A stretch of 63,852 bases of DNA, filler included, from Aduncisulcus paluster (GCA_024181965.1; 11 parts of 11 records of this genome joined end to end with filler, not necessarily neighbours in it), one strand, 5' to 3'. Counted from the whole stretch's first letter, positions 1 through 63,852 are shown. Numbers and translations are program-made. Notes: a model not told the origin generated them from the letters alone.

Positions 1-985
1 GGTATTCAACGAAGGAAAGGGTCTTTGCACGAGCCTCAAGAGCTTGGGTGAGTTCTAAATTAGCCTTGGAGTTATCGGGAGCTGTTGAAATAGCATCTTG
101 GGCAATTGCAATAATATTGGCATCTGCAGTGGAAAAAATAGGCTTTTTGAGGGAAGGTGTCTGAGATATGTCAGAAGAAGAAACAACATCTTCTTCTTCT
201 TCCTCCTTTTTGGACTCCACTTCCTCATCCTTCGTGGACTTTGTTTCGATTTCTTTACCAGTTTCTTCTTCATCTTCTTCTTCGGTGGCATGAAGAACAA
301 GGTACTCTTTAATGGATCGAAGACTTTTTTGCAGTTGTTTGAGCGCATCAAGTTTCTGTTCGAGAGCTTCCTCAATTCCAGGTTCACGAGCAGCACCAAC
401 ATCACGAAGAAGATGCTCAACACCGATTTCCTCGACTTCTGAAGGTTTCATAAGGTGAGTAACATGAGAAAAGGCTTCGGATACAATAGTTCCATCAGCC
501 TTGGCTTCAGAAATAAGAGCATGGGGAGTACATATTGTTTTATCGTATCCACGATCACCTTGAGAAAAGCAATTAACGCAAGCCAATATTGGGTCACGAA
601 CTGCTTTGTGATCAAATTCAAATGTTTCTTTAATAAGCTTGTGAATAGCAACATCTTGAGGTAAAATATCGGGGGAAGTTGAATACCAACCAACAAAACG
701 CTCTTTTACATTCACTTTTTTAAACATTGCATACATTTCTCTGGTGTAATCAACATCTACATACCAAACATCGGAAGAAGATCTAGATTCATCAAATGGA
801 ATTGAAAAACAATTGGTAACATCTAATACTCCTCCGAAAAAGCGCCCAAGAAGAATTCCTACGGCTCTTTTTTTAGTTGATCCTCTGATTCGACGAAAAT
901 GATCTTGGATAGTGATAAGGACAGTTGGATGAATATTACATGAAGTATATTGTAGACAAGATGAAGAAAACACAGTTTTTGTCAT
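1..985 (-). CDS. PSMD7: 26S proteasome lid subunit Rpn8/PSMD7 (MPN domain), 3' end runs off the window
   Basis: Not in the ORF track. Manual translation from ATG 985 gives MTKTVF..NIHPTVLITIQDHFRR..KRAVGILLG..LDVTNCFSIPFDE..VWYVDVDYTREMYAMFKKVNVKERFVGWYST..EVEEIGVEHLLRDV, which are Rpn8 signature motifs. Confidence 0.93.
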   Translation of the reverse strand, partial: MTKTVFSSSCLQYTSCNIHPTVLITIQDHFRRIRGSTKKRAVGILLGRFFGGVLDVTNCFSIPFDESRSSSDVWYVDVDYTREMYAMFKKVNVKERFVGWYSTSPDILPQDVAIHKLIKETFEFDHKAVRDPILACVNCFSQGDRGYDKTICTPHALISEAKADGTIVSEAFSHVTHLMKPSEVEEIGVEHLLRDVGAAREPGIEEALEQKLDALKQLQKSLRSIKEYLVLHATEEEDEEETGKEIETKSTKDEEVESKKEEEEEDVVSSSDISQTPSLKKPIFSTADANIIAIAQDAISTAPDNSKANLELTQALEARAKTLSFVEY

Positions 986-1197
986 TTTTAATTGGAATTG
1001 TGTGAACCTGCCAAGGAAAATGAGAATTTCATTTTTGATCTATTTTGACAAAAGTAAATTTTATAGGGATAAATCGAAATTGATTAATTAATAATACTAT
1101 ATGATAGATGATTAGAAGTTTTAACAAGAAGGATAGCAAGAAAAAACTGTTTTGAATTTTTACTGGATTTTATAGTAAAACCTACTCTTTCGTCATT

Positions 1198-1280
1198 GAT
1201 TCGATGGCCGAGTGGTCTAAGGCGGTAGATTGCTAATCTATTGTGGTCTCCACGCGAGGGTTCGAATCCCTCTCGGATCG
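1198..1280 (+). tRNA. tRNA-Ser (GCT anticodon), long variable arm, intronless
   Basis: Acceptor stem GATTCGA/TCGGATC, A-box TGGCCGAGTGG, anticodon arm GTAGA-TTGCTAA-TCTAT, variable arm GTGG-TCT-CCAC, T-arm GAGGG-TTCGAAT-CCCTC, discriminator G. Confidence 0.96.
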
Positions 1281-1287
1281 TTTTTTT
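1281..1287 (+). terminator. RNA polymerase III oligo-T terminator of tRNA-Ser
   Basis: T7 run immediately after the discriminator base. Confidence 0.8.
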
Positions 1288-1412
1288 GAATTTTGGTTAT
1301 TACGCGATATCACAGCACTCATGTCGACATCTCCTTGTGGTACTGCGTGTTTTCAAATTAATTTCTTGCTTTATAATTTATTATATCCTAAATTCAAAAA
1401 TGAAAAAAATCA

Positions 1413-3088
1413 TCAAACTAATTCCTCTTCTTCCTCTGACGATTCATCAAGTGAATCAAAACCTACAAGATATTCGATCACTGGATCATTGTTTTTAACA
1501 GGAATTAATAGAAAGTCGTCTGATAAAATTGGATTATCCATCGATGAAGGGAAAAAATGACCTTCTTTTGAATGAATGGCTAAAATTTTTGCTTTCTCAC
1601 TGCTTTTCCATAATTTAATATCCTGTTTATCATCTAATGTAGGAGACTCAGAAAATTTAATTGATAAATCATCTCCACACACACATATTCCCTTGGATTT
1701 GCATATTCTGAGATGGTTAATCCAGCGAACACGGGGATAAAAATCTTTGATTCTAAAAATATCAAGATTATGAGAAAGTTTAAGATGATCNNNNNNNNNN
1801 NNNNNNNNNNAATTAATAGAAAGTCGTCTGATAAAATTGGATTATCCATCGATGAAGGGAAAAAATGACCTTCTTTTGAATGAATGGCTAAAATTTTTGC
1901 TTTCTCACTGCTTTTCCATAATTTAATATCCTGTTTATCATCTAATGTAGGAGACTCAGAAAATTTAATTGATAAATCATCTCCACACACACATATTCCC
2001 TTGGATTTGCATATTCTGAGATGGTTAATCCAGCGAACACGGGGATAAAAATCTTTGATTCTAAAAATATCAAGATTATGAGAAAGTTTAAGATGATCTA
2101 TAATCGCTTTTCCATGATGATGTCTGTCGGATTTGGTTTCGTCAAAATCAACTTCAAAATCACAGATAGGGCAAACCGCAGAAGTAAAATTAGATGTCAA
2201 CTCCTCATCTAATTCAGATTTTGGTTCCTCTTCGTCTTCGTCCTCGATAACTTTCTTCTCTTCGTCTTTCTCAGAAATGTCAAGATGGGCCATGATTGAG
2301 GAGGATTTTGAATCGGTCATATCAGCTGATTTAGCGTAATTAATAATAAAGAATTTATCAAATTCAGATGTTGGAGGTATTTTAAAATGGTGTTTTTTCC
2401 GGAGATGTGTTCTGAGAAGTTTATAATCAGGAAAATCTTTGGAACAACACAAACACTTGAGATCATCCATAAATTTTGATATGGTTTGAAGTAATAATGG
2501 AATATAAACCAAATTATCGGCTTGACCAAAATGAAAATGATGGACGGAAATATAATGGTGGAGAATGGCATCACGGCAAGCATCTTTAAAAATGAATGGG
2601 CACATTGGACATTTCACAGGATATTTTGGGGGATTTGAACAAAATGATTTGAAAAAGTTCTCGGATTTACGTTCTCGCAAAGTCTGTTTGAGAGCAAGAT
2701 CAAGAGAGAGTGAAAAAGTTAATTCTCTCAGAGTCTTATCAGCTCTACATTGTTTTGGTGAGACATGAAGAAGTCGAGTTGAAGGGACATTTGTTTTTAT
2801 GCACTTACAAAGGTCACAAGAACAAACTATTTTCGGAATGGACAGATGGTGATAATCATCAATCAATTCAATCGATGAAACGGGTTGAATTGCTTTAACA
2901 TAGGAGGACCAATAATTGAAATATATATCTAATCGTTGAAGTTTATCTATATCATGTATTTTCATTTTGTGAGTACGCATATGTCTCTGAATAGCTGAAG
3001 GTGTTTGGGGAAGTTCCTTCTGACAAAAACAGCATCTACATGATAGAAATGGGTTAATTAAATCAAGATCTGATATATTTGTAAACAT
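1413..3088 (-). CDS. ZNF277: ZNF277-like C2H2 zinc-finger protein; one gene split by the duplicated overlap at gap 1791-1810
   Basis: Several C2H2 fingers and the ZNF277-like block HHFHFGQADNLVYI..DDLKCLCCSKDF..LRTHLRKKHHFKI..EFDKFFIINY. Bases ~1504-1790 repeat ~1811-2099. Start placed at the first ATG (MFTN). Confidence 0.8.
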
Positions 3089-3454
3089 AACAAGAAGCTG
3101 CAACGAAACATGGACTAATTCTTCCAATCATGGTACAAATGGGTAATAGATCCATTTTACAATATTTTATTGAAATTATTTACACCGTTATACATAATTG
3201 GTAAATAATAGTAAGGTATAATAAACACAGATTAGGCATACAGAGGATTTAAACATGGATTTTGAAATTCGCCGCTAAAATACAAATTTAATTGAAATAA
3301 TTTACATATATATGCGGTTTATATGGTAAATTAATCGTTATTTGAGAACTTTGAGCTCATTTTATTGTCTCCTCTTTCCACACAATAAATTTTGGCAAAT
3401 TTTGCTTAAAGTATTATTAAATACAAAAATTCATTCTTACAATTATAACTCTAT

Positions 3455-3806
3455 ATGTCTTTAGAGAAAAATAATTGTGAAAAGATGTCGAAATCTGGGT
3501 CAATTCATGATAAATCTCCTTCCGTCTCAAATCCTCCTACAAATATGATTGAGATGGAAAAAAAAGAACTTGAAAGGTTGAAAAGAAAGCAAGCTCAAGA
3601 TATTGAAAGAATGTTACTTGCTGAAATGAGAGAGAATTTCCGAAAACAGAAGAGAGAAGAAAAAATGCTAATACAAAAAGAAAAGGCTGAAGAACGCGAG
3701 AAAGAAATGGAACAAAGGCGGATTAAAGAAGAAGAGCGCCGTGAACAAAAAGAACTTGAACGAATTGAGGCCGAAAAGAGAGCTGCAGAGCGTGAGCATG
3801 AAAGAA
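3455..3806 (+). CDS. E/K/R-rich coiled-coil protein, N-terminal fragment truncated at scaffold end
   Basis: ATG-initiated ORF with charged helical composition, open up to the N linker. Confidence 0.65.
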
Positions 3807-3907
3807 NNNNNNNNNNNNNNNNNNNNNNNNNNNNNNNNNNNNNNNNNNNNTTAATTAATTAANNNNNNNNNNNNNNNNNNNNNNNNNNNNNNNNNNNNNN
3901 NNNNNNC

Positions 3908-4006
3908 GTGTTGCTGGCGGAGGCTTCTGCACTTCGTCTCGGAAGTAATAAGGGTGCTGGTGGTGACAGTCTGATGCTGCAGTATTTGCAGTTACCTGAC
4001 TTCTGA
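3908..4006 (+). CDS. Possible C-terminal fragment of an unknown gene at scaffold start
   Basis: GC-richer open frame VLLAEASALRLGSNKGAGGDSLMLQYLQLPDF*, followed by a pyrimidine-rich UTR-like tract. Confidence 0.35.
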   Translation: MLLAEASALRLGSNKGAGGDSLMLQYLQLPDF

Positions 4007-4636
4007 TGTTACCCTAATGTGATTACTTTGAGTAGTTACCCATTTCGATCCATCAGCATATTTTGATATTCTCCATTATACTGAAGTGAACTACACCTAC
4101 ATTCTCTAATACCCAATTTTTAATCAATACTTGGTTTCATTGCTTCCTATTCACTCTCGACTCCTTTCTAAAATGACTTAGCTTATTTTAATGGCTCTAG
4201 AGAGTAGCATCTTGATGCCTTGTCTTGCTAAATCTTCTCAATATATGTTTGCTGTTGCCTTTTTCAGAAATTTCTATTGATTACCGTACACCTATTCCTC
4301 CCTACTCCTCGGTTCTTTAGTTACACACTATGTGCAACTTTTGTTCACTAGTTTTTTCACTACATTGTTTACTTGGTAGAGTTTGCCTTTCGGTGTCTTC
4401 GTCTCTATGCTGAATACACTACAATCAGTATCCTTCTTGTCTGAAACTTTATCGTACTGCAGTCAGTCTGTTACCACCTAATATACCCTTTAATATCCTT
4501 CAATGCCTTTCTTTTCTCTTTTTATTTCTGTCTTTTTAGTATCTCCCCTTCCCTAATAAATGCATCCGCCTTTAGAATAAACAAGATAGCTCTTTTGGTA
4601 TCATTATCATCATTCGATAATCATTATCAAGAAGAT

Positions 4637-5781
4637 ATGGTGGATATTGATTCTATAATTAAGCGTCTTCTTGATATAAAATATGCCAAATCGTCAAAAT
4701 CTGATTTAATACCAGAAAAAGATATTATTGATGTTCTCGAATTGGTGAAGGAAATCTACTCGAAGCAACAATCATTAATCAACTTAAGTGCATCTATAAA
4801 AATATGTGGGGACATTCATGGTCAATATTCGGATTTGTTGCGTATTTTTGAGACATGTGGTTTTCCGCCCAGTACTAATTACCTCTTTTTGGGTGATTAC
4901 GTTGATAGAGGAAGATCTTCAATTGAATGTATACTTTTATTGTTATGTTATAAGATTAAATATCCAGAGAATTTTTACATGCTCCGTGGAAATCACGAAA
5001 CTAGTTCTATCAACAAAATGTATGGTTTTTATAATGAATGTTTATCAAAATATTCCCAACAAATATGGAAATCGTTTAATTCGTGCTTTAATTATCTTCC
5101 TTTTGCAGCTGTTATTGAGAATCGAATATTTTGTACTCATGGCGGATTAAGTCCAGAATTGTCCCATATTTCGACAATAGCAGCAACTGAGAGACCGACA
5201 GAAGTCGGTGATGCCGGTTTATTGTGTGATCTTTTGTGGTCAGATCCATTAAATGCCACTGTTGGATTTGGTGATAATGATCGAGGCCTTTCTTATACTT
5301 TTGGGGCCGATGTTGTTGAAAATTTCCTGGATACACATGATTTTGATCTTATATGTCGAGCCCATCAAGTTGTCGAGGATGGATATGAATTTTTTGNNNN
5401 NNNNNNNNNNNNNNNNCGACAATAGCAGCAACTGAGAGACCGACAGAAGTCGGTGATGCCGGTTTATTGTGTGATCTTTTGTGGTCAGATCCATTAAATG
5501 CCACTGTTGGATTTGGTGATAATGATCGAGGCCTTTCTTATACTTTTGGGGCCGATGTTGTTGAAAATTTCCTGGATACACATGATTTTGATCTTATATG
5601 TCGAGCCCATCAAGTTGTCGAGGATGGATATGAATTTTTTGCTCGTCGAAAGTTAGTTACTGTTTTTTCTGCTCCTCGTTATTGCCAAGAATATGACAAC
5701 GCTGGAGCTGTCATGAGTATTGATGATTCATTGATGTGCTCATTTCAGATATTAAAACCAGAATACGGGAGAATGTGGTAA
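4637..5781 (+). CDS. PP1: Ser/Thr protein phosphatase PP1 catalytic subunit; split by the duplicated overlap at gap 5397-5416
   Basis: Motifs [39 protein letters not shown] and [11 protein letters not shown]. Confidence 0.95.
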
Positions 5782-5852
5782 ATTATGTCGATATATAATA
5801 TATTATTTTTGTTTTATTAGATCTGTACCAATTATATTATTTCATTATAGTA

Positions 5853-7290
5853 AAGAATAAATTCTACAACTATACTAGGATGCCTGCCTACATTCTTACG
5901 AATAATATGATCATTAACAGGGTTCACTAAAATATGGTTTGCCATATTCATTAAATATGAAAAGACAAAATTAATCTTTTACTGCCCGTACTGAGCAACG
6001 TATCATCATAGAAACTTCCCAATATCCAGTGTTTAAATGGTTCGGTTTAGCACTCAAACGAACAAGAAACCAGAGTCGATGTAGATTACTGGAGTGTTTG
6101 GATTATCTTCGGAAACAGCTGGATCGGACAATATCTCATCTCATATAGCTCTTATATCCGGTGAATTATGCTACTCTAAGAGATGGAGTGTCCAACATCA
6201 CCATAGTTGAGTCAACAACATAAAGCAGGATTATTACGTCACTTGGAAAAGAAACTAAGGATTCACTAACTCTCAACAGAGAATTTAAAACAAAAAAATC
6301 TAAAACAAATGATATTGCAAAATCAAACAAGCTCTGGAGTGGGAAACTAGGAATCAGACAAGTATAGTCATCTACCAGGGAATTCACAACATTCACAGAT
6401 TAAACCCAAAACTTATCATCAAACAATAAAACTTTACAATGCAATATGTGAACAAAATTCGGGACTTAGGAAACGATTTTGTGTCAGGAGTGGAATGACA
6501 GGATTGGTACCCAATATATATTAAAAATTAAAATATCATATTCTTTTATTAATATGTTATGTGATATTACTTTCAATTCTTGTTTAGTATGGTTTTGGTG
6601 TTTTCTCCTCAGCTCTTCTCGCTTTGAATATATCTCAGAAATATATGTATGTCAGAAATCCAATATCATACGCATTATTATATATTTTATCCATTATTAT
6701 TCAATATTACTCACTCGTTGTATTATTTTGTTCTTGTCCTCATTTCCTCCTTGAAATTCACTTCATGTTCGATGATTGTGGTGACATTCTTTGTTAAAAT
6801 TATTTTTATTATCGTTTTATCATTGTTCGTGTTCTCATCATAGATATTTTAGAACACAATGGATCCAAAACCAACCTCAGAACGTAGCCACGATATTGTA
6901 TGTTTCTGAAAGTTTTTGAATTTATACATTTTATGATGTTTGATATCATTAATTTGAAAAATAATNNNNNNNNNNNNNNNNNNNNGTTCGATGATTGTGG
7001 TGACATTCTTTGTTAAAATTATTTTTATTATCGTTTTATCATTGTTCGTGTTCTCATCATAGATATTTTAGAACACAATGGATCCAAAACCAACCTCAGA
7101 ACGTAGCCAAGATATTGTATGTTTCTGAAAGTTTTTGAATTTATACATTTTATGATGTTTGATATCATTAATTTGAAAAATAATGCCCATATTGCTTTCA
7201 TAACCCCTTTTCTGTTTCGGGTGTTTTTTATTGCTTTATTTCCACTAAATTCTCAATTAAATTTGTCAGATTCAAGAAGTTAAACCAGTG
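5853..7290 (+). repeat. Segmental duplication copy 1: upstream region, exon 1 and intron of a repeat-domain gene
   Basis: 5853-5876, 6007-~6520 and ~6727-7290 closely match 16757-16780, 16786-~17300 and ~17812-18150. Confidence 0.9.
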
Positions 7291-10123
7291 TTTATTCATG
7301 AAGGTGACGAATCTAGCTCTCCAATTCCTCGAGATTGCCCGAATATTAAGAGTCCTGATATAACTGCTATCGAGTCCAAGAATAGGACCAAGAGAAAAGG
7401 TGATAGAGAATATGATCAGTGTTCTGCAGCACAAAAGATGATGAAAGGAGAGGGTAATCGGGGAAAATTTACAGATATCTCCCTTCCTTTCTCCACATCT
7501 ACCCCCATTAAAGGTGCTTGTATTTGTATTGGAAGAGAATATGTCCTATCATCCATTTCTGACTCACAGCCTAAACACCTTATCTTCTCTTTTACATCTT
7601 CAAAGGGGGAGAAAATGGTTAAAAAATATGATTTTACTGAATTAAAAAAAAACAAGCTGGTTCTATCTCCCTATTGATCTCTCTGATGTTGTTCTGTGTG
7701 AGATTTCAGGGAAAGGAAGAAAGAAAGAGTCTTTTGAAATCGAATCCCTCATATTTTTTCGAGAAGAAACACATGAAGAAACTATATTTCGTGAAGCCAA
7801 AGAAGCTTTTCGAAACAAACTCTGGTCTGACGCTCCAGTTGTGAAACCAGAGTTTGTTAAGGAAGGAGATAGAAAATCTCAAGGTAGAGAATCTATTCCC
7901 ATTCCACGAGATGATCCAAAGCTTGTAGATCCTTCATTCTCAATGGTTAAGGGGAAGGATGATTCGAAGAGTAAGGAATCTGAGGGGTATGATCAGAGTT
8001 CAAGAGCACAAAGAATGTTAAAAGGGGAGTGGTTTGTATCCTTATCCCATCTTTCCATTCCTTTCTCATCACCTAGTCCTATGAAAGGTGCTTATATCTG
8101 TGTGAGTGACTATGGCTGTTCACCCTCTCTTCTCTTCACTTTCACTGATTGTGATGGTAAGAAGATATTCAAAAAGTATGAATTCACAAGACCTAAATAT
8201 AAATGTGAATGGCACTTCCTTCCTATTGATCTGGATAATGTTGTATTGTGCGAGATTGAAGGGAAAGGAATGTGGAAAGAGAAGAATAGTCGATGTTTCT
8301 GTATCTTCTCCCTTGTTTTCTTTCGAGATGATGATAAGCTTACAAGCCATACTCAAATCGTAGAACCAGAGTTTATCCATGACGATGAGTATTATGATAG
8401 TTCTCCAGTTAAATGGGATTCCCCCAATATTCAAAGTACATACTTTTCAAAAATTCAAGCAATAGATGGAACCTGCGCAGAAGATTCAAGGTATCATTAT
8501 CAAAGTTATAATGCACAAAAGATGATGAAAGGAAAGAAGCATCATGGATCATTCACACATATTTCCATTCCTTTCTCTTTATCTTCCCCGATTAAAGGGG
8601 CATATACCTTTTTGGGCGGTATTATCCCTCCTTCATACCTTATCTTTACTTTTACTTCATCGAAAGGTGAAAGAACACCTAAGAGATATGATTTTCCTCG
8701 AACATACAGTTATAGTTGGTATTTCCTTCCTATTGATCTCTCTGATGTTGTTCTGTGTGAGATTACAGGTAAAAGAAGTGAGGAAGAGTCTTTTAAGAAG
8801 AAAGATAATTTTAACATCCGCTTCTTGGTTTTCTGTCGAAAAAAAATGAGTTTAATCTCTCAAATCGTGACCCCAGAGTTTGTTCATGAAGGAGATGAAT
8901 ATTGCTGTCCAGTTTCTCAAGAAGCTCCAAACATCAAGAGGGTAGATTTTTCATCTATTGATGCTCTAGTATCTGTCAGACCTAAAGATGAATCTTTGGG
9001 ACAACTCGTGATGAAAGGTGAAGGAAAGTTTAAAAGATTTGATTGGATTAACATTCCTTTCCTTTCATCTTCCCCAATGAAAGGTGCTTATATATGTCTC
9101 TCTCGAGATAGATCTGATTCACTCCCTTCACATCTATTATTCACTCTTACCTCTTCAACTGGTGAGAAAACTGGAAAGAAATACAATTTTCCAGAATTTG
9201 AAGGTTATCATTGGTATTTCCTTCCCATTGATCTCTCTGATGTTGTTTTGTGTAGAATTAAAGGGAAAGATAGGGGAGAAGATGAGTTTTCAATCCTCTC
9301 CCTTGTTTTTATTCGAAAAGAAACCCATGAGGAAACTATATTTCGTGAAGCCAAAGAATCTTTTCGAAACAAACTATGGTCTGAAGCTCCAGTTGTGAAA
9401 CCAGAGTTTGTTCAGGAAGGAGATAGAGATTCTATTCCTATTCCACGAGATGATACAGAGCTTGTAGATCCTTCATTCTCTATTGTTAAGGGCAAGAATG
9501 ATGCGTTTAGTAAGGAATCTGAGGAGTATGATCAGAGTTCACAAGCACAAAAAATGTTAAAAGGGGAATGTGGTGTATGGTTATCCCATCTTTCCATTCC
9601 TTTCCCATCACCAAATCCTTTGAAAGGTGCTTATATCTGTGTGAATGTGGTTGATAGTTCACCCTCTCTTCTCTTCACTTTCACTGATTGTGATGGTAAG
9701 AAGACATGCAAGAAGTATGAATTCACAAGACCTAAACATAGATTTGAATGGCACTTCCTTCCTATTGAATTAGATAATATTGTATCGTGTGAGATTGAAG
9801 GGAAAGGAATTTGGGGTTGGTGGAAGAGGAACAATAGCCGAAGTTTCAAAATAGATTCCCTTGTTTTTACTGTCATTCCAAAAGAAATTGCTGCAGCTGA
9901 ACGATTATCGCTATTTCCATGGAGATATGGTTTGAAGAAGCGTCGAGATTTCTCCATCGCCCCTCTTGTTATTGCTAACCCTGACGAAATTCCTCATCTT
10001 GTTAAAGAAAAAAAATTCTTTTTTTATTCTCGCCACATTTCTATGATGTGGCAGAATCCCTTGTATTTACTGCACAAAAAGAAAAAAATATCTAATCCTG
10101 AAAGGAAGGTAGAAGAAGAATAG
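7078..10123 (+). CDS. Protein of five tandem ~165-aa beta-rich repeats (putative DOC/APC10-like), no kinase. Exon 1 7078-7116, intron 7117-7269, +1 frameshift in an A9 run at ~7644-7652 (pseudogene or homopolymer error)
   Basis: MDPKPTSERSQDI|IQEVKPVFIHEGD joins across a GTATGT..CAG intron. The consensus PEF..EGD..PIPRD..HxSIPF.SSSPMKGAYIC..FTFT..GKK..KKYEF..W(Y/H)FLPIDL..VVLCEI.GKG occurs 5 times. Confidence 0.8.
7117..7269 (+). other. Spliceosomal intron, 153 nt, phase 0
   Basis: GTATGT donor, AT/pyrimidine-rich body, TCAG acceptor. Splicing restores the frame, and the intron is conserved in the paralog at 17979-18130. Confidence 0.85.
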
Positions 10124-10157
10124 TCGAAGTTTTTGTATTGAATTGATTCCCTGTTGT

Positions 10158-13100
10158 TTATTGAGAGTTTGCCAAATGAAACAATAAGAAACTATACATT
10201 TCAAGAGAGTATTTTCCATATTTTTCCTCGATTTGAGCGAGATTCATTGATGAAAATTCTTGCATCATTCCAGATCTTTCGACAAGGACCTGAGCCTCCA
10301 TGGAAAGAGATTCAAGGAAATCTTTCTTCGCCAAGTTAGTCTTTCCATCAAATTCACTTGAAATAAATGAATACAAAGACTCTGACAAACCACATGTATC
10401 TGGTGTTTGTTCTTCTTCTTCCTCTTCTTCTTCCTCTTCCTCTCTCTGAGCTGAGGTTGCATTTTCATTATTATCAGTAATCAGAGCTTGTGTAATGTCA
10501 GTTCCATGACATTGTCCTTCCTGTTGCTGATCTATAGGATGAGTATCATGAGCTTCGTGATTAGCTGAATAAGACGAGCTAGAAACAGAAGATGTTGAGT
10601 CTTCATCCTCTTCTCGGAGTTCTTCTAAATGTTGCTGCTCAACATGCTCAACTGAGTCTGCCTCAAGTCTTGCGACAGATTCTTGAGATGGCAAGAGAAG
10701 GGAAGGTTTCTGTACAAGAGAATCGTCTTTGTTTGTCTCACTGATAATATTTTCATCATGGTGGGAAGAAGAGGAATAAGATGTGGAAGAATCGGATTCT
10801 GATTTCTCATCTTGTTCACGAGCTTTTTCTTGTTCATGACCCATTTCGGTCGTCTTTTTCTCTTCGTGATCACCACTGCCTCCTCCTGGAGAATCAACAC
10901 CAAAGGTATTGTCAAACAAACTCCTTCCGCTCGTTGGACCTTTCTTCTCAGTTTTTGACCCTCCCCCAAAAATACCGATATTCCCATTGTCAGACACATT
11001 GAACGCGCTCAAAGATGCTCCAGTAGATCCTTGAGAATACTGTGTAAATCCATTTTCCCTTAATTTTTTTCTAATTTCTTCCTTTTCTTCTTCTTCTAGA
11101 TCAATTTCACTTAATCCAAAACCAGTCTCTGGAGCACCGAAGAGAGAAGATGAACTGTGGGTCCCAAAAATGCTAGCATCATCATTTCCCCCTCTTATTT
11201 CATGAGTTTCTCCAAATAGACCTAATCCTTGACCAAAACTAGAAACATTCACAGACCCGTCTTCTTCCCATAGTTTTTTTCTAATTTCTTCTTCTTCTTC
11301 CTCTTCTTCCTCTTCCTTTTCTTCTTCCTTTTCTTCTTCCTTTTCTTCTTCTTCTAGATCAATTTCTCTAAATAGATCATAACCAGTCTTTGGAGGAGGA
11401 GCACCGAAGAGAGAAGATGAACCGTGGGTCCCAAAAATGCCAGCATCATCATTTCCCCCTCTTATTTCATGAGTTTCTCCAAATAGACTTAATCCTTGAC
11501 CAAAACTAGAAACATTCACAGACCCGTCTTCTTCCCATAGTTTTTTTCTAATTTCTTCTTCCTCTTCCTTTTNNNNNNNNNNNNNNNNNNNNAGAATCAA
11601 CACCAAAGGTATTGTCAAACAAACTCCTTCCGCTCGTTGGACCTTTCTTCTCAGTTTTTGACCCTCCCCCAAAAATACCGATATTCCCATTGTCAGACAC
11701 ATTGAACGCGCTCAAAGATGCTCCAGTAGATCCTTGAGAATACTGTGTAAATCCATTTTCCCTTAATTTTTTTCTAATTTCTTCCTTTTCTTCTTCTTCT
11801 AGATCAATTTCACTTAATCCAAAACCAGTCTCTGGAGCACCGAAGAGAGAAGATGAACTGTGGGTCCCAAAAATGCCAGCATCATCATTTCCCCCTCTTA
11901 TTTCATGAGTTTCTCCAAATAGACTTAATCCTTGACCAAAACTAGAAACATTCACAGACCCGTCTTCTTCCCATAGTTTTTTTCTAATTTCTTCTTCCTC
12001 TTCCTTTTCTTCTTCTTCCTTTCTTTTCTCTCCAGAAAGATTGTCAATATCTCCCACCTGTTGTTCTTTCTCATGTTGTTCTTTCTCCGGAGTACATGAA
12101 TTACACGAGAAAAGAGGCAAAGGAACACCTTCAGTGGAAGAAATGGGAGCCGGATCAATTGAGTCAGTATTTAGACCCTTGGGATTAGACTCAGTGTAGA
12201 TATCATTCTCTTCAGAAGATTCAATAACAGAGTCGTCATCTTCTTCCTTTTGAGAATGTTCTAAATTTAGATCCATGGGACGAATTGGAGCAGAGCTGAC
12301 TGGACCATCTTCTTGTTCATTTTGTTGTTGTTGAGAATCAGTTTGTTCATGAACTATACAATCGTTTGTTTGATTAGGCCCTTCAAGACCTTTTTGAATC
12401 TCTCCTTCTTCTTCGTCGTATGAAGAGTGAATAGTTTCAGAAGTTTCTTCCTCAGCATTTTGAATCTCTTCTCTTTCCTTCTCTTCTCTTTCCTCCTCTT
12501 CTCTCTTCTTCTTTTCTTCTTCTTCTCTCCTCTTTCTTTCCTCTTCTTCCTTTTCTCTCCTCTTTCTCTCTTCTTCTTCTACTTCTAGACGTCTCTTCTC
12601 CATTCTCTTCTCGTCCTCTATTCTCTTTTCTTCATCAATCAACCTCTGCCAATTCTCAAAGCTTACAGAAACACGCTCTCCTCGTGGTCTGCAATCGATC
12701 TTCCCTTTGTCAAACTTTGAGTACCAAACCTCCATGTTTTCTTGGATGGTCAACATTCTTACGGCATCCACAATACATATATTGAAGGAGTTTTCATGAT
12801 AATAGAAGTAACGCTCTTGTCTACCTCCCTGAATAGTCTCAAATGGAGATTCTGATAAGGAGAGATCTTGCTCAATGATCTTAGAGTACTTGGATGGGCT
12901 GTCAAAGTCGATAATGCACCTACGATCGATATCGTGTCCGTGATTAAAACATCGTTGCACATCATCAAGAGTTCCATACATATTTATGCATAATCTGCAG
13001 CTTTTATCGATGTCTGATTCATATGGGTACCATCTCTTGAGATCTCTAGACTGGCAAAGACCAGAAACTTTATCAAGAGGATAGAATTCATTTGAATCGA

Positions 13101-13983
13101 CGACATCTGCCCATTTCTTGATCTCAGAGCGCGTAAACGATGGGTTATGGGTGACTTCAGGGGGCAAAGAAGGATCACAATTGGCCAGGTCAATGGAATA
13201 CATTGTCATGGTGGCACCCCAGGAATTTGTGGAACAAGCTTCGGGGCAAATTGGGCAAATGGACATGAAGGCCTCCTCAGATGTGAAAAACTCTGGTTTT
13301 GGCATGATTCCATACACAGATCTGAGGACATTGATAATGTTAACGGCGAGGGTCTGACTCCGTTCAAATTTCCAAAAAAACATAATTTGCTGATCATGAG
13401 TTTGGTAATTCTTCCAATCCCAGTATACGGGGCACATAACGTACAGAGCTGGGTCAGAAAAATGACGACGAATCAAGAGGGAATCAATGAGAGCGTTATA
13501 GCTTTCGATTGGAACCTCTTGATAGCTGGATGGAGGAGTGAGATGATAAATTTCATATTTACCGAAAAAGTGACTCTTGAAATGAGAATATTGACATGAC
13601 GTTAGGCAGAATCGATAGAATTTGTCAGAATAAGGAGATTTGAACCATTTTTCCTGAAATTCTTCAAAAGTCGGATGAAAATCATCGGAATCTTTACACA
13701 TTCGCTTGAAAGCAGTCGAGGCAAAGCGATATATCTGAGACATATCAGATCCGCTGGGATATCTGTATATGGGGAAAGATGATGAGTGATCAGGACCTTT
13801 TTCATTGACATGATAAAATCTAATTGTTTTGACCGTTGGTGGTAGTTTTGGGGCACGACGGGGGGATGGTGATCTACGATTTGTGTATCTCCATGGACTG
13901 TTTCCCCTTGGTGAAGAAGTTCCTCTTCTTGGATGTTTAGGATATTGGCCCCTTTTGGCATATGGTGATGGGGGTCTTGACAT
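10158..13983 (-). CDS. Large unknown protein: SP/R-rich N-terminus, Cys/aromatic globular region, E-rich coiled coil, FG-containing repeats; spans gap 11573-11592
   Basis: ORFs 11548-13983 and 10158-11702 share repeated sequence across the gap and read as one gene. Confidence 0.75.
11060..12010 (-). repeat. ~240-bp coding tandem repeat (EIRKKLWEEDGSVNVSSFGQGL(S/G)LFGETHEIRGGNDDAxIFGTHxSSSLFGAP)
   Basis: Two non-identical copies lie left of the gap (~11060-11300 and ~11300-11570) and one lies right of it (~11780-12010). Confidence 0.8.
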
Positions 13984-14347
13984 TATGATTTGTGTCCAAA
14001 ACCCACTTTAACTGAAACCGTGAGTCCTCAGAAGTTATGCAGCAAAAAAATACATGGATCGAATAAATAAAAGATTTTAAATACCCCTTTTAAAAATTAT
14101 TTTTGCCTTTTATGCAGGTTTAATGATTTCTGGATGCAAAGGTTCTATCGCAGCTCTTGATAGAAAACCTTAGAATTAATGACAAGAATCCAAATTAAAT
14201 TAGTAAAATTAATACATATACGTTTATTCCTCATCGATCCACATTTGAGGTGCAAGGGAACGACCATTCTTCTATTTTGTACATTTATTATGAGTAATTC
14301 AAGAGTTAAAATCAATGGATTTATATAATAAAGAAACTTTGTTTACG

Positions 14348-16444
14348 TTACAGCTCCTTTTCTGGAATTATTCCTTTATGAGGGCATTTTGACTGCAGCA
14401 ACTCAGTAAGATTAGCAAAATAAGTGCGCTGTTTCTTCAATGTTGCATAATCATTCTCAATTGAAGCCCTTTCGCTCTGGAGGACCTTCAATGTTTGCTC
14501 CCTTCCAGCGATGGATTGTGAAAGATTCTGAACAAGATCTGAAGTGTATCCTTCACAAACATTTTTATAGGCCTTCTCACATAGAATTTGACATTCGGTC
14601 TCATGGATATCACTCTTTAGTTCTTCGACATCCCTATGACCAGTGACGACCTGTTCAACAAGATGCCCACCATAACCAACACTTCTCATACTTCTGACTT
14701 CATCCTCAAGGGCTTTGGCCTCAGCACGGGTCTCTTTCACGGCCTGTGCTCTTGGTTTCATTGCCTCTTTCTTGGCCAAGATTGTCTCGTGAAGCTCAGT
14801 CACAATTTCTCTCATTTCAACAGGGATATCATAAGCCAGCAATCCTGGACTCCTAATTCCTGCGTCAAGATCGAGAGCACTGCTTTCGCGAATCTCTTTA
14901 ATCTCTTGTGCATAATGCTCAAGTTTCTTCTCAGTCTCTGATAGGACAGCGTGTTCACGACGCAAGCGCTCGAGAACTTTCTTTTTCTGATCGACCTGTT
15001 GCTTATTATCTTTCAAGACCAAGGCACAATGCTGGAATTCATACATGGCATTCTCACTTGACGATTGGACAAGCTTTTCGTCCAGCTCTTTTATAGCTTC
15101 CTGTCTCTTCTTCCATTTCTTCTGGGCTTCCTTGAGATGTCTGGTCAAAGCATCAACAGAATCTTGAAGTTCAGAAGAACCTGAAGAGGAAGAGGAGGAA
15201 AAAGATGTGCTCCTACGGGCATCACTCTTTCCAGAAGATGCTGAGAGTTTCTTTGTCAACTCTCGCTCTCTCTCTCTCTCTTCCTCTTCAATCTCTTTTT
15301 TGACTCTTTCTAATTCTTCTTCTTTCTCACGCAGCATGACGTGGAGGTTACCAGGGTTTGTAACTGTGCTCACAGTGTATTTATAGATACCATGGTCATC
15401 TGAACTGCAATCCATGGATCCAGGGCCTGAGGAAGAGGTCACACCAGATACACCAATGGTCGTTGCAGCGGCAGCCATCTGAAGCCTTTCTTTCACACAG
15501 AGCACATCACGAACATTCTCAGGAAGTTCAGGAATAGACTTGCCATCAGAAACTGCATTAGCACTGATCAAAGCATACGATAAGGCCAGAGTTGAAGGCA
15601 TTGTGTCATTAACAGAACGTTTAAGAGCTGTGCATTCACTCTCAGCAGTAGATATTAGGTGTTTGAGAGACTTCTCGCCCCCTTTGAAGGAACTGGCTCT
15701 ATGAATACGGTCTAACTCACCTTTTAATTCTGTTTCTCGCTTCTTTTCATCCTCAAGAAGAGCTTCTTGTTCGGCCAATGTCTTTGAAAGTTCCTCGACT
15801 TGGGAATTCTGAGTGTGGAGGTCACTAATAAGCGGAAGAAGAGAATGGATATCACAACGCTCCCCTAATTCATGGCTAAGCTTATCAACCTTGGCACAGA
15901 GTCCTTCCCTTTCGTCTTCAAGAGCAGAAATATGTTTGGAAACATCAGAAGCTTTTTCGGTGCGTTGACCCCTTTCTTTCTGTAGATATTGATACGCTTG
16001 TTGAAATTCATGTTGTAATTCAGATAATTCACCCAGTAAAGTCTTGATGGAAGGGTCTAGTTGGTGCTCTTGGGGAATCGCCAAAGGAATAGTGTACCTG
16101 GCAATATAAGCCCGTTCTTTTAGGCCCTTAATATCTCTTAAAACGAATGCAAGAATATTTTGAATGGTTTCAGGATCCGATTTCTTTAATTTTTCAAAAA
16201 AATCGGCCCCCGACCCACTTACTTGATAATTTAAATTTTTAAGAAGGCCTAGTAGTGAGTGGATCACATGATCGAAAGTCCACTCTCTACTTGGCTTGAA
16301 ATCGGGAGATACCTCCCCCAACACTTCAACAAGAAGGCTAAGGGCGGAATCTCCGGATTTCATCACATCTTGGAAAGATATTATTGTAAATCTCTTTCCA
16401 AGATGCGAATTGAGCAAGGATATTATCTCGGGAATTGTTAGCAT
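14348..16444 (-). CDS. IFT81: Intraflagellar transport protein 81
   Basis: N-terminal CH-like region (EIISLLN..FTIISF..LSLLVEVLGEVSP..LLGLLKNLNY..LKERAYIARYTIPLAIPQE) matches the IFT81 pattern and is followed by long coiled coils. Confidence 0.85.
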   Translation of the reverse strand: MLTIPEIISLLNSHLGKRFTIISFQDVMKSGDSALSLLVEVLGEVSPDFKPSREWTFDHVIHSLLGLLKNLNYQVSGSGADFFEKLKKSDPETIQNILAFVLRDIKGLKERAYIARYTIPLAIPQEHQLDPSIKTLLGELSELQHEFQQAYQYLQKERGQRTEKASDVSKHISALEDEREGLCAKVDKLSHELGERCDIHSLLPLISDLHTQNSQVEELSKTLAEQEALLEDEKKRETELKGELDRIHRASSFKGGEKSLKHLISTAESECTALKRSVNDTMPSTLALSYALISANAVSDGKSIPELPENVRDVLCVKERLQMAAAATTIGVSGVTSSSGPGSMDCSSDDHGIYKYTVSTVTNPGNLHVMLREKEEELERVKKEIEEEERERERELTKKLSASSGKSDARRSTSFSSSSSSGSSELQDSVDALTRHLKEAQKKWKKRQEAIKELDEKLVQSSSENAMYEFQHCALVLKDNKQQVDQKKKVLERLRREHAVLSETEKKLEHYAQEIKEIRESSALDLDAGIRSPGLLAYDIPVEMREIVTELHETILAKKEAMKPRAQAVKETRAEAKALEDEVRSMRSVGYGGHLVEQVVTGHRDVEELKSDIHETECQILCEKAYKNVCEGYTSDLVQNLSQSIAGREQTLKVLQSERASIENDYATLKKQRTYFANLTELLQSKCPHKGIIPEKEL

Positions 16445-16756
16445 AGCAAAATCAAAACGGTTTTGAAAAAAGCGCAATTGAAGGAGAAATAGAATGAAAA
16501 TCAACGGATTCTCTTTTATTAAATTAAATTCTAGTTCATAAAATTGATATTTTGAAGATAAATGCAGAAGATATGCAATGTTACTTTATTTTTTGTTTTA
16601 TGCCATTTAACTGCAAGAAAGGGAATTAACAGATTATTATGTCAGTGTTAATACATATTCCTTGAGTTTTTCCACTGGAATGTGGTAGAAGACGTCTTGA
16701 AAAAATAGCAAGAATAGACTCTGCAACAAAGGCGCATTTGTTACTATTGAAGAGTT

Positions 16757-18150
16757 AAGAATAAATTCTACAGTTATACTTCCGACATAGAAACTTCCCA
16801 ATATCCAGTGTCTAAATGGTTCGGTTTAGCACTCAAACGAACAAGAAACCAGAGTCGATGTAGATTACTGGAGTGTTTGGATTATCTTCGGAAACAGCTA
16901 AATCGGACAATATCTCATCTCATATAGCTCTTATATCCGGTGAATTATGCTACTCTAAGAGATGGAGTGTCCAACATCACCATTGTTTGAGTCAACAACA
17001 TAAAGCAGGATTATTACACCACTTGGAAAAGAAACTAAAGATTCAATAACTCTCAACGGAGAATTTAAAACAAAAAAAATCTAAAACAAATGATATTGCA
17101 AAATCAAACAAGCTCTGGAGTGGGAAACTAGGAATCAGACAAGTATAGTCATCTACCAGGGAATTCACAACATTCACAGATTAAACCCAAAACTTATCAT
17201 CAAACAATAAAACTTTACAATGCAATATGTGAACAAAATTCGGGACTTAGGAAACGATTTTGTGTCAGGAGTGGAATGACAAGACTAGTATCCAATATAT
17301 GTTAGAAAGAAACCATTTATATTTTTTTAATCGATATATTCTGCAATGTCATCTTGCATTGTTATTATACAGAGTTTTGAATTCTAAAACTTCATTTCTT
17401 CCTGTTGTAAAAGAAATATTGAAAATATTGTATGTCATAATTTTTCGTTAGTTAGATATTAACTTCTTGTCAATCCATAATCACCATGTTTTATTCACTG
17501 GTTCTCTCGCTGGCTGTTCTTTTTTNNNNNNNNNNNNNNNNNNNNTTTTGTGTCAGGAGTGGAATGACAAGACTAGTATCCAATATATGTTAGAAAGAAA
17601 CCATTTATATTTTTTTAATCGATATATTCTGCAATGTCATCTTGCATTGTTATTATACAGAGTTTTGAATTCTAAAACTTCATTTCTTCCTGTTGTAAAA
17701 GAAATATTGAAAATATTGTATGTCATAATTTTTCGTTAGTTAGATATTAACTTCTTGTCAATCCATAATCACCATGTTTTATTCACTGGTTCTCTCGCTG
17801 GCTGTTCTTTTTTGTTCTTGTCGTCATTTCCTCCTTGAAATTCACTTCATGTTCGATGATTGTGGTGACATTCTTTGTTAAAATTATCATATTGTTTTTA
17901 TTATTGTTCGTGTTCTCATCATAGATATTTTAGAACACAATGGATCCAAAACCAACCTCAGAACGTAGCCAAGATATTGTATGTTTCTGAAAGTTTTCGA
18001 ATTTATACATTTTATGATGTTTGATATCATTAATTTGAAAAATAATGCCCATATTGCTTTCATAACCCCTTTTCTGTTTCGGGTGTTTTTTATTTCTTTA
18101 TTTCAACCAAATGCTCAATTAATTTGTTAGATTCAAGAAGTTAAGCCAGA
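16757..18150 (+). repeat. Segmental duplication copy 2 (upstream region, exon 1, intron)
   Basis: Near-identical to the blocks in 5853-7290. Also contains an artefactual overlap at gap 17526-17545. Confidence 0.9.
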
Positions 18151-21100
18151 GTTTATTCATGAAGGTGACGAATCTAGCCCTCCAATTCCTCGGGATTCCC
18201 CGAATGTTAAGAGTCCTGATATAACTGTTATTGAAGCTAAGAATAGGACCAAGGGAAAAGGTGATAAAGGGTATGATCGGTGTTCTAATGCACAAAAGAT
18301 GATGAAAGGAGAGGAGGTTTATTGGGGATCATTTACATTTACAGATATCTCCCTTCCTTTCTCCACATCTACTCCCATTAAGGGTGCATATATATGTATT
18401 GGAGGAGGATACTATTTCTGTCCACCTTCATACCTTATCTTCTCACTTACATCTTCAAAGGGGGAGAAAATGTTTAAAAAATATGAATTTCCTGAATTAG
18501 AAAATGATAGCTGGTTCTTTCTTCCTATTGATCTCTCTGATGTTATTCTATGTGAAATTACAGGGAAAGGAAGAAAGAAAGAGTATTTTGCAATCGACTC
18601 CCTTTTTTTCATAAGTAGAGAAGAAATACCTGAAGAAATCAAAGCTTGTGAAGCTAGAGAGAAACTATGGTCTGAAGCTCCAGTTGTGAAACCAGAGTTT
18701 GTTAAGGAAGGAATTATAAATTCTATTCCCATTTCATGTGATGATCCAAATGTTATAGATCCTTCATTCTCAAAGGTTAAGGGCAAGAATGATACGTTTA
18801 GTAAGGAATCTGAGGAGTATGATCAGAGTTCAGCTGCACAAAAAATGTTAAAAGGGGAATGGGATGGACGCTTTGTGCGGTTATCCCATCTTTCCATCCC
18901 TTTCCCATCAGAATTATTGGTATTGTAAGGAATCTGAGGAGTATGACCAAAGTGAAGAAGCTCAAAGAATGTTGAAAGGTGAAGGAGAAGTGACATTATC
19001 CCATCTTTCCATCCCTTTCCCATCACCTAGTCCAATGAAAGGTGCTTATATCTGTGTGGATAAGGATTCTAGTTCACCCTCTCTTCTCTTCACTTTTACT
19101 GATTGTGATGGCAAGAAGACACGCAAGAAGTATGAATTCACAGAATCTAAAAATAGATATGAATGGCACTTCCTTCTTATTGATTTAGATAATGTTGTAT
19201 TGTGTGAGATTGAAGGGAAAGGAAGGTGGAGATGGAAGAATAGTCGAAGTTTTGCAATCAATTCTTTAGTTTTCCTCCAACAACATATTTTTTTTGGAAA
19301 TGTTGAATATATCTATAAGGGAGACTTTGAATGCATTCCAATCCCTCGAGATGATCCAACATTTATCGGTCCAGATTTTACTGCAATCAAAGCAATAGAG
19401 AAACAAAAAGAAGAATATGAGGATATGAGCAATTCTGCCCAAACGATGATGAAAGGAGAGTTTGGTCGTTTTAAGTTTTTTCATATTTCCATTCCTTTCA
19501 AATCGTCAACATCTATAAAATGTGCCTATATCTGTTTATCATCTCGTAAGTCTCCATCTCTTACATTCACATTCACTTCTTCAAATGGAAACAAAATGTC
19601 ATATTTATATAAATTTGATGAGTTTTCCGAATCTCTATATTGTTGGTTTAAGCTTTCTATTTATCTCTCTGATGTTGTTTCATGTGATATCAAAAGAGAT
19701 GAAGAAGAAAGGGAGAATTTTGATATTTCTTCCCTTGCTTTTTATCGAGAAGATACTTCTGATGAATATATTGCTCGAGAAAAACAAAGAATATATCTTG
19801 AAGAACTCTGGTTGAAATCCTCACCTGTGAAACCAATGTCTGTAACCGAAGAATTTGTAGATTCCCTTGATGATACCTCAATCATAAATCCTTCATTTTC
19901 AATGGTTAAGGGAAAGAATGATGTATATTGTAAGGAATCTGAGAAGTATGATCGGAGTTCAAGAGCACAAAGAATGTTAAAGGGGGAATGTAGTGAAAAG
20001 GCTCAAAAAATGTTGAAAGTGAAATGTGATGTACGGTTATCCCATCTTTCCATCCCTTTCCCATCACCTAGTCCTATGAAAGGTGCTTATATCTGTGTGA
20101 ATAAGAATGCTAGTCATACGTTGTATAGTTCACCATCTCTTCTCTTCACTTTCACTCTTTCGAATGGAAAGAAGATATCCAAGAAGTATGAAGTCACAGA
20201 AATTAAACTTGAATATGACCCAGAAGATCTACATAAATCTGAATATTACTTCTTTCTTCCTATTGATCTTCCAAAGGTTATTATCTGTGAGATTCAAGGA
20301 AAAGGGACATGGAAAGACCGGTTGAGTCGAAGTTTCCAAATGACATCCCTCATTTTCATTAAAGGTGAAGACATTCCTCCCCTTCCTTCAGATTCCACCA
20401 AGCTTATCAAACATGACTCTTTCACTCTCACTTCCTCTGCAACCATCACTCCTCAGTGCATCATTGGTCATGGTGGATTTGGTGAAGTTCTTCTTGTTAA
20501 AGTTGAAGGTATTCCTATTCCTTGTGTTCTGAAGAAAATGCTCCGTGAAGCTGATGAAAAAGTTGTTAAAGAATGTCGACATGAGTTCAAGATGCAACGA
20601 AAGTTATTTAACAATCCAAAATGTTTCAATCGTATCCCTCGTCCTTTGTATATCCTTGACCTGCTTGATGCAGATATGAAAGGAGTATATGGATTTATCA
20701 TGGAATATTGTGCTGGAGGTAGTGTGAGTGCATTTGCTAGAAGTTGGTGTGATGATGGCAAGTATGTGAGTGATATTGGTGATGCTGATGATAGCTGTGA
20801 TTATGATATTGACATAACTCATATTGACCCCATGAGACTTAACCCTGTGAAAGTATGTTCTCTCTGTGTTGGAATGATTGAGTGTCTCGATGATGTGTTA
20901 AGAGCAAAGAAGAGTCTTGTCCATCGAGATGTCAAACCAGATAACTTCCTTGTTCGTGTTGATCATGATTCGAAGAAATGCACCATCGTTCTCTCTGATC
21001 TTGGAATGGTTCAAATCTTAGATTCCATCTCTTCTTCAGCATCTTCCAAATCAGCTACACATCCAATCCTGAGTGAAAAGAAAGAAAAGACCTCAAAACC

Positions 21101-23038
21101 AAGGAATTCCAGATGTGGAACTCTTGTGTATAATTCGTATGAAACTCTTTGTGAGGGGAGACAGACTCAAAAGAGTGATGGATATTCTCTTGGAATGTCG
21201 ATTCTTTCGTTATTCTTATGTGAGCATCCTTTCACTTCTTTACCCAAATTCAGTGAGGTTTATAGGAAAGTTTGTATGGGAGAAGCTGATGATTTTGATC
21301 TTATGAAATTATTAAAGCGGTTAGTGGAAAATGATATGTGTCAACGTCTATCTCGATCTCCTTTGTTTAAGTCCTTGTTAACTATTGAAGATGGGAAATA
21401 TAAACCTGTTCATGTATGTTTGAATGAAATATTCACAGGTCTCACTAGACTAGACAAAGATGAACGTATGAGTGTTCATGAAGCTCGCAAGAAGGTGCAA
21501 AGCATCAAAGATTTATTGCCAAAGATTGTACTGCCACAAATTGGAGAAGGGTTTATATGTCCATCCATTGAGGATATTATTGAACGTCAGCTTGCAGAGT
21601 ATGACGGGAATGCTGGAATCATTGAAGAGGTAAAGGAAGATGAGAGTGAAAAATCTGGACCTATAAAGGAAATACGAGCCACAGATATGGATAGTTCTGA
21701 TATTCATCCCTTTCCTAAAGCTATAAGTATTCCCATACCTAGCTCAGTTTCCACAAAAGTTGAAGATGAATTGGAATGTGAGAAATATCAAAAAGAGGAA
21801 ATTTCATCTGGGGCTGTCATAAATCGGTTATGTAGGCTTGGAAGTGGTGGATTTAGTGAAGTCTTTCTTGTTACAGTTAATGATATCCCTTTGCCATGCG
21901 TTCTAAAGAAATTTAGACGAAAAAACCAGGAAGCTATTGAACGCGTGAAAAAGAGATGCAAAATGGAGTTTGATTGGCAAAACAAATTATTCCTCGATTC
22001 TGAATGTCTCCACCGTATACCACGTCCATTGTATATCCTTGATACGCATTCAGAGTATCAAGGATTTATCATGGAATATTGTGCTGGAGGTAGTGTTAAA
22101 GATTTTGCTGCACAACTCATATTGATCCCATGACACTGAACCCAGTGAAAGTGAGTGCTCTCTGTGTTGGCATGATTGAGTGTCTTGATGATGTGTTTAG
22201 AGCAAAGAAGAGTCTTGTTCATCGAGATGTCAAACCAGACAACTTCCTTGTTCGTGTTGATCATGATCCCCAAGATGGAAATTGCACTGTTGTTCTTTCT
22301 GACTTTGGATTTGTGAAAAGTCAAGAAAATATACGATGTTCCAGATGCGGCACATTTGTTTACAATTCATATGAAGCTCTTCAAGGTTTCCACTCCCAAA
22401 AGAGTGATGGATATTCTCTTGGAATGTCGATTCTTTCGTTATTCTTATGTGAGCAACCTTTCACTTCATTGCCCATCTACAGAGAGGTTTATAGGAAAGT
22501 TTGTATGGGAGAAGCTGATGATTTTGATCTTATGAAATTATTAAAGCGGTTAGTGGAAAATGATATGTGTCAACGCCTATCTCGATCTTCTTTGTTTCAG
22601 TCCTTGTTAACTATTGAAGATGGGAAATATAAACCTGTTCATGCATGTTTGAATGAAGTATTCACAGGTCTCACCAAAAAAGATGAAGATGAACGTATGA
22701 GTGTTCATGAAGCTCGAAAGAAAGTGCAATCCATCAAAGATTTATTGCCAAAAATCAGCACGAAATGTCCACAACTAGATGATATTATTTTCTATTATCG
22801 TCAGATTTACCCTTCTTCAAAATTCATTAGAGATATCAAGGATGATAAAAGTACTATGAAAAAAGGAATTCCTTTAAGCTCAACAAAAACAACTCAATCT
22901 GAAATGGAGAAGTGGAGAAGCGATGGAAATCAATTAATTCCTTTAAGTTCAACTTATACCATAGGGACTAGTAGCGGAAGTAATACAGGAACTGAACTTC
23001 AAAGTACAGAGAAAGATACTAGAGATGTCCCTCGATAA
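17940..23038 (+). pseudogene. Four DOC/APC10-like repeats plus two tandem kinase domains. Intron 17979-18130; frame breaks at ~18910-18930 and ~22110-22130
   Basis: Same exon 1 as the 7078 gene. Kinase 1 has GHGGFGEV/CVLKK/HRDVKPDNF/DLG. Kinase 2 has GSGGFSEV, then a frameshift, then HRDVKPDNF/DFG. ORFs 18299-18928, 18864-22133 and 22130-23038 are colinear pieces. Confidence 0.7.
17979..18130 (+). other. Spliceosomal intron, 152 nt, phase 0
   Basis: GTATGT..TTAG. Exon 2 (ATT CAA GAA GTT AAG CCA GAG..) is in frame with ORF 18299. Confidence 0.85.
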
Positions 23039-24024
23039 TCTATTCCATTTACATGTCTTCCTATATAATCTGAGAAAGAACAGGATGAACCTTTTGCAGT
23101 TTCGTTACCCTCAAAAATTCAAAGCACGGAGAAAGAAAATCGTGATATCCCTTCATATCTTCGAGAAAGTCAAGCCTCTCGTAAGGACGTAGGGATGATA
23201 AAAAGATTCATACTTCACAAACTTCCACATCAATTTCAACAATCCAAAGTTCTGTGGGTGATCACAGGGATATGATGTCATTTACTGTTGATATTGATAG
23301 TCAAGGTCAAAGGATAATCAAACCAAAGGAAAAGGAAGTGGATTCTACAGTGGAATAATCAACAATGTTGATTCAATATTCTACAAGTGAAGATCATGAC
23401 ATGTGGAGACAGACATCAAAAAATAAACAACAACTCAAACACTAATGAGTTCCAAACACCATGAGTTACGACTAACACAAACGTTCTTTTGTCAGATTCA
23501 GATTTAATTTGATGAGAGATTCTTTGTTATAAAAACACCAAAGTCTGAAAATCTTCACTAAATTTCAAGAGAGACGAAACAAATTGAGATATCTTCGAAT
23601 CCACCTTTCACTTAATTTTGGTTGCTTTCTTGATCGAGTTGCTTTATCGGAGTTTTATGTCTAAAATGGCATTGATGTTGTAAAATACCATTCGATGAAC
23701 ACTTTATACAAAACATCCTTGAATTCCAATCGAAATATCATTTGCAGAAGAAATATCCTTACTAAGTGTATTTAATGGCTAAGAAATTTCTGAAACAAGC
23801 TGAGCATTAACATAAATCAATTTCTTTATCTTCTTTTTTTATAGGAAGTTCCTATATAATCTGTAAATATTTGTTTGAATAAAGAATCCTATCTGTTCCT
23901 TCTCTTCAGCTTCCTCACTTAGGTCAACGTTTCCAACTGAAAAGAGAGCCAAGAAAGTGGTCATGTTGGAAATATTTGAATTAATTTTTTCTCAGGAAAT
24001 CAAAATATAAGAAAACAAAACATT

Positions 24025-25058
24025 TCAGAACCCACCCGAATTCTCAGCGTCTTTCTTCTTCATTTGACGACGTTGAAATTCGTCAAATGAAATAATTGTG
24101 TCTCTTGTCAAAATTCCCACACCCTTTCGCTTTCGAAGAGAAGAAGCTGTTTGTTGCATGAGACGTCCTCCTTTGATTTTTGAGAAATCTTTTGAAGACA
24201 CAGAAGAAGACTCGTCGCTTGTTTCACTCTCGCTCTTGATAATTTTTGTTGTTCGAGATGATCTTCCTTTGTGCTTATAACTGTCTTTTCTTTTCCTCGG
24301 TTTATCGATATTTGTTTCCCTTTTTCTTGATGTTTTAGATGAGGATGAAATTTTATCCTTGCCCGACTTGCTGTGATGGACTTTTGTTGACTTTTTGTGG
24401 TGCTGACGTGATGATTTCTCGTGACCTGGATTTTTATGCTGATAATAATGCGATTGTCCGTGTTGAGTTTCATCATCTTCTGGTGTAACATGATCTTCAT
24501 CATCAATGCTATAAGTTGCTGTATCTTCACTGGTGGTCTCATCCACACTGCTGTCATGGTGACGATCTCCACTCTCGTGCCCAATGTGGCGATTCCTTTG
24601 TAACAAATGAGCATGTGCCGAATCAGTGCCAGTTCCATGAGTGGGATGAGAAGCATCTTCTTCCACTTTCATAACACCATGGCTATCATTCACATACTCA
24701 ACAGTGACACTTGGACGATGCGAGGGAGGTCCAGTGGGGAGAAATGAAGGAGGAGGGTAAGGAGGAGTGATGTGGGCTGAATATGGATCAAATGGAGAAG
24801 CCAGAGAGGGAACACGAAAGCCAGAAGAAGACTCTTGATGGAGCGTCGAAGAAGTGTTTGCTGCAGAAGCCGTGGCAGTGTAATGTGGAGTTGGTGGGAG
24901 AGGGGAAGAATTGGTTTGAGTGTCACGGTCAACTTTGGAAGCCCTAGATTCCTGTTCCCATTGTTTTCGAAGCCGTTCCTCTTCTTTTTTCTTCCTCTCA
25001 CGTTCAATTTCTTCTTCTTTCTTCTTTTTCTCATCTTCTTCTTTCTTCTTTTTCTCAT
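24025..25058 (-). CDS. Low-complexity charged/Pro/His/Ser-rich protein, 5'-truncated
   Basis: The frame of ORF 24025-24693 stays open to the scaffold end (EKKKKEEDE..ERLRKQWEQESRASK..PPYPPPSF..). Confidence 0.7.
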
Positions 25059-25158
25059 NNNNNNNNNNNNNNNNNNNNNNNNNNNNNNNNNNNNNNNNNN
25101 NNTTAATTAATTAANNNNNNNNNNNNNNNNNNNNNNNNNNNNNNNNNNNNNNNNNNNN

Positions 25159-28158
25159 GGGCGAGGAAGCTATTTTGAGTCAGCCCGGCGATATTGTTGG
25201 ATCACCGCAATATGGCCTTCTGGATGACACAACAGAGTTCAGAGACACCGGTAAACATATTCCACGTTCCACTATTGGATCTAACGCTTCAGTCTCAACC
25301 TCCCCAAGTGCTGTTCATCCTTCTTCAGTCCAAGTATCCACTTCTGTTCATCGACCAATGCCTGTGCAAGAGATATCCACTGTGCCTGATGAAAAGGTAG
25401 GTGTTAATCTTGGTGCCACGATATCAACTACTAGCAGTGGTCGTAGCACGCCAGATTCGAGGAAGGAAAGGCGAGGAACTCAACAAAAGGCAACCAAAAC
25501 TCAAAGAACGCCTATCATGTACAGCGTGACTACATCCGACAAAAGTGACCATTTTGAAGAAAGAGAGGAAGAGGAGGAGAAGAAGAAGAAGAAGAAGAAG
25601 AAGGAAGTGGACATATAGGGAATGATATACAAGAGATTGTATGTTCCATCGTCAGTGCTAGGAGTGTCCCAAGAATGTCTTCAAAGCAACATGGAATGTC
25701 TATGACGCATGATCGGGGAAGGCCCCGCGCCATTACTGATGCTGGCGATTCGTCTTTATCTCGAAAACAATTTCTTGAGGATGCCGGATCCATCTCAAAA
25801 AGATTCACAAGATCATCCCACGATGGTGTTCAATCGCCCTTTCGTCGTCCCCTTGGAACACGGGAGTACCGTAGGTTGCATGGAGATGATGCAATGAGTC
25901 CAACCTCCCCTATGGTCCCCACAATGAGTTCTCAGTCGAAGAATGGTGGAATTCCTCACAACAAATCCATTGATGCCTCGAGTATAGCCAGAGACGATCT
26001 CACCCGAATGTATGCGGATGATATTTCAACAGATACAGGTGATGGGGAAGGTATTGATGAAGAAGGGATAATAGCTGTCGAACGAGGGAATCAAAGTGTT
26101 GCCAATCGTGCTTCATTGACGTTCTCTCGGATTGCCACAATTCAACCCCGTGAGAGTGTACTCAGTGAGAGTGATGAAGAGCTGAAACATGGGATTCGGA
26201 CAAAGAATATCCCTCCTTCATTATCCCAAAGGAATATTCTGCCCCCTGTCGAACCTTCTGAACCCATATCTGCCAGGAAACAGAGTTCTCCAAAACACCG
26301 AGCTTCAGTATCTCACCAGATGAGTCACACTTCTATTATTAGACGTGAGAAACAACACATGAGTCAGGCTGGTGATACCAAACAAGCTAGAATGAGTGAT
26401 CATGTCCATGTTCTGGGTCCCTCTGACTCGTTTTCTGGTCCTCTGAATACTTCAAACAAATCCACTACTCCGTCTCCCTCCCCGGCTGGGGTGCCCTCCA
26501 AAATGCGTAGATCTTCACGTAGATCCTCTACATCGAAGGAACATGTTCAATTCTCCTCTCTGTCTGTCCGTCCAAAGGAAGAAGAATGTTGGTTCACCCC
26601 TGGTGTCCCTCGTCCCATGGAAACCACCTCCAAGGATGATTATAGGGATGAATCAAGACGTGTTCCATTGCATATCCAAGCTTCGGGTAAATATCGTGCA
26701 TCTACCATGTCATCTCGTCCTCGAAGCGAGAGTATCGTCAGTGTTGGTGGTCTTGACGGAGTCGGAATGATCTCTTCTGCAATGAAAGTGAGAGAAAAAA
26801 CCAGTCCTGGTCATTCTGCAGGAGCAGGAAGGTATCTCGGAGCAAGATCGAGGAAAGTATCTCGGCCTGAATGGCAGAATGACATTGTTGAACAAAGTCC
26901 TGCGGACATCAAGCATCGGAGGAGGAGTCTGAGAGTTGGGGAAAGTTCATTGGATGTTATCGAACAAACCATGCGGTTTGGGCCGAAAGATATGGTTTCA
27001 GCCGGTCAAACAGCCCATCATCGTGACCAAAGTGTCGGTGGGGAGGCCATGTGTTTGGATGTGGATCAACGCTCATCTGCTTTTTATGAGAAAGATCGTA
27101 GAAGAGTTGCCGGATGGAGTCGGATAGAAGAGGAGGAACCCTTGTCTCTCAGCAAGGTCGATCAGAGACAATTACTTTCACACAGGTCAACTCAGCGTGC
27201 TGATATGGATGGAGTGAGAAGAGGCGTTGATGGAGACATGGAACCTCACTCTGTTGATGATTATATCGAGTATGATTCCACTTCAACTCATTTCAGATCT
27301 GGACAACGAGGTGGAGCAGCCATGGTCAGAGGAGAACGCCGTGACAGTTCTTCAAGGGAGACAAGAAGGATGAGAGATGAGAGAGATGGCGATAGTAGTA
27401 CAACCACTCAACAAATTCCTTCCTTGCCAACTCGTCACATCTCCCCTTCTCAACAAGTGAGTGTGACCAATGTTCCTTCTCCTCGTCACCAAGAGACTCC
27501 CATTCAACATGCCCCTGTTCACAATGTTCAACGTCATGTTCTGCAGGATTCAGCCACGTCTGGGACACATCATGATCTCTCAGAGTCAACATATGCCGGA
27601 CAAGGGAGGGAAGCAATGAGGATGTGGGCCGAACAAGCGAGAAAACCCATGCAACCCGATAGAAGTAAGCGAGAATCTCCTCCAGAGCAGTATCGGCATG
27701 CCGCTTCCTCCGATTATTCCTCCTCTGGCCAATACCAGCCAAGAGATATCTCTGAAGGAATGATCCTTCGTTCCTCATTTGTTCACCAAAGTTCCTCTAA
27801 AAGATCAGATGCAATCGGGAGGAAGAGGGGTAGTCGTAGAGAAAGCAGTAGTGAGGGCGGTGTCGTTCCCACGTCTCCCATTTCCAGTGCTAGGGGTGGT
27901 CCTGGTATGAGAGATGGGGATTCAAAGCTTGGACGAAGGATAGAAGAGTCTTCTTCCTCCCATCTTGGAATGATCGAGGATCCCCCTGTTCACACTGTTA
28001 GATGGGAGAAGACAACCGGACAACTCGAACCTTACAATCCTACAACCAGAATGGGAAATATTTCTTCGGAGGAAGAAGACAGCGAACAAGAGAGTGCTGG
28101 GTCGTCATTGGGGGCAGATGAATTGCGTCAAACATTCTTGAAGTTCTTCCAAAAATAG
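25159..28158 (+). CDS. Large disordered Ser/Arg-rich protein, 5'-truncated; one frameshift within a GAG/GAA microsatellite at ~25570-25600
   Basis: ORFs 25175-25618 and 25675-28158 join if the repeat is read as poly-Glu (..EEEGSGHIGNDIQEIVCSIVSARSVPRMSSKQ). Confidence 0.7.
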
Positions 28159-28731
28159 GAAATATGAAAAAAATCTCCGCTGTATTATATATTAAATAAT
28201 CATTGTTATCATTATTATGATATTATACAGTTTTTTTACTATTATTATTTTCTTCTATTAGTGTGCATTGATACTATCAATTATTAGTAATAGCCATGTT
28301 TATCCTCTCATTTTCTTCTCTTGGTGGTTCTAAAGGCCACCGAAGCAAATTATTATGTCAACAATTGAATTTTTACTTCGTTCTATTGCGCTATTCCTTA
28401 TGCCCCGTTTTGGTATTTTTATCCTCACTTGCCAAGTGGAATCCAGTGGATTCGTGGTTAACAAACCAATAATTGTGATGATTTTTTCGGAAGGAAACGA
28501 TTTGAAATGTGTTGAGATGATATTTCGGAATATATAAAACAAATTGGAAGGAAGTGACAACTTGGATTTTGAAAATCTATTTTGTCGTTCAATTTCCTTC
28601 TAATCATTAATTAGAAATTTCAAATACTTTAATAAAGAGTGGTAACTTTAATATTCTGGAGTTCTAACCGATGTAATACCTTAGAAGCATCGAAAATTTA
28701 AAATTCCCTTTTTTCTCGAACAACTAAGTTA

Positions 28732-29520
28732 ATGGCTCCACCATCACAACAAAAAATTAAATTAAAAAAAGGGAAATTAACCTTTGAACTTCTTGTAAAG
28801 CCAAACACTGTTAGGAAATGGCGTCAAGGTGAAATTGGTTCTCTCGATAATGTTCTGATTATTGATGAAATATTTTCAAATTCTTCCAAGGGGGAAAAAG
28901 CTAGTGATGCTGATATCACTGCTATCTTTGGCGATATGGCAAAACCCGCTGTGATCGAACGTATTTTGAGAGAAGGTGATATTGAACTTACTACAGCTGA
29001 ACGTAGGCAGCTTGTTGACAAAAAGAAAGCGGGTATTATTGCTTTTATTCATGGAAACTTTATTAATCCAACTAGCAAGCTCCCTCATCCTCAGACTAGG
29101 ATCGAGCAGGCCTTGAAACAGATTAAGCCCCTGAATATCGATCCATTCATTGCACCAGATTTACAAGTTGAAACTTTACTTCCCAAAATCAAGAAGTATA
29201 TTCCTTTGAAACCTGCCAGTCAAGATGTCACAATCACCCTTCCTCCAACATCCATTGGGAAAGGTATGTCCATCATTTACCAACATACAAAGGTTTTGAA
29301 TGAAAGATATGATAGAGAAGGGAATTGTATCCTTGAAGTGACCATTCTTCCTGGAGCTATGGAGGTTCTATCTGATAAATTATCCAAATCTTGTGGAGGG
29401 TATTATAATATGGCATTCCACGATGAAATGGAAGGAGCTGTTGTACCTGAAGGAGAAAAAGAATCCGGGAAAAAGGGTAAAAAAGGTAAGAAAGCAAAGA
29501 AGGCAAAGAAAGGAAAATAA
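28732..29520 (+). CDS. SBDS: SBDS/Sdo1 ribosome maturation factor with a Lys-rich tail
   Basis: KKGKLTFELLVKP..DEIFSNSSKGEKAS..IFG..ILREGDIELTTAERRQ..INPTSKLPHPQTRIEQAL. Confidence 0.92.
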   Translation: MAPPSQQKIKLKKGKLTFELLVKPNTVRKWRQGEIGSLDNVLIIDEIFSNSSKGEKASDADITAIFGDMAKPAVIERILREGDIELTTAERRQLVDKKKAGIIAFIHGNFINPTSKLPHPQTRIEQALKQIKPLNIDPFIAPDLQVETLLPKIKKYIPLKPASQDVTITLPPTSIGKGMSIIYQHTKVLNERYDREGNCILEVTILPGAMEVLSDKLSKSCGGYYNMAFHDEMEGAVVPEGEKESGKKGKKGKKAKKAKKGK

Positions 29521-29623
29521 CTTCCTTGACCAGTCAGATCGATGTAACAAGGATGATACTGTACGATCACACAAGTACATAGTAAATCATTGAATTTACT
29601 AAATACTGGTATCATCGATCCAT

Positions 29624-30448
29624 TCAATTGATTGAGTTTTCATTGGGAACAGGAGTGTCTGTAGAAGAAGAAGATTCCTGAATTTCATTCTCATTTCTTG
29701 TGTTATTCATTTGAGTGGGTCTTGTGGGAGGTCTAATAGGTCCCGACATTCCACCACGACCATGGCGATCGGGGTTCAAAGGTAACCATTCGACTATAAG
29801 CGAAGTGTAAATGAGATACTCAGTCACAAGAACCCATCCCCAGAAAGCTGCGCTAGTAATCGTTGAACTATCATCATCTATGGCATAGAATATGATGGCA
29901 CAAATTAGAATAACAAGATGGATAATAAATGCGATAAGTATGGAAATCCTGCCTAATTTTTTAACACTCCACCATCGAGAATCTCGGTGGAAACAAACAA
30001 TCAAAGATGCATTAATGGCAATATTTGTTGATATTAAAAATATTCCCTTGAATACATCATGAACATCGCCATAATTTTCTGTGTAAGCAGCAAATCCCAA
30101 TATACTAATACACGAAAGGGCGAAAGCAACAAGAGCGAGTATTGCACTGATTATATTGAATTCTCTTCCTCTGTGGAAAGTCATTGCACCAACAATAAGA
30201 AAAGAAGTTCCCACAAAATAAAACGAAGAGGCAAAGAGACTTGAGGCAGTTGCACACCAGAATCGATCCATAAATTCAGATATACTATCATCCAGAAGAG
30301 TTCGATCACACCAAGTCGCTGTAACACCCACAATAATTCCTGCAATAATCAAAGCTATTCCAATTAGTTTAATTCCATTGTGCAATAATCTCAAATGTTT
30401 TCTTCGATAATTACATATCGCAAGACGTTTTAAAAATGTTAAAGCCAT
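29624..30448 (-). CDS. Multi-pass membrane protein (~6 TM), unknown function
   Basis: 274-aa ORF with six long hydrophobic segments and a polar C-terminal tail. Confidence 0.8.
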   Translation of the reverse strand: MALTFLKRLAICNYRRKHLRLLHNGIKLIGIALIIAGIIVGVTATWCDRTLLDDSISEFMDRFWCATASSLFASSFYFVGTSFLIVGAMTFHRGREFNIISAILALVAFALSCISILGFAAYTENYGDVHDVFKGIFLISTNIAINASLIVCFHRDSRWWSVKKLGRISILIAFIIHLVILICAIIFYAIDDDSSTITSAAFWGWVLVTEYLIYTSLIVEWLPLNPDRHGRGGMSGPIRPPTRPTQMNNTRNENEIQESSSSTDTPVPNENSIN

Positions 30449-30980
30449 CTATATAGAATATATTTTTGTAAAAAATGTGAGTGCGGGTAGATTACAATAT
30501 TAGAAATTAGATCGAATTAAATATGTAAAAATGTCAAATTGAAAAAACTTAGCACATGTGTTCTATCACAAGAATTGAAAGCATCAATCATTATAACGAA
30601 TAAAACCTTTAACATTTCTTCAGTATAATAGAATTGTATATCGAGGAGATCGGAAATATAGCCTCCAATGTCTGAGACAAGGATACATATCAAGATATAT
30701 GATAAATTTGCAATATTCTTGAAAGTTAATTATAATTACCTATTATTTATCATTTGGTACGAGTAAATTACAAAAATATTGTGTCGGTGACCAAGAAACC
30801 GTCTCTCGTGACGATCGATTTTCCGATTCAGAGGAAATGATAACATATAGAAGCTTTTATTATCATTAATAATAAAATAGATCCGATTAAGTTCAATTCA
30901 ATATTTATTTGATTATATATATTCCTCCATTCTCTCAAATAAGAAAAATCGAGTCTATAAATTTGTTTTGATACATTACA

Positions 30981-33900
30981 ATGTCAATAATTGTGAAGAA
31001 TCCCAAAGAATTTACCAAAGAAGGAATTCTTGGTACTGGGGGATTCTCAACATGTTATATTTGCTCGCTAGAAGGAATCCGTGAAAAGGTCTGTTTAAAA
31101 GAGCTAAAGGATGCTCCTGATAAGATTCTTATTGATATGTACAACGAAGAATTCCAAAAATTGATTGCTTTGACTCTTAAAAGTGAAGCTAATGATAGAA
31201 TTCCACATCCGATAAAAGTGCTTAACCTTCTCGGCCATAAAGATTTATCACAACAAACATATGGATTTTTTACTGAATTATGTGAGGGGGGTGATGTTTC
31301 AGAGTTTTCAAAATCATGGTGTGGAACTGATCCTTTGAAGAAGGCTAGATTATGTCGAGAGATGATTTCTGCGTTAGCTGATATTCAAAGAGCAGACAAA
31401 CATATAGTTCATCGAGATATTAAACCTCAGAACTTTTTAGTCCGTTTAGAATCTTCTGACTGCAAAGATGATCAGTGTATGGTCAAAGGAACTGTCGTTG
31501 TTAGTGATTTCGGTTTAGCTATTGCAAGAGGAAATAGTATAAGTCTTAGCTTGACTTCTAAAGGTAATCCTTCACAAATTAAAGAAGTCAAAGAGGCAAG
31601 TGGAGATTCTGGGTCTGTCACGGCTGATACATCTTCAGAGAATCATCATATCATTGGCACTCTTCCCTTCATGGCACCAGAAACAGCCAAACGTGGTGTT
31701 TGTTCTCAGAGGAGTGATGCATTCTCCGTCGCCATGGCAGTTTTTGCTGTCTTTTCTGACTCGATTCCTTTTGTTCACAATCCTTTGATCCAACGAAAGG
31801 TCGCAGAAATGAAGATAGATGGTGGAATGGAACCTCTTGTTGAAACTTTGATCCATTTACACGACACTAAGGCAATTCCCCAACTTTCTGATTGTGACGA
31901 TTTTCTTAATCTTTCTGATATCAAATCAGATTCTGGTGTTACCATTGGGGAACAAATATCTGACGTTTTTGAAGAAGTATTTGATGGAATGTCGACTGTT
32001 GACGTTAAAAAACGAATGAGTGTCATCGCAGCCGATGAAAAACTCAAGGGCATTGATCATCTCCTTCCTGCTCTGGAAACTGTTATTTCTCACGATGAAT
32101 ACACGAAATCAACATCCAAATCATCTCATTCACATCTCGAAGGATTCTTTCGATGCTCCTCACTTGCTTCCTCGTTTGCTCCGCATATGCCTTCAAAGCC
32201 TGTGTTCCAATCAATGGATTCTTCAATGGTTGGCAAGCCTATTGTCGATTCAAGCCTCCTTCTTTCAGAGGAACTAAAGGATCCATCAACAACGCACGAA
32301 CAAATAGTTGCCAAGAAGCGAGAACAAATATTTGCCTTGAAGCGGGAACTAATGGATGCCAAGAAGCGAGAACTCGATATGTTACATCAAGAACAAAGAG
32401 AATACCATGAAGCTCGGATGAAATATGGAGATCGAGATCGATCTGGAGATCATTTTGAACGTAAAGAAACCGAAATTCATGCAAAATATAGTCAAAATTT
32501 TCATAACCCTGACTATATTGAATCTTTGAGGAGGGAAGGAATTGTTTTCCATTCAAAACCTATTGACCATTCCAAGAAGTTTTCTGTCATGGAACATCCC
32601 CTTTGTCTCATGAAATGTCCGATATTCTTCTCCAAAAAGAGTGTTGAAATGTCATCTTATATGTCTGGGTTTTCTCTTTTGATGATAAGAGGGATCAACC
32701 CTCAAATAACTTCCCCTCGATTAAAGAATCTCTTGACCAAATTCATCACACATGAAGAAGAGAGGGTTCAAGTTGGTCAAATGTTAGAAAAAAAGATGAA
32801 AGGTCGTGATTTGTATTCTGATCCGGTGTNNNNNNNNNNNNNNNNNNNNAGTGTTGAAATGTCATCTTATATGTCTGGGTTTTCTCTTTTGATGATAAGA
32901 GGGATCAACCCTCAAATAACTTCCCCTCGATTAAAGAATCTCTTGACCAAATTCATCACACATGAAGAAGAGAGGGTTCAAGTTGGTCAAATGTTAGAAA
33001 AAAAGATGAAAGGTCGTGATTTGTATTCTGATCCGGTGTTTCACCCTTTCCAAGTCGATATTCATGAAATTCGGACATTATATCAGGTTAATTTCAATGC
33101 ATTGACTCTTCGCAGTCCATCTTCTTCCATTTTGTCATCTCCTGGTTTGTATCATGTTCTTAGAGGAATTAGTGCGGGCATCAAGACACTCAGACTCAAT
33201 CGGACACTATTAAATCCTGTGGATTCAAAGTATCTTTGGTGGGGGATTGGAGGACAGGTGGCTGAGAGTACTGTCCTCAAGCGAACGGCAGAAATGTTGT
33301 CATATTTGGAGAAATCTTTCGATGCTTCTGGACGCGCTAAATGCTGCAGCCATATCAAATCGCATGAGTTTTTGATTATACCAGAAGGAGAATCCACTTC
33401 TTCAAGATCTGAAGAGTCTTCATTCTTGATGGATAAACGGGGTGTGATTGAACATTTCCTCTCCATGTCTCTTCCTCCCAAGTTGATTGAAGACATTCTA
33501 CCGGAATTATTTGTGAAAGAAACACAATGTAAGTTCCCTTTCGGACTCAAACCCACTTTTGCAACGATGAGACCCCTTCCTTTTTCTGCACCTTTCCTTC
33601 ACACCCTTGATCTTGGTGAATGCGGAATGTTAGGAACTCCAGTTCAGGGAATCGATCTTCCAGATGTCAAGTCAGAACTGAGACATATGTCAATACGATC
33701 AGATAAACAGGGAATCAGTGAATTCGATGAATTACGTCTCAATCCAGAATCCTTGGTCCCATATTTCACTCATATATGTTTGTTAGTGCTATTTTTACCA
33801 TCGTTACACACTCTAACTCTCTCAAAAAATATTCTCTCTGCAGCGAATTTGTGTCTTTTGTTGGCTGCCATGAAAACTCGTGAGACTGTTCTCGAAGGAT

Positions 33901-34523
33901 ATTTATCCAAACCAAAATATACCACGGGGTCTAATATTTCGCCATTAAATCGTGATATCGGTGTTCTTAAGATCCAATGTGGAATTAAAAAACTTGCTAT
34001 TCAGGGGAGTATTCCACACTCTCTTGCTGCTTGGCAATGTATTGGAATGATGATTAGTGATTTGCCTAGTTTACGAGAAGTATGTTTTTAAGTTTAATAT
34101 TATTTATTTTTTGAAATTATTTTAGAAATGTATTCATATTATTTCAATTTTTTCTTCGTTCTGATTTCTTAATTTATTGGATATGTACATCCTTCTGCTA
34201 CAACTTTGCTTTCTCATGAATTCTAAATTTAGCTTCTTTGTGCAATTCCATATATCCGTGATAGATCCTCTCTTCCAGCTTCTTTTTTTGATATTATTGA
34301 AAAAAGTCTAACAATTCGTAGAAATCGTGGATATCACCCTCTTCAACTGATGCTTCCTCTAGGTGAAAAAAGTGGTCATATCACCTCTCTTATTGAAGCT
34401 GATAAGCGTTCTCACAGAACATCTTCCTCTTCAAGCCAAAGAAGTCACCAAGGCCTTGGTGACCAAGGTTTGCCTTCTTCCCCTAATAATAAGACCAAGG
34501 TTGCAACATGTTGTATTGTCTAA
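30981..34523 (+). CDS. Protein kinase + coiled coil + degenerate LRR (RNI-like) region with C-terminal CaaX (CCIV). Exon 1 30981-34079, intron 34080-34232, exon 2 34233-34523; artefactual duplication at gap 32830-32849
   Basis: Kinase motifs GTGGFS, VCLKE, HRDIKPQNF, DFG, GTLPFMAPE. LRR-like LHTLDLGECG and LHTLTLSKNIL. The spliced exon reads LRE|LLCAIPYIRD..NNKTKVATCCIV*. Confidence 0.8.
34080..34232 (+). other. Spliceosomal intron, 153 nt, phase 0
   Basis: GTATGT donor, very AT-rich body, TTCTAAATTTAG acceptor. It opens a 96-codon terminal exon. Confidence 0.75.
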
Positions 34524-35337
34524 AATACCAGATCTACTGGTTCATTTCACCCAATATCTTAAATTCTCACCTTGCATTATTGCGACTAATCTCACATATT
34601 GACCATCAATAATGCTAACAAGCAAATTAATTAATGGGAGGAAACCGGTATTACCGGTTGGTACCGGTTTACATTTGAAATGTAGAACACAAGTAAATAT
34701 TTTCATTGTTTTATTCTTGACAAGCTCCCTGACTTGTTTAAAAAGAAATTTTGTTAGCTGTTCTACAGAATTTATGCTTGGAGCAAATTTACTATTTTGA
34801 AATAAAATATAAATTCCCAGTTTTTGGATTTGAAACCAAACCGGAACCAAAAAAATAAAACATTCTTAATCCTTAAATATAATAAGATGATAACTTCAAA
34901 ATCAGAGTGTCCCACCAAAAAATGACATCTTCGATCTTCTGATAAATATAAAAAAATAAATGAATGAATATAGTTGTTAATAAATTAAGTAAAATAATTG
35001 TTAAAAATGTAAGTTATAAATGAATAAAAACCTTAGCAATTGCGAAGAAATAAAAAACAGAATAAAACAGATTTTCCAACAATTGAAACACCATGCATTC
35101 ATCTATATTACCAGAAGGTTTCATTTATCGAATTATTAATGAGAAATTTAACGGAGAAACGGTGTTTCAGAAACTTTCAAAATCAATCCAGATTTCCCAA
35201 GATTATCTCATCTCACATATTCAGGATTTTCTTAAGTNNNNNNNNNNNNNNNNNNNNNNNNNNNNNNNNNNNNNNNNNNNNTTAATTAATTAANNNNNNN
35301 NNNNNNNNNNNNNNNNNNNNNNNNNNNNNNNNNNNNN

Positions 35338-38300
35338 AAATATGAACGGAGATTGTCATCATGAATGGTGTAACATACAAGGTCGAGCGTATCCGCACTC
35401 CCATCGGTCTTGGCGATCGAGGCACACTCCCTAATGCCAGAGATGGGATTGTACACCTCATTCAGAACAACGGAGGGGCAGCCGTCGGTTCCAGAGCATG
35501 AATAATTAGAAGAATTCAATGAACAACTGTTTGGTAAGAGAGTGGACTCTTTTACACTTTCACTATCAAAGTGAATTGGGAAAACAGATAACAAATAATC
35601 CCAATAATCTGAATCAGATTCACTGTGACAAACAGAAATGTAACGAGAGTAAGTTGTGTTCGCAATACCGAGCAAAAACATTCCAACATTTCTATAAAAT
35701 ACAGAAATATCATAAATTTCCTCATTTCCATAAATATAACCATAGAAAATCCTGTTTAGATATTGAAATGAAGAGAAATCAGCAATATTCATCGGATAAC
35801 TTGAGGCATCATCAGAGTACAAATATACTGAAGAAATCTGAGTTAATTGACCTAAACTTGTGACATCCACAAGAGATGTATTTTCAGCATGTAATTGGCC
35901 AACAGATACCAAGTATTCTATTCCTTCAATAGAAGAAATTGAAGAGTTATTTTTCACTGTCAATGTACCGGATATTTCAGCCATATCAAAGGCCGTCAAA
36001 TTACACAATGTTTCACCCTGACCCAAAAGATCACAAAGATACATTCTCAATTCGTAATTAGGTATATAAATATCATATAAATCGGTGCAATCTTCTCCAT
36101 ACCAGACGGCACGACAAAGACATGATATTTCAGATTCTCCCTTATTAACAGCAGCAATGACGTGAGCTTGATTCTCGCAAGCAAGACATTTGATACTATT
36201 GTCAAAGGTAATGGCAGGAATAGAAATACATTCTCCATCAGAATTGGAAGCATAACCAGTAGGACAAGCCTTGAGGCAAGAATTGGTTTCTAAATCGAGG
36301 TAATAGCCAGTCCAACACTCAACATTCCAAAATCCATCAATTATTTCACGACAGACCTCATGACCAGAAAAGGTTGCAAAGGCAGAACATTCGTATTCTT
36401 GATCATCAGTGGTAACAGTCACTAAATTTGTAAATTGCGAAAGAAGAGCAGTTTCAACACCATCGGAATCTGAGAATTTGTTTCCATCAAGAGCTAAGGA
36501 TGTTAGTGTTGAAGGCAAGATAGACTCAGTGACCAAAGGAGAAACATCATTGATACCATTTTCCCTTATAGATAACAAATAGAGTGTGGTGAATGATGAA
36601 AACATTGAGGCGGCTAATTCTAAACCAATTCCATCCAAATATAAGGCTTCAATATCCGTTGGCAAGTAATCCAACCCATCAAACGAGGAACATCCACTGA
36701 TATCAAGAGAGGTGATCGTACTCGGAAACTCTCCAGCAGAGGCAACATTGTACAGAGGATTGTTTGCAACAGACAGAGTCGTCAAACTGGAAAAGGAGAC
36801 GAAGGAGGTATCGGCAGCAATCCCAACGCCATCAAGACTCAGAGTAGTTAAACCAGTCGGAAGATATGAGAGTCCGTCGAAGCTTGAACACCCGCCAAGA
36901 TCCAGATATTTCAGAGAAGAGGGTAATTGTGAAGAACTGCTCATGTTGAAAGAAGAGCTGTTCACAAGAGACAATGTCTCAAGGCCAGTGAATGCAGCAA
37001 AGGACGTAGAAGCTCCAACACCAACGTCATCCAAATAGAGGGATAGGCAACATTGTACAGAGGATTGTTTGCAACAGACAGAGTCGTCAAACTGGAAAAG
37101 GAGACGAAGGAGGTATCGGCAGCAATCCCAACGCCATCAAGACTCAGAGTAGTTAAACCAGTCGGAAGATATGAGAGTCCGTCGAAGCTTGAACACCCGC
37201 CAAGATCCAGATATTTCAGAGAAGAGGGTAATTGTGAAGAACTGCTCATGTTGAAAGAAGAGCTGTTCACAAGAGACAATGTCTCAAGGCCATTCTAAAC
37301 CAATTCCATCCAAATATAAGGCTTCAATATCCGTTGGCAAGTAATCCAACCCATCAAACGAGGAACATCCACTGATATCAAGAGAGGTGATCGTACTCGG
37401 AAACTCTCCAGCAGAGGCAACATTGTACAGAGGATTGTTTGCAACAGACAGAGTCGTCAAACTGGAAAAGGAGACGAAGGAGGTATCGGCAGCAATCCCA
37501 ACGCCATCAAGACTCAGAGTAGTTAAACCAGTCGGAAGATATGAGAGTCCGTCGAAGCTTGAACACCCGCCAAGATCCAGATATTTCAGAGAAGAGGGTA
37601 ATTGTGAAGAACTGCTCATGTTGAAAGAAGAGCTGTTCACAAGAGACAATGTCTCAAGGCCAGTGAATGCAGCAAAGGACGTAGAAGCTCCAACACCAAC
37701 GTCATCCAAATAGAGGGATACCAAGGATGAGGGAAGATTTTCAACATGTGAACAACTGGTTTGATTTGCATCAAGATAAACTAATGAGGAGGGGAATAAA
37801 CCACTGGAAGTAGCATCAAAATTAGGATTTCCAGAAGCCCAAATCGTATTTAAACTTGTCATCGATGAAAAATCTAAACCAGCTGAGGCATTCATCTCAA
37901 CCATTGTTATCTTTTCCAATGAAGACGGGAGATATTCCAAATTGGTGAATCCAGTGCATCCACTAATGTCGATCGATGTGAGTGTCGATGGGAAAAATCC
38001 AGAAGAAGAAACATTGAAACTTGTGTTCCCAACAAGAGATAGAGTTGTGAGGTGAATCAATGTACTGAAAGATGTGTCCGCGGCAACATCAGCGTTGTCC
38101 ATGGAGAGAGTGACGACGGAAATTGGAATGTTGTCAATAACCTCGGTTGTAGCAGCATCAAACGAAAGGTTGCTCAGGTCAAGCGTTGTTAAGTTTGTGG
38201 CAAATTCTAATCCGGTTAAATCCGTGATAGTTGTAAGGCTGGAAAGATCCAGCGCAGTCATATTCAACATTTCTGAGGGTGTAATATGGTCATCGACACA

Positions 38301-38561
38301 TGTGACAAGGGTAGAAGCGGTATCACAAATATAGGCTTCGAGATCAGAATCGGTGAAATTAATGTACTCACAAGCATCTCCAAGATACGAAGAGGAACAA
38401 CTGCATGTATGGGTCGATTCTTCACATGTCCCATTTGTTCCGCCACAGACAGAAGAATTAATAACGGGACAAGATTTATCGCAATCAGTGCCATACCAAT
38501 CCTCAATACAGCCAGAAATCACAGAAGAAGATCCATATTCCATAATGCATTGAGTGACCAA
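35338..38561 (-). CDS. Internalin-like LRR + EGF/Cys-rich surface protein, partial at both ends, with an internal duplicated block 36618-37292
   Basis: EGF-like CIEDWYGTDCDKSCP and CSCSSSYLGDACE, cap FTDSDLEAYIC, ITDLTGLEFATNLTTLDLS, many LPSSLxxLxL repeats, and the CPSVVLNEVY family motif. Confidence 0.85.
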
Positions 38562-38763
38562 GGATGAGGGAAGATTNNNNNNNNNNNNNNNNNNNNNNNN
38601 NNNNNNNNNNNNNNNNNNNNTTAATTAATTAANNNNNNNNNNNNNNNNNNNNNNNNNNNNNNNNNNNNNNNNNNNNTCACCACTCTAACAAGATTATCCC
38701 ATTAGTTTAAACAATTTGATAATGACAATGTTTTCCTCCTTTTGATTGACTTCTTCCTCTTTT

Positions 38764-40744
38764 CTATTTGACCTCCTCTTTCATTTCTTCTTCAATATCT
38801 TCCATTCCTATCCTCCATGCTTCTTGATCGTATTCTTCAAACGAACAACATAATGATCCCTGTTCAAACATCACTTCAACACCGCCACCTGTGCGTTCAA
38901 TCAGATCATACACAGATTGTCTCAAGGATCTCTCATCATCAAGTGGCATCTTAACAAGCATGTGTTGGGGAGGAGAAGTGTATTGGATGAGAGAAGAGTG
39001 TGAGAGGATATCTTGGGAACTCGATCCATTACGTTTAAGAACATGTTGGATTTGCATTTCTTTTCCACTGATAATATCATGATAGCAAGAGATTTTGTTT
39101 TTGCGATGTGGAATAGTTTTATGCAGCTTCATAACAGAACATACATGGGAAGCGTATGAATATCCATCTTTCTCAGGACACAAAGATGTCTCAATTGATG
39201 GGAGAAATGAAACCATTGGAACAGAATGGAAAAGAGTTGAAGAGAGATATGAAGAAGATACGAAGGAGGAAATGTTGGAAAGGTATTGGTTATAGATTTG
39301 AGTTGAACAATACGATTCTCCTTTGCACCACTCCATCTTGGCATCATATTTGGGAGATAGTTGAGGGACAAGAGATGGAACAGTGGAAAGCATGGAAATG
39401 AGATTGAACCAGTATTTGATTCCCCATTCATGTTGTTTCATCTTCATAACTTCAAACCACTCATCAAGAAGATGCTTAATATTATCATAGATTTCGGGGA
39501 TATGTCCTGGATCACAACACAGGTTAGAGAAGAACAGTAAAACATATTCATGATCATTCTCAACAATCCTATCCCCAAGAAACTCTCTCTTAACAAGATC
39601 AAGAACAGGGTGGAAAAGAGGCCAAGCTTCAGAACAAAGAGAGGTGTTAGGTGAAGCATTGGGTTTACCATAAGTTGAGGGGGTGATATGTGATAGAATA
39701 TACATCCATTCTCCATAACACTCACTATCATTGTACATCCTCAACCAATCTTTGACATATGGTTTAATAAGGGTGAGAATAAAAGATCGAGTGGAAGTAG
39801 AGGGAGAAATAGAGATATTTTTGAGAGTTTTCAATAAATTTAGAACAATATTATCAGACAACTTCTTCTTGCTTCCTCTCTCAAGAATTCGATGGAAAGT
39901 GGAAAGGATCTTGGGAAGGAAAGAATCCCATTTATCTTCAATAGTACAGTATAGACTAACTTTGAAAGAATAAGAAACACAAATGCTACAATACTCTTCA
40001 TAAACAACTTCTTCCAATATTTCCTCAATTCTTGATAGATCAATGAAAGTGTCAATGAGATTGTTGAGATCGGGTATTGGGAGATGGATACTCCTTCCAG
40101 CAATATCATGTCCAACAAACCATCTTAAACACCCAACACAAAGAACAATCTCTCTCTTGTGCTCTTCTATCTCACTCTTTGATTGGGATGCAAGGAAGAC
40201 AGAAAGGATATCTTCTCGATATTTGTGGTAGAGAATTGAGGATGATTCTGAGTCAGGACATTTCTTAATAGCTTCAACTAATTCAGACCATTTCTTCAGA
40301 GAAGGATAACAATTACCAAGATATCTTGTATAATATCCACTCCATCCTCCATTCTTCTTGCACCACTCCATGTTGGCATCATATTTGGGAGATAGTTGAG
40401 GGACAAGAGATGGTACAGTGGATAGCATGGAAATGAGTTTGGACCAGTATTTGACTCCCTGACTATTAGCATGCTCTCCTTCACTTTTCTTCCTCTTCAC
40501 TATCTCAAACCAGCTATCAAGAAGACCATCTTTAATGTAATCATGAACTTCAATGGCTTGGGAAGGAATCCAACTCAAGTTACCAAAGAAACACAAACAA
40601 CGAATTACAGCATCATCATCAAATGTAATACCTTTGGAAGCAGTGTCCTTGATAATAGCCAAGACAGGGTGGAAGACGAACCAAAGTTGTGAAGAACGAT
40701 CTTTATCAGAGAAGGTATTATCCTTATCAAGAGTGATATTCTTC
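38764..40744 (-). CDS. Helical ARM/HEAT-like repeat protein, lineage-specific, 5'-truncated
   Basis: The internal module FHPVL..L.FF.NL..LLD.WFE..G(V/I)KYW..LISMLSTVPSLVPQLSPKYDA.MEWCK occurs twice. The frame is open to the scaffold end. Confidence 0.75.
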
Positions 40745-40844
40745 NNNNNNNNNNNNNNNNNNNNNNNNNNNNNNNNNNNNNNNNNNNNTTAATTAATTAA
40801 NNNNNNNNNNNNNNNNNNNNNNNNNNNNNNNNNNNNNNNNNNNN

Positions 40845-41431
40845 CACCATCCCATCATTTTGCTCTATCGATTGCATGCACAAGGGGTCAAATAGCTCTC
40901 ACAAAACATAACCCTGAGAAGACACAAGGCTCTGAAGGTCCGCACACGTTCATTACATGCTCGTGCGGGCATTTGCACTGCTGTGGGACAGCCCACAAAG
41001 GAATGCTTGGGAATTGTTGTGAGCGGTTCTTCTGGGATGTCGGTCATGACGAATTGACCCCCTTTGAGATTGGGGTCCATGAATGGCGAGATTTGCTTTT
41101 CAAGATGAAGAAGTCGAAAGGATCGTTATCCGCAGACGATGAGAAGAAACGAGTTGCTCTCAATCCATCCACCCTCTCTGACGTGCATGTCGAAGAGGCA
41201 TGCAGTGCTCACATCCATTCATGCTGCCGTGGAAGGGATGGGAAGCTATACACATGGGGTTGTGGGAGTGGAGGTCGAATTGGGTTAGAGCAGTATGTCA
41301 CGGGCAGGAGTGGGAAGAAGAGCAGGATGAAGTGTTATGTGCACAAACCAACCCCCGTCACTGGGATATGTGGAGTGACAAAGATAGCTTGTTTCAAATA
41401 TGGGACATTGTGTATTGCTGATAAGAAATGA
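40845..41431 (+). CDS. RCC1/BLIP-II repeat protein, C-terminal fragment
   Basis: ACSAHIHSCCRGRDGKLYTWGCGSGGRIG..PTPVTG..VTKIACFKYGT and HTFITCSCGHLHCCGTAHKGMLG. Confidence 0.75.
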
Positions 41432-41670
41432 TTGGCAGAATGTTTGTTCCAAGGTTAAAATAGCATTTATGCGAGAAAGTGACAGCGAATGCTTGCTTTT
41501 GTTCATCATAATTTACAGCATTCATCCTTTCCTTCATCTCTTTTCTTATTATTCTCCGTTTAATTTTTTATCCTCTTCATCATGTTCATCGCACCTCGTT
41601 CTCCTGAAAATTTAGTGTATATTTCTTGAAAATTTAGTGTATTATAATAGATCTACTGTATTATAGATTA

Positions 41671-42097
41671 TTCAAAAGGCCTTTTCGATTCTACTACTCT
41701 ACCTAAGCTCTCAGCAACCAAATGGCAATTTCTGTTGAAAACGATGGATGAAACTCCAAAGGTAAGTTATATTTGGCGCAACCTAGTATAGAGATCCTAT
41801 GGAGGTTGAAGGAGAACTTATACCGTCACAACAGCGTTTCTAGTAATTTCGAATTCTGGTTATAGAGTATTATTGTTCCTCCAACTCCCGATAGATCTCT
41901 CCCCAACCTGACGTTTCGGAATATATGAACCGGTAAAAAACGCATTTCTTCAGGAGGGAGGTTCTATTGGGAGGCTCTTCTAAGCGCCCTGTTCTTGACC
42001 TTGACCAATGAGCATTTATTTTTCACCCCCTGTGTTATTGCCTTTCGAGGCGGTAATATATGGTGGAGCCACTTTGTTGCTCAAAAGGCCTTTGGAA
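41671..42097 (+). ncRNA. Candidate large structured non-coding RNA, family unassigned
   Basis: Nested helices with many G-U pairs on the + strand only, a UUCG-capped 13-bp stem at 42031-42060, and a position between two convergent genes. Confidence 0.55.
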
Positions 42098-42333
42098 CAA
42101 AAGTTTTCTGCAGCAGAAAACAAGAATAAAGTTTATTCTTTAAAATTTAAAACAATACAACCAGACTTCATCTATATAAAAGAGAACAATCTAAAAAAAA
42201 ATAATTTATAAGTTTTGAACTTCTCATAAAGTATGGAATCAGGATCAACATAATGATTTTCGAGATTTCAACTAAATCGCAATATCAAGATCGAATATCG
42301 AACTAAAAAAAAGGATAAATAAAATGAGAAAGA

Positions 42334-43419
42334 TTATTTTTTATCCTTTTCCCTATCCTTCTTGTCTTTAACCTTTCCACTGAATTCCTTGTAAATGTAT
42401 TCTCTGTATGTACTAACGGAGAACTTCACATCATCATCGATAAAGATTTGAACTGGCTTAGGCATCACAGGCTCGTCGGATGAGTGGAATTTGGCAATGT
42501 AAGGGTGCTTCAAGGCATCATCAGCAGAAATACGCTTATCGGGATCAAAAACCAATAACTTGGCTAAGAGGTCAAGCCCGTCGGGAGGAGCTCCAGGAAG
42601 CACGTGTTCCAACTTCCTACGTTTCACACTTGGAAGACCTTCAAGCATGGAGGCAAGGAAAGGAGAACCGACACCCTCAATATCGGCAGGGCTCGGGAAT
42701 CCAGTTACCTCGATGATTCTTTCCAATTGCTTCAAAGTGGAAGATGAAGAAGAGGTAAACATGGGTTTTCCCTTGAGGAGTTCTCCCAAGATACATCCGA
42801 CGGCCCACATGTCAACACCATAGGTATATTTTGTGCTTCCGACAAGAATTTCGGGAGCACGATACCATCTGGTGGCAACATAATCGGTTAAAACTGGGTT
42901 GGCATCGGATTCCTTGTCAAAACCTTCCAAACAACGGGCGAGACCAAAATCACCAAGTTTGACGTGGCAATCAGCGTTTAAGAAAAGATTCGAAGGTTTA
43001 AGATCTCTATGAATGAGTTTACCAGAGTGGAGATACTTTAAGGACCGAAGTAACTGGTAAACAACGTAACGAATATGAACATCTTGAAGAATATTAGCAC
43101 GGATGGCAGCATGAAGATCAGTGTCTAAATATTCAAAAACAAGATACAAATCCTTGTCATTTTGGGCAGGAATAACTTCAAAAAGTTTAACGACATTTTC
43201 ATGGTGGATTTGGCGGAGGAACATCACTTCTCTGAATGTTCTCTGAGCATCAGTCGCATTTCTGAATGCGTCGAAAATCTTCTTTAAAGCAACGGTTTGT
43301 TTCGTGGCTCTATCAACGGCCTTATATACCACACCATAAGCTCCTTTTCCAATACGGCGAACGAGCTTAAACTTTTTTAATATGTGGGGTTCGACGTCAG
43401 ATTGACTACTTGAAGACAT
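42334..43419 (-). CDS. MAPK15: Atypical MAP kinase ERK7/MAPK15 family
   Basis: GKGAYG, VALKKIFDAFRNATDAQRTFRE, HRDLKPSN, TDY activation loop (LTDYVATRWYRAPE). Confidence 0.92.
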   Translation of the reverse strand: MSSSSQSDVEPHILKKFKLVRRIGKGAYGVVYKAVDRATKQTVALKKIFDAFRNATDAQRTFREVMFLRQIHHENVVKLFEVIPAQNDKDLYLVFEYLDTDLHAAIRANILQDVHIRYVVYQLLRSLKYLHSGKLIHRDLKPSNLFLNADCHVKLGDFGLARCLEGFDKESDANPVLTDYVATRWYRAPEILVGSTKYTYGVDMWAVGCILGELLKGKPMFTSSSSSTLKQLERIIEVTGFPSPADIEGVGSPFLASMLEGLPSVKRRKLEHVLPGAPPDGLDLLAKLLVFDPDKRISADDALKHPYIAKFHSSDEPVMPKPVQIFIDDDVKFSVSTYREYIYKEFSGKVKDKKDREKDKK

Positions 43420-43717
43420 TTTTACACTGTTATTATGGTTGAATTCAAATGATAACTGTTCAAAAGTTTTTTGAACGTAACAAAAAACCGATTTTCAAAT
43501 CTCTAAACAAAGAAACTATTCCGAATCGGTTCTTTAGAGATGAAATATTAACAGAAATTTTTAATAATATTTTTTTATTTTTTTCCTGCAAATATCCTTC
43601 GATTCACCGAGAAATCAAGCTTTGGTCAGCCGGAATGTAAATGAATCACAAACTCTAGGTTGTAGCCATCTAACAAAGAGTTCAATTGTTTTACTTTATC
43701 TGAAAGATTGATGCTAT

Positions 43718-44359
43718 ATGAAAATTGAGGAAAAAGATGTGTTTTATATGAAGTATGCATTTGAAGAGGCGAAGATTGCTCTTCAGGATAAAGAAGTACC
43801 TGTTGGGGCTGTTTTTGTGAATCCTGAAGGGTTTATCGTGAGCAAAGGGCACAATTTAACTAATATTTCCGGTGATCCATCAAGACATGCAGAATTAATC
43901 GCTGCTGAAATACTCTCTGTGCAATTTGATGATTCTGTCGAAATCAATGTTGAAAAGGAAATGAAGCAGCTAGATTCTCTTGAAAAAAAAGAATATTGTG
44001 ATTTTTCCCCTCCAGCTTGCATAGATCAAACGCATAAACGCTTTTTTTACTCTTCTCTTGCTTCTCTTGTATTGTATGTTACGGTGGAGCCATGTATTAT
44101 GTGTGCCTCTGCTCTTGGTATGTTAGGTTTGAAAAGAGTGGTTTTTGGTTGCGGAAATGAAAAATTTGGTGGATGTGGAAGTGTGTGTTCTTTACATGAT
44201 TGCGACTTCATGCCAAAAATTTCGTGTAGGAGAGGGATAATGGAAAAGGCTGCAATTGATATTTTACAAAAGTTTTTCTTGTTTGGAAATGAAAATGCTC
44301 CAGAACCCAAAAGAAAAGTCTTATCTCATGTAAAAAGAGAGTACGATTCAGATTTGTGA
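43718..44359 (+). CDS. ADAT2: tRNA-specific adenosine-34 deaminase catalytic subunit ADAT2/Tad2
   Basis: EVPVGAVFV, HAE, YVTVEPCIMCASAL, FGCGNEKFGGCGSV, GNENAPEPK. Confidence 0.92.
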   Translation: MKIEEKDVFYMKYAFEEAKIALQDKEVPVGAVFVNPEGFIVSKGHNLTNISGDPSRHAELIAAEILSVQFDDSVEINVEKEMKQLDSLEKKEYCDFSPPACIDQTHKRFFYSSLASLVLYVTVEPCIMCASALGMLGLKRVVFGCGNEKFGGCGSVCSLHDCDFMPKISCRRGIMEKAAIDILQKFFLFGNENAPEPKRKVLSHVKREYDSDL

Positions 44360-44604
44360 ATGAAATAAAATTTATTTTGCATGTTGATTCTATTTGTGAA
44401 TAATATCCCCTCTTTTTATTAAGTATTCCTCCAATTGAGTAAAATCCGTTATAGAAATTGGTTTTGGATTATAGACAAAATTTCAGAGGTTTTTATTTTG
44501 AGATATTGTGATATTCTTTCTGAATATTAAATTATTTTGTTTTTATAATATTGTTTTTACTAATTTTACACAAATCGTTGATTATCAGCAGAAATTGATT
44601 CTTA

Positions 44605-47600
44605 ATGAAATCTCTTGAACATGTAATTGAGTCTTTAGGGTATGAAAACCACAGTATTATTTCTAGTGCCCAAGTTATTACATCTGTTTCCCAAGCTGTG
44701 AAAGAATTGATTGATAATGCTATTGATGCCAAGGCGACTAAAATTGATGTTATTTTGACGAATTATGGTCTTGATCGAATCCTTGTGTCGGATAATGGAA
44801 GAGGTATTCGTTCTTCTGATATTCCGAAAGTTGCTATTGCCCATGCTACTTCTAAGGCACCCCTTGGTTCCTCTTCAAAGGTATTTGGTGCATCTGCTGA
44901 TGGATCTCTAATTAAGACCCTTGGATTTCGTGGGGAAGCATTGTTTTCCCTCAGATCTATTTGTGATGAGATGTTGATTTCTTCGCGTCACATCGATGAA
45001 CCGATTGGCTATTCTTCAATTTTGCTCCCTCCGTCATCACAAACATTGGATAGGAAGAGAGAAAGTGTCCAAACAGTAAGACCAGTTGCTAGAGAACAAG
45101 GGACTAAAATTGAAGCGAAAGGGATATTTTCTTGTTTACCTGTGAGAAGAAAATATGCACTTAGACAGAAAAGAAATGAGTTAAGCGATGTTGTCCATCT
45201 TGTTNNNNNNNNNNNNNNNNNNNNGATCTCTAATTAAGACCCTTGGATTTCGTGGGGAAGCATTGTTTTCCCTCAGATCTATTTGTGATGAGATGTTGAT
45301 TTCTTCGCGTCACATCGATGAACCGATTGGCTATTCTTCAATTTTGCTCCCTCCGTCATCACAAACATTGGATAGGAAGAGAGAAAGTGTCCAAACAGTA
45401 AGACCAGTTGCTAGAGAACAAGGGACTAAAATTGAAGCGAAAGGGATATTTTCTTGTTTACCTGTGAGAAGAAAATATGCACTTAGACAGAAAAGAAATG
45501 AGTTAAGCGATGTTGTCCATCTTGTTCAGGCCTTTGCTGTTGGAAATGTACACATAAAACTCAAGGCGGTTCATATCATTGATTCACAATTATCTTCATC
45601 TCTGGGATCTCCAAAGGGTAAATCGAGGCAAAATCGTGTTCGTAAAGTTGTTTTATTTGAAGATTCTATTGTTAGACCTTCAATTGTGCCAAATCCTCAC
45701 CTGACAAATTCATTGTCCATCGATCTCACTAAAAAACTCATGGCTTCGATGATTCCTTCATCGGTTGCGAAGAATTTGATTGATTTTTCCATTGATACCA
45801 ATGATCCTGATATTTCTAGATATGTTTCTGAAAAGCTTAAGAGATCGTCCAGACAACAAGATTTAAGTGATCAATTGTCCGGAAAACGGCGTTCTTCTCA
45901 CTCTCTTGATAAACCACATAAAGATGAAGAGAAATGTGATGATCAGAATTCTCTTTCTCAGCTGATTGCTGGATATAGAATGGATATGGAAGAACCTGAT
46001 GATAGTGATGAAACGGTTGTTAAAATGCCCAAAATATCTGTGTGGGGGGTATTTTCTGTCCCTTCAGGCTCCTCATCTTCTTCATGTGGTTCTCATTCTT
46101 CTGCTTCTGTTTCTCAACATAACTATTTATATCTCAATGGTCGATCGATATATTCTCCATCCCTTGTTCGTGTTCTTCAAGATACTATCAGTCGACGAAT
46201 GAGTGGAGCCCTTCGTATTGGTCCAAGTGCATCCTCTTTGGCTTCTTCTTGCCTTGAACACTCTGGATCTTCTCAATCTCCCAAGTATTCGGGTTCATCC
46301 TCTAACTCCTATATGTCTCCTTTGGTCATCCATATTCTTCCTCCTCCTTCGTTTGCTGATATCAATGTCAGTGTCGGGAAGAATGAAGTAGCTTGGCTCG
46401 ACGAGGACTTAATTGAGACGGTTTGTCAGGTTGGAATATCGAAGCGAATGGACGTTTCAGCTTCTGTCCATCGAAAAGAATCCACCGTGATGCCAAAGGC
46501 AAAGGGATCAGTTATGGAGGGGAAAGAGGAAGAGAAGAAAGAGGAAATTCTCGGAGAGGGGAATGTGGAGTTGTGTGGAGTTTGTGATGTCTCATTGGAC
46601 CAGTTTAAAGGATTTGAAGTACTCAATCATGTTGTTTCTCAAAAATCTATTTATAGAAGAGATGATATGGAAGAAGGAAAGAAGGAAGAAAAGCTTGAGA
46701 AAATGTCGAAGCATATTGGAAAAGAAAAGGAAACCATTCTACCGAAGTTTATATCATCACGAAAGATCCTTGACGAATGTCCAAATTCTGATGTGGATAA
46801 AAATAGAACATTTCAAACTGATTCTGAGAAATATTTGGATCAACATTCAGAAATTCCAGAGTCAAGATCTTTTCAATGCAAATCACCAAGGCTAACATCT
46901 GTGTCAGAGGTATTGATTCATTGGGCCGAAGAAAAACAACATTCTCCTGGGTTATTTGAATATAATAGGGGGATTAGTGGGGTCTGTTGGAATGGCGAAG
47001 AAGAGGAAGAGGAAGAGGAAGAGGGAGAGTTGAGCATAGGTCATAACCAAGAAGATAACTATGAAGAAGAAGAAATTCAATACCTAGAGGAAAAGAAAAA
47101 GGAAAGAATTGAAGAAAAGAGGCAAAATGAACAAGATGAAGCACAATATACCCCAAAACTTGAAGAAGAGGAAGAAGAGGAAGAAGAAGAGGAGAAAGGG
47201 GAATCATATTTGGCAAAACATGAAGAAAAGGTCGGATCAAATGAATTTCCAAAATGTATCAACTCCCAATCCACTGAGTCCTCCTCTCTTCTTTCACAGA
47301 TAATTCCCTCAGTTGATCTCGTATCAAGTATTGATTCCTTTCAATCTCAAGGAAGTATTTCCTCTCAAAAGAAGGATTCTGTTCATGGGGAAGAATCTTA
47401 TATTGCTCCAAAGGGACCTTCAATGAATATGTCCCTCTCACTCTCTCGGCCTGAGGATTTTATGGTGCATCAAACCTCCATGTCTTTTCAACCCTCAAAT
47501 TCCTTTTCCCCCCTCTCGTTCTCTTCGCCCCATTTTTCTCAGTTGCACATCCATGCTCAGTTTAACTGTTCGTTTATCGTCTGTTCCGTGCATGATTGCC

Positions 47601-48118
47601 TTTACTTCGTGGATCAACATGCTGCTGATGAAGCCTTCAACTTTGAGGATCTTTGTGCCCGAATAACCCATCCCAGGAAGATGCATATTCAGACGTTGGT
47701 TGTTCCTATCTGTGTCCCAATGAGCATGAGCGATGAAGTCGTTGCCTTGGAGTGGCTTGGAACGTTGGAACCTGACAAATGCAGCGATGGGAAGAAAGAG
47801 TCCCTGTTGCCTCCACAACCTCACGAAGTGCAGAATCCATTCTCTCTCCTTGGATTTGACGTGAAGTATGATGAGACAAGACCGCCTGGGAAGAGAGTGA
47901 TGCTGCATGCTGTGCCCGTTGTGTGTGGCCATATCTGCGGTATTCAGGACGTTCGTGAGATCGTCAGTGCCATTTCCCAGTCGTCTGCAGTCGTTGGTGA
48001 GACTCCTCTTTCCTCTTTGTTTTCATTTCCTATCTATGAAAAGGGAGTCGAGGATACTTCTCTCCAACGATCAGTGGGTGACAAAGGTGACAAAGGTGAC
48101 GATGGGAGGAAACAGCAC
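44605..48118 (+). CDS. PMS2: MutL homolog PMS2 (yeast Pms1) type, 3'-truncated; duplicated overlap at gap 45205-45224
   Basis: GHKL motifs AVKELIDNAIDA, DNGRGI, TSK, TLGFRGEAL, LPVRR. C-terminal QFN..FIV and endonuclease motif DQHAADEAFNFE (DQHA-X2-E-X4-E). Confidence 0.88.
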
Positions 48119-48819
48119 NNNNNNNNNNNNNNNNNNNNNNNNNNNNNNNNNNNNNNNNNNNNTTAATTAATTAANNNNNNNNNNNNNNNNNNNNNNNNNN
48201 NNNNNNNNNNNNNNNNNNTAGTCATTTTCATCTTAATACACACTATATTTTTTATCACACTTCTATATTACCTTAGATAATTTTTTTCGACCTTGATGAT
48301 GTTCCTTGTGATGCATTTATTAACCAACTTTTTTTCATTTCATCATTTAAGACCAGTTTTATAAGTATTTTATTAAGCTCCATTTTCATATTATTTTATT
48401 AAGAGCTGATAATCATTATTATTATTCCGTCTCACCCTTAAGAACAAATAAAATAATATTATGATGAATATAATTTTTTTTGGATTTTTACTATGTTTTA
48501 TTGTGTTTAATAAATATCATTTTTTGATTTGATGATGTTGTATATATGTCTTTGTATGAGACAGTTTGATTTTTTTAATTTAAGATATTTTTATTTTTTC
48601 TTGGTTTTCATTGTTATTATAACGTTTTTTTTGTTCTGATACTTGTTGATGATATTATTTGATGATGATTCATTTTTCCAGTGAGCTGAGAGGCATCAAG
48701 GTTCTTAATTTAAGCTAAATTATTTTTAATGGTCTTTTTTAATCTTTTTTTATTGGTATTTTATCTTAATTTATTCATTTTTTTCCAATATTGGATAATG
48801 GTTGAGTTCACAGTGTCAT

Positions 48820-49640
48820 TTAGTTGGAGATAATCAACGACAGATCAGAAAAGCCTTCAATGTCATTCCCATCAGCATCCTTAGGAGCACCATCCATGTT
48901 ATGGGCAATGGAAAGGGACTCAAGACCATGCAGAGAGCCAAATGGATCAGCACTCAGGCAACGAAATGGATGTAAGAGAGCGGATATGTTCAATTCCATC
49001 AGCAGGGAGAATCTATCAGAGTTGGACATGGAAATACCATCGTTCGACAGAGTGGAAGTGGATATGGTTCTCAATGAAGCAACACTGAAAAGGGAAGGCG
49101 TGGAATCTGTTCTGTGGGTGTAATCAGGATCTCCATCAGAATCCACAAACATACCAGCAACACAGGCATGTAAGTTCTCATCAACAACCACAGGATAGCA
49201 TGAAGAGGCGGATTGAGTTAATTCATCATCATATCGACATTCATATCCATACTCACCCCCTCCAGAACATCCATATGTTTCACCATCTGCGTTGAGTGGA
49301 GCTAAACACTCGAAGGTATCGATAGATGTGTACGATACAATGCTATGGTTGGAACATATAACATGCCATGAACCAGACCCAGGAAGAGTTTCACTGTTGA
49401 GCTTATTATCAGTGATATGAGTTTCACTGTATCCAATGTTATCAGGTGAGGAACATTCACATGTTTGGTCTGTTGAAAGGTCTGAGATGGAACAGTTGGT
49501 ACAGATAAATGATTCAAGGTATAACAATGAAGATAATGAATAAATATCAGAAATGTCACAACTATCGCATCTAATATATTCAAGTTAGTCAACCCTTGCT
49601 CAATCAAGGGATATACGGAAGAGATCCAACTGTTGTTCGA
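48820..49640 (-). pseudogene. Degenerate fragment of the LRR + EGF surface-protein family
   Basis: LESFICTNCSISDLS, DQTCECS, SCYPVVVDENLHACV and LFSVASLRT match family blocks, but with deletions, frameshifts and no proper start. Confidence 0.65.
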
Positions 49641-50767
49641 GAGCCTCTCGATCTGAGATCGATAGATGAGTGTAAAACTAAATAAAAAATATATTAGACA
49701 TATTATACCATATAAAATAAACTAAAAAATTAAACAAACCTTATTGTACGTTACGAAAAAACTATGCTGCCCAGATGAAATATGTGATACTAAACATATT
49801 TCCCCTTTACCAAGACATTTTCTTAATAAAAAGAAATTAATATCTTAAATTTTTATTTTGTTTCTTTATAACACTTTTTGTTCGCTTAGTACAAATAATT
49901 ATCGTTTCTCATCCTATGATGGACCAATATGTGTTATTAATAAATAAATTTATTTTTTGAAATCTACTCCCGGAGTAGACCTCGAAAACGGTATCCATTT
50001 CCCTTAAATCGCAGGTCGGTGTTTTCAGTTCGCACAAGGGGGAACGGATCTATGCCAGCCGATGGTTTCTCATTGATTTAAGCATAATAAACTTTATTAA
50101 CGCGAAATCTGAAAACCTATTGCATAATCCGGGAGATACAGTGATTATCTTTTAAATGGATAATATGAAATTTTTTGAGCTTATATTCTGCAGTAAAATC
50201 CTTTTTTAATGTTTATTCTTTTTTTAAAATTTTAATATCTTCATGTTAATCATATGATCTTGGAAAATAATGATCATCACAAAATGGTCAGGATTGGGTC
50301 AGAATAAAACAGCATAAAACCGGAAAAGACCGATATATATCCCATTAAAATCCATGGGAGATGCTGATACTTAAATTAAGAAATATTTTTTTTTTATTTT
50401 ACCCGATATATAANNNNNNNNNNNNNNNNNNNNNNNNNNNNNNNNNNNNNNNNNNNNTTAATTAATTAANNNNNNNNNNNNNNNNNNNNNNNNNNNNNNN
50501 NNNNNNNNNNNNNAATGAAAATAAAACATGTTTTTATCATTTACCAGCATTTAACTCGTTTATATGTGTTTTATAAATTTTCCAATCTTATCTATTGAAG
50601 GGTTGCTTGTTCAGTCCTCCATTTTTTCTCGTCGTACAAGCAAATTGTATGTTTACTATATGTCATATCTTTTATTAAATGTATATTAAGAAATATTTTA
50701 ACCGGATTCATTCATTATTCTGCTTGTTTTTATTATTTTTTAGATAAGAAATTCTATCTCTATTCAA

Positions 50768-52505
50768 ATGAGTTCATCCACAGATGCTGTTATTCAAACT
50801 GTAGAACCTGAGTTTGTTCATGAAGGAGAATACTCTTGTTGTCCAATTCCTAGAGATGCCCCCAATATTAAGAGTGCAGCATTTCCAACTATCAAAGCAA
50901 TAGATGGAACCAAGGAAGAAGGAGATGAATACTACGATCAGAGTTCTTATGCACAAAAGATGATGAAAGGAGAGTATAATGTTGGACATTTTACCCATAT
51001 CTCCATTCCTTTCTCTTCATCTTCCTCAATGAAAGGGGCTTATATTTGTCTAAATGATGAATTTTTACTCCCATCACATCTTATCTTCACTCTCACATCT
51101 TCAAAGGGTGATAAAACATCCAAGAAATACGAATTTCCTGAATTTAAAGGTCATCATTGGTATTTCCTTCCTGTTGATCTCCCTGATGTTGTTCTGTGTG
51201 AGATTACAGGGAAAGGAAGAGAGGAAGAGTATTTTAGAATCGACTCCCTTGATTTCATTAGTAGAGAAGAAACTCCTGAAGAAATCAAATCTCGTGAAGC
51301 CAGAGAGAAACTATGGTCTGAAGCTCCAGTTGTGAAACCAGAGTTTGTTAAGGAAGGAGATAAAGAATCTAAAGGTAGAGATTCTATTCCCATTCCACGA
51401 GATGATCCAAAGCTTGTAGATCCTTCATTCTCAATTGTTAAGTGCAAGAATGATGCATTTAGTAAGGAATCTGTGTGTTATGATCAGAGTTCAGATGCAC
51501 AAGAAATGTTAAAAGGGGAAGATTATGTATCCTTATCCGACTGTTATGTAGAACCACCCCATCTGTGGTGGAGCTTTTTTTCCCTGACACATCTTTCCAT
51601 TCCTTTCCCATCACCTAGTCCAATGAAAGGTGCTTATATCTGTGTGATTAAGGATTATAGTTCACCCTCTCTTCTCTTCACTTTCACTGATTGTGATGGT
51701 AAGAAGACATTCAAGAAGTATGAATTCACAAGACCTAAACATCATTTTGAATGGCACTTCCTTCCTATTGATTTGAATAACGTTGTATTGTGTGAGATTG
51801 AAGGGAAAGGAATGTGGAAGTGGAAGAATGATAGAAGTTTCAACATCTACTCCCTTGTTTTCCTTCGAGGTGATGATATTCCCACCTCTCCTCCTCTTCT
51901 TACTCCTGTTTCTGTTCCTTCCATTTCCTCAAAGACACCCACATCAACTCTGTCTTTGCCATCAAAACCTGTGAAAGAAGAAGCTGTGAAAGAAGCTGTG
52001 AAAGAGGAAGAAGAAGAAAAGACAGAATCTCGGGAAAAGAAAGATATTCCTTCAAGATCAAAACAACAAACAGAATCACTCACTCAAGAAACAAAGACAT
52101 CTGAACCTACCAAATCCAACCCAAACCAACCAACTTCTTCTACTCCTTCTCAACACCCCATTCCTGTCCCACTCCCTCAGACCTTGACTTCCTCCTGTAC
52201 CATTACTCCTCTTTGTATCATTGGGAAAGGTGGGTTCGGTGTTGTTATCCTTGCTCGTGTCGAATACCCTGCTTCATACTGCTCGCCTCCTGTGTTGTGT
52301 GCTCTGAAGTGTATGAAGAACAAAGAGTCATGTGAAGACAATGAGAAATGTGTGAAAGACATGAAGAAAGAATTCTCTCGTCAGCATCGGTTGTATTTCA
52401 AATCATCATTACAAAGCTGTATCCCTCGTCCTCTGCATATGCTTGATCTTCTCGATGGTGATCTGAAAGGAACATTAGGCATCATGATGGAGTTCTGTCA
52501 AGGTG
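50768..52505 (+). CDS. Two DOC/APC10-like repeats + P/S/E-rich linker + kinase N-lobe, 3'-truncated
   Basis: Same repeat consensus as the 7078 and 17940 genes; IIGKGGFGVV, CALKCM, IPRPLHMLDLLD..GIMMEFCQG. Confidence 0.88.
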
Positions 52506-52605
52506 NNNNNNNNNNNNNNNNNNNNNNNNNNNNNNNNNNNNNNNNNNNNTTAATTAATTAANNNNNNNNNNNNNNNNNNNNNNNNNNNNNNNNNNNNNNN
52601 NNNNN

Positions 52606-53293
52606 TTTCTAATGCGGAGGTTTCGCGAAGAGAAGTCCAAGAAATCGATGTTTCAAGAGCATTCATCAAAAACGAGAAGAATTCATCGGCATCTTGCTGT
52701 TTGTGGAATCCACGCTCAGTCTTTTCATTAAACTGTGAAAAAGATCTCAAAATTTGAATGAAACGAGTGGGACTTGAATAACTATCCTTACCCTTTTCGC
52801 GAGTTTTCTGTAATCTCTCTGAGAGGGAGATAAACTCAAATGCAAGCTTTCCAAGTTGGTTTTGGGGCAATGAAGACTTAGATATCCTTGAAAGTAGATT
52901 TTTTAATCCAAGACAACCGTTCAAAAGAGCTTGAATTGTAGCATTTGCATAACAAGTGTTTCCAAGGTTAACTAAACCAACAGGAGGGTTAACTTGAAGA
53001 GCTTCTTTCTTAATTTCTTCCTCTTTTGGTGGAATGTAGTCAGAGAATAACTCATGACTGGATCCAATCATCTCGAGTCTAGATCCATTTTTAATCTCGA
53101 CTTCACCGAGTATATCTTCATCCTGAAGCATGGCATAATCTTTACATCCGAAAATCATTTGGTATTCAATTGGAACTTCAGTTAAGCTCATGACTTGAAC
53201 CTTGAACTCACCTCCAGAACGACTAGTATTGGTCTCGATAGTAAATACTTCTTTACCCCATTTTAGAAAAACAGAAATATCTTCTATTTTCAT
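52606..53293 (-). CDS. USP14: Proteasome-associated deubiquitinase USP14/Ubp6, N-terminal part
   Basis: UBL domain (VFLKWGKE..FKVQVMSLTEVP..LEMIGS), Cys box PVGLVNLGNTCYANATIQ, and QQDADEF. Confidence 0.9.
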
Positions 53294-53592
53294 TATTATT
53301 CTCTTGTGACAAGGAAAACAAAAAAAATCGGGTGGACTTGAAGAATGAAAGATTATGAATCGATATGGATAGTCAAGCTTATATTTAATAATTTATAGAA
53401 CATAATATCTTTAAAATCATCCATCAATTTCGAATATACTCGTTATTTCTCTGTAGAGGTAGAACTTAATAAATTACTTTTTATTATAAAAGATAGAATA
53501 ATAAAAATGAACGAGGAAAAAAATAAATGCATTTTTTAATAATTATTATAATTTTAACATGTAATACAGAAACAGGCTTCTTTCTCGTCCCA

Positions 53593-55184
53593 ATGGAATT
53601 ATTGAAAGAAAAACATTATGAATTTATAATATCCGAATCCTATAAAAGTGAAGATAAGTTTTCTTTTTGGTGGTCGGAATATTTAAGAGTGTCAGGATGC
53701 TTTTGGGGCCTTTCTGCCTTGTATCTCCTTGATATTGGAAAAGATTCGGAATATATTACGAAAGAAAAAGTAGTAGAATTTGTGAAATCGTGTTATGATA
53801 AGAAGGCTGGAGGTTTTGGTGGATTTCAGGGACATGATGCTCATATTTTATATTCAACTTCTGCTCTCCAATTATTGGCCCTCTTTGACGCATTAGATTC
53901 CATTGAAGAGTATAAACCTGACATTTTATCCTGGTTATCCTCTCTTCAACGTTCTGATGGTAGCATTCGCGGAAGTGTCACTGATGGGGATGTTGACAAT
54001 AGATTTTCAATGTGCATGATGATCTGTCTATCTATATTGGGTCAATTATCAATAGATAAACCATCCAATCTCGATGAAAAAGGGTCAGATCATTGTCATG
54101 ACACTTCCTCTGTTCCATCTAAATCATTTTTATACACTACAAGTCCAATTATTGATTGTTCAAAGGCCGCAGAGTTCATAATGTCGTGTTATAATGAGAC
54201 AGATGGTGGATTTGGAGCCAGACCAGGTGCTGAGAGTCACGGAGGTCAAATGTATTGTTGTATTGGATCCCTGTGTGCCCTTCGTCGTCTTGGCCAATAT
54301 TTCAATCCATATTTAGATCATTCCTCAAAATTAAAAGGTTCTTCTCACGTATCATGTTCATCTTGTTCTCATCGTCTCACAAAGACCTATTTATGGTTTA
54401 GTGAGAGACAATTACCTTGCGGTGGACTTAACGGTCGCCCTGAGAAGAAAGAGGATGTATGTTATTCATGGTGGCTCATATCCGGATATAGCATCTTGAG
54501 AAAGATGGAATCTATATGGACTCTTGAATCTGATACTGAATCTACGCAGGAAGATGATAAAGAAAAAGATGATAAAGAAAAAGAAAAAGAAGAGCCAACT
54601 CCTGAACAACAACAACTTGACGATGGAGGATATATAGATTATTTGTCTCTTCAGAGGTTTATTTTGTCCTGTCAAGATATTGAGAGTGGTGGGATAGCCG
54701 ACAGACCTGAAGATATGCCCGATCTGTATCATCTTTTCTTTGGNNNNNNNNNNNNNNNNNNNNCGGTCGCCCTGAGAAGAAAGAGGATGTATGTTATTCA
54801 TGGTGGCTCATATCCGGATATAGCATCTTGAGAAAGATGGAATCTATATGGACTCTTGAATCTGATACTGAATCTACGCAGGAAGATGATAAAGAAAAAG
54901 ATGATAAAGAAAAAGAAAAAGAAGAGCCAACTCCTGAACAACAACAACTTGACGATGGAGGATATATAGATTATTTGTCTCTTCAGAGGTTTATTTTGTC
55001 CTGTCAAGATATTGAGAGTGGTGGGATAGCCGACAGACCTGAAGATATGCCCGATCTGTATCATCTTTTCTTTGGAGTCGCTGGATTGGCTCTGATAGGG
55101 GATCCAAGAGTGAAAAGAATATCGCCAATATATGCTTTGCCTCAAGAAATTGTAGATAGATTGATGTTAGTATCTGAATTATGA
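53593..55184 (+). CDS. RABGGTB: Rab geranylgeranyltransferase beta subunit (Bet2); duplicated overlap at gap 54744-54763
   Basis: EYLRVSGCFWGL, GHDAHILYSTSALQ, GGFGARPGAESHGGQ, ERQLPCGGLNGRPEKKEDVCYSWW, GGIADRPEDMPDLYH. Confidence 0.93.
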
Positions 55185-55820
55185 TCTGATTAATTGATAT
55201 ATTAATATCCCAATAAAATAGAATTTTTGAATGAATAAAATGAGAAAATACTGATTTCTGTTGCAGTGTTGACGAATTCTAAATACACAGCAAATTGAAG
55301 ATTTTCTACTCAGTAGAATACAAGGCTTGTAAAGGAATGATCTTCAAGATCTCAAGTTGAGATCACACGTCAAACAAATTCAATTGGGCACTCAATCTGT
55401 TAAACCCCCACTTTATGTGGTAATGAATGGAGTTGAAGTCATGATAATATTCGGACTGTCAAGCAAACCGGGACAATTGGAGACGGATTTGGACAAAAGT
55501 ACAACCACCAATGATACAATGCATTCATGAAAAACTAATTGGACATATTTTAATGATAATAAATTTTAACAAAACAATTATCATTTAGTTTCTTCATTTT
55601 ATGTCATGTCCATGGCTGTATCGATTGATTTAAGCTATCTCGTTAGGGAGCATGGTAATATCGAATTAAATAAAATCCACACAATATTGTTTCATAATGC
55701 CAGGATTTTATCCCGACAGAATTTCCACTCATACAATTAACGACTCTGAAATACATACCTCCCACGTTTGAACACAATAGAGAACCCAGAACGGGATATT
55801 TTATTTTCAATTCAATCGAT

Positions 55821-57730
55821 ATGTTTGCCACTTTAAATCCTTCCTATTTCTGGTCAAAAATGTTTCCAATTGACAATTCTCAAGAAAGTGTGTCTCATGA
55901 CTGTTTCTATTCTCCTTTTCATGAAGGTCTCACTGTCCACTCAGCTCATTTCACTGATGCTGACATGTATGCCTCTTTAACACAAGCATACTACGCTGGA
56001 TCTATTTGCCCCGATGCTTCTCATATCTGGCGTTATGATTCCGATATCTCTGTCTCTAATGCCAATATTGGACTTTCCTTAACTCTTAACTCTTGTCACA
56101 GTTCTGGTTTTACCAACCTTTCTGTTGATAAATCTCTATTCCCATTCCCATTTCAATATTCATCAACACGTGAAGAATGTGGCTATCATCAACATTCTTT
56201 ACTGCCACATCCACTTGGCGGCAATTCACTTCTCCTTCTCTCCTTTCTTCTTTTCCTTGTTGCTGCTCTCTCCATCACTCTTGTTGCCATTGGTCTGGTC
56301 GTTAGAATGAGGTCTTCTATTCCCACCATCCTCATCTTCTTGGTTGTTCTGAGTCTGTCCTTCCAGTCTGTCCTTTGTGATGGATATTTGTCCAATGAAT
56401 GTTCCATGTATATCTCTGAAGACGACCATTTGGAGTGCAATGAGGTATATCCTGGTCGTTATGCAGCCGAGTGTGAGGAAGGGTATTATTATGACCAAGG
56501 AGAGTATTCTTGTGTTTATGATACCAATACTGACTGTCCCAGTGACATGAATGATCATCAAATGTGTGTCAAAACAGCAGATGGTGATGTTATTACATCT
56601 GATTGTCGATCTGCCTGGTATGGTGATGATTGTGACCAGTTATATTCCGTTCATATCCCTGATAAGTTGTTCAGAGGTAAAGTGTGTGATTATGCCGGAT
56701 ATGATATTACAATCGATCCATTGTGTGATGTGTCAGAGTTTGAAATGGCTGGTATAAATGGGAATTTTTTTTCATATAATTCCCATATTACGTCCATTGA
56801 AGGTGCTCAGTATTTGATAAACATTTATTATTTCTATGGACGCGATACAGATGTAACATCAGTTTACCCTATTTCTTTCCTTGAACAACTATCATACTTA
56901 TATTTTCATCAGGATTCAACTACCTATAATGTCAATATTTATGATCTCAATTCCTTGTTCACATTGAATAGATTGTATACATCGGCTATTTTTGGGAATG
57001 AACAAATCTATGATATATCTGTCTCATTTAGGAATGTTGGATTGTATAAGATGTTTATTGCGAATACATATGATTCTGGATTCACACCTCTCTGTAGATC
57101 AGAATCTGATCCCGAATATTGGACATTTATAGCTACTATCTTTCCAATTCATTCCTCAGACAATAAGGATAAATACTATATTCCCAATAGCTGTCCTCTC
57201 AACTCTGATCCTGGAAATACCCCATATAACTGTGATACTTCAAATGCTTCATGCCCTTCCATCGTTCTGAATGAGGTGTACAACAGTGTGGATGGTGTGA
57301 ACGAGAAACAATGTGCATTCATTGCGAAAGAAGGGAGCAGTGGTGAGTGTTACACTGTTCATGACGATTCAATTCGACAATATCTGAAGGATCAGTGTCT
57401 TTCCACGAGTGGTGTTGAATCAAATGGTGTCATCAGTGTTGCCACCATGAGGAATGATTTGACATGTACTTCATTGTCGCTTCCTTCCATTGCCACAGAT
57501 AGGGGGATATCTTTGAATTCCATCACAACCCTGCAAGGTCTTGAGTATGCCACTTCACTGACCTCTCTGACCATTGATGGGTATGACTTGAGTGGAGATA
57601 TTAATTCCAATGCTGAGTATGATAAGTTGGTTGTTCAGATCTTGGCAAAGGCTGTGACATATTCGAATGATTATGGATCCATTGATTCTGGTCTGAGGAT
57701 ATTATCTGCGAGTGGGTGTGGATTGAGTGC
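55821..57730 (+). CDS. LRR + EGF/Cys-rich surface protein with N-terminal extension and two hydrophobic segments, 3'-truncated
   Basis: Hydrophobic LLLLSFLLFLVAALSITLVAIGLVV and ILIFLVVLSLSFQSVLC; CRSAWYGDDC, ITSIEGAQYL, CPSIVLNEVY, ITTLQGLEYA. Confidence 0.85.
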
Positions 57731-57830
57731 NNNNNNNNNNNNNNNNNNNNNNNNNNNNNNNNNNNNNNNNNNNNTTAATTAATTAANNNNNNNNNNNNNN
57801 NNNNNNNNNNNNNNNNNNNNNNNNNNNNNN

Positions 57831-60054
57831 CTTCTAATTCTGCTTCAGTTCCGGCTAAAATAGATGAGTGTTTATCACGTGATGAGGAAGAAAGTTCGTC
57901 AACACTGAGTACAACTGTTTCATCCGCTGAGAGTATTCGAGGTCTTATGGCGAAGAAATTCGAAGGCGGAATTGATGGATTGATGTTATTTTGGCTTGGA
58001 GAACGTGGAAAACGGATCACTCAGAAAAATGATAAACAGCACAATCAACTTACTGCTGAGTTCTCAGAGTTAGAAGATACTGATGGTCATGGACCCGTCG
58101 CTTGTACCACCATTGATGATATATCTGAGCCTCGGCCAGGTCTTATGATTCATTCAATCGATGGAATTGCTCCATTCTTCCCCAAGATGTGTCACCATTC
58201 GCCATGTTTGCCTGTGCTAACTTCTTTGATCCACGTATCTCTAAGTATCTTATTATATCTATTCCCAGTTATTAATACTGCTCCTCATCATCATCCAGGA
58301 TCTCTCTATTCCTCCTCCTCTTCTTCTTCCTCTTCTTCTTCTTCTGCTTCTTCTTCTGCTTTTTTCTCTACAGGTGCTGATTCTAAGCCATATTTGTCAT
58401 CGGTCTCTCTTATTGTGAAAGGAAGGACATGCATAGAAGTTGGTATTGCTTCACTCAAAGTTCTTACTAATGGTTTGTTTGAAGGCTCTTTGTTGATGCG
58501 GGTATGCATTTTAAAGATGTTGGGGGCTATGTGGTTTTACAAAGTTCAGTTATTATTGACCCGATTCTTATCCCTCGTGTGCATGTATGGGTCTATCTTC
58601 TCAACAGAATACACTCCTGATGAAATACAGGGCAAAGATTGTCAAAGTACGGTGTTTTCACAGGTGGCATCACATTCATTGACCCAGGCTGTCGATTTGA
58701 CTGCAAATTTCCTTGAGTGTTGTCTAATGCTCCTGCGAAACTCTTTGTGGAGAGTCTCTTCAGCCAGATCTACATCTGTTTCAACGTGTACTGCGCCAGA
58801 AGAACCCATAACCTCTGAAGTAGAGAAGGAAATGGAGAGATGTTTGTATTGTCTTGATGGAGAAAAGAGACTTGACAGAGCTTTTTCTCTATTGGAAAAT
58901 GTCTGGAACGATGTTCTTGTTGAAGGTAAGACAAGAGATGATGAGTCAATAGGGAGAAGAGGAAAAGAAGGAAGAAGAGGAAAAGAAGGAAGAAGAGGAG
59001 GAGGAGAGGAAGAGGAAAAAGAAGAAGAGGAAGAGGAGAATGATTTTAATTGGGTTTTGGGTAAAGAATCCATGAAATCNNNNNNNNNNNNNNNNNNNNA
59101 AATGTCTGGAACGATGTTCTTGTTGAAGGTAAGACAAGAGATGATGAGTAAATAGGGAGAAGAGGAAAAGAAGGAAGAAGAGGAAAAGAAGGAAGAAGAG
59201 GAGGAGGAGAGGAAGAGGAAAAAGAAGAAGAGGAAGAGGAGAATGATTTTAATTGGGTTTTGGGTAAAGAATCCATGAAATCCAGATCATTTGACTCTCT
59301 TGAAAATAATTCAGTTTCCATTTCCTTTGATAGTGGATTTATTAGAGATATGTGGTGTAATATGTACTTGCTTCAGCGCAAAGAAATGTCTTCCATGATG
59401 AAGATATTGGTAACTGAGTCTAAATGGCAAGATATTCAGACATTTGGTCACATTACTCCTGAGGAAAGAACAAAAGAACATCTTGGAGGACCTCCACACA
59501 AGCCAACTGTGGCAAACAACAGTTCTGATAGCATTCTCGTCGGTGGAGAATCCTCTTCTTCCCTTGTTTCCAAACAAATACCGTATTCTTTCCTTTTGTT
59601 CCCAATTGGTGCATTTATTGTGCATTTATTGAACACTTCAAGTTATATCCTATTTTCTTTCATGAGACAAATGCGAGAAGGGCACCGTGCGTTGCTTTCA
59701 TCATCTTTGGAGCCTAGTCCATTATACGTTATCCCTGTTCTTGAAGCCATTATCCACCAACTTAACGCCTGTTTCTTAAATTTAGGGTATAGACTTGACC
59801 AGGCCTTTTCATTTTCTTCCGTTTTCAACATGATCGTCTTACTGCACTTTGCTTCTTCATTCGACACGCTCTGTGAAGGTGTTGCCATCGATGTGGTGTG
59901 TAAGTTCTTCACATCTCACGATCTTAAGGAAGAGGAGAGAGGAGAGGTCGTGAAACTTCTTGTAAGTCTTGAGTATCAGTTGAAAAGGAAAAGATGTGGG
60001 AAAACTTACATTCATAAACTGAAGGAAATGAAAGATTCTCTCTTGAGAAAGTGA
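57831..60054 (+). CDS. Unknown helical protein with S- and E-rich tracts, 5'-truncated; duplicated overlap at gap 59080-59099
   Basis: ORFs 57947-59155 and 59260-60054 are colinear once the duplicated ~58898-59079 / 59100-59282 block is collapsed. Confidence 0.7.
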
Positions 60055-60734
60055 AGTGGGTATATTGCATAGTAAGTGTATTTACAAGCCAGGCACATGT
60101 ATGATATGACATCGGATGGTCTTTGATTGTTAAGAATAAGTAAAAATGTGTTAAAAGGGGTTAAATTTTTTCGAAAACGGAGAAACAGAATTGAATTCTT
60201 TAAAACACAATCCCGACAGAATTTGGGATATAAAAGTTGGAGTCCAAAAAAACAATGCATATTTATATCCCAATAAATCTCCCAAAAGTATGAAATTATG
60301 CATTATACTCGCCATTCTGGCATTCATTTTCCTATCTCTGGATGTCAACAATATTATCAAATATAGATGTTTTTTATTTCACAGATTTATACATTTATAT
60401 CACACTCATGGCATGGACTTCCTTGGTTATATTGTCAATATCGATATAATTGGAGTTTGAAAAGAATTGCCCATTTTCTCCTTGTTATGAACAACACCCC
60501 ATTTTTTTGAGGGGATATTTTCAATTATAATTTCATACTTCCTGTGAAATATAGTTAAATGGCTCCAATTGATTCAACCATGGCCAATGAAAAAATGAGT
60601 ATACTCTATTTTGTGAGGTGACACGGCTTGTTCTCTGAGATACAGGTGATCAATCACTATTTTTCCCGTGAAGAATTATACCGATTTTGAAAAGGGATAT
60701 TTTTCGATATAACTCTCTTTAAATATTATTATTT

Positions 60735-60872
60735 ATGCGCCCAATTCATTCAAAGTCGGACTCAACCACGTATCGAGTTTCAGAAGACTCTCCTGCCAAG
60801 GACGAAAAAAGTGAAGATGAATCATCCAATGAATCGTTATTTCCAAGCTCAACTTATACTAGTTTAAACCCT
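60735..60872 (+). CDS. Probable first exon of an unknown gene; intron donor at 60873, scaffold ends at 60910
   Basis: ATG after an AT-rich upstream region, S/E-rich 46 codons, then a phase-0 GTATGT and T-rich sequence as in the other introns. Confidence 0.5.
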
Positions 60873-61454
60873 GTATGTTTACAATTTCTTTGTTTTGCCC
60901 GATTTAGATGNNNNNNNNNNNNNNNNNNNNNNNNNNNNNNNNNNNNNNNNNNNNTTAATTAATTAANNNNNNNNNNNNNNNNNNNNNNNNNNNNNNNNNN
61001 NNNNNNNNNNATATATATCGCATTTACTGACATACCATCTTAATGACGAATTTTAATACGAATTTCCACACAGTTTGATGGTTAATTTGTGTTTTTCTTC
61101 AACTTGAACTTTTTTGGTGCTGGGGTTTGTCCTGAGGATTGAGATTAAGAAAGGGTATTAATGTTTAGTAAATATCATCTGTTTTTGTCTTCTTTCATGA
61201 TCTTCCCTTGTATTACTGTCCAAAACAATCCAAATAATCCAAAACAGAAAACAGTCATTCTCGTGCTGATTGTGAAATAAAATTCAAATATTGTGGAATA
61301 GTATTTATATCCAGATGTATTTAGAAAGATTGACATTTGAAATCATCTCAATTCTCGACAATTATGAAAATCATCCTTTCCCCGATGGTCTAAGAATAAT
61401 ATTCCACCCTTTTTGAAAATATTATCCTTTCAAATTAATTATATTCCCCCACCG

Positions 61455-63852
61455 ATGAAAACAACCCCGTTTCAAGCATTTTCTATGTGGGACATTTTCC
61501 ATCTCCCTCTATTGAACGATTCCCGATGTTTTTTCGCGAAATTTTGCAATATATCCACGTATTCAATCATTATCATCAGTATTTTATTCATTGTTGAGTT
61601 TGTCTCTGGGAATCAAACTTATCAAATTCAAATTGAAGGAGATGAACTGAGATATTCCGTCTGTGAGCTTTCTGGTTATGGTTATACTTTATGTGATATT
61701 TCAGAATACGAAATGGCAGAGATAACAGGGATAGTGAGTGTCAAAAATAATGGAGATTTTGCCTCTCTTGTAGGCGCAGAGTACTTAATATCTATGAATT
61801 ATGCTTCTTTCTATGATGATGCCCTTACTTTATGTGCCCCTTTGGCCAATCTCACACAGCTCACAACCATCGAAATTGATGTGGCATTGAATGATGTTCA
61901 TCCTAACCACAATATCGGAGATGTTAATGTCTTGTATAAATTAACACGATTAAAATCATCCTGGTTAGAGGGGAATTCTTCTGTTTTTGACCCTTCTGTG
62001 ATGTATAGAAATATTGGATTGCATGATTTATATTTGGCACAACATTTTGTTGGAGCTTCATATGCTGAAGTATGTAGAAGAGAATCAGACTCAGAATTTA
62101 TTGATTTTTTCTCAAAAGTAATGTATTTCAGTGAAGAAGAGACTTATCTTGAAACAAATTGTCCTCTAAACGATGATCCTCCCAATTCTCCCAATTATTG
62201 TGATGCCTCTAACCCCCTTTGCCCCTCTATTGTACTTAATGAGGTGTATGACAACACTAGCAATACCCTAGAATGTGCATTCATTGCCAAGTCAGTTGGT
62301 GGTAGATGTTATACCGTTCATGATAATACTCTGAGAAGTTATCTTATAACAAATTGTGGTGCGGCCGTTAAAAGCAATGGTATCATCAGTGTTGATACAT
62401 TAAGAACTGGTCTTTCCTCTTCCTGTGCGACCTTTTCTCTTTCTGCAATTACTGGATCTGGCTCCGAGAATAATATCGATACTCTACAAGGCCTTGAGTA
62501 TGCCCAAGGGTTGAGCACTTCAGGCACTCTTGGTATTACGTCCTTGAATGTTAGTGGCTATCAGTTGAGTGCATCGAATTCTACCGCCGAGTATGACCGT
62601 TTAGTTGTGCAAATCCTTGCTAAATCCATCAGAAAAGAATGGACCGATTCTGGAACTACCTACGTAGTTCAGAGTGGGTTAACCTCACTCTATGCTAGTG
62701 GGTGTGATTTAGCTGAGCTTGATGATATTCTTGATCTCACCCCAATTGCAGCTGGTGATTATCTGACCCAACCATTCATTTTGGAGACTCTTGACGTCAG
62801 TTCTAATCATATCTCCGATGTTTCAGCATTGATCTCCTCGGAATTCTTCCCTCAAGATTCGCTTTCAAGTCTTAATATCAGTGATAATTTCATCTGTGAT
62901 ATCTCTGAAACTGTAACGACCTTGAATAACTATTTCAATAGCATCTCTATCACTTCCAATACACAATCTGCCAGTGTTCTGAAACCTTTTCCTTCTCAGA
63001 TTATAAGACATGTCGGCAACGTGCCAATTCGTCATATCAAGTTGAGTGTTGGGATGGATATTATTGGGATAAGAATGTTGACAAGTGCATGCAAGCATGT
63101 CCGGTTGGCGAATCAATGAGTCGTGAAGGTGTATGTGCTGGCCATTCGACCATCACGTGGAATAATTCCCTTCGATGTGATGTCTGTAAGCCTAAGAGTA
63201 ATCTCCAATCTATTCTTGGGTCTGATGGTACTGTAGTGTGTGGAGAAAGGTGTGCCACAACTAATACCTACGGGAACTCCTGTTCGAGTTCCTGTCCTGT
63301 GTCGCTTGTAACCCAAACTGCATGCAATGGTTACCCATGCTCTTCAAATGAATGTTCATGTCCTTCAGATTTGTATGGCGATGCATGTGAATACATTGTA
63401 ATTCCTGATGATGCTGTCCGTGATGGTGTGCAGACTGCTCTTGGATATACATTAGATTATACATTTGATATCTCCACGTATGAGATGGGCACTATCACAT
63501 CACTGACCGTGTCTTGTGAGGTGAGTTCATTTGCTGGACTTGAATATGCAGATGTCCTTACATCTTTTAATATGCTTGGAACTGAAAGCTCTTCTGTTGG
63601 TGATCTGTTCCCACTGTCTTCAATGTCTGCCCTTGAAACGTTTATCTGTACCAACTGTTCCATTTCAGACCTTTCCCCATTGTATTCCTTGCCGAACCTG
63701 CTGACCATCTCTGTTGTTGGCAATAATATCTGTGTAGGTTCCTCCGAGTCCACTGAAGATCTTGGTAGTAAGTTCCACAATTATGGAGAGGCTGGGTTCA
63801 GCCTTGATCTTGGTTCTGATCTTGCAACTGATCAAACGTGCGACTCTACTGG
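61455..63852 (+). CDS. LRR + EGF/Cys-rich surface protein; single-base frameshift at ~62964-62967; runs off the window
   Basis: Signal/TM YSIIIISILFIVEFVSG, CPSIVLNEVY, IDTLQGLEYA, LETLDVSSNHISDVS. After the shift the frame CQCSETFSFSDYKTCRQ..VECWDGYY..CSCPSDLYGDACE..SFAGLEYA continues. Confidence 0.82.

Follow-up and report, generated by a model that had tools for sequence, protein, structure and literature searches.

The window, by which we mean the whole 63,852-base stretch of DNA that was analysed, is a string of short contigs from Aduncisulcus paluster, an anaerobic flagellate that is free-living, belongs to the metamonads and is a deep-branching relative of Giardia; the contigs are joined by N/TTAATTAATTAA linkers. 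Three genes encode tandem copies of a repeat of about 155 aa, which occurs in two subtypes, A and B; these genes and all features described below lie on the plus strand. Gene 1 (7078..10123; ADUPG1_007151, P0011) has five repeats and no kinase domain, gene 2 (17940..23387; ADUPG1_007154, P0131, 1681 aa) encodes two kinase domains after its four repeats, and gene 3 (50768..52505; ADUPG1_007169, P0016) is partial, ended by the edge of its contig. A first-pass annotation had placed all three within a single span, 7078-52505, but they do not form one 45-kb locus, as this span crosses six contig joints, each made of 44 N, TTAATTAATTAA and a further 44 N. One 21,152-bp contig (window 3907-25058) carries both gene 1 and gene 2; gene 3 is alone on a separate contig of 1,992 bp (window 50514-52505) and is thus not linked to the other two. 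The gene starts proposed in that annotation hold, in that the ATGs at 7078, 17940 and 50768 open genes 1, 2 and 3; the first two each start a 39-nt exon (MDPKPTSERSQDI), which is followed by a GTATGT...CAG intron.

An HMM of the repeat, made from the nine intact window repeats and run on the six-frame translation of the 63,852 bases, gave 11 matches, distributed as five, four and two over genes 1, 2 and 3, just as previously counted, and none outside these genes in the window. The conserved pattern described earlier was recovered as the consensus of the window repeats (..SIPF..MKGAYIC..PS.L.FT..G.K..KKYEF..W.FLPIDL..VVLCEI.GKG..F.I.SL.F) and also as that of a larger set, 386 full-length repeats taken from 184 proteins in the databases. 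In gene 1 (exon 1, 7078-7116; intron, 7117-7269; exon 2 from 7270), repeat 1, of type A (7279..7765; HMM search), has its reading frame disrupted at an A9 run (7644-7652), a break that the public gene model bypasses with an ‘intron’ that deletes three strands of the repeat; the protein of this model is 100% identical to window 7703-10120. Next come repeat 2 of type B (7841..8326; HMM i-Evalue 3.8e-74), repeats 3 and 4, both of type A (8360..8842, 2e-67; 8867..9319, 7e-63), and repeat 5 of type B (9395..9871; 6.2e-74), and the C-terminus reads through the ...ERLSLLPWK end that is usual in the family.

The first exon and intron of gene 2, together with about 300 bp upstream, are near-identical to their counterparts in gene 1, which points to a recent segmental duplication. 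Its repeat 1, of type A (18140..18616; HMM 2.4e-71), precedes a repeat 2 of type B (18686..19280; HMM) that is interrupted by a frame-shifting 124-nt tandem duplication, with copies from 18803 and 18927 and the duplicated piece spanning the helix and loop 1; repeat 3 is type A-like (19299..19751; HMM 4.5e-64), and repeat 4, of type B (19827..20363; HMM 7.9e-59), lies directly upstream of the kinase. The earlier assignment of zero, two and at least one kinase domains to genes 1, 2 and 3 was borne out. Kinase domain 1 of gene 2 (20460..21353) is complete, and kinase domain 2 (approximately 21810..22775), which lacks an acidic insert present in domain 1, is interrupted by a frame change near 22110-22125. 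Gene 3 encodes repeat 1 of type A (50801..51262; HMM search), repeat 2 of type B (51332..51868; HMM), with a 15-aa insertion in loop 1 that was modelled as disordered, a Ser/Thr/Pro/Glu-rich linker of about 105 aa, and a kinase N-lobe (from approximately 52175 to 52505) that is stopped by the contig end. Frame breaks thus affect gene 1 (the A9 run) and gene 2 (the 124-nt duplication and kinase domain 2); open reading frames 825 and 1093 codons long persist in the window genes. The claim that none of them encodes a signal peptide or TM segment is backed by a crude hydropathy scan, in which the 19-aa Kyte-Doolittle mean peaks at 1.16, 1.43 and 1.75, the last value lying in the kinase glycine loop; across the family most hydrophobic windows fall, by inspection, in the kinase or in repeat strands. 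Since the window genes are without a hydrophobic N-terminus or TM-like segment, the proteins are predicted to be cytosolic.

Family size, species range and domain order

The repeat defines an expanded modular family, as had been proposed, with at least 307 proteins and at least 794 repeat domains in varied architectures; these counts, obtained on 338 fetched proteins, 105 of which carry both repeat and kinase, come from protein databases only and are a lower bound. A. paluster has 15,316 predicted proteins (PMC9933649), and the family accounts for at least 2% of them. Repeat searches returned 199 proteins at E <= 1e-3 (319-1017 aa range), with all 120 among those listed belonging to A. paluster, and, in a set of 1.84 billion representatives, 165 clusters at 50% identity, 150 of them listed; the longer repeat matches (104/104) and the weakest ones that were looked up (20/20) are likewise from this organism. 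The family was seen only in A. paluster, the source of every named match. It is invisible to sequence annotation, having no Pfam or PDB sequence match, and database entries for its repeat-only members call them hypothetical or uncharacterized. On the repeat region of the translated ORFs of the three genes no Pfam family was found at E <= 1, so that neither PF03256 nor PF00754 is among the matches, 34 single repeats gave only six unrelated Pfam families, each in one member, and the repeat had no match to PDB sequences even at E <= 10. The ‘NudC domain’ names used in UniRef were not reproduced by Pfam for one protein so named (P0015). No description of the repeat family was found in the literature searched, and the genome announcement (PMC9933649) is silent on it.

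The number of repeats per protein ranges from 1 to 13, and their order follows a grammar. In 226 of 327 cases the leading repeat is of type A, type B precedes the kinase in 92 of 100, and the orders A-B (87 proteins) and A-B-kinase (38 proteins) were counted; the commonest form is a stand-alone A-B protein of about 365 aa with a conserved ...ERLSLLPWK tail. The partner domains seen are Pkinase, thioredoxin, nitroreductase, MSP and LRR, and odd fusions, with an ABC transporter, a fidgetin-like AAA protein or chromo/integrase domains, are probably merged gene models. NACHT/STAND matches in one protein (P0332) were traced to the P-loop of an ABC transporter and not to an NLR-like protein. Some family members have adjacent locus tags on one contig (e.g. 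ADUPG1_007773, 007774 and 007775), which suggests tandem clusters, and neighbouring genes are of an ordinary housekeeping kind. Transcriptome-derived (EukProt) entries are present in two of ten divergent clusters looked up, plus one kinase, and in none of the ten clusters that hold the three window genes and seven stand-alone A-B proteins. In one sequencing run, guessed to be RNA, 0.35 of the sampled gene 2 words were present.

Fold of the repeat and its relation to known domains

Structure prediction and Foldseek on one repeat, suggested earlier as a check, gave a jelly roll and not another fold. The sequence of gene 3 repeat 1, folded alone by AlphaFold2 with a 34-sequence alignment, was modelled with a pLDDT of 96.4 and a pTM of 0.90, and Foldseek matched it in the PDB to BF3416 (1.1e-4), APC10 (5.9e-4) and CBM32 (7.7e-4), at a probability of 1.00 and TM 0.5-0.58. 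A wide VIA-align search returned 81 chains at Z >= 8, headed by CBM32 of ZmpB (Z 12.3), HECTD3 DOC (11.9), IFT25 (11.7), APC10 (11.6), F5/8 type C (11.5) and muskelin (11.4), which are tied within one Z unit; 117-143 of the 155 residues superpose on CBM32, DOC, IFT25, F5/8C and muskelin. Judged by this model, the repeat is, at the level of fold, a member of the galactose-binding-domain-like jelly-roll superfamily, and within that fold it is a new sequence family. The likeness to DOC/APC10 noted in the first-pass annotation was right as to the superfamily but not specific, given the tie with CBM32, IFT25, F5/8C and muskelin, and the line-up with APC10 made by eye amounts to only 8-14% identity in structural alignments. 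In the language-model-based ESM atlas, discoidin clusters lie nearby at 0.90-0.93, a weak lead.

A further reading takes the repeats for genuine DOC domains, of the APC10 type that serves ubiquitin ligases as a degron or substrate adaptor, which would have been duplicated and then joined to kinases; we regard this origin as very improbable. The DOC domains of APC10/Doc1, HECTD3, HERC2 and CUL7 are among the top structural matches (Z 11.1-11.9, with 117-143 residues aligned at 2.6-3.2 Å), the APC10/Doc1 alignments include the N-terminal extension (model residues 1-155 and 3-155), left uncovered by most CBM32 rows, and DOC domains are intracellular recognition modules beside an enzyme, in keeping with the predicted cytosolic location of the A. 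paluster proteins. However, CBM32, IFT25 and F5/8C score equally well (Z 11.5-12.3), identity between DOC domains and the repeat is 8-12%, PF03256 was not matched at E <= 1 by the 34 repeats or the three ORFs, and HECT, cullin and RING domains are absent from the precomputed Pfam annotation of the listed family proteins. DOC domains also differ from the A. paluster domain in that the latter occurs in 1-13 tandem copies, has hypervariable loops and is partnered by a kinase, not by ubiquitin-ligase modules.

Discoidin/F5-8 type C and CBM32 domains, in which ligands bind loops at one end of the sandwich, provide the best or tied-best structural matches, and they too form tandem didomains, as in CBM32-1/2 of ZmpB, b1b2 of neuropilin and C1C2 of factor VIII. 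In contrast to the A. paluster proteins, which are without a signal peptide, most of them are secreted or extracellular; they are not matched to the repeat through PF00754 at E <= 1, and the relative placement of the two domains differs, with a didomain TM of only about 0.26. In the didomain model (pLDDT 89.2, pTM 0.85), a helix at residues 170-185 links the two repeats. Two jelly rolls in about 365 aa, a high copy number and a few models that adjoin retroelement domains (P0076, chromo/integrase; P0324, PF00078, precomputed) could also be read as a virus- or transposon-derived, capsid-like double jelly-roll family. We have rejected this reading, whose probability we put close to zero: there is no major capsid protein among the best 50 didomain Foldseek rows per library, which hold tandem discoidin/CBM32 proteins, cupins, tail proteins and galactose-binding proteins, and the family has variable repeat numbers, kinase fusions and housekeeping neighbours.

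Loop variation and the kinase partner

Four hypervariable loops on a conserved framework, as described from the window repeats, recur in the 386 full-length repeats, with indel hot spots after HMM columns 61, 87, 115 and 139 and almost no indels in the turns between them. Columns 59-63, 85-88 and 117-118 have an entropy above 3.2 bits and framework columns one below 1 bit, and each loop has 304-319 distinct sequences among the 386 repeats. The loops had also been called rich in aromatic residues; they are slightly enriched (F+W+Y 13-19%, vs 12% in the framework), a difference that is only modest. From the alternation of strands in the DSSP string of the model, the four loops would all lie at one end of the sandwich, provided that two ‘strands’ of 20-22 residues bend or turn.

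Nei-Gojobori dN/dS was calculated on nine of the 11 window repeats, the two with frame breaks being left out. The loops, which were chosen partly for being variable, gave 1.57 in type B and 1.07 in type A, over about 23 aligned loop codons and from 6 and 10 non-independent paralogous repeat pairs, compared with 0.68 and 0.31 for the strands and 0.40 and 0.35 for the turns at the opposite end. Only one of 500 (type B) and none of 500 (type A) random column sets of equal size reached the loop value, and the loop ratio exceeds 1 in all six type B pairs; the pooled type B framework ratio of 0.65 does not indicate strong constraint. Values near 1 in the loops, as estimated from these sequences, would fit relaxed constraint as well as positive selection.

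These figures bear on the possibility of a family that duplicates fast, is decaying in part and serves as structure or scaffold, in which the loops are simply unconstrained and no diversified recognition exists, a reading that we consider doubtful. It is consistent with the frame breaks in two of the three window genes, the near-identical 5' regions of genes 1 and 2, the retroelement domains that adjoin some members, the about neutral type A loop ratio and the type B framework ratio. On the other hand, the opposite-end loops are constrained and almost free of indels, the type B loop ratio is above 1 in every pair, open frames of the length given above persist, the order of A, then B, then kinase is kept, and the catalytic loop is preserved in most kinase-bearing proteins, as follows.

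The kinase, previously called unusual, is a genuine eukaryotic protein kinase, albeit a very divergent one, with DCLK1 and RIPK1 as its best PDB sequence matches (E about 2e-5). By its sequence, domain 1 of gene 2 is a protein kinase that scores 70 bits against PF00069 (cut-off 31.7) and has a glycine loop (GHGGFGEV), the VLKK lysine, the HRD..K..N catalytic loop (HRDVKPDN), which we take to be of Ser/Thr type, and a DFG-type motif, here DLG. The HRD.K..N motif is kept in 100 of 136 kinase-bearing proteins, of which 85 have DLG and 2 have DFG. All 106 matches in the kinase clade are from A. paluster, and 75 of them carry the repeat. Lineage-specific kinase expansions are familiar in metamonads from the NEK kinases of Giardia, likewise a large kinase clade private to one lineage, but the A. 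paluster clade differs in going together with a variable-loop repeat that is itself private. In DDR1/2, too, a domain of discoidin fold lies N-terminal to the protein kinase, and DDR1 (4ag4) is among the Foldseek matches; DDR1/2, however, are tyrosine kinases that span the membrane and have a single discoidin domain, on the outside of the cell, whereas the A. paluster proteins have tandem repeats, no TM segment and a Ser/Thr-type catalytic loop.

A possible role in intracellular recognition

In our view, the family is best read, with a probability of about 0.6, as one of cytosolic binding modules with variable loops, arranged in A-B didomains, through which a kinase is targeted or regulated. 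The working unit would be the A-B didomain, in which the two repeat subtypes are joined through the conserved helix and each domain presents, on a rigid beta-sandwich core, four alternate loops that have been varied and are expected at one end, where they may form a diversified binding surface for protein or glycan. In about one-third of members, the last B repeat is followed by a flexible linker and then by the divergent Ser/Thr kinase with its intact catalytic motifs, such that binding of a target could bring the kinase to a substrate or location or could regulate its activity. The stand-alone A-B proteins with the ...ERLSLLPWK tail might act as kinase-less adaptors or competitors.

A more specific proposal, made in outline in the first-pass annotation, is that these modules form an immune-like repertoire, encoded in the germline, of cytosolic proteins that sense non-self, for instance bacterial prey, bacteria within the cell or viruses, in which the kinase fusions could be the signalling arm, by analogy with lectin receptor kinases, ALPK1 and NLRs. 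We consider this proposal unlikely. The size of the family, its confinement to one species, its apparent tandem clusters and the excess of loop over strand dN/dS (1.07-1.57 vs 0.31-0.68) would suit such a role, and A. paluster feeds on bacteria (PMC9933649). Precedent comes from the discoidins of Dictyostelium, cytosolic lectins of a bacterivorous protist that are described in a preprint as sensors of bacterial surface glycans (10.64898/2026.06.18.733164). The A. paluster proteins share with them the cytosolic setting, as predicted here, the bacterivorous host and a discoidin-fold domain; the Dictyostelium discoidins, however, comprise a handful of isoforms as opposed to hundreds and are without a kinase. 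[quoted passage not shown] Against the proposal, no observation links the family with prey or pathogens, it showed none of the death, TIR or STAND modules, and a loop dN/dS near 1 is also expected from neutral loops.

Taken to its full extent, the immune-like proposal would give A. paluster more than 300 cytosolic sensors of jelly-roll fold, a repertoire private to it and encoded in the germline, with apical loops under diversifying selection and about one-third of members wired directly to a private Ser/Thr kinase clade. The family would then serve this bacterivorous metamonad as a system for pattern recognition and signalling inside the cell. This version, too, is unlikely in our estimate; if true, its origin would be independent of that of NLRs, lectin receptor kinases and animal immune receptors. 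The family could serve as a test case for the ways in which single-celled eukaryotes assemble diversified recognition repertoires and in which kinases acquire targeting modules. With its rigid scaffold, four fast-changing loops and fixed A-B-kinase grammar, the repeat is a candidate for a new domain family entry, and the pLDDT 96 model suggests that it could serve as a natural binder scaffold.

Fold of the repeat and its copies in the window

A profile HMM built from nine intact repeats of the window and run on its six-frame translation finds exactly 11 copies, five, four and two in genes 1, 2 and 3, respectively, and none elsewhere in the window; this is the count given in the first-pass annotation, and the repeat pattern written there is the consensus of the window repeats. 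Gene 1 (ADUPG1_007151; 7078-10123, +) begins with an ATG at 7078 and consists of a first exon of 39 nt, an intron (GTATGT...CAG, 7117-7269), five repeats and a stop at 10123. Gene 2 (ADUPG1_007154; 17940-23387, +) starts at 17940, encodes four repeats and, after them, two kinase domains (annotated protein 1681 aa) and is nearly identical to gene 1 in the first exon, the intron and the upstream 300 bp. The partial gene 3 (ADUPG1_007169; 50768-52505, +) starts at 50768 and encodes two repeats, a ~105-aa Ser/Thr/Pro/Glu-rich linker and a kinase N-lobe that ends at the contig end. As proposed earlier, the three genes show no evident signal peptide or transmembrane segment. Gene 1 has its first exon and upstream region in duplicate (6785-6919 and 7004-7138) around a 20-N gap (6966-6985), probably an artefact of assembly at the scaffold gap, and a third copy of the gene 1 ATG lies at 6859.

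The repeat has no Pfam match and no match to PDB sequences, even at E <= 10. From an alignment of 34 sequences (the window repeats and divergent single-domain relatives), AlphaFold2 predicts an all-beta sandwich with one short helix (pLDDT 96.4, pTM 0.90), which Foldseek and VIA-align agree in placing in the galactose-binding-domain-like jelly-roll superfamily. The leading VIA-align matches are CBM32 of ZmpB (Z 12.3), HECTD3 DOC (11.9), IFT25 (11.7), APC10 (11.6), F5/8 type C (11.5), Muskelin discoidin (11.4) and HERC2 DOC (11.2), with sequence identities of 2-14% in structural matches and tied top Z scores. The earlier suggestion of a DOC-like jelly roll therefore stands at the level of the fold, whereas the preference for DOC over discoidin/CBM32 falls with the tied scores; neither the DOC nor the discoidin/CBM32 sequence profile matches the family. 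A true DOC/ubiquitin role is unlikely, as is an origin from a capsid or transposon. The A-B didomain, joined by a conserved helical linker, is modelled with a pLDDT of 89.2 and a pTM of 0.85, and its arrangement is unlike that of known tandem discoidin/CBM32 pairs (TM ~0.26).

A large family coupled to a private kinase

The genome-wide count of copies and architectures called for at first pass was made in protein databases. A word-seeded search returned 199 proteins of 319-1017 aa, at least 120 of them from A. paluster (all of the best 120 of 199), and longer proteins, searched for separately, yielded 104 hits, every one from this species. When 1.84 billion representatives were searched exhaustively with a profile, 165 clusters at 50% identity came up; among the matches listed, A. 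paluster is the source of all 20 of the weakest hits looked up. The repeat is present in at least 307 of 338 fetched proteins, with at least 794 repeat domains and at least 105 fusions of repeat and kinase, all three numbers being lower bounds. The repeats fall into two subtypes, A and B, most often combined as AB (87 proteins) or AB-kinase (38); type A opens the series in 226 of 327 cases, and the repeat directly before the kinase is of type B in 92 of 100. Some members that share a contig have neighbouring locus tags, which points to local tandem clusters. The hydrophobic windows of family members lie, by inspection, mostly within the kinase or the repeat strands. A C-terminal ...ERLSLLPWK is found in 47 of the 338 proteins (e.g. 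the database entries P0031 and P0034), chiefly stand-alone AB forms; the gene 1 tail (9880-10123) carries the variant ERLSLFPWR followed by ~70 more codons. An MG start occurs in 33 of 302 Met-initiated members, 20 of these 33 with a myristoylation-like pattern, which hints that some members may be anchored to the cytosolic membrane face; examples are MGCSSSK (P0194), MGGCQSA (P0188) and MGVSSSS (P0252), and some have Cys at position 3 or 4.

The kinase proposed earlier is a genuine eukaryotic protein kinase (PF00069, 70 bits). It is far from solved kinases, with DCLK1 and RIPK1 as the best sequence matches (E ~2e-5), and has the catalytic motifs HRDVKPDN and DLG, the latter replacing DFG. The catalytic loop is retained in 100 of 136 kinase-bearing proteins, and 85 of these 100 have DLG. 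All 106 hits of a kinase-clade search belong to A. paluster, including one contributed by an independent transcriptome of the same strain, and 75 contain the repeat. On another contig of the window, 30981-34091 (+) encodes a 1036-aa protein without jelly-roll repeats, whose N-terminal kinase (28% identity, E 4e-33) marks it, by sequence, as a distant member of this clade; its C-terminal part has a ~70-aa internal duplication, with words recurring at residues 564/634 and 584/654. The repeat-linked kinases have hardly any similarity to the ordinary kinase at 42334-43419.

Variable loops and their possible role

Across 386 full-length repeats, the nearly invariant framework and four hypervariable loops described at first pass are both seen. 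Indel hot spots lie after HMM columns 61, 87, 115 and 139, plus one N-terminal coil site; the same four loops have the highest entropies, with 304-319 distinct sequences per loop, and are enriched in aromatics as claimed, but only slightly. They occupy every second connection between the strands and should therefore share one end of the predicted sandwich, and the turns between them are conserved and indel-free. By the Nei-Gojobori method, dN/dS among the nine window repeats is 1.57 (type B) and 1.07 (type A) in the loops, 0.68 and 0.31 in the strands, and 0.40 and 0.35 in the opposite-end turns, values to be read in light of few codons, non-independent paralogue pairs and loops chosen partly for their variability. 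When equally large column sets are drawn at random, the loop value is reached in one of 500 trials for type B and none of 500 for type A. These values set the loops sharply apart from the rest of the domain and are not proof of positive selection.

The chief alternative is a family that duplicates rapidly, is partly decaying and has loops that are simply unconstrained. Three frame disruptions bear on it: repeat 1 of gene 1 has a one-base slip within an A9 run, repeat 2 of gene 2 has a 124-nt tandem duplication (18803-19050) spanning the helix and first variable loop, and the second gene 2 kinase has a frame change. Public gene models bridge them by short 'introns', and they may be either errors of a repeat-rich short-read assembly or real decay. 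The loop sequences of the two 124-nt copies differ (EWDGRFVR versus EGEVT), repeat 4 of gene 2 contains a smaller duplication within it, of the AQ.MLK helix, and the first variable loop seems liable to duplicate locally. We regard this alternative as rather improbable.

The best-supported reading is a species-restricted family, known from one draft genome, of cytosolic binding modules with a rigid jelly-roll scaffold, a diversified apical surface and A-B didomains, and with a private Ser/Thr kinase joined to about a third of the members. The variable loops would bind a target, protein or glycan, and in the fusions this binding would localise or regulate the kinase; we give this a probability of about 0.6. 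The immune-like system first proposed would be an attractive, narrower form of the same idea, and we consider it about as improbable as the alternative above. Neither the fold nor the principle of placing a binding domain beside a kinase is new; the sequence family, its scale, the A-B grammar and the private kinase coupling are not described in any paper found, and the genome announcement (PMC9933649) does not mention the family. Its size and clean scaffold-and-loops design are what make it notable.

Linkage and neighbouring genes

The A. paluster genome comprises 29.4 Mb in 25,863 contigs (N50 4.6 kb), with 15,316 predicted proteins (PMC9933649). The window DNA is eukaryotic (G+C ~35%). Its N runs are either gaps of 20 N or joints in which TTAATTAATTAA is flanked by 44 N on each side; there are ten such joints (3807-3906, 25059-25158, 35238-35337, 38577-38676, 40745-40844, 48119-48218, 50414-50513, 52506-52605, 57731-57830 and 60911-61010). 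The window is a chain of independent short contigs, so gene order and distances across joints are meaningless. Genes 1 and 2 are linked on a 21,152-bp contig (3907-25058), ~8 kb apart with three other genes in between, and gene 3 lies on one of 1,992 bp (50514-52505); the 45-kb span given at first pass crosses six joints, and gene 3 is unlinked to the other two. The neighbouring genes are ordinary housekeeping genes (PP1-type phosphatase, IFT81, MutL, SBDS, prenyltransferase and UCH hydrolase). The IFT81 homologue between genes 1 and 2 (14348-16444, -; calponin-homology domain, E 7e-14) is an ordinary flagellar gene. The ORF at 10158-11702 (-), with an internally duplicated ~90-aa unit in which Glu runs and LFG/IFG/SLFG motifs abound, could encode an FG-repeat, nucleoporin-like protein.
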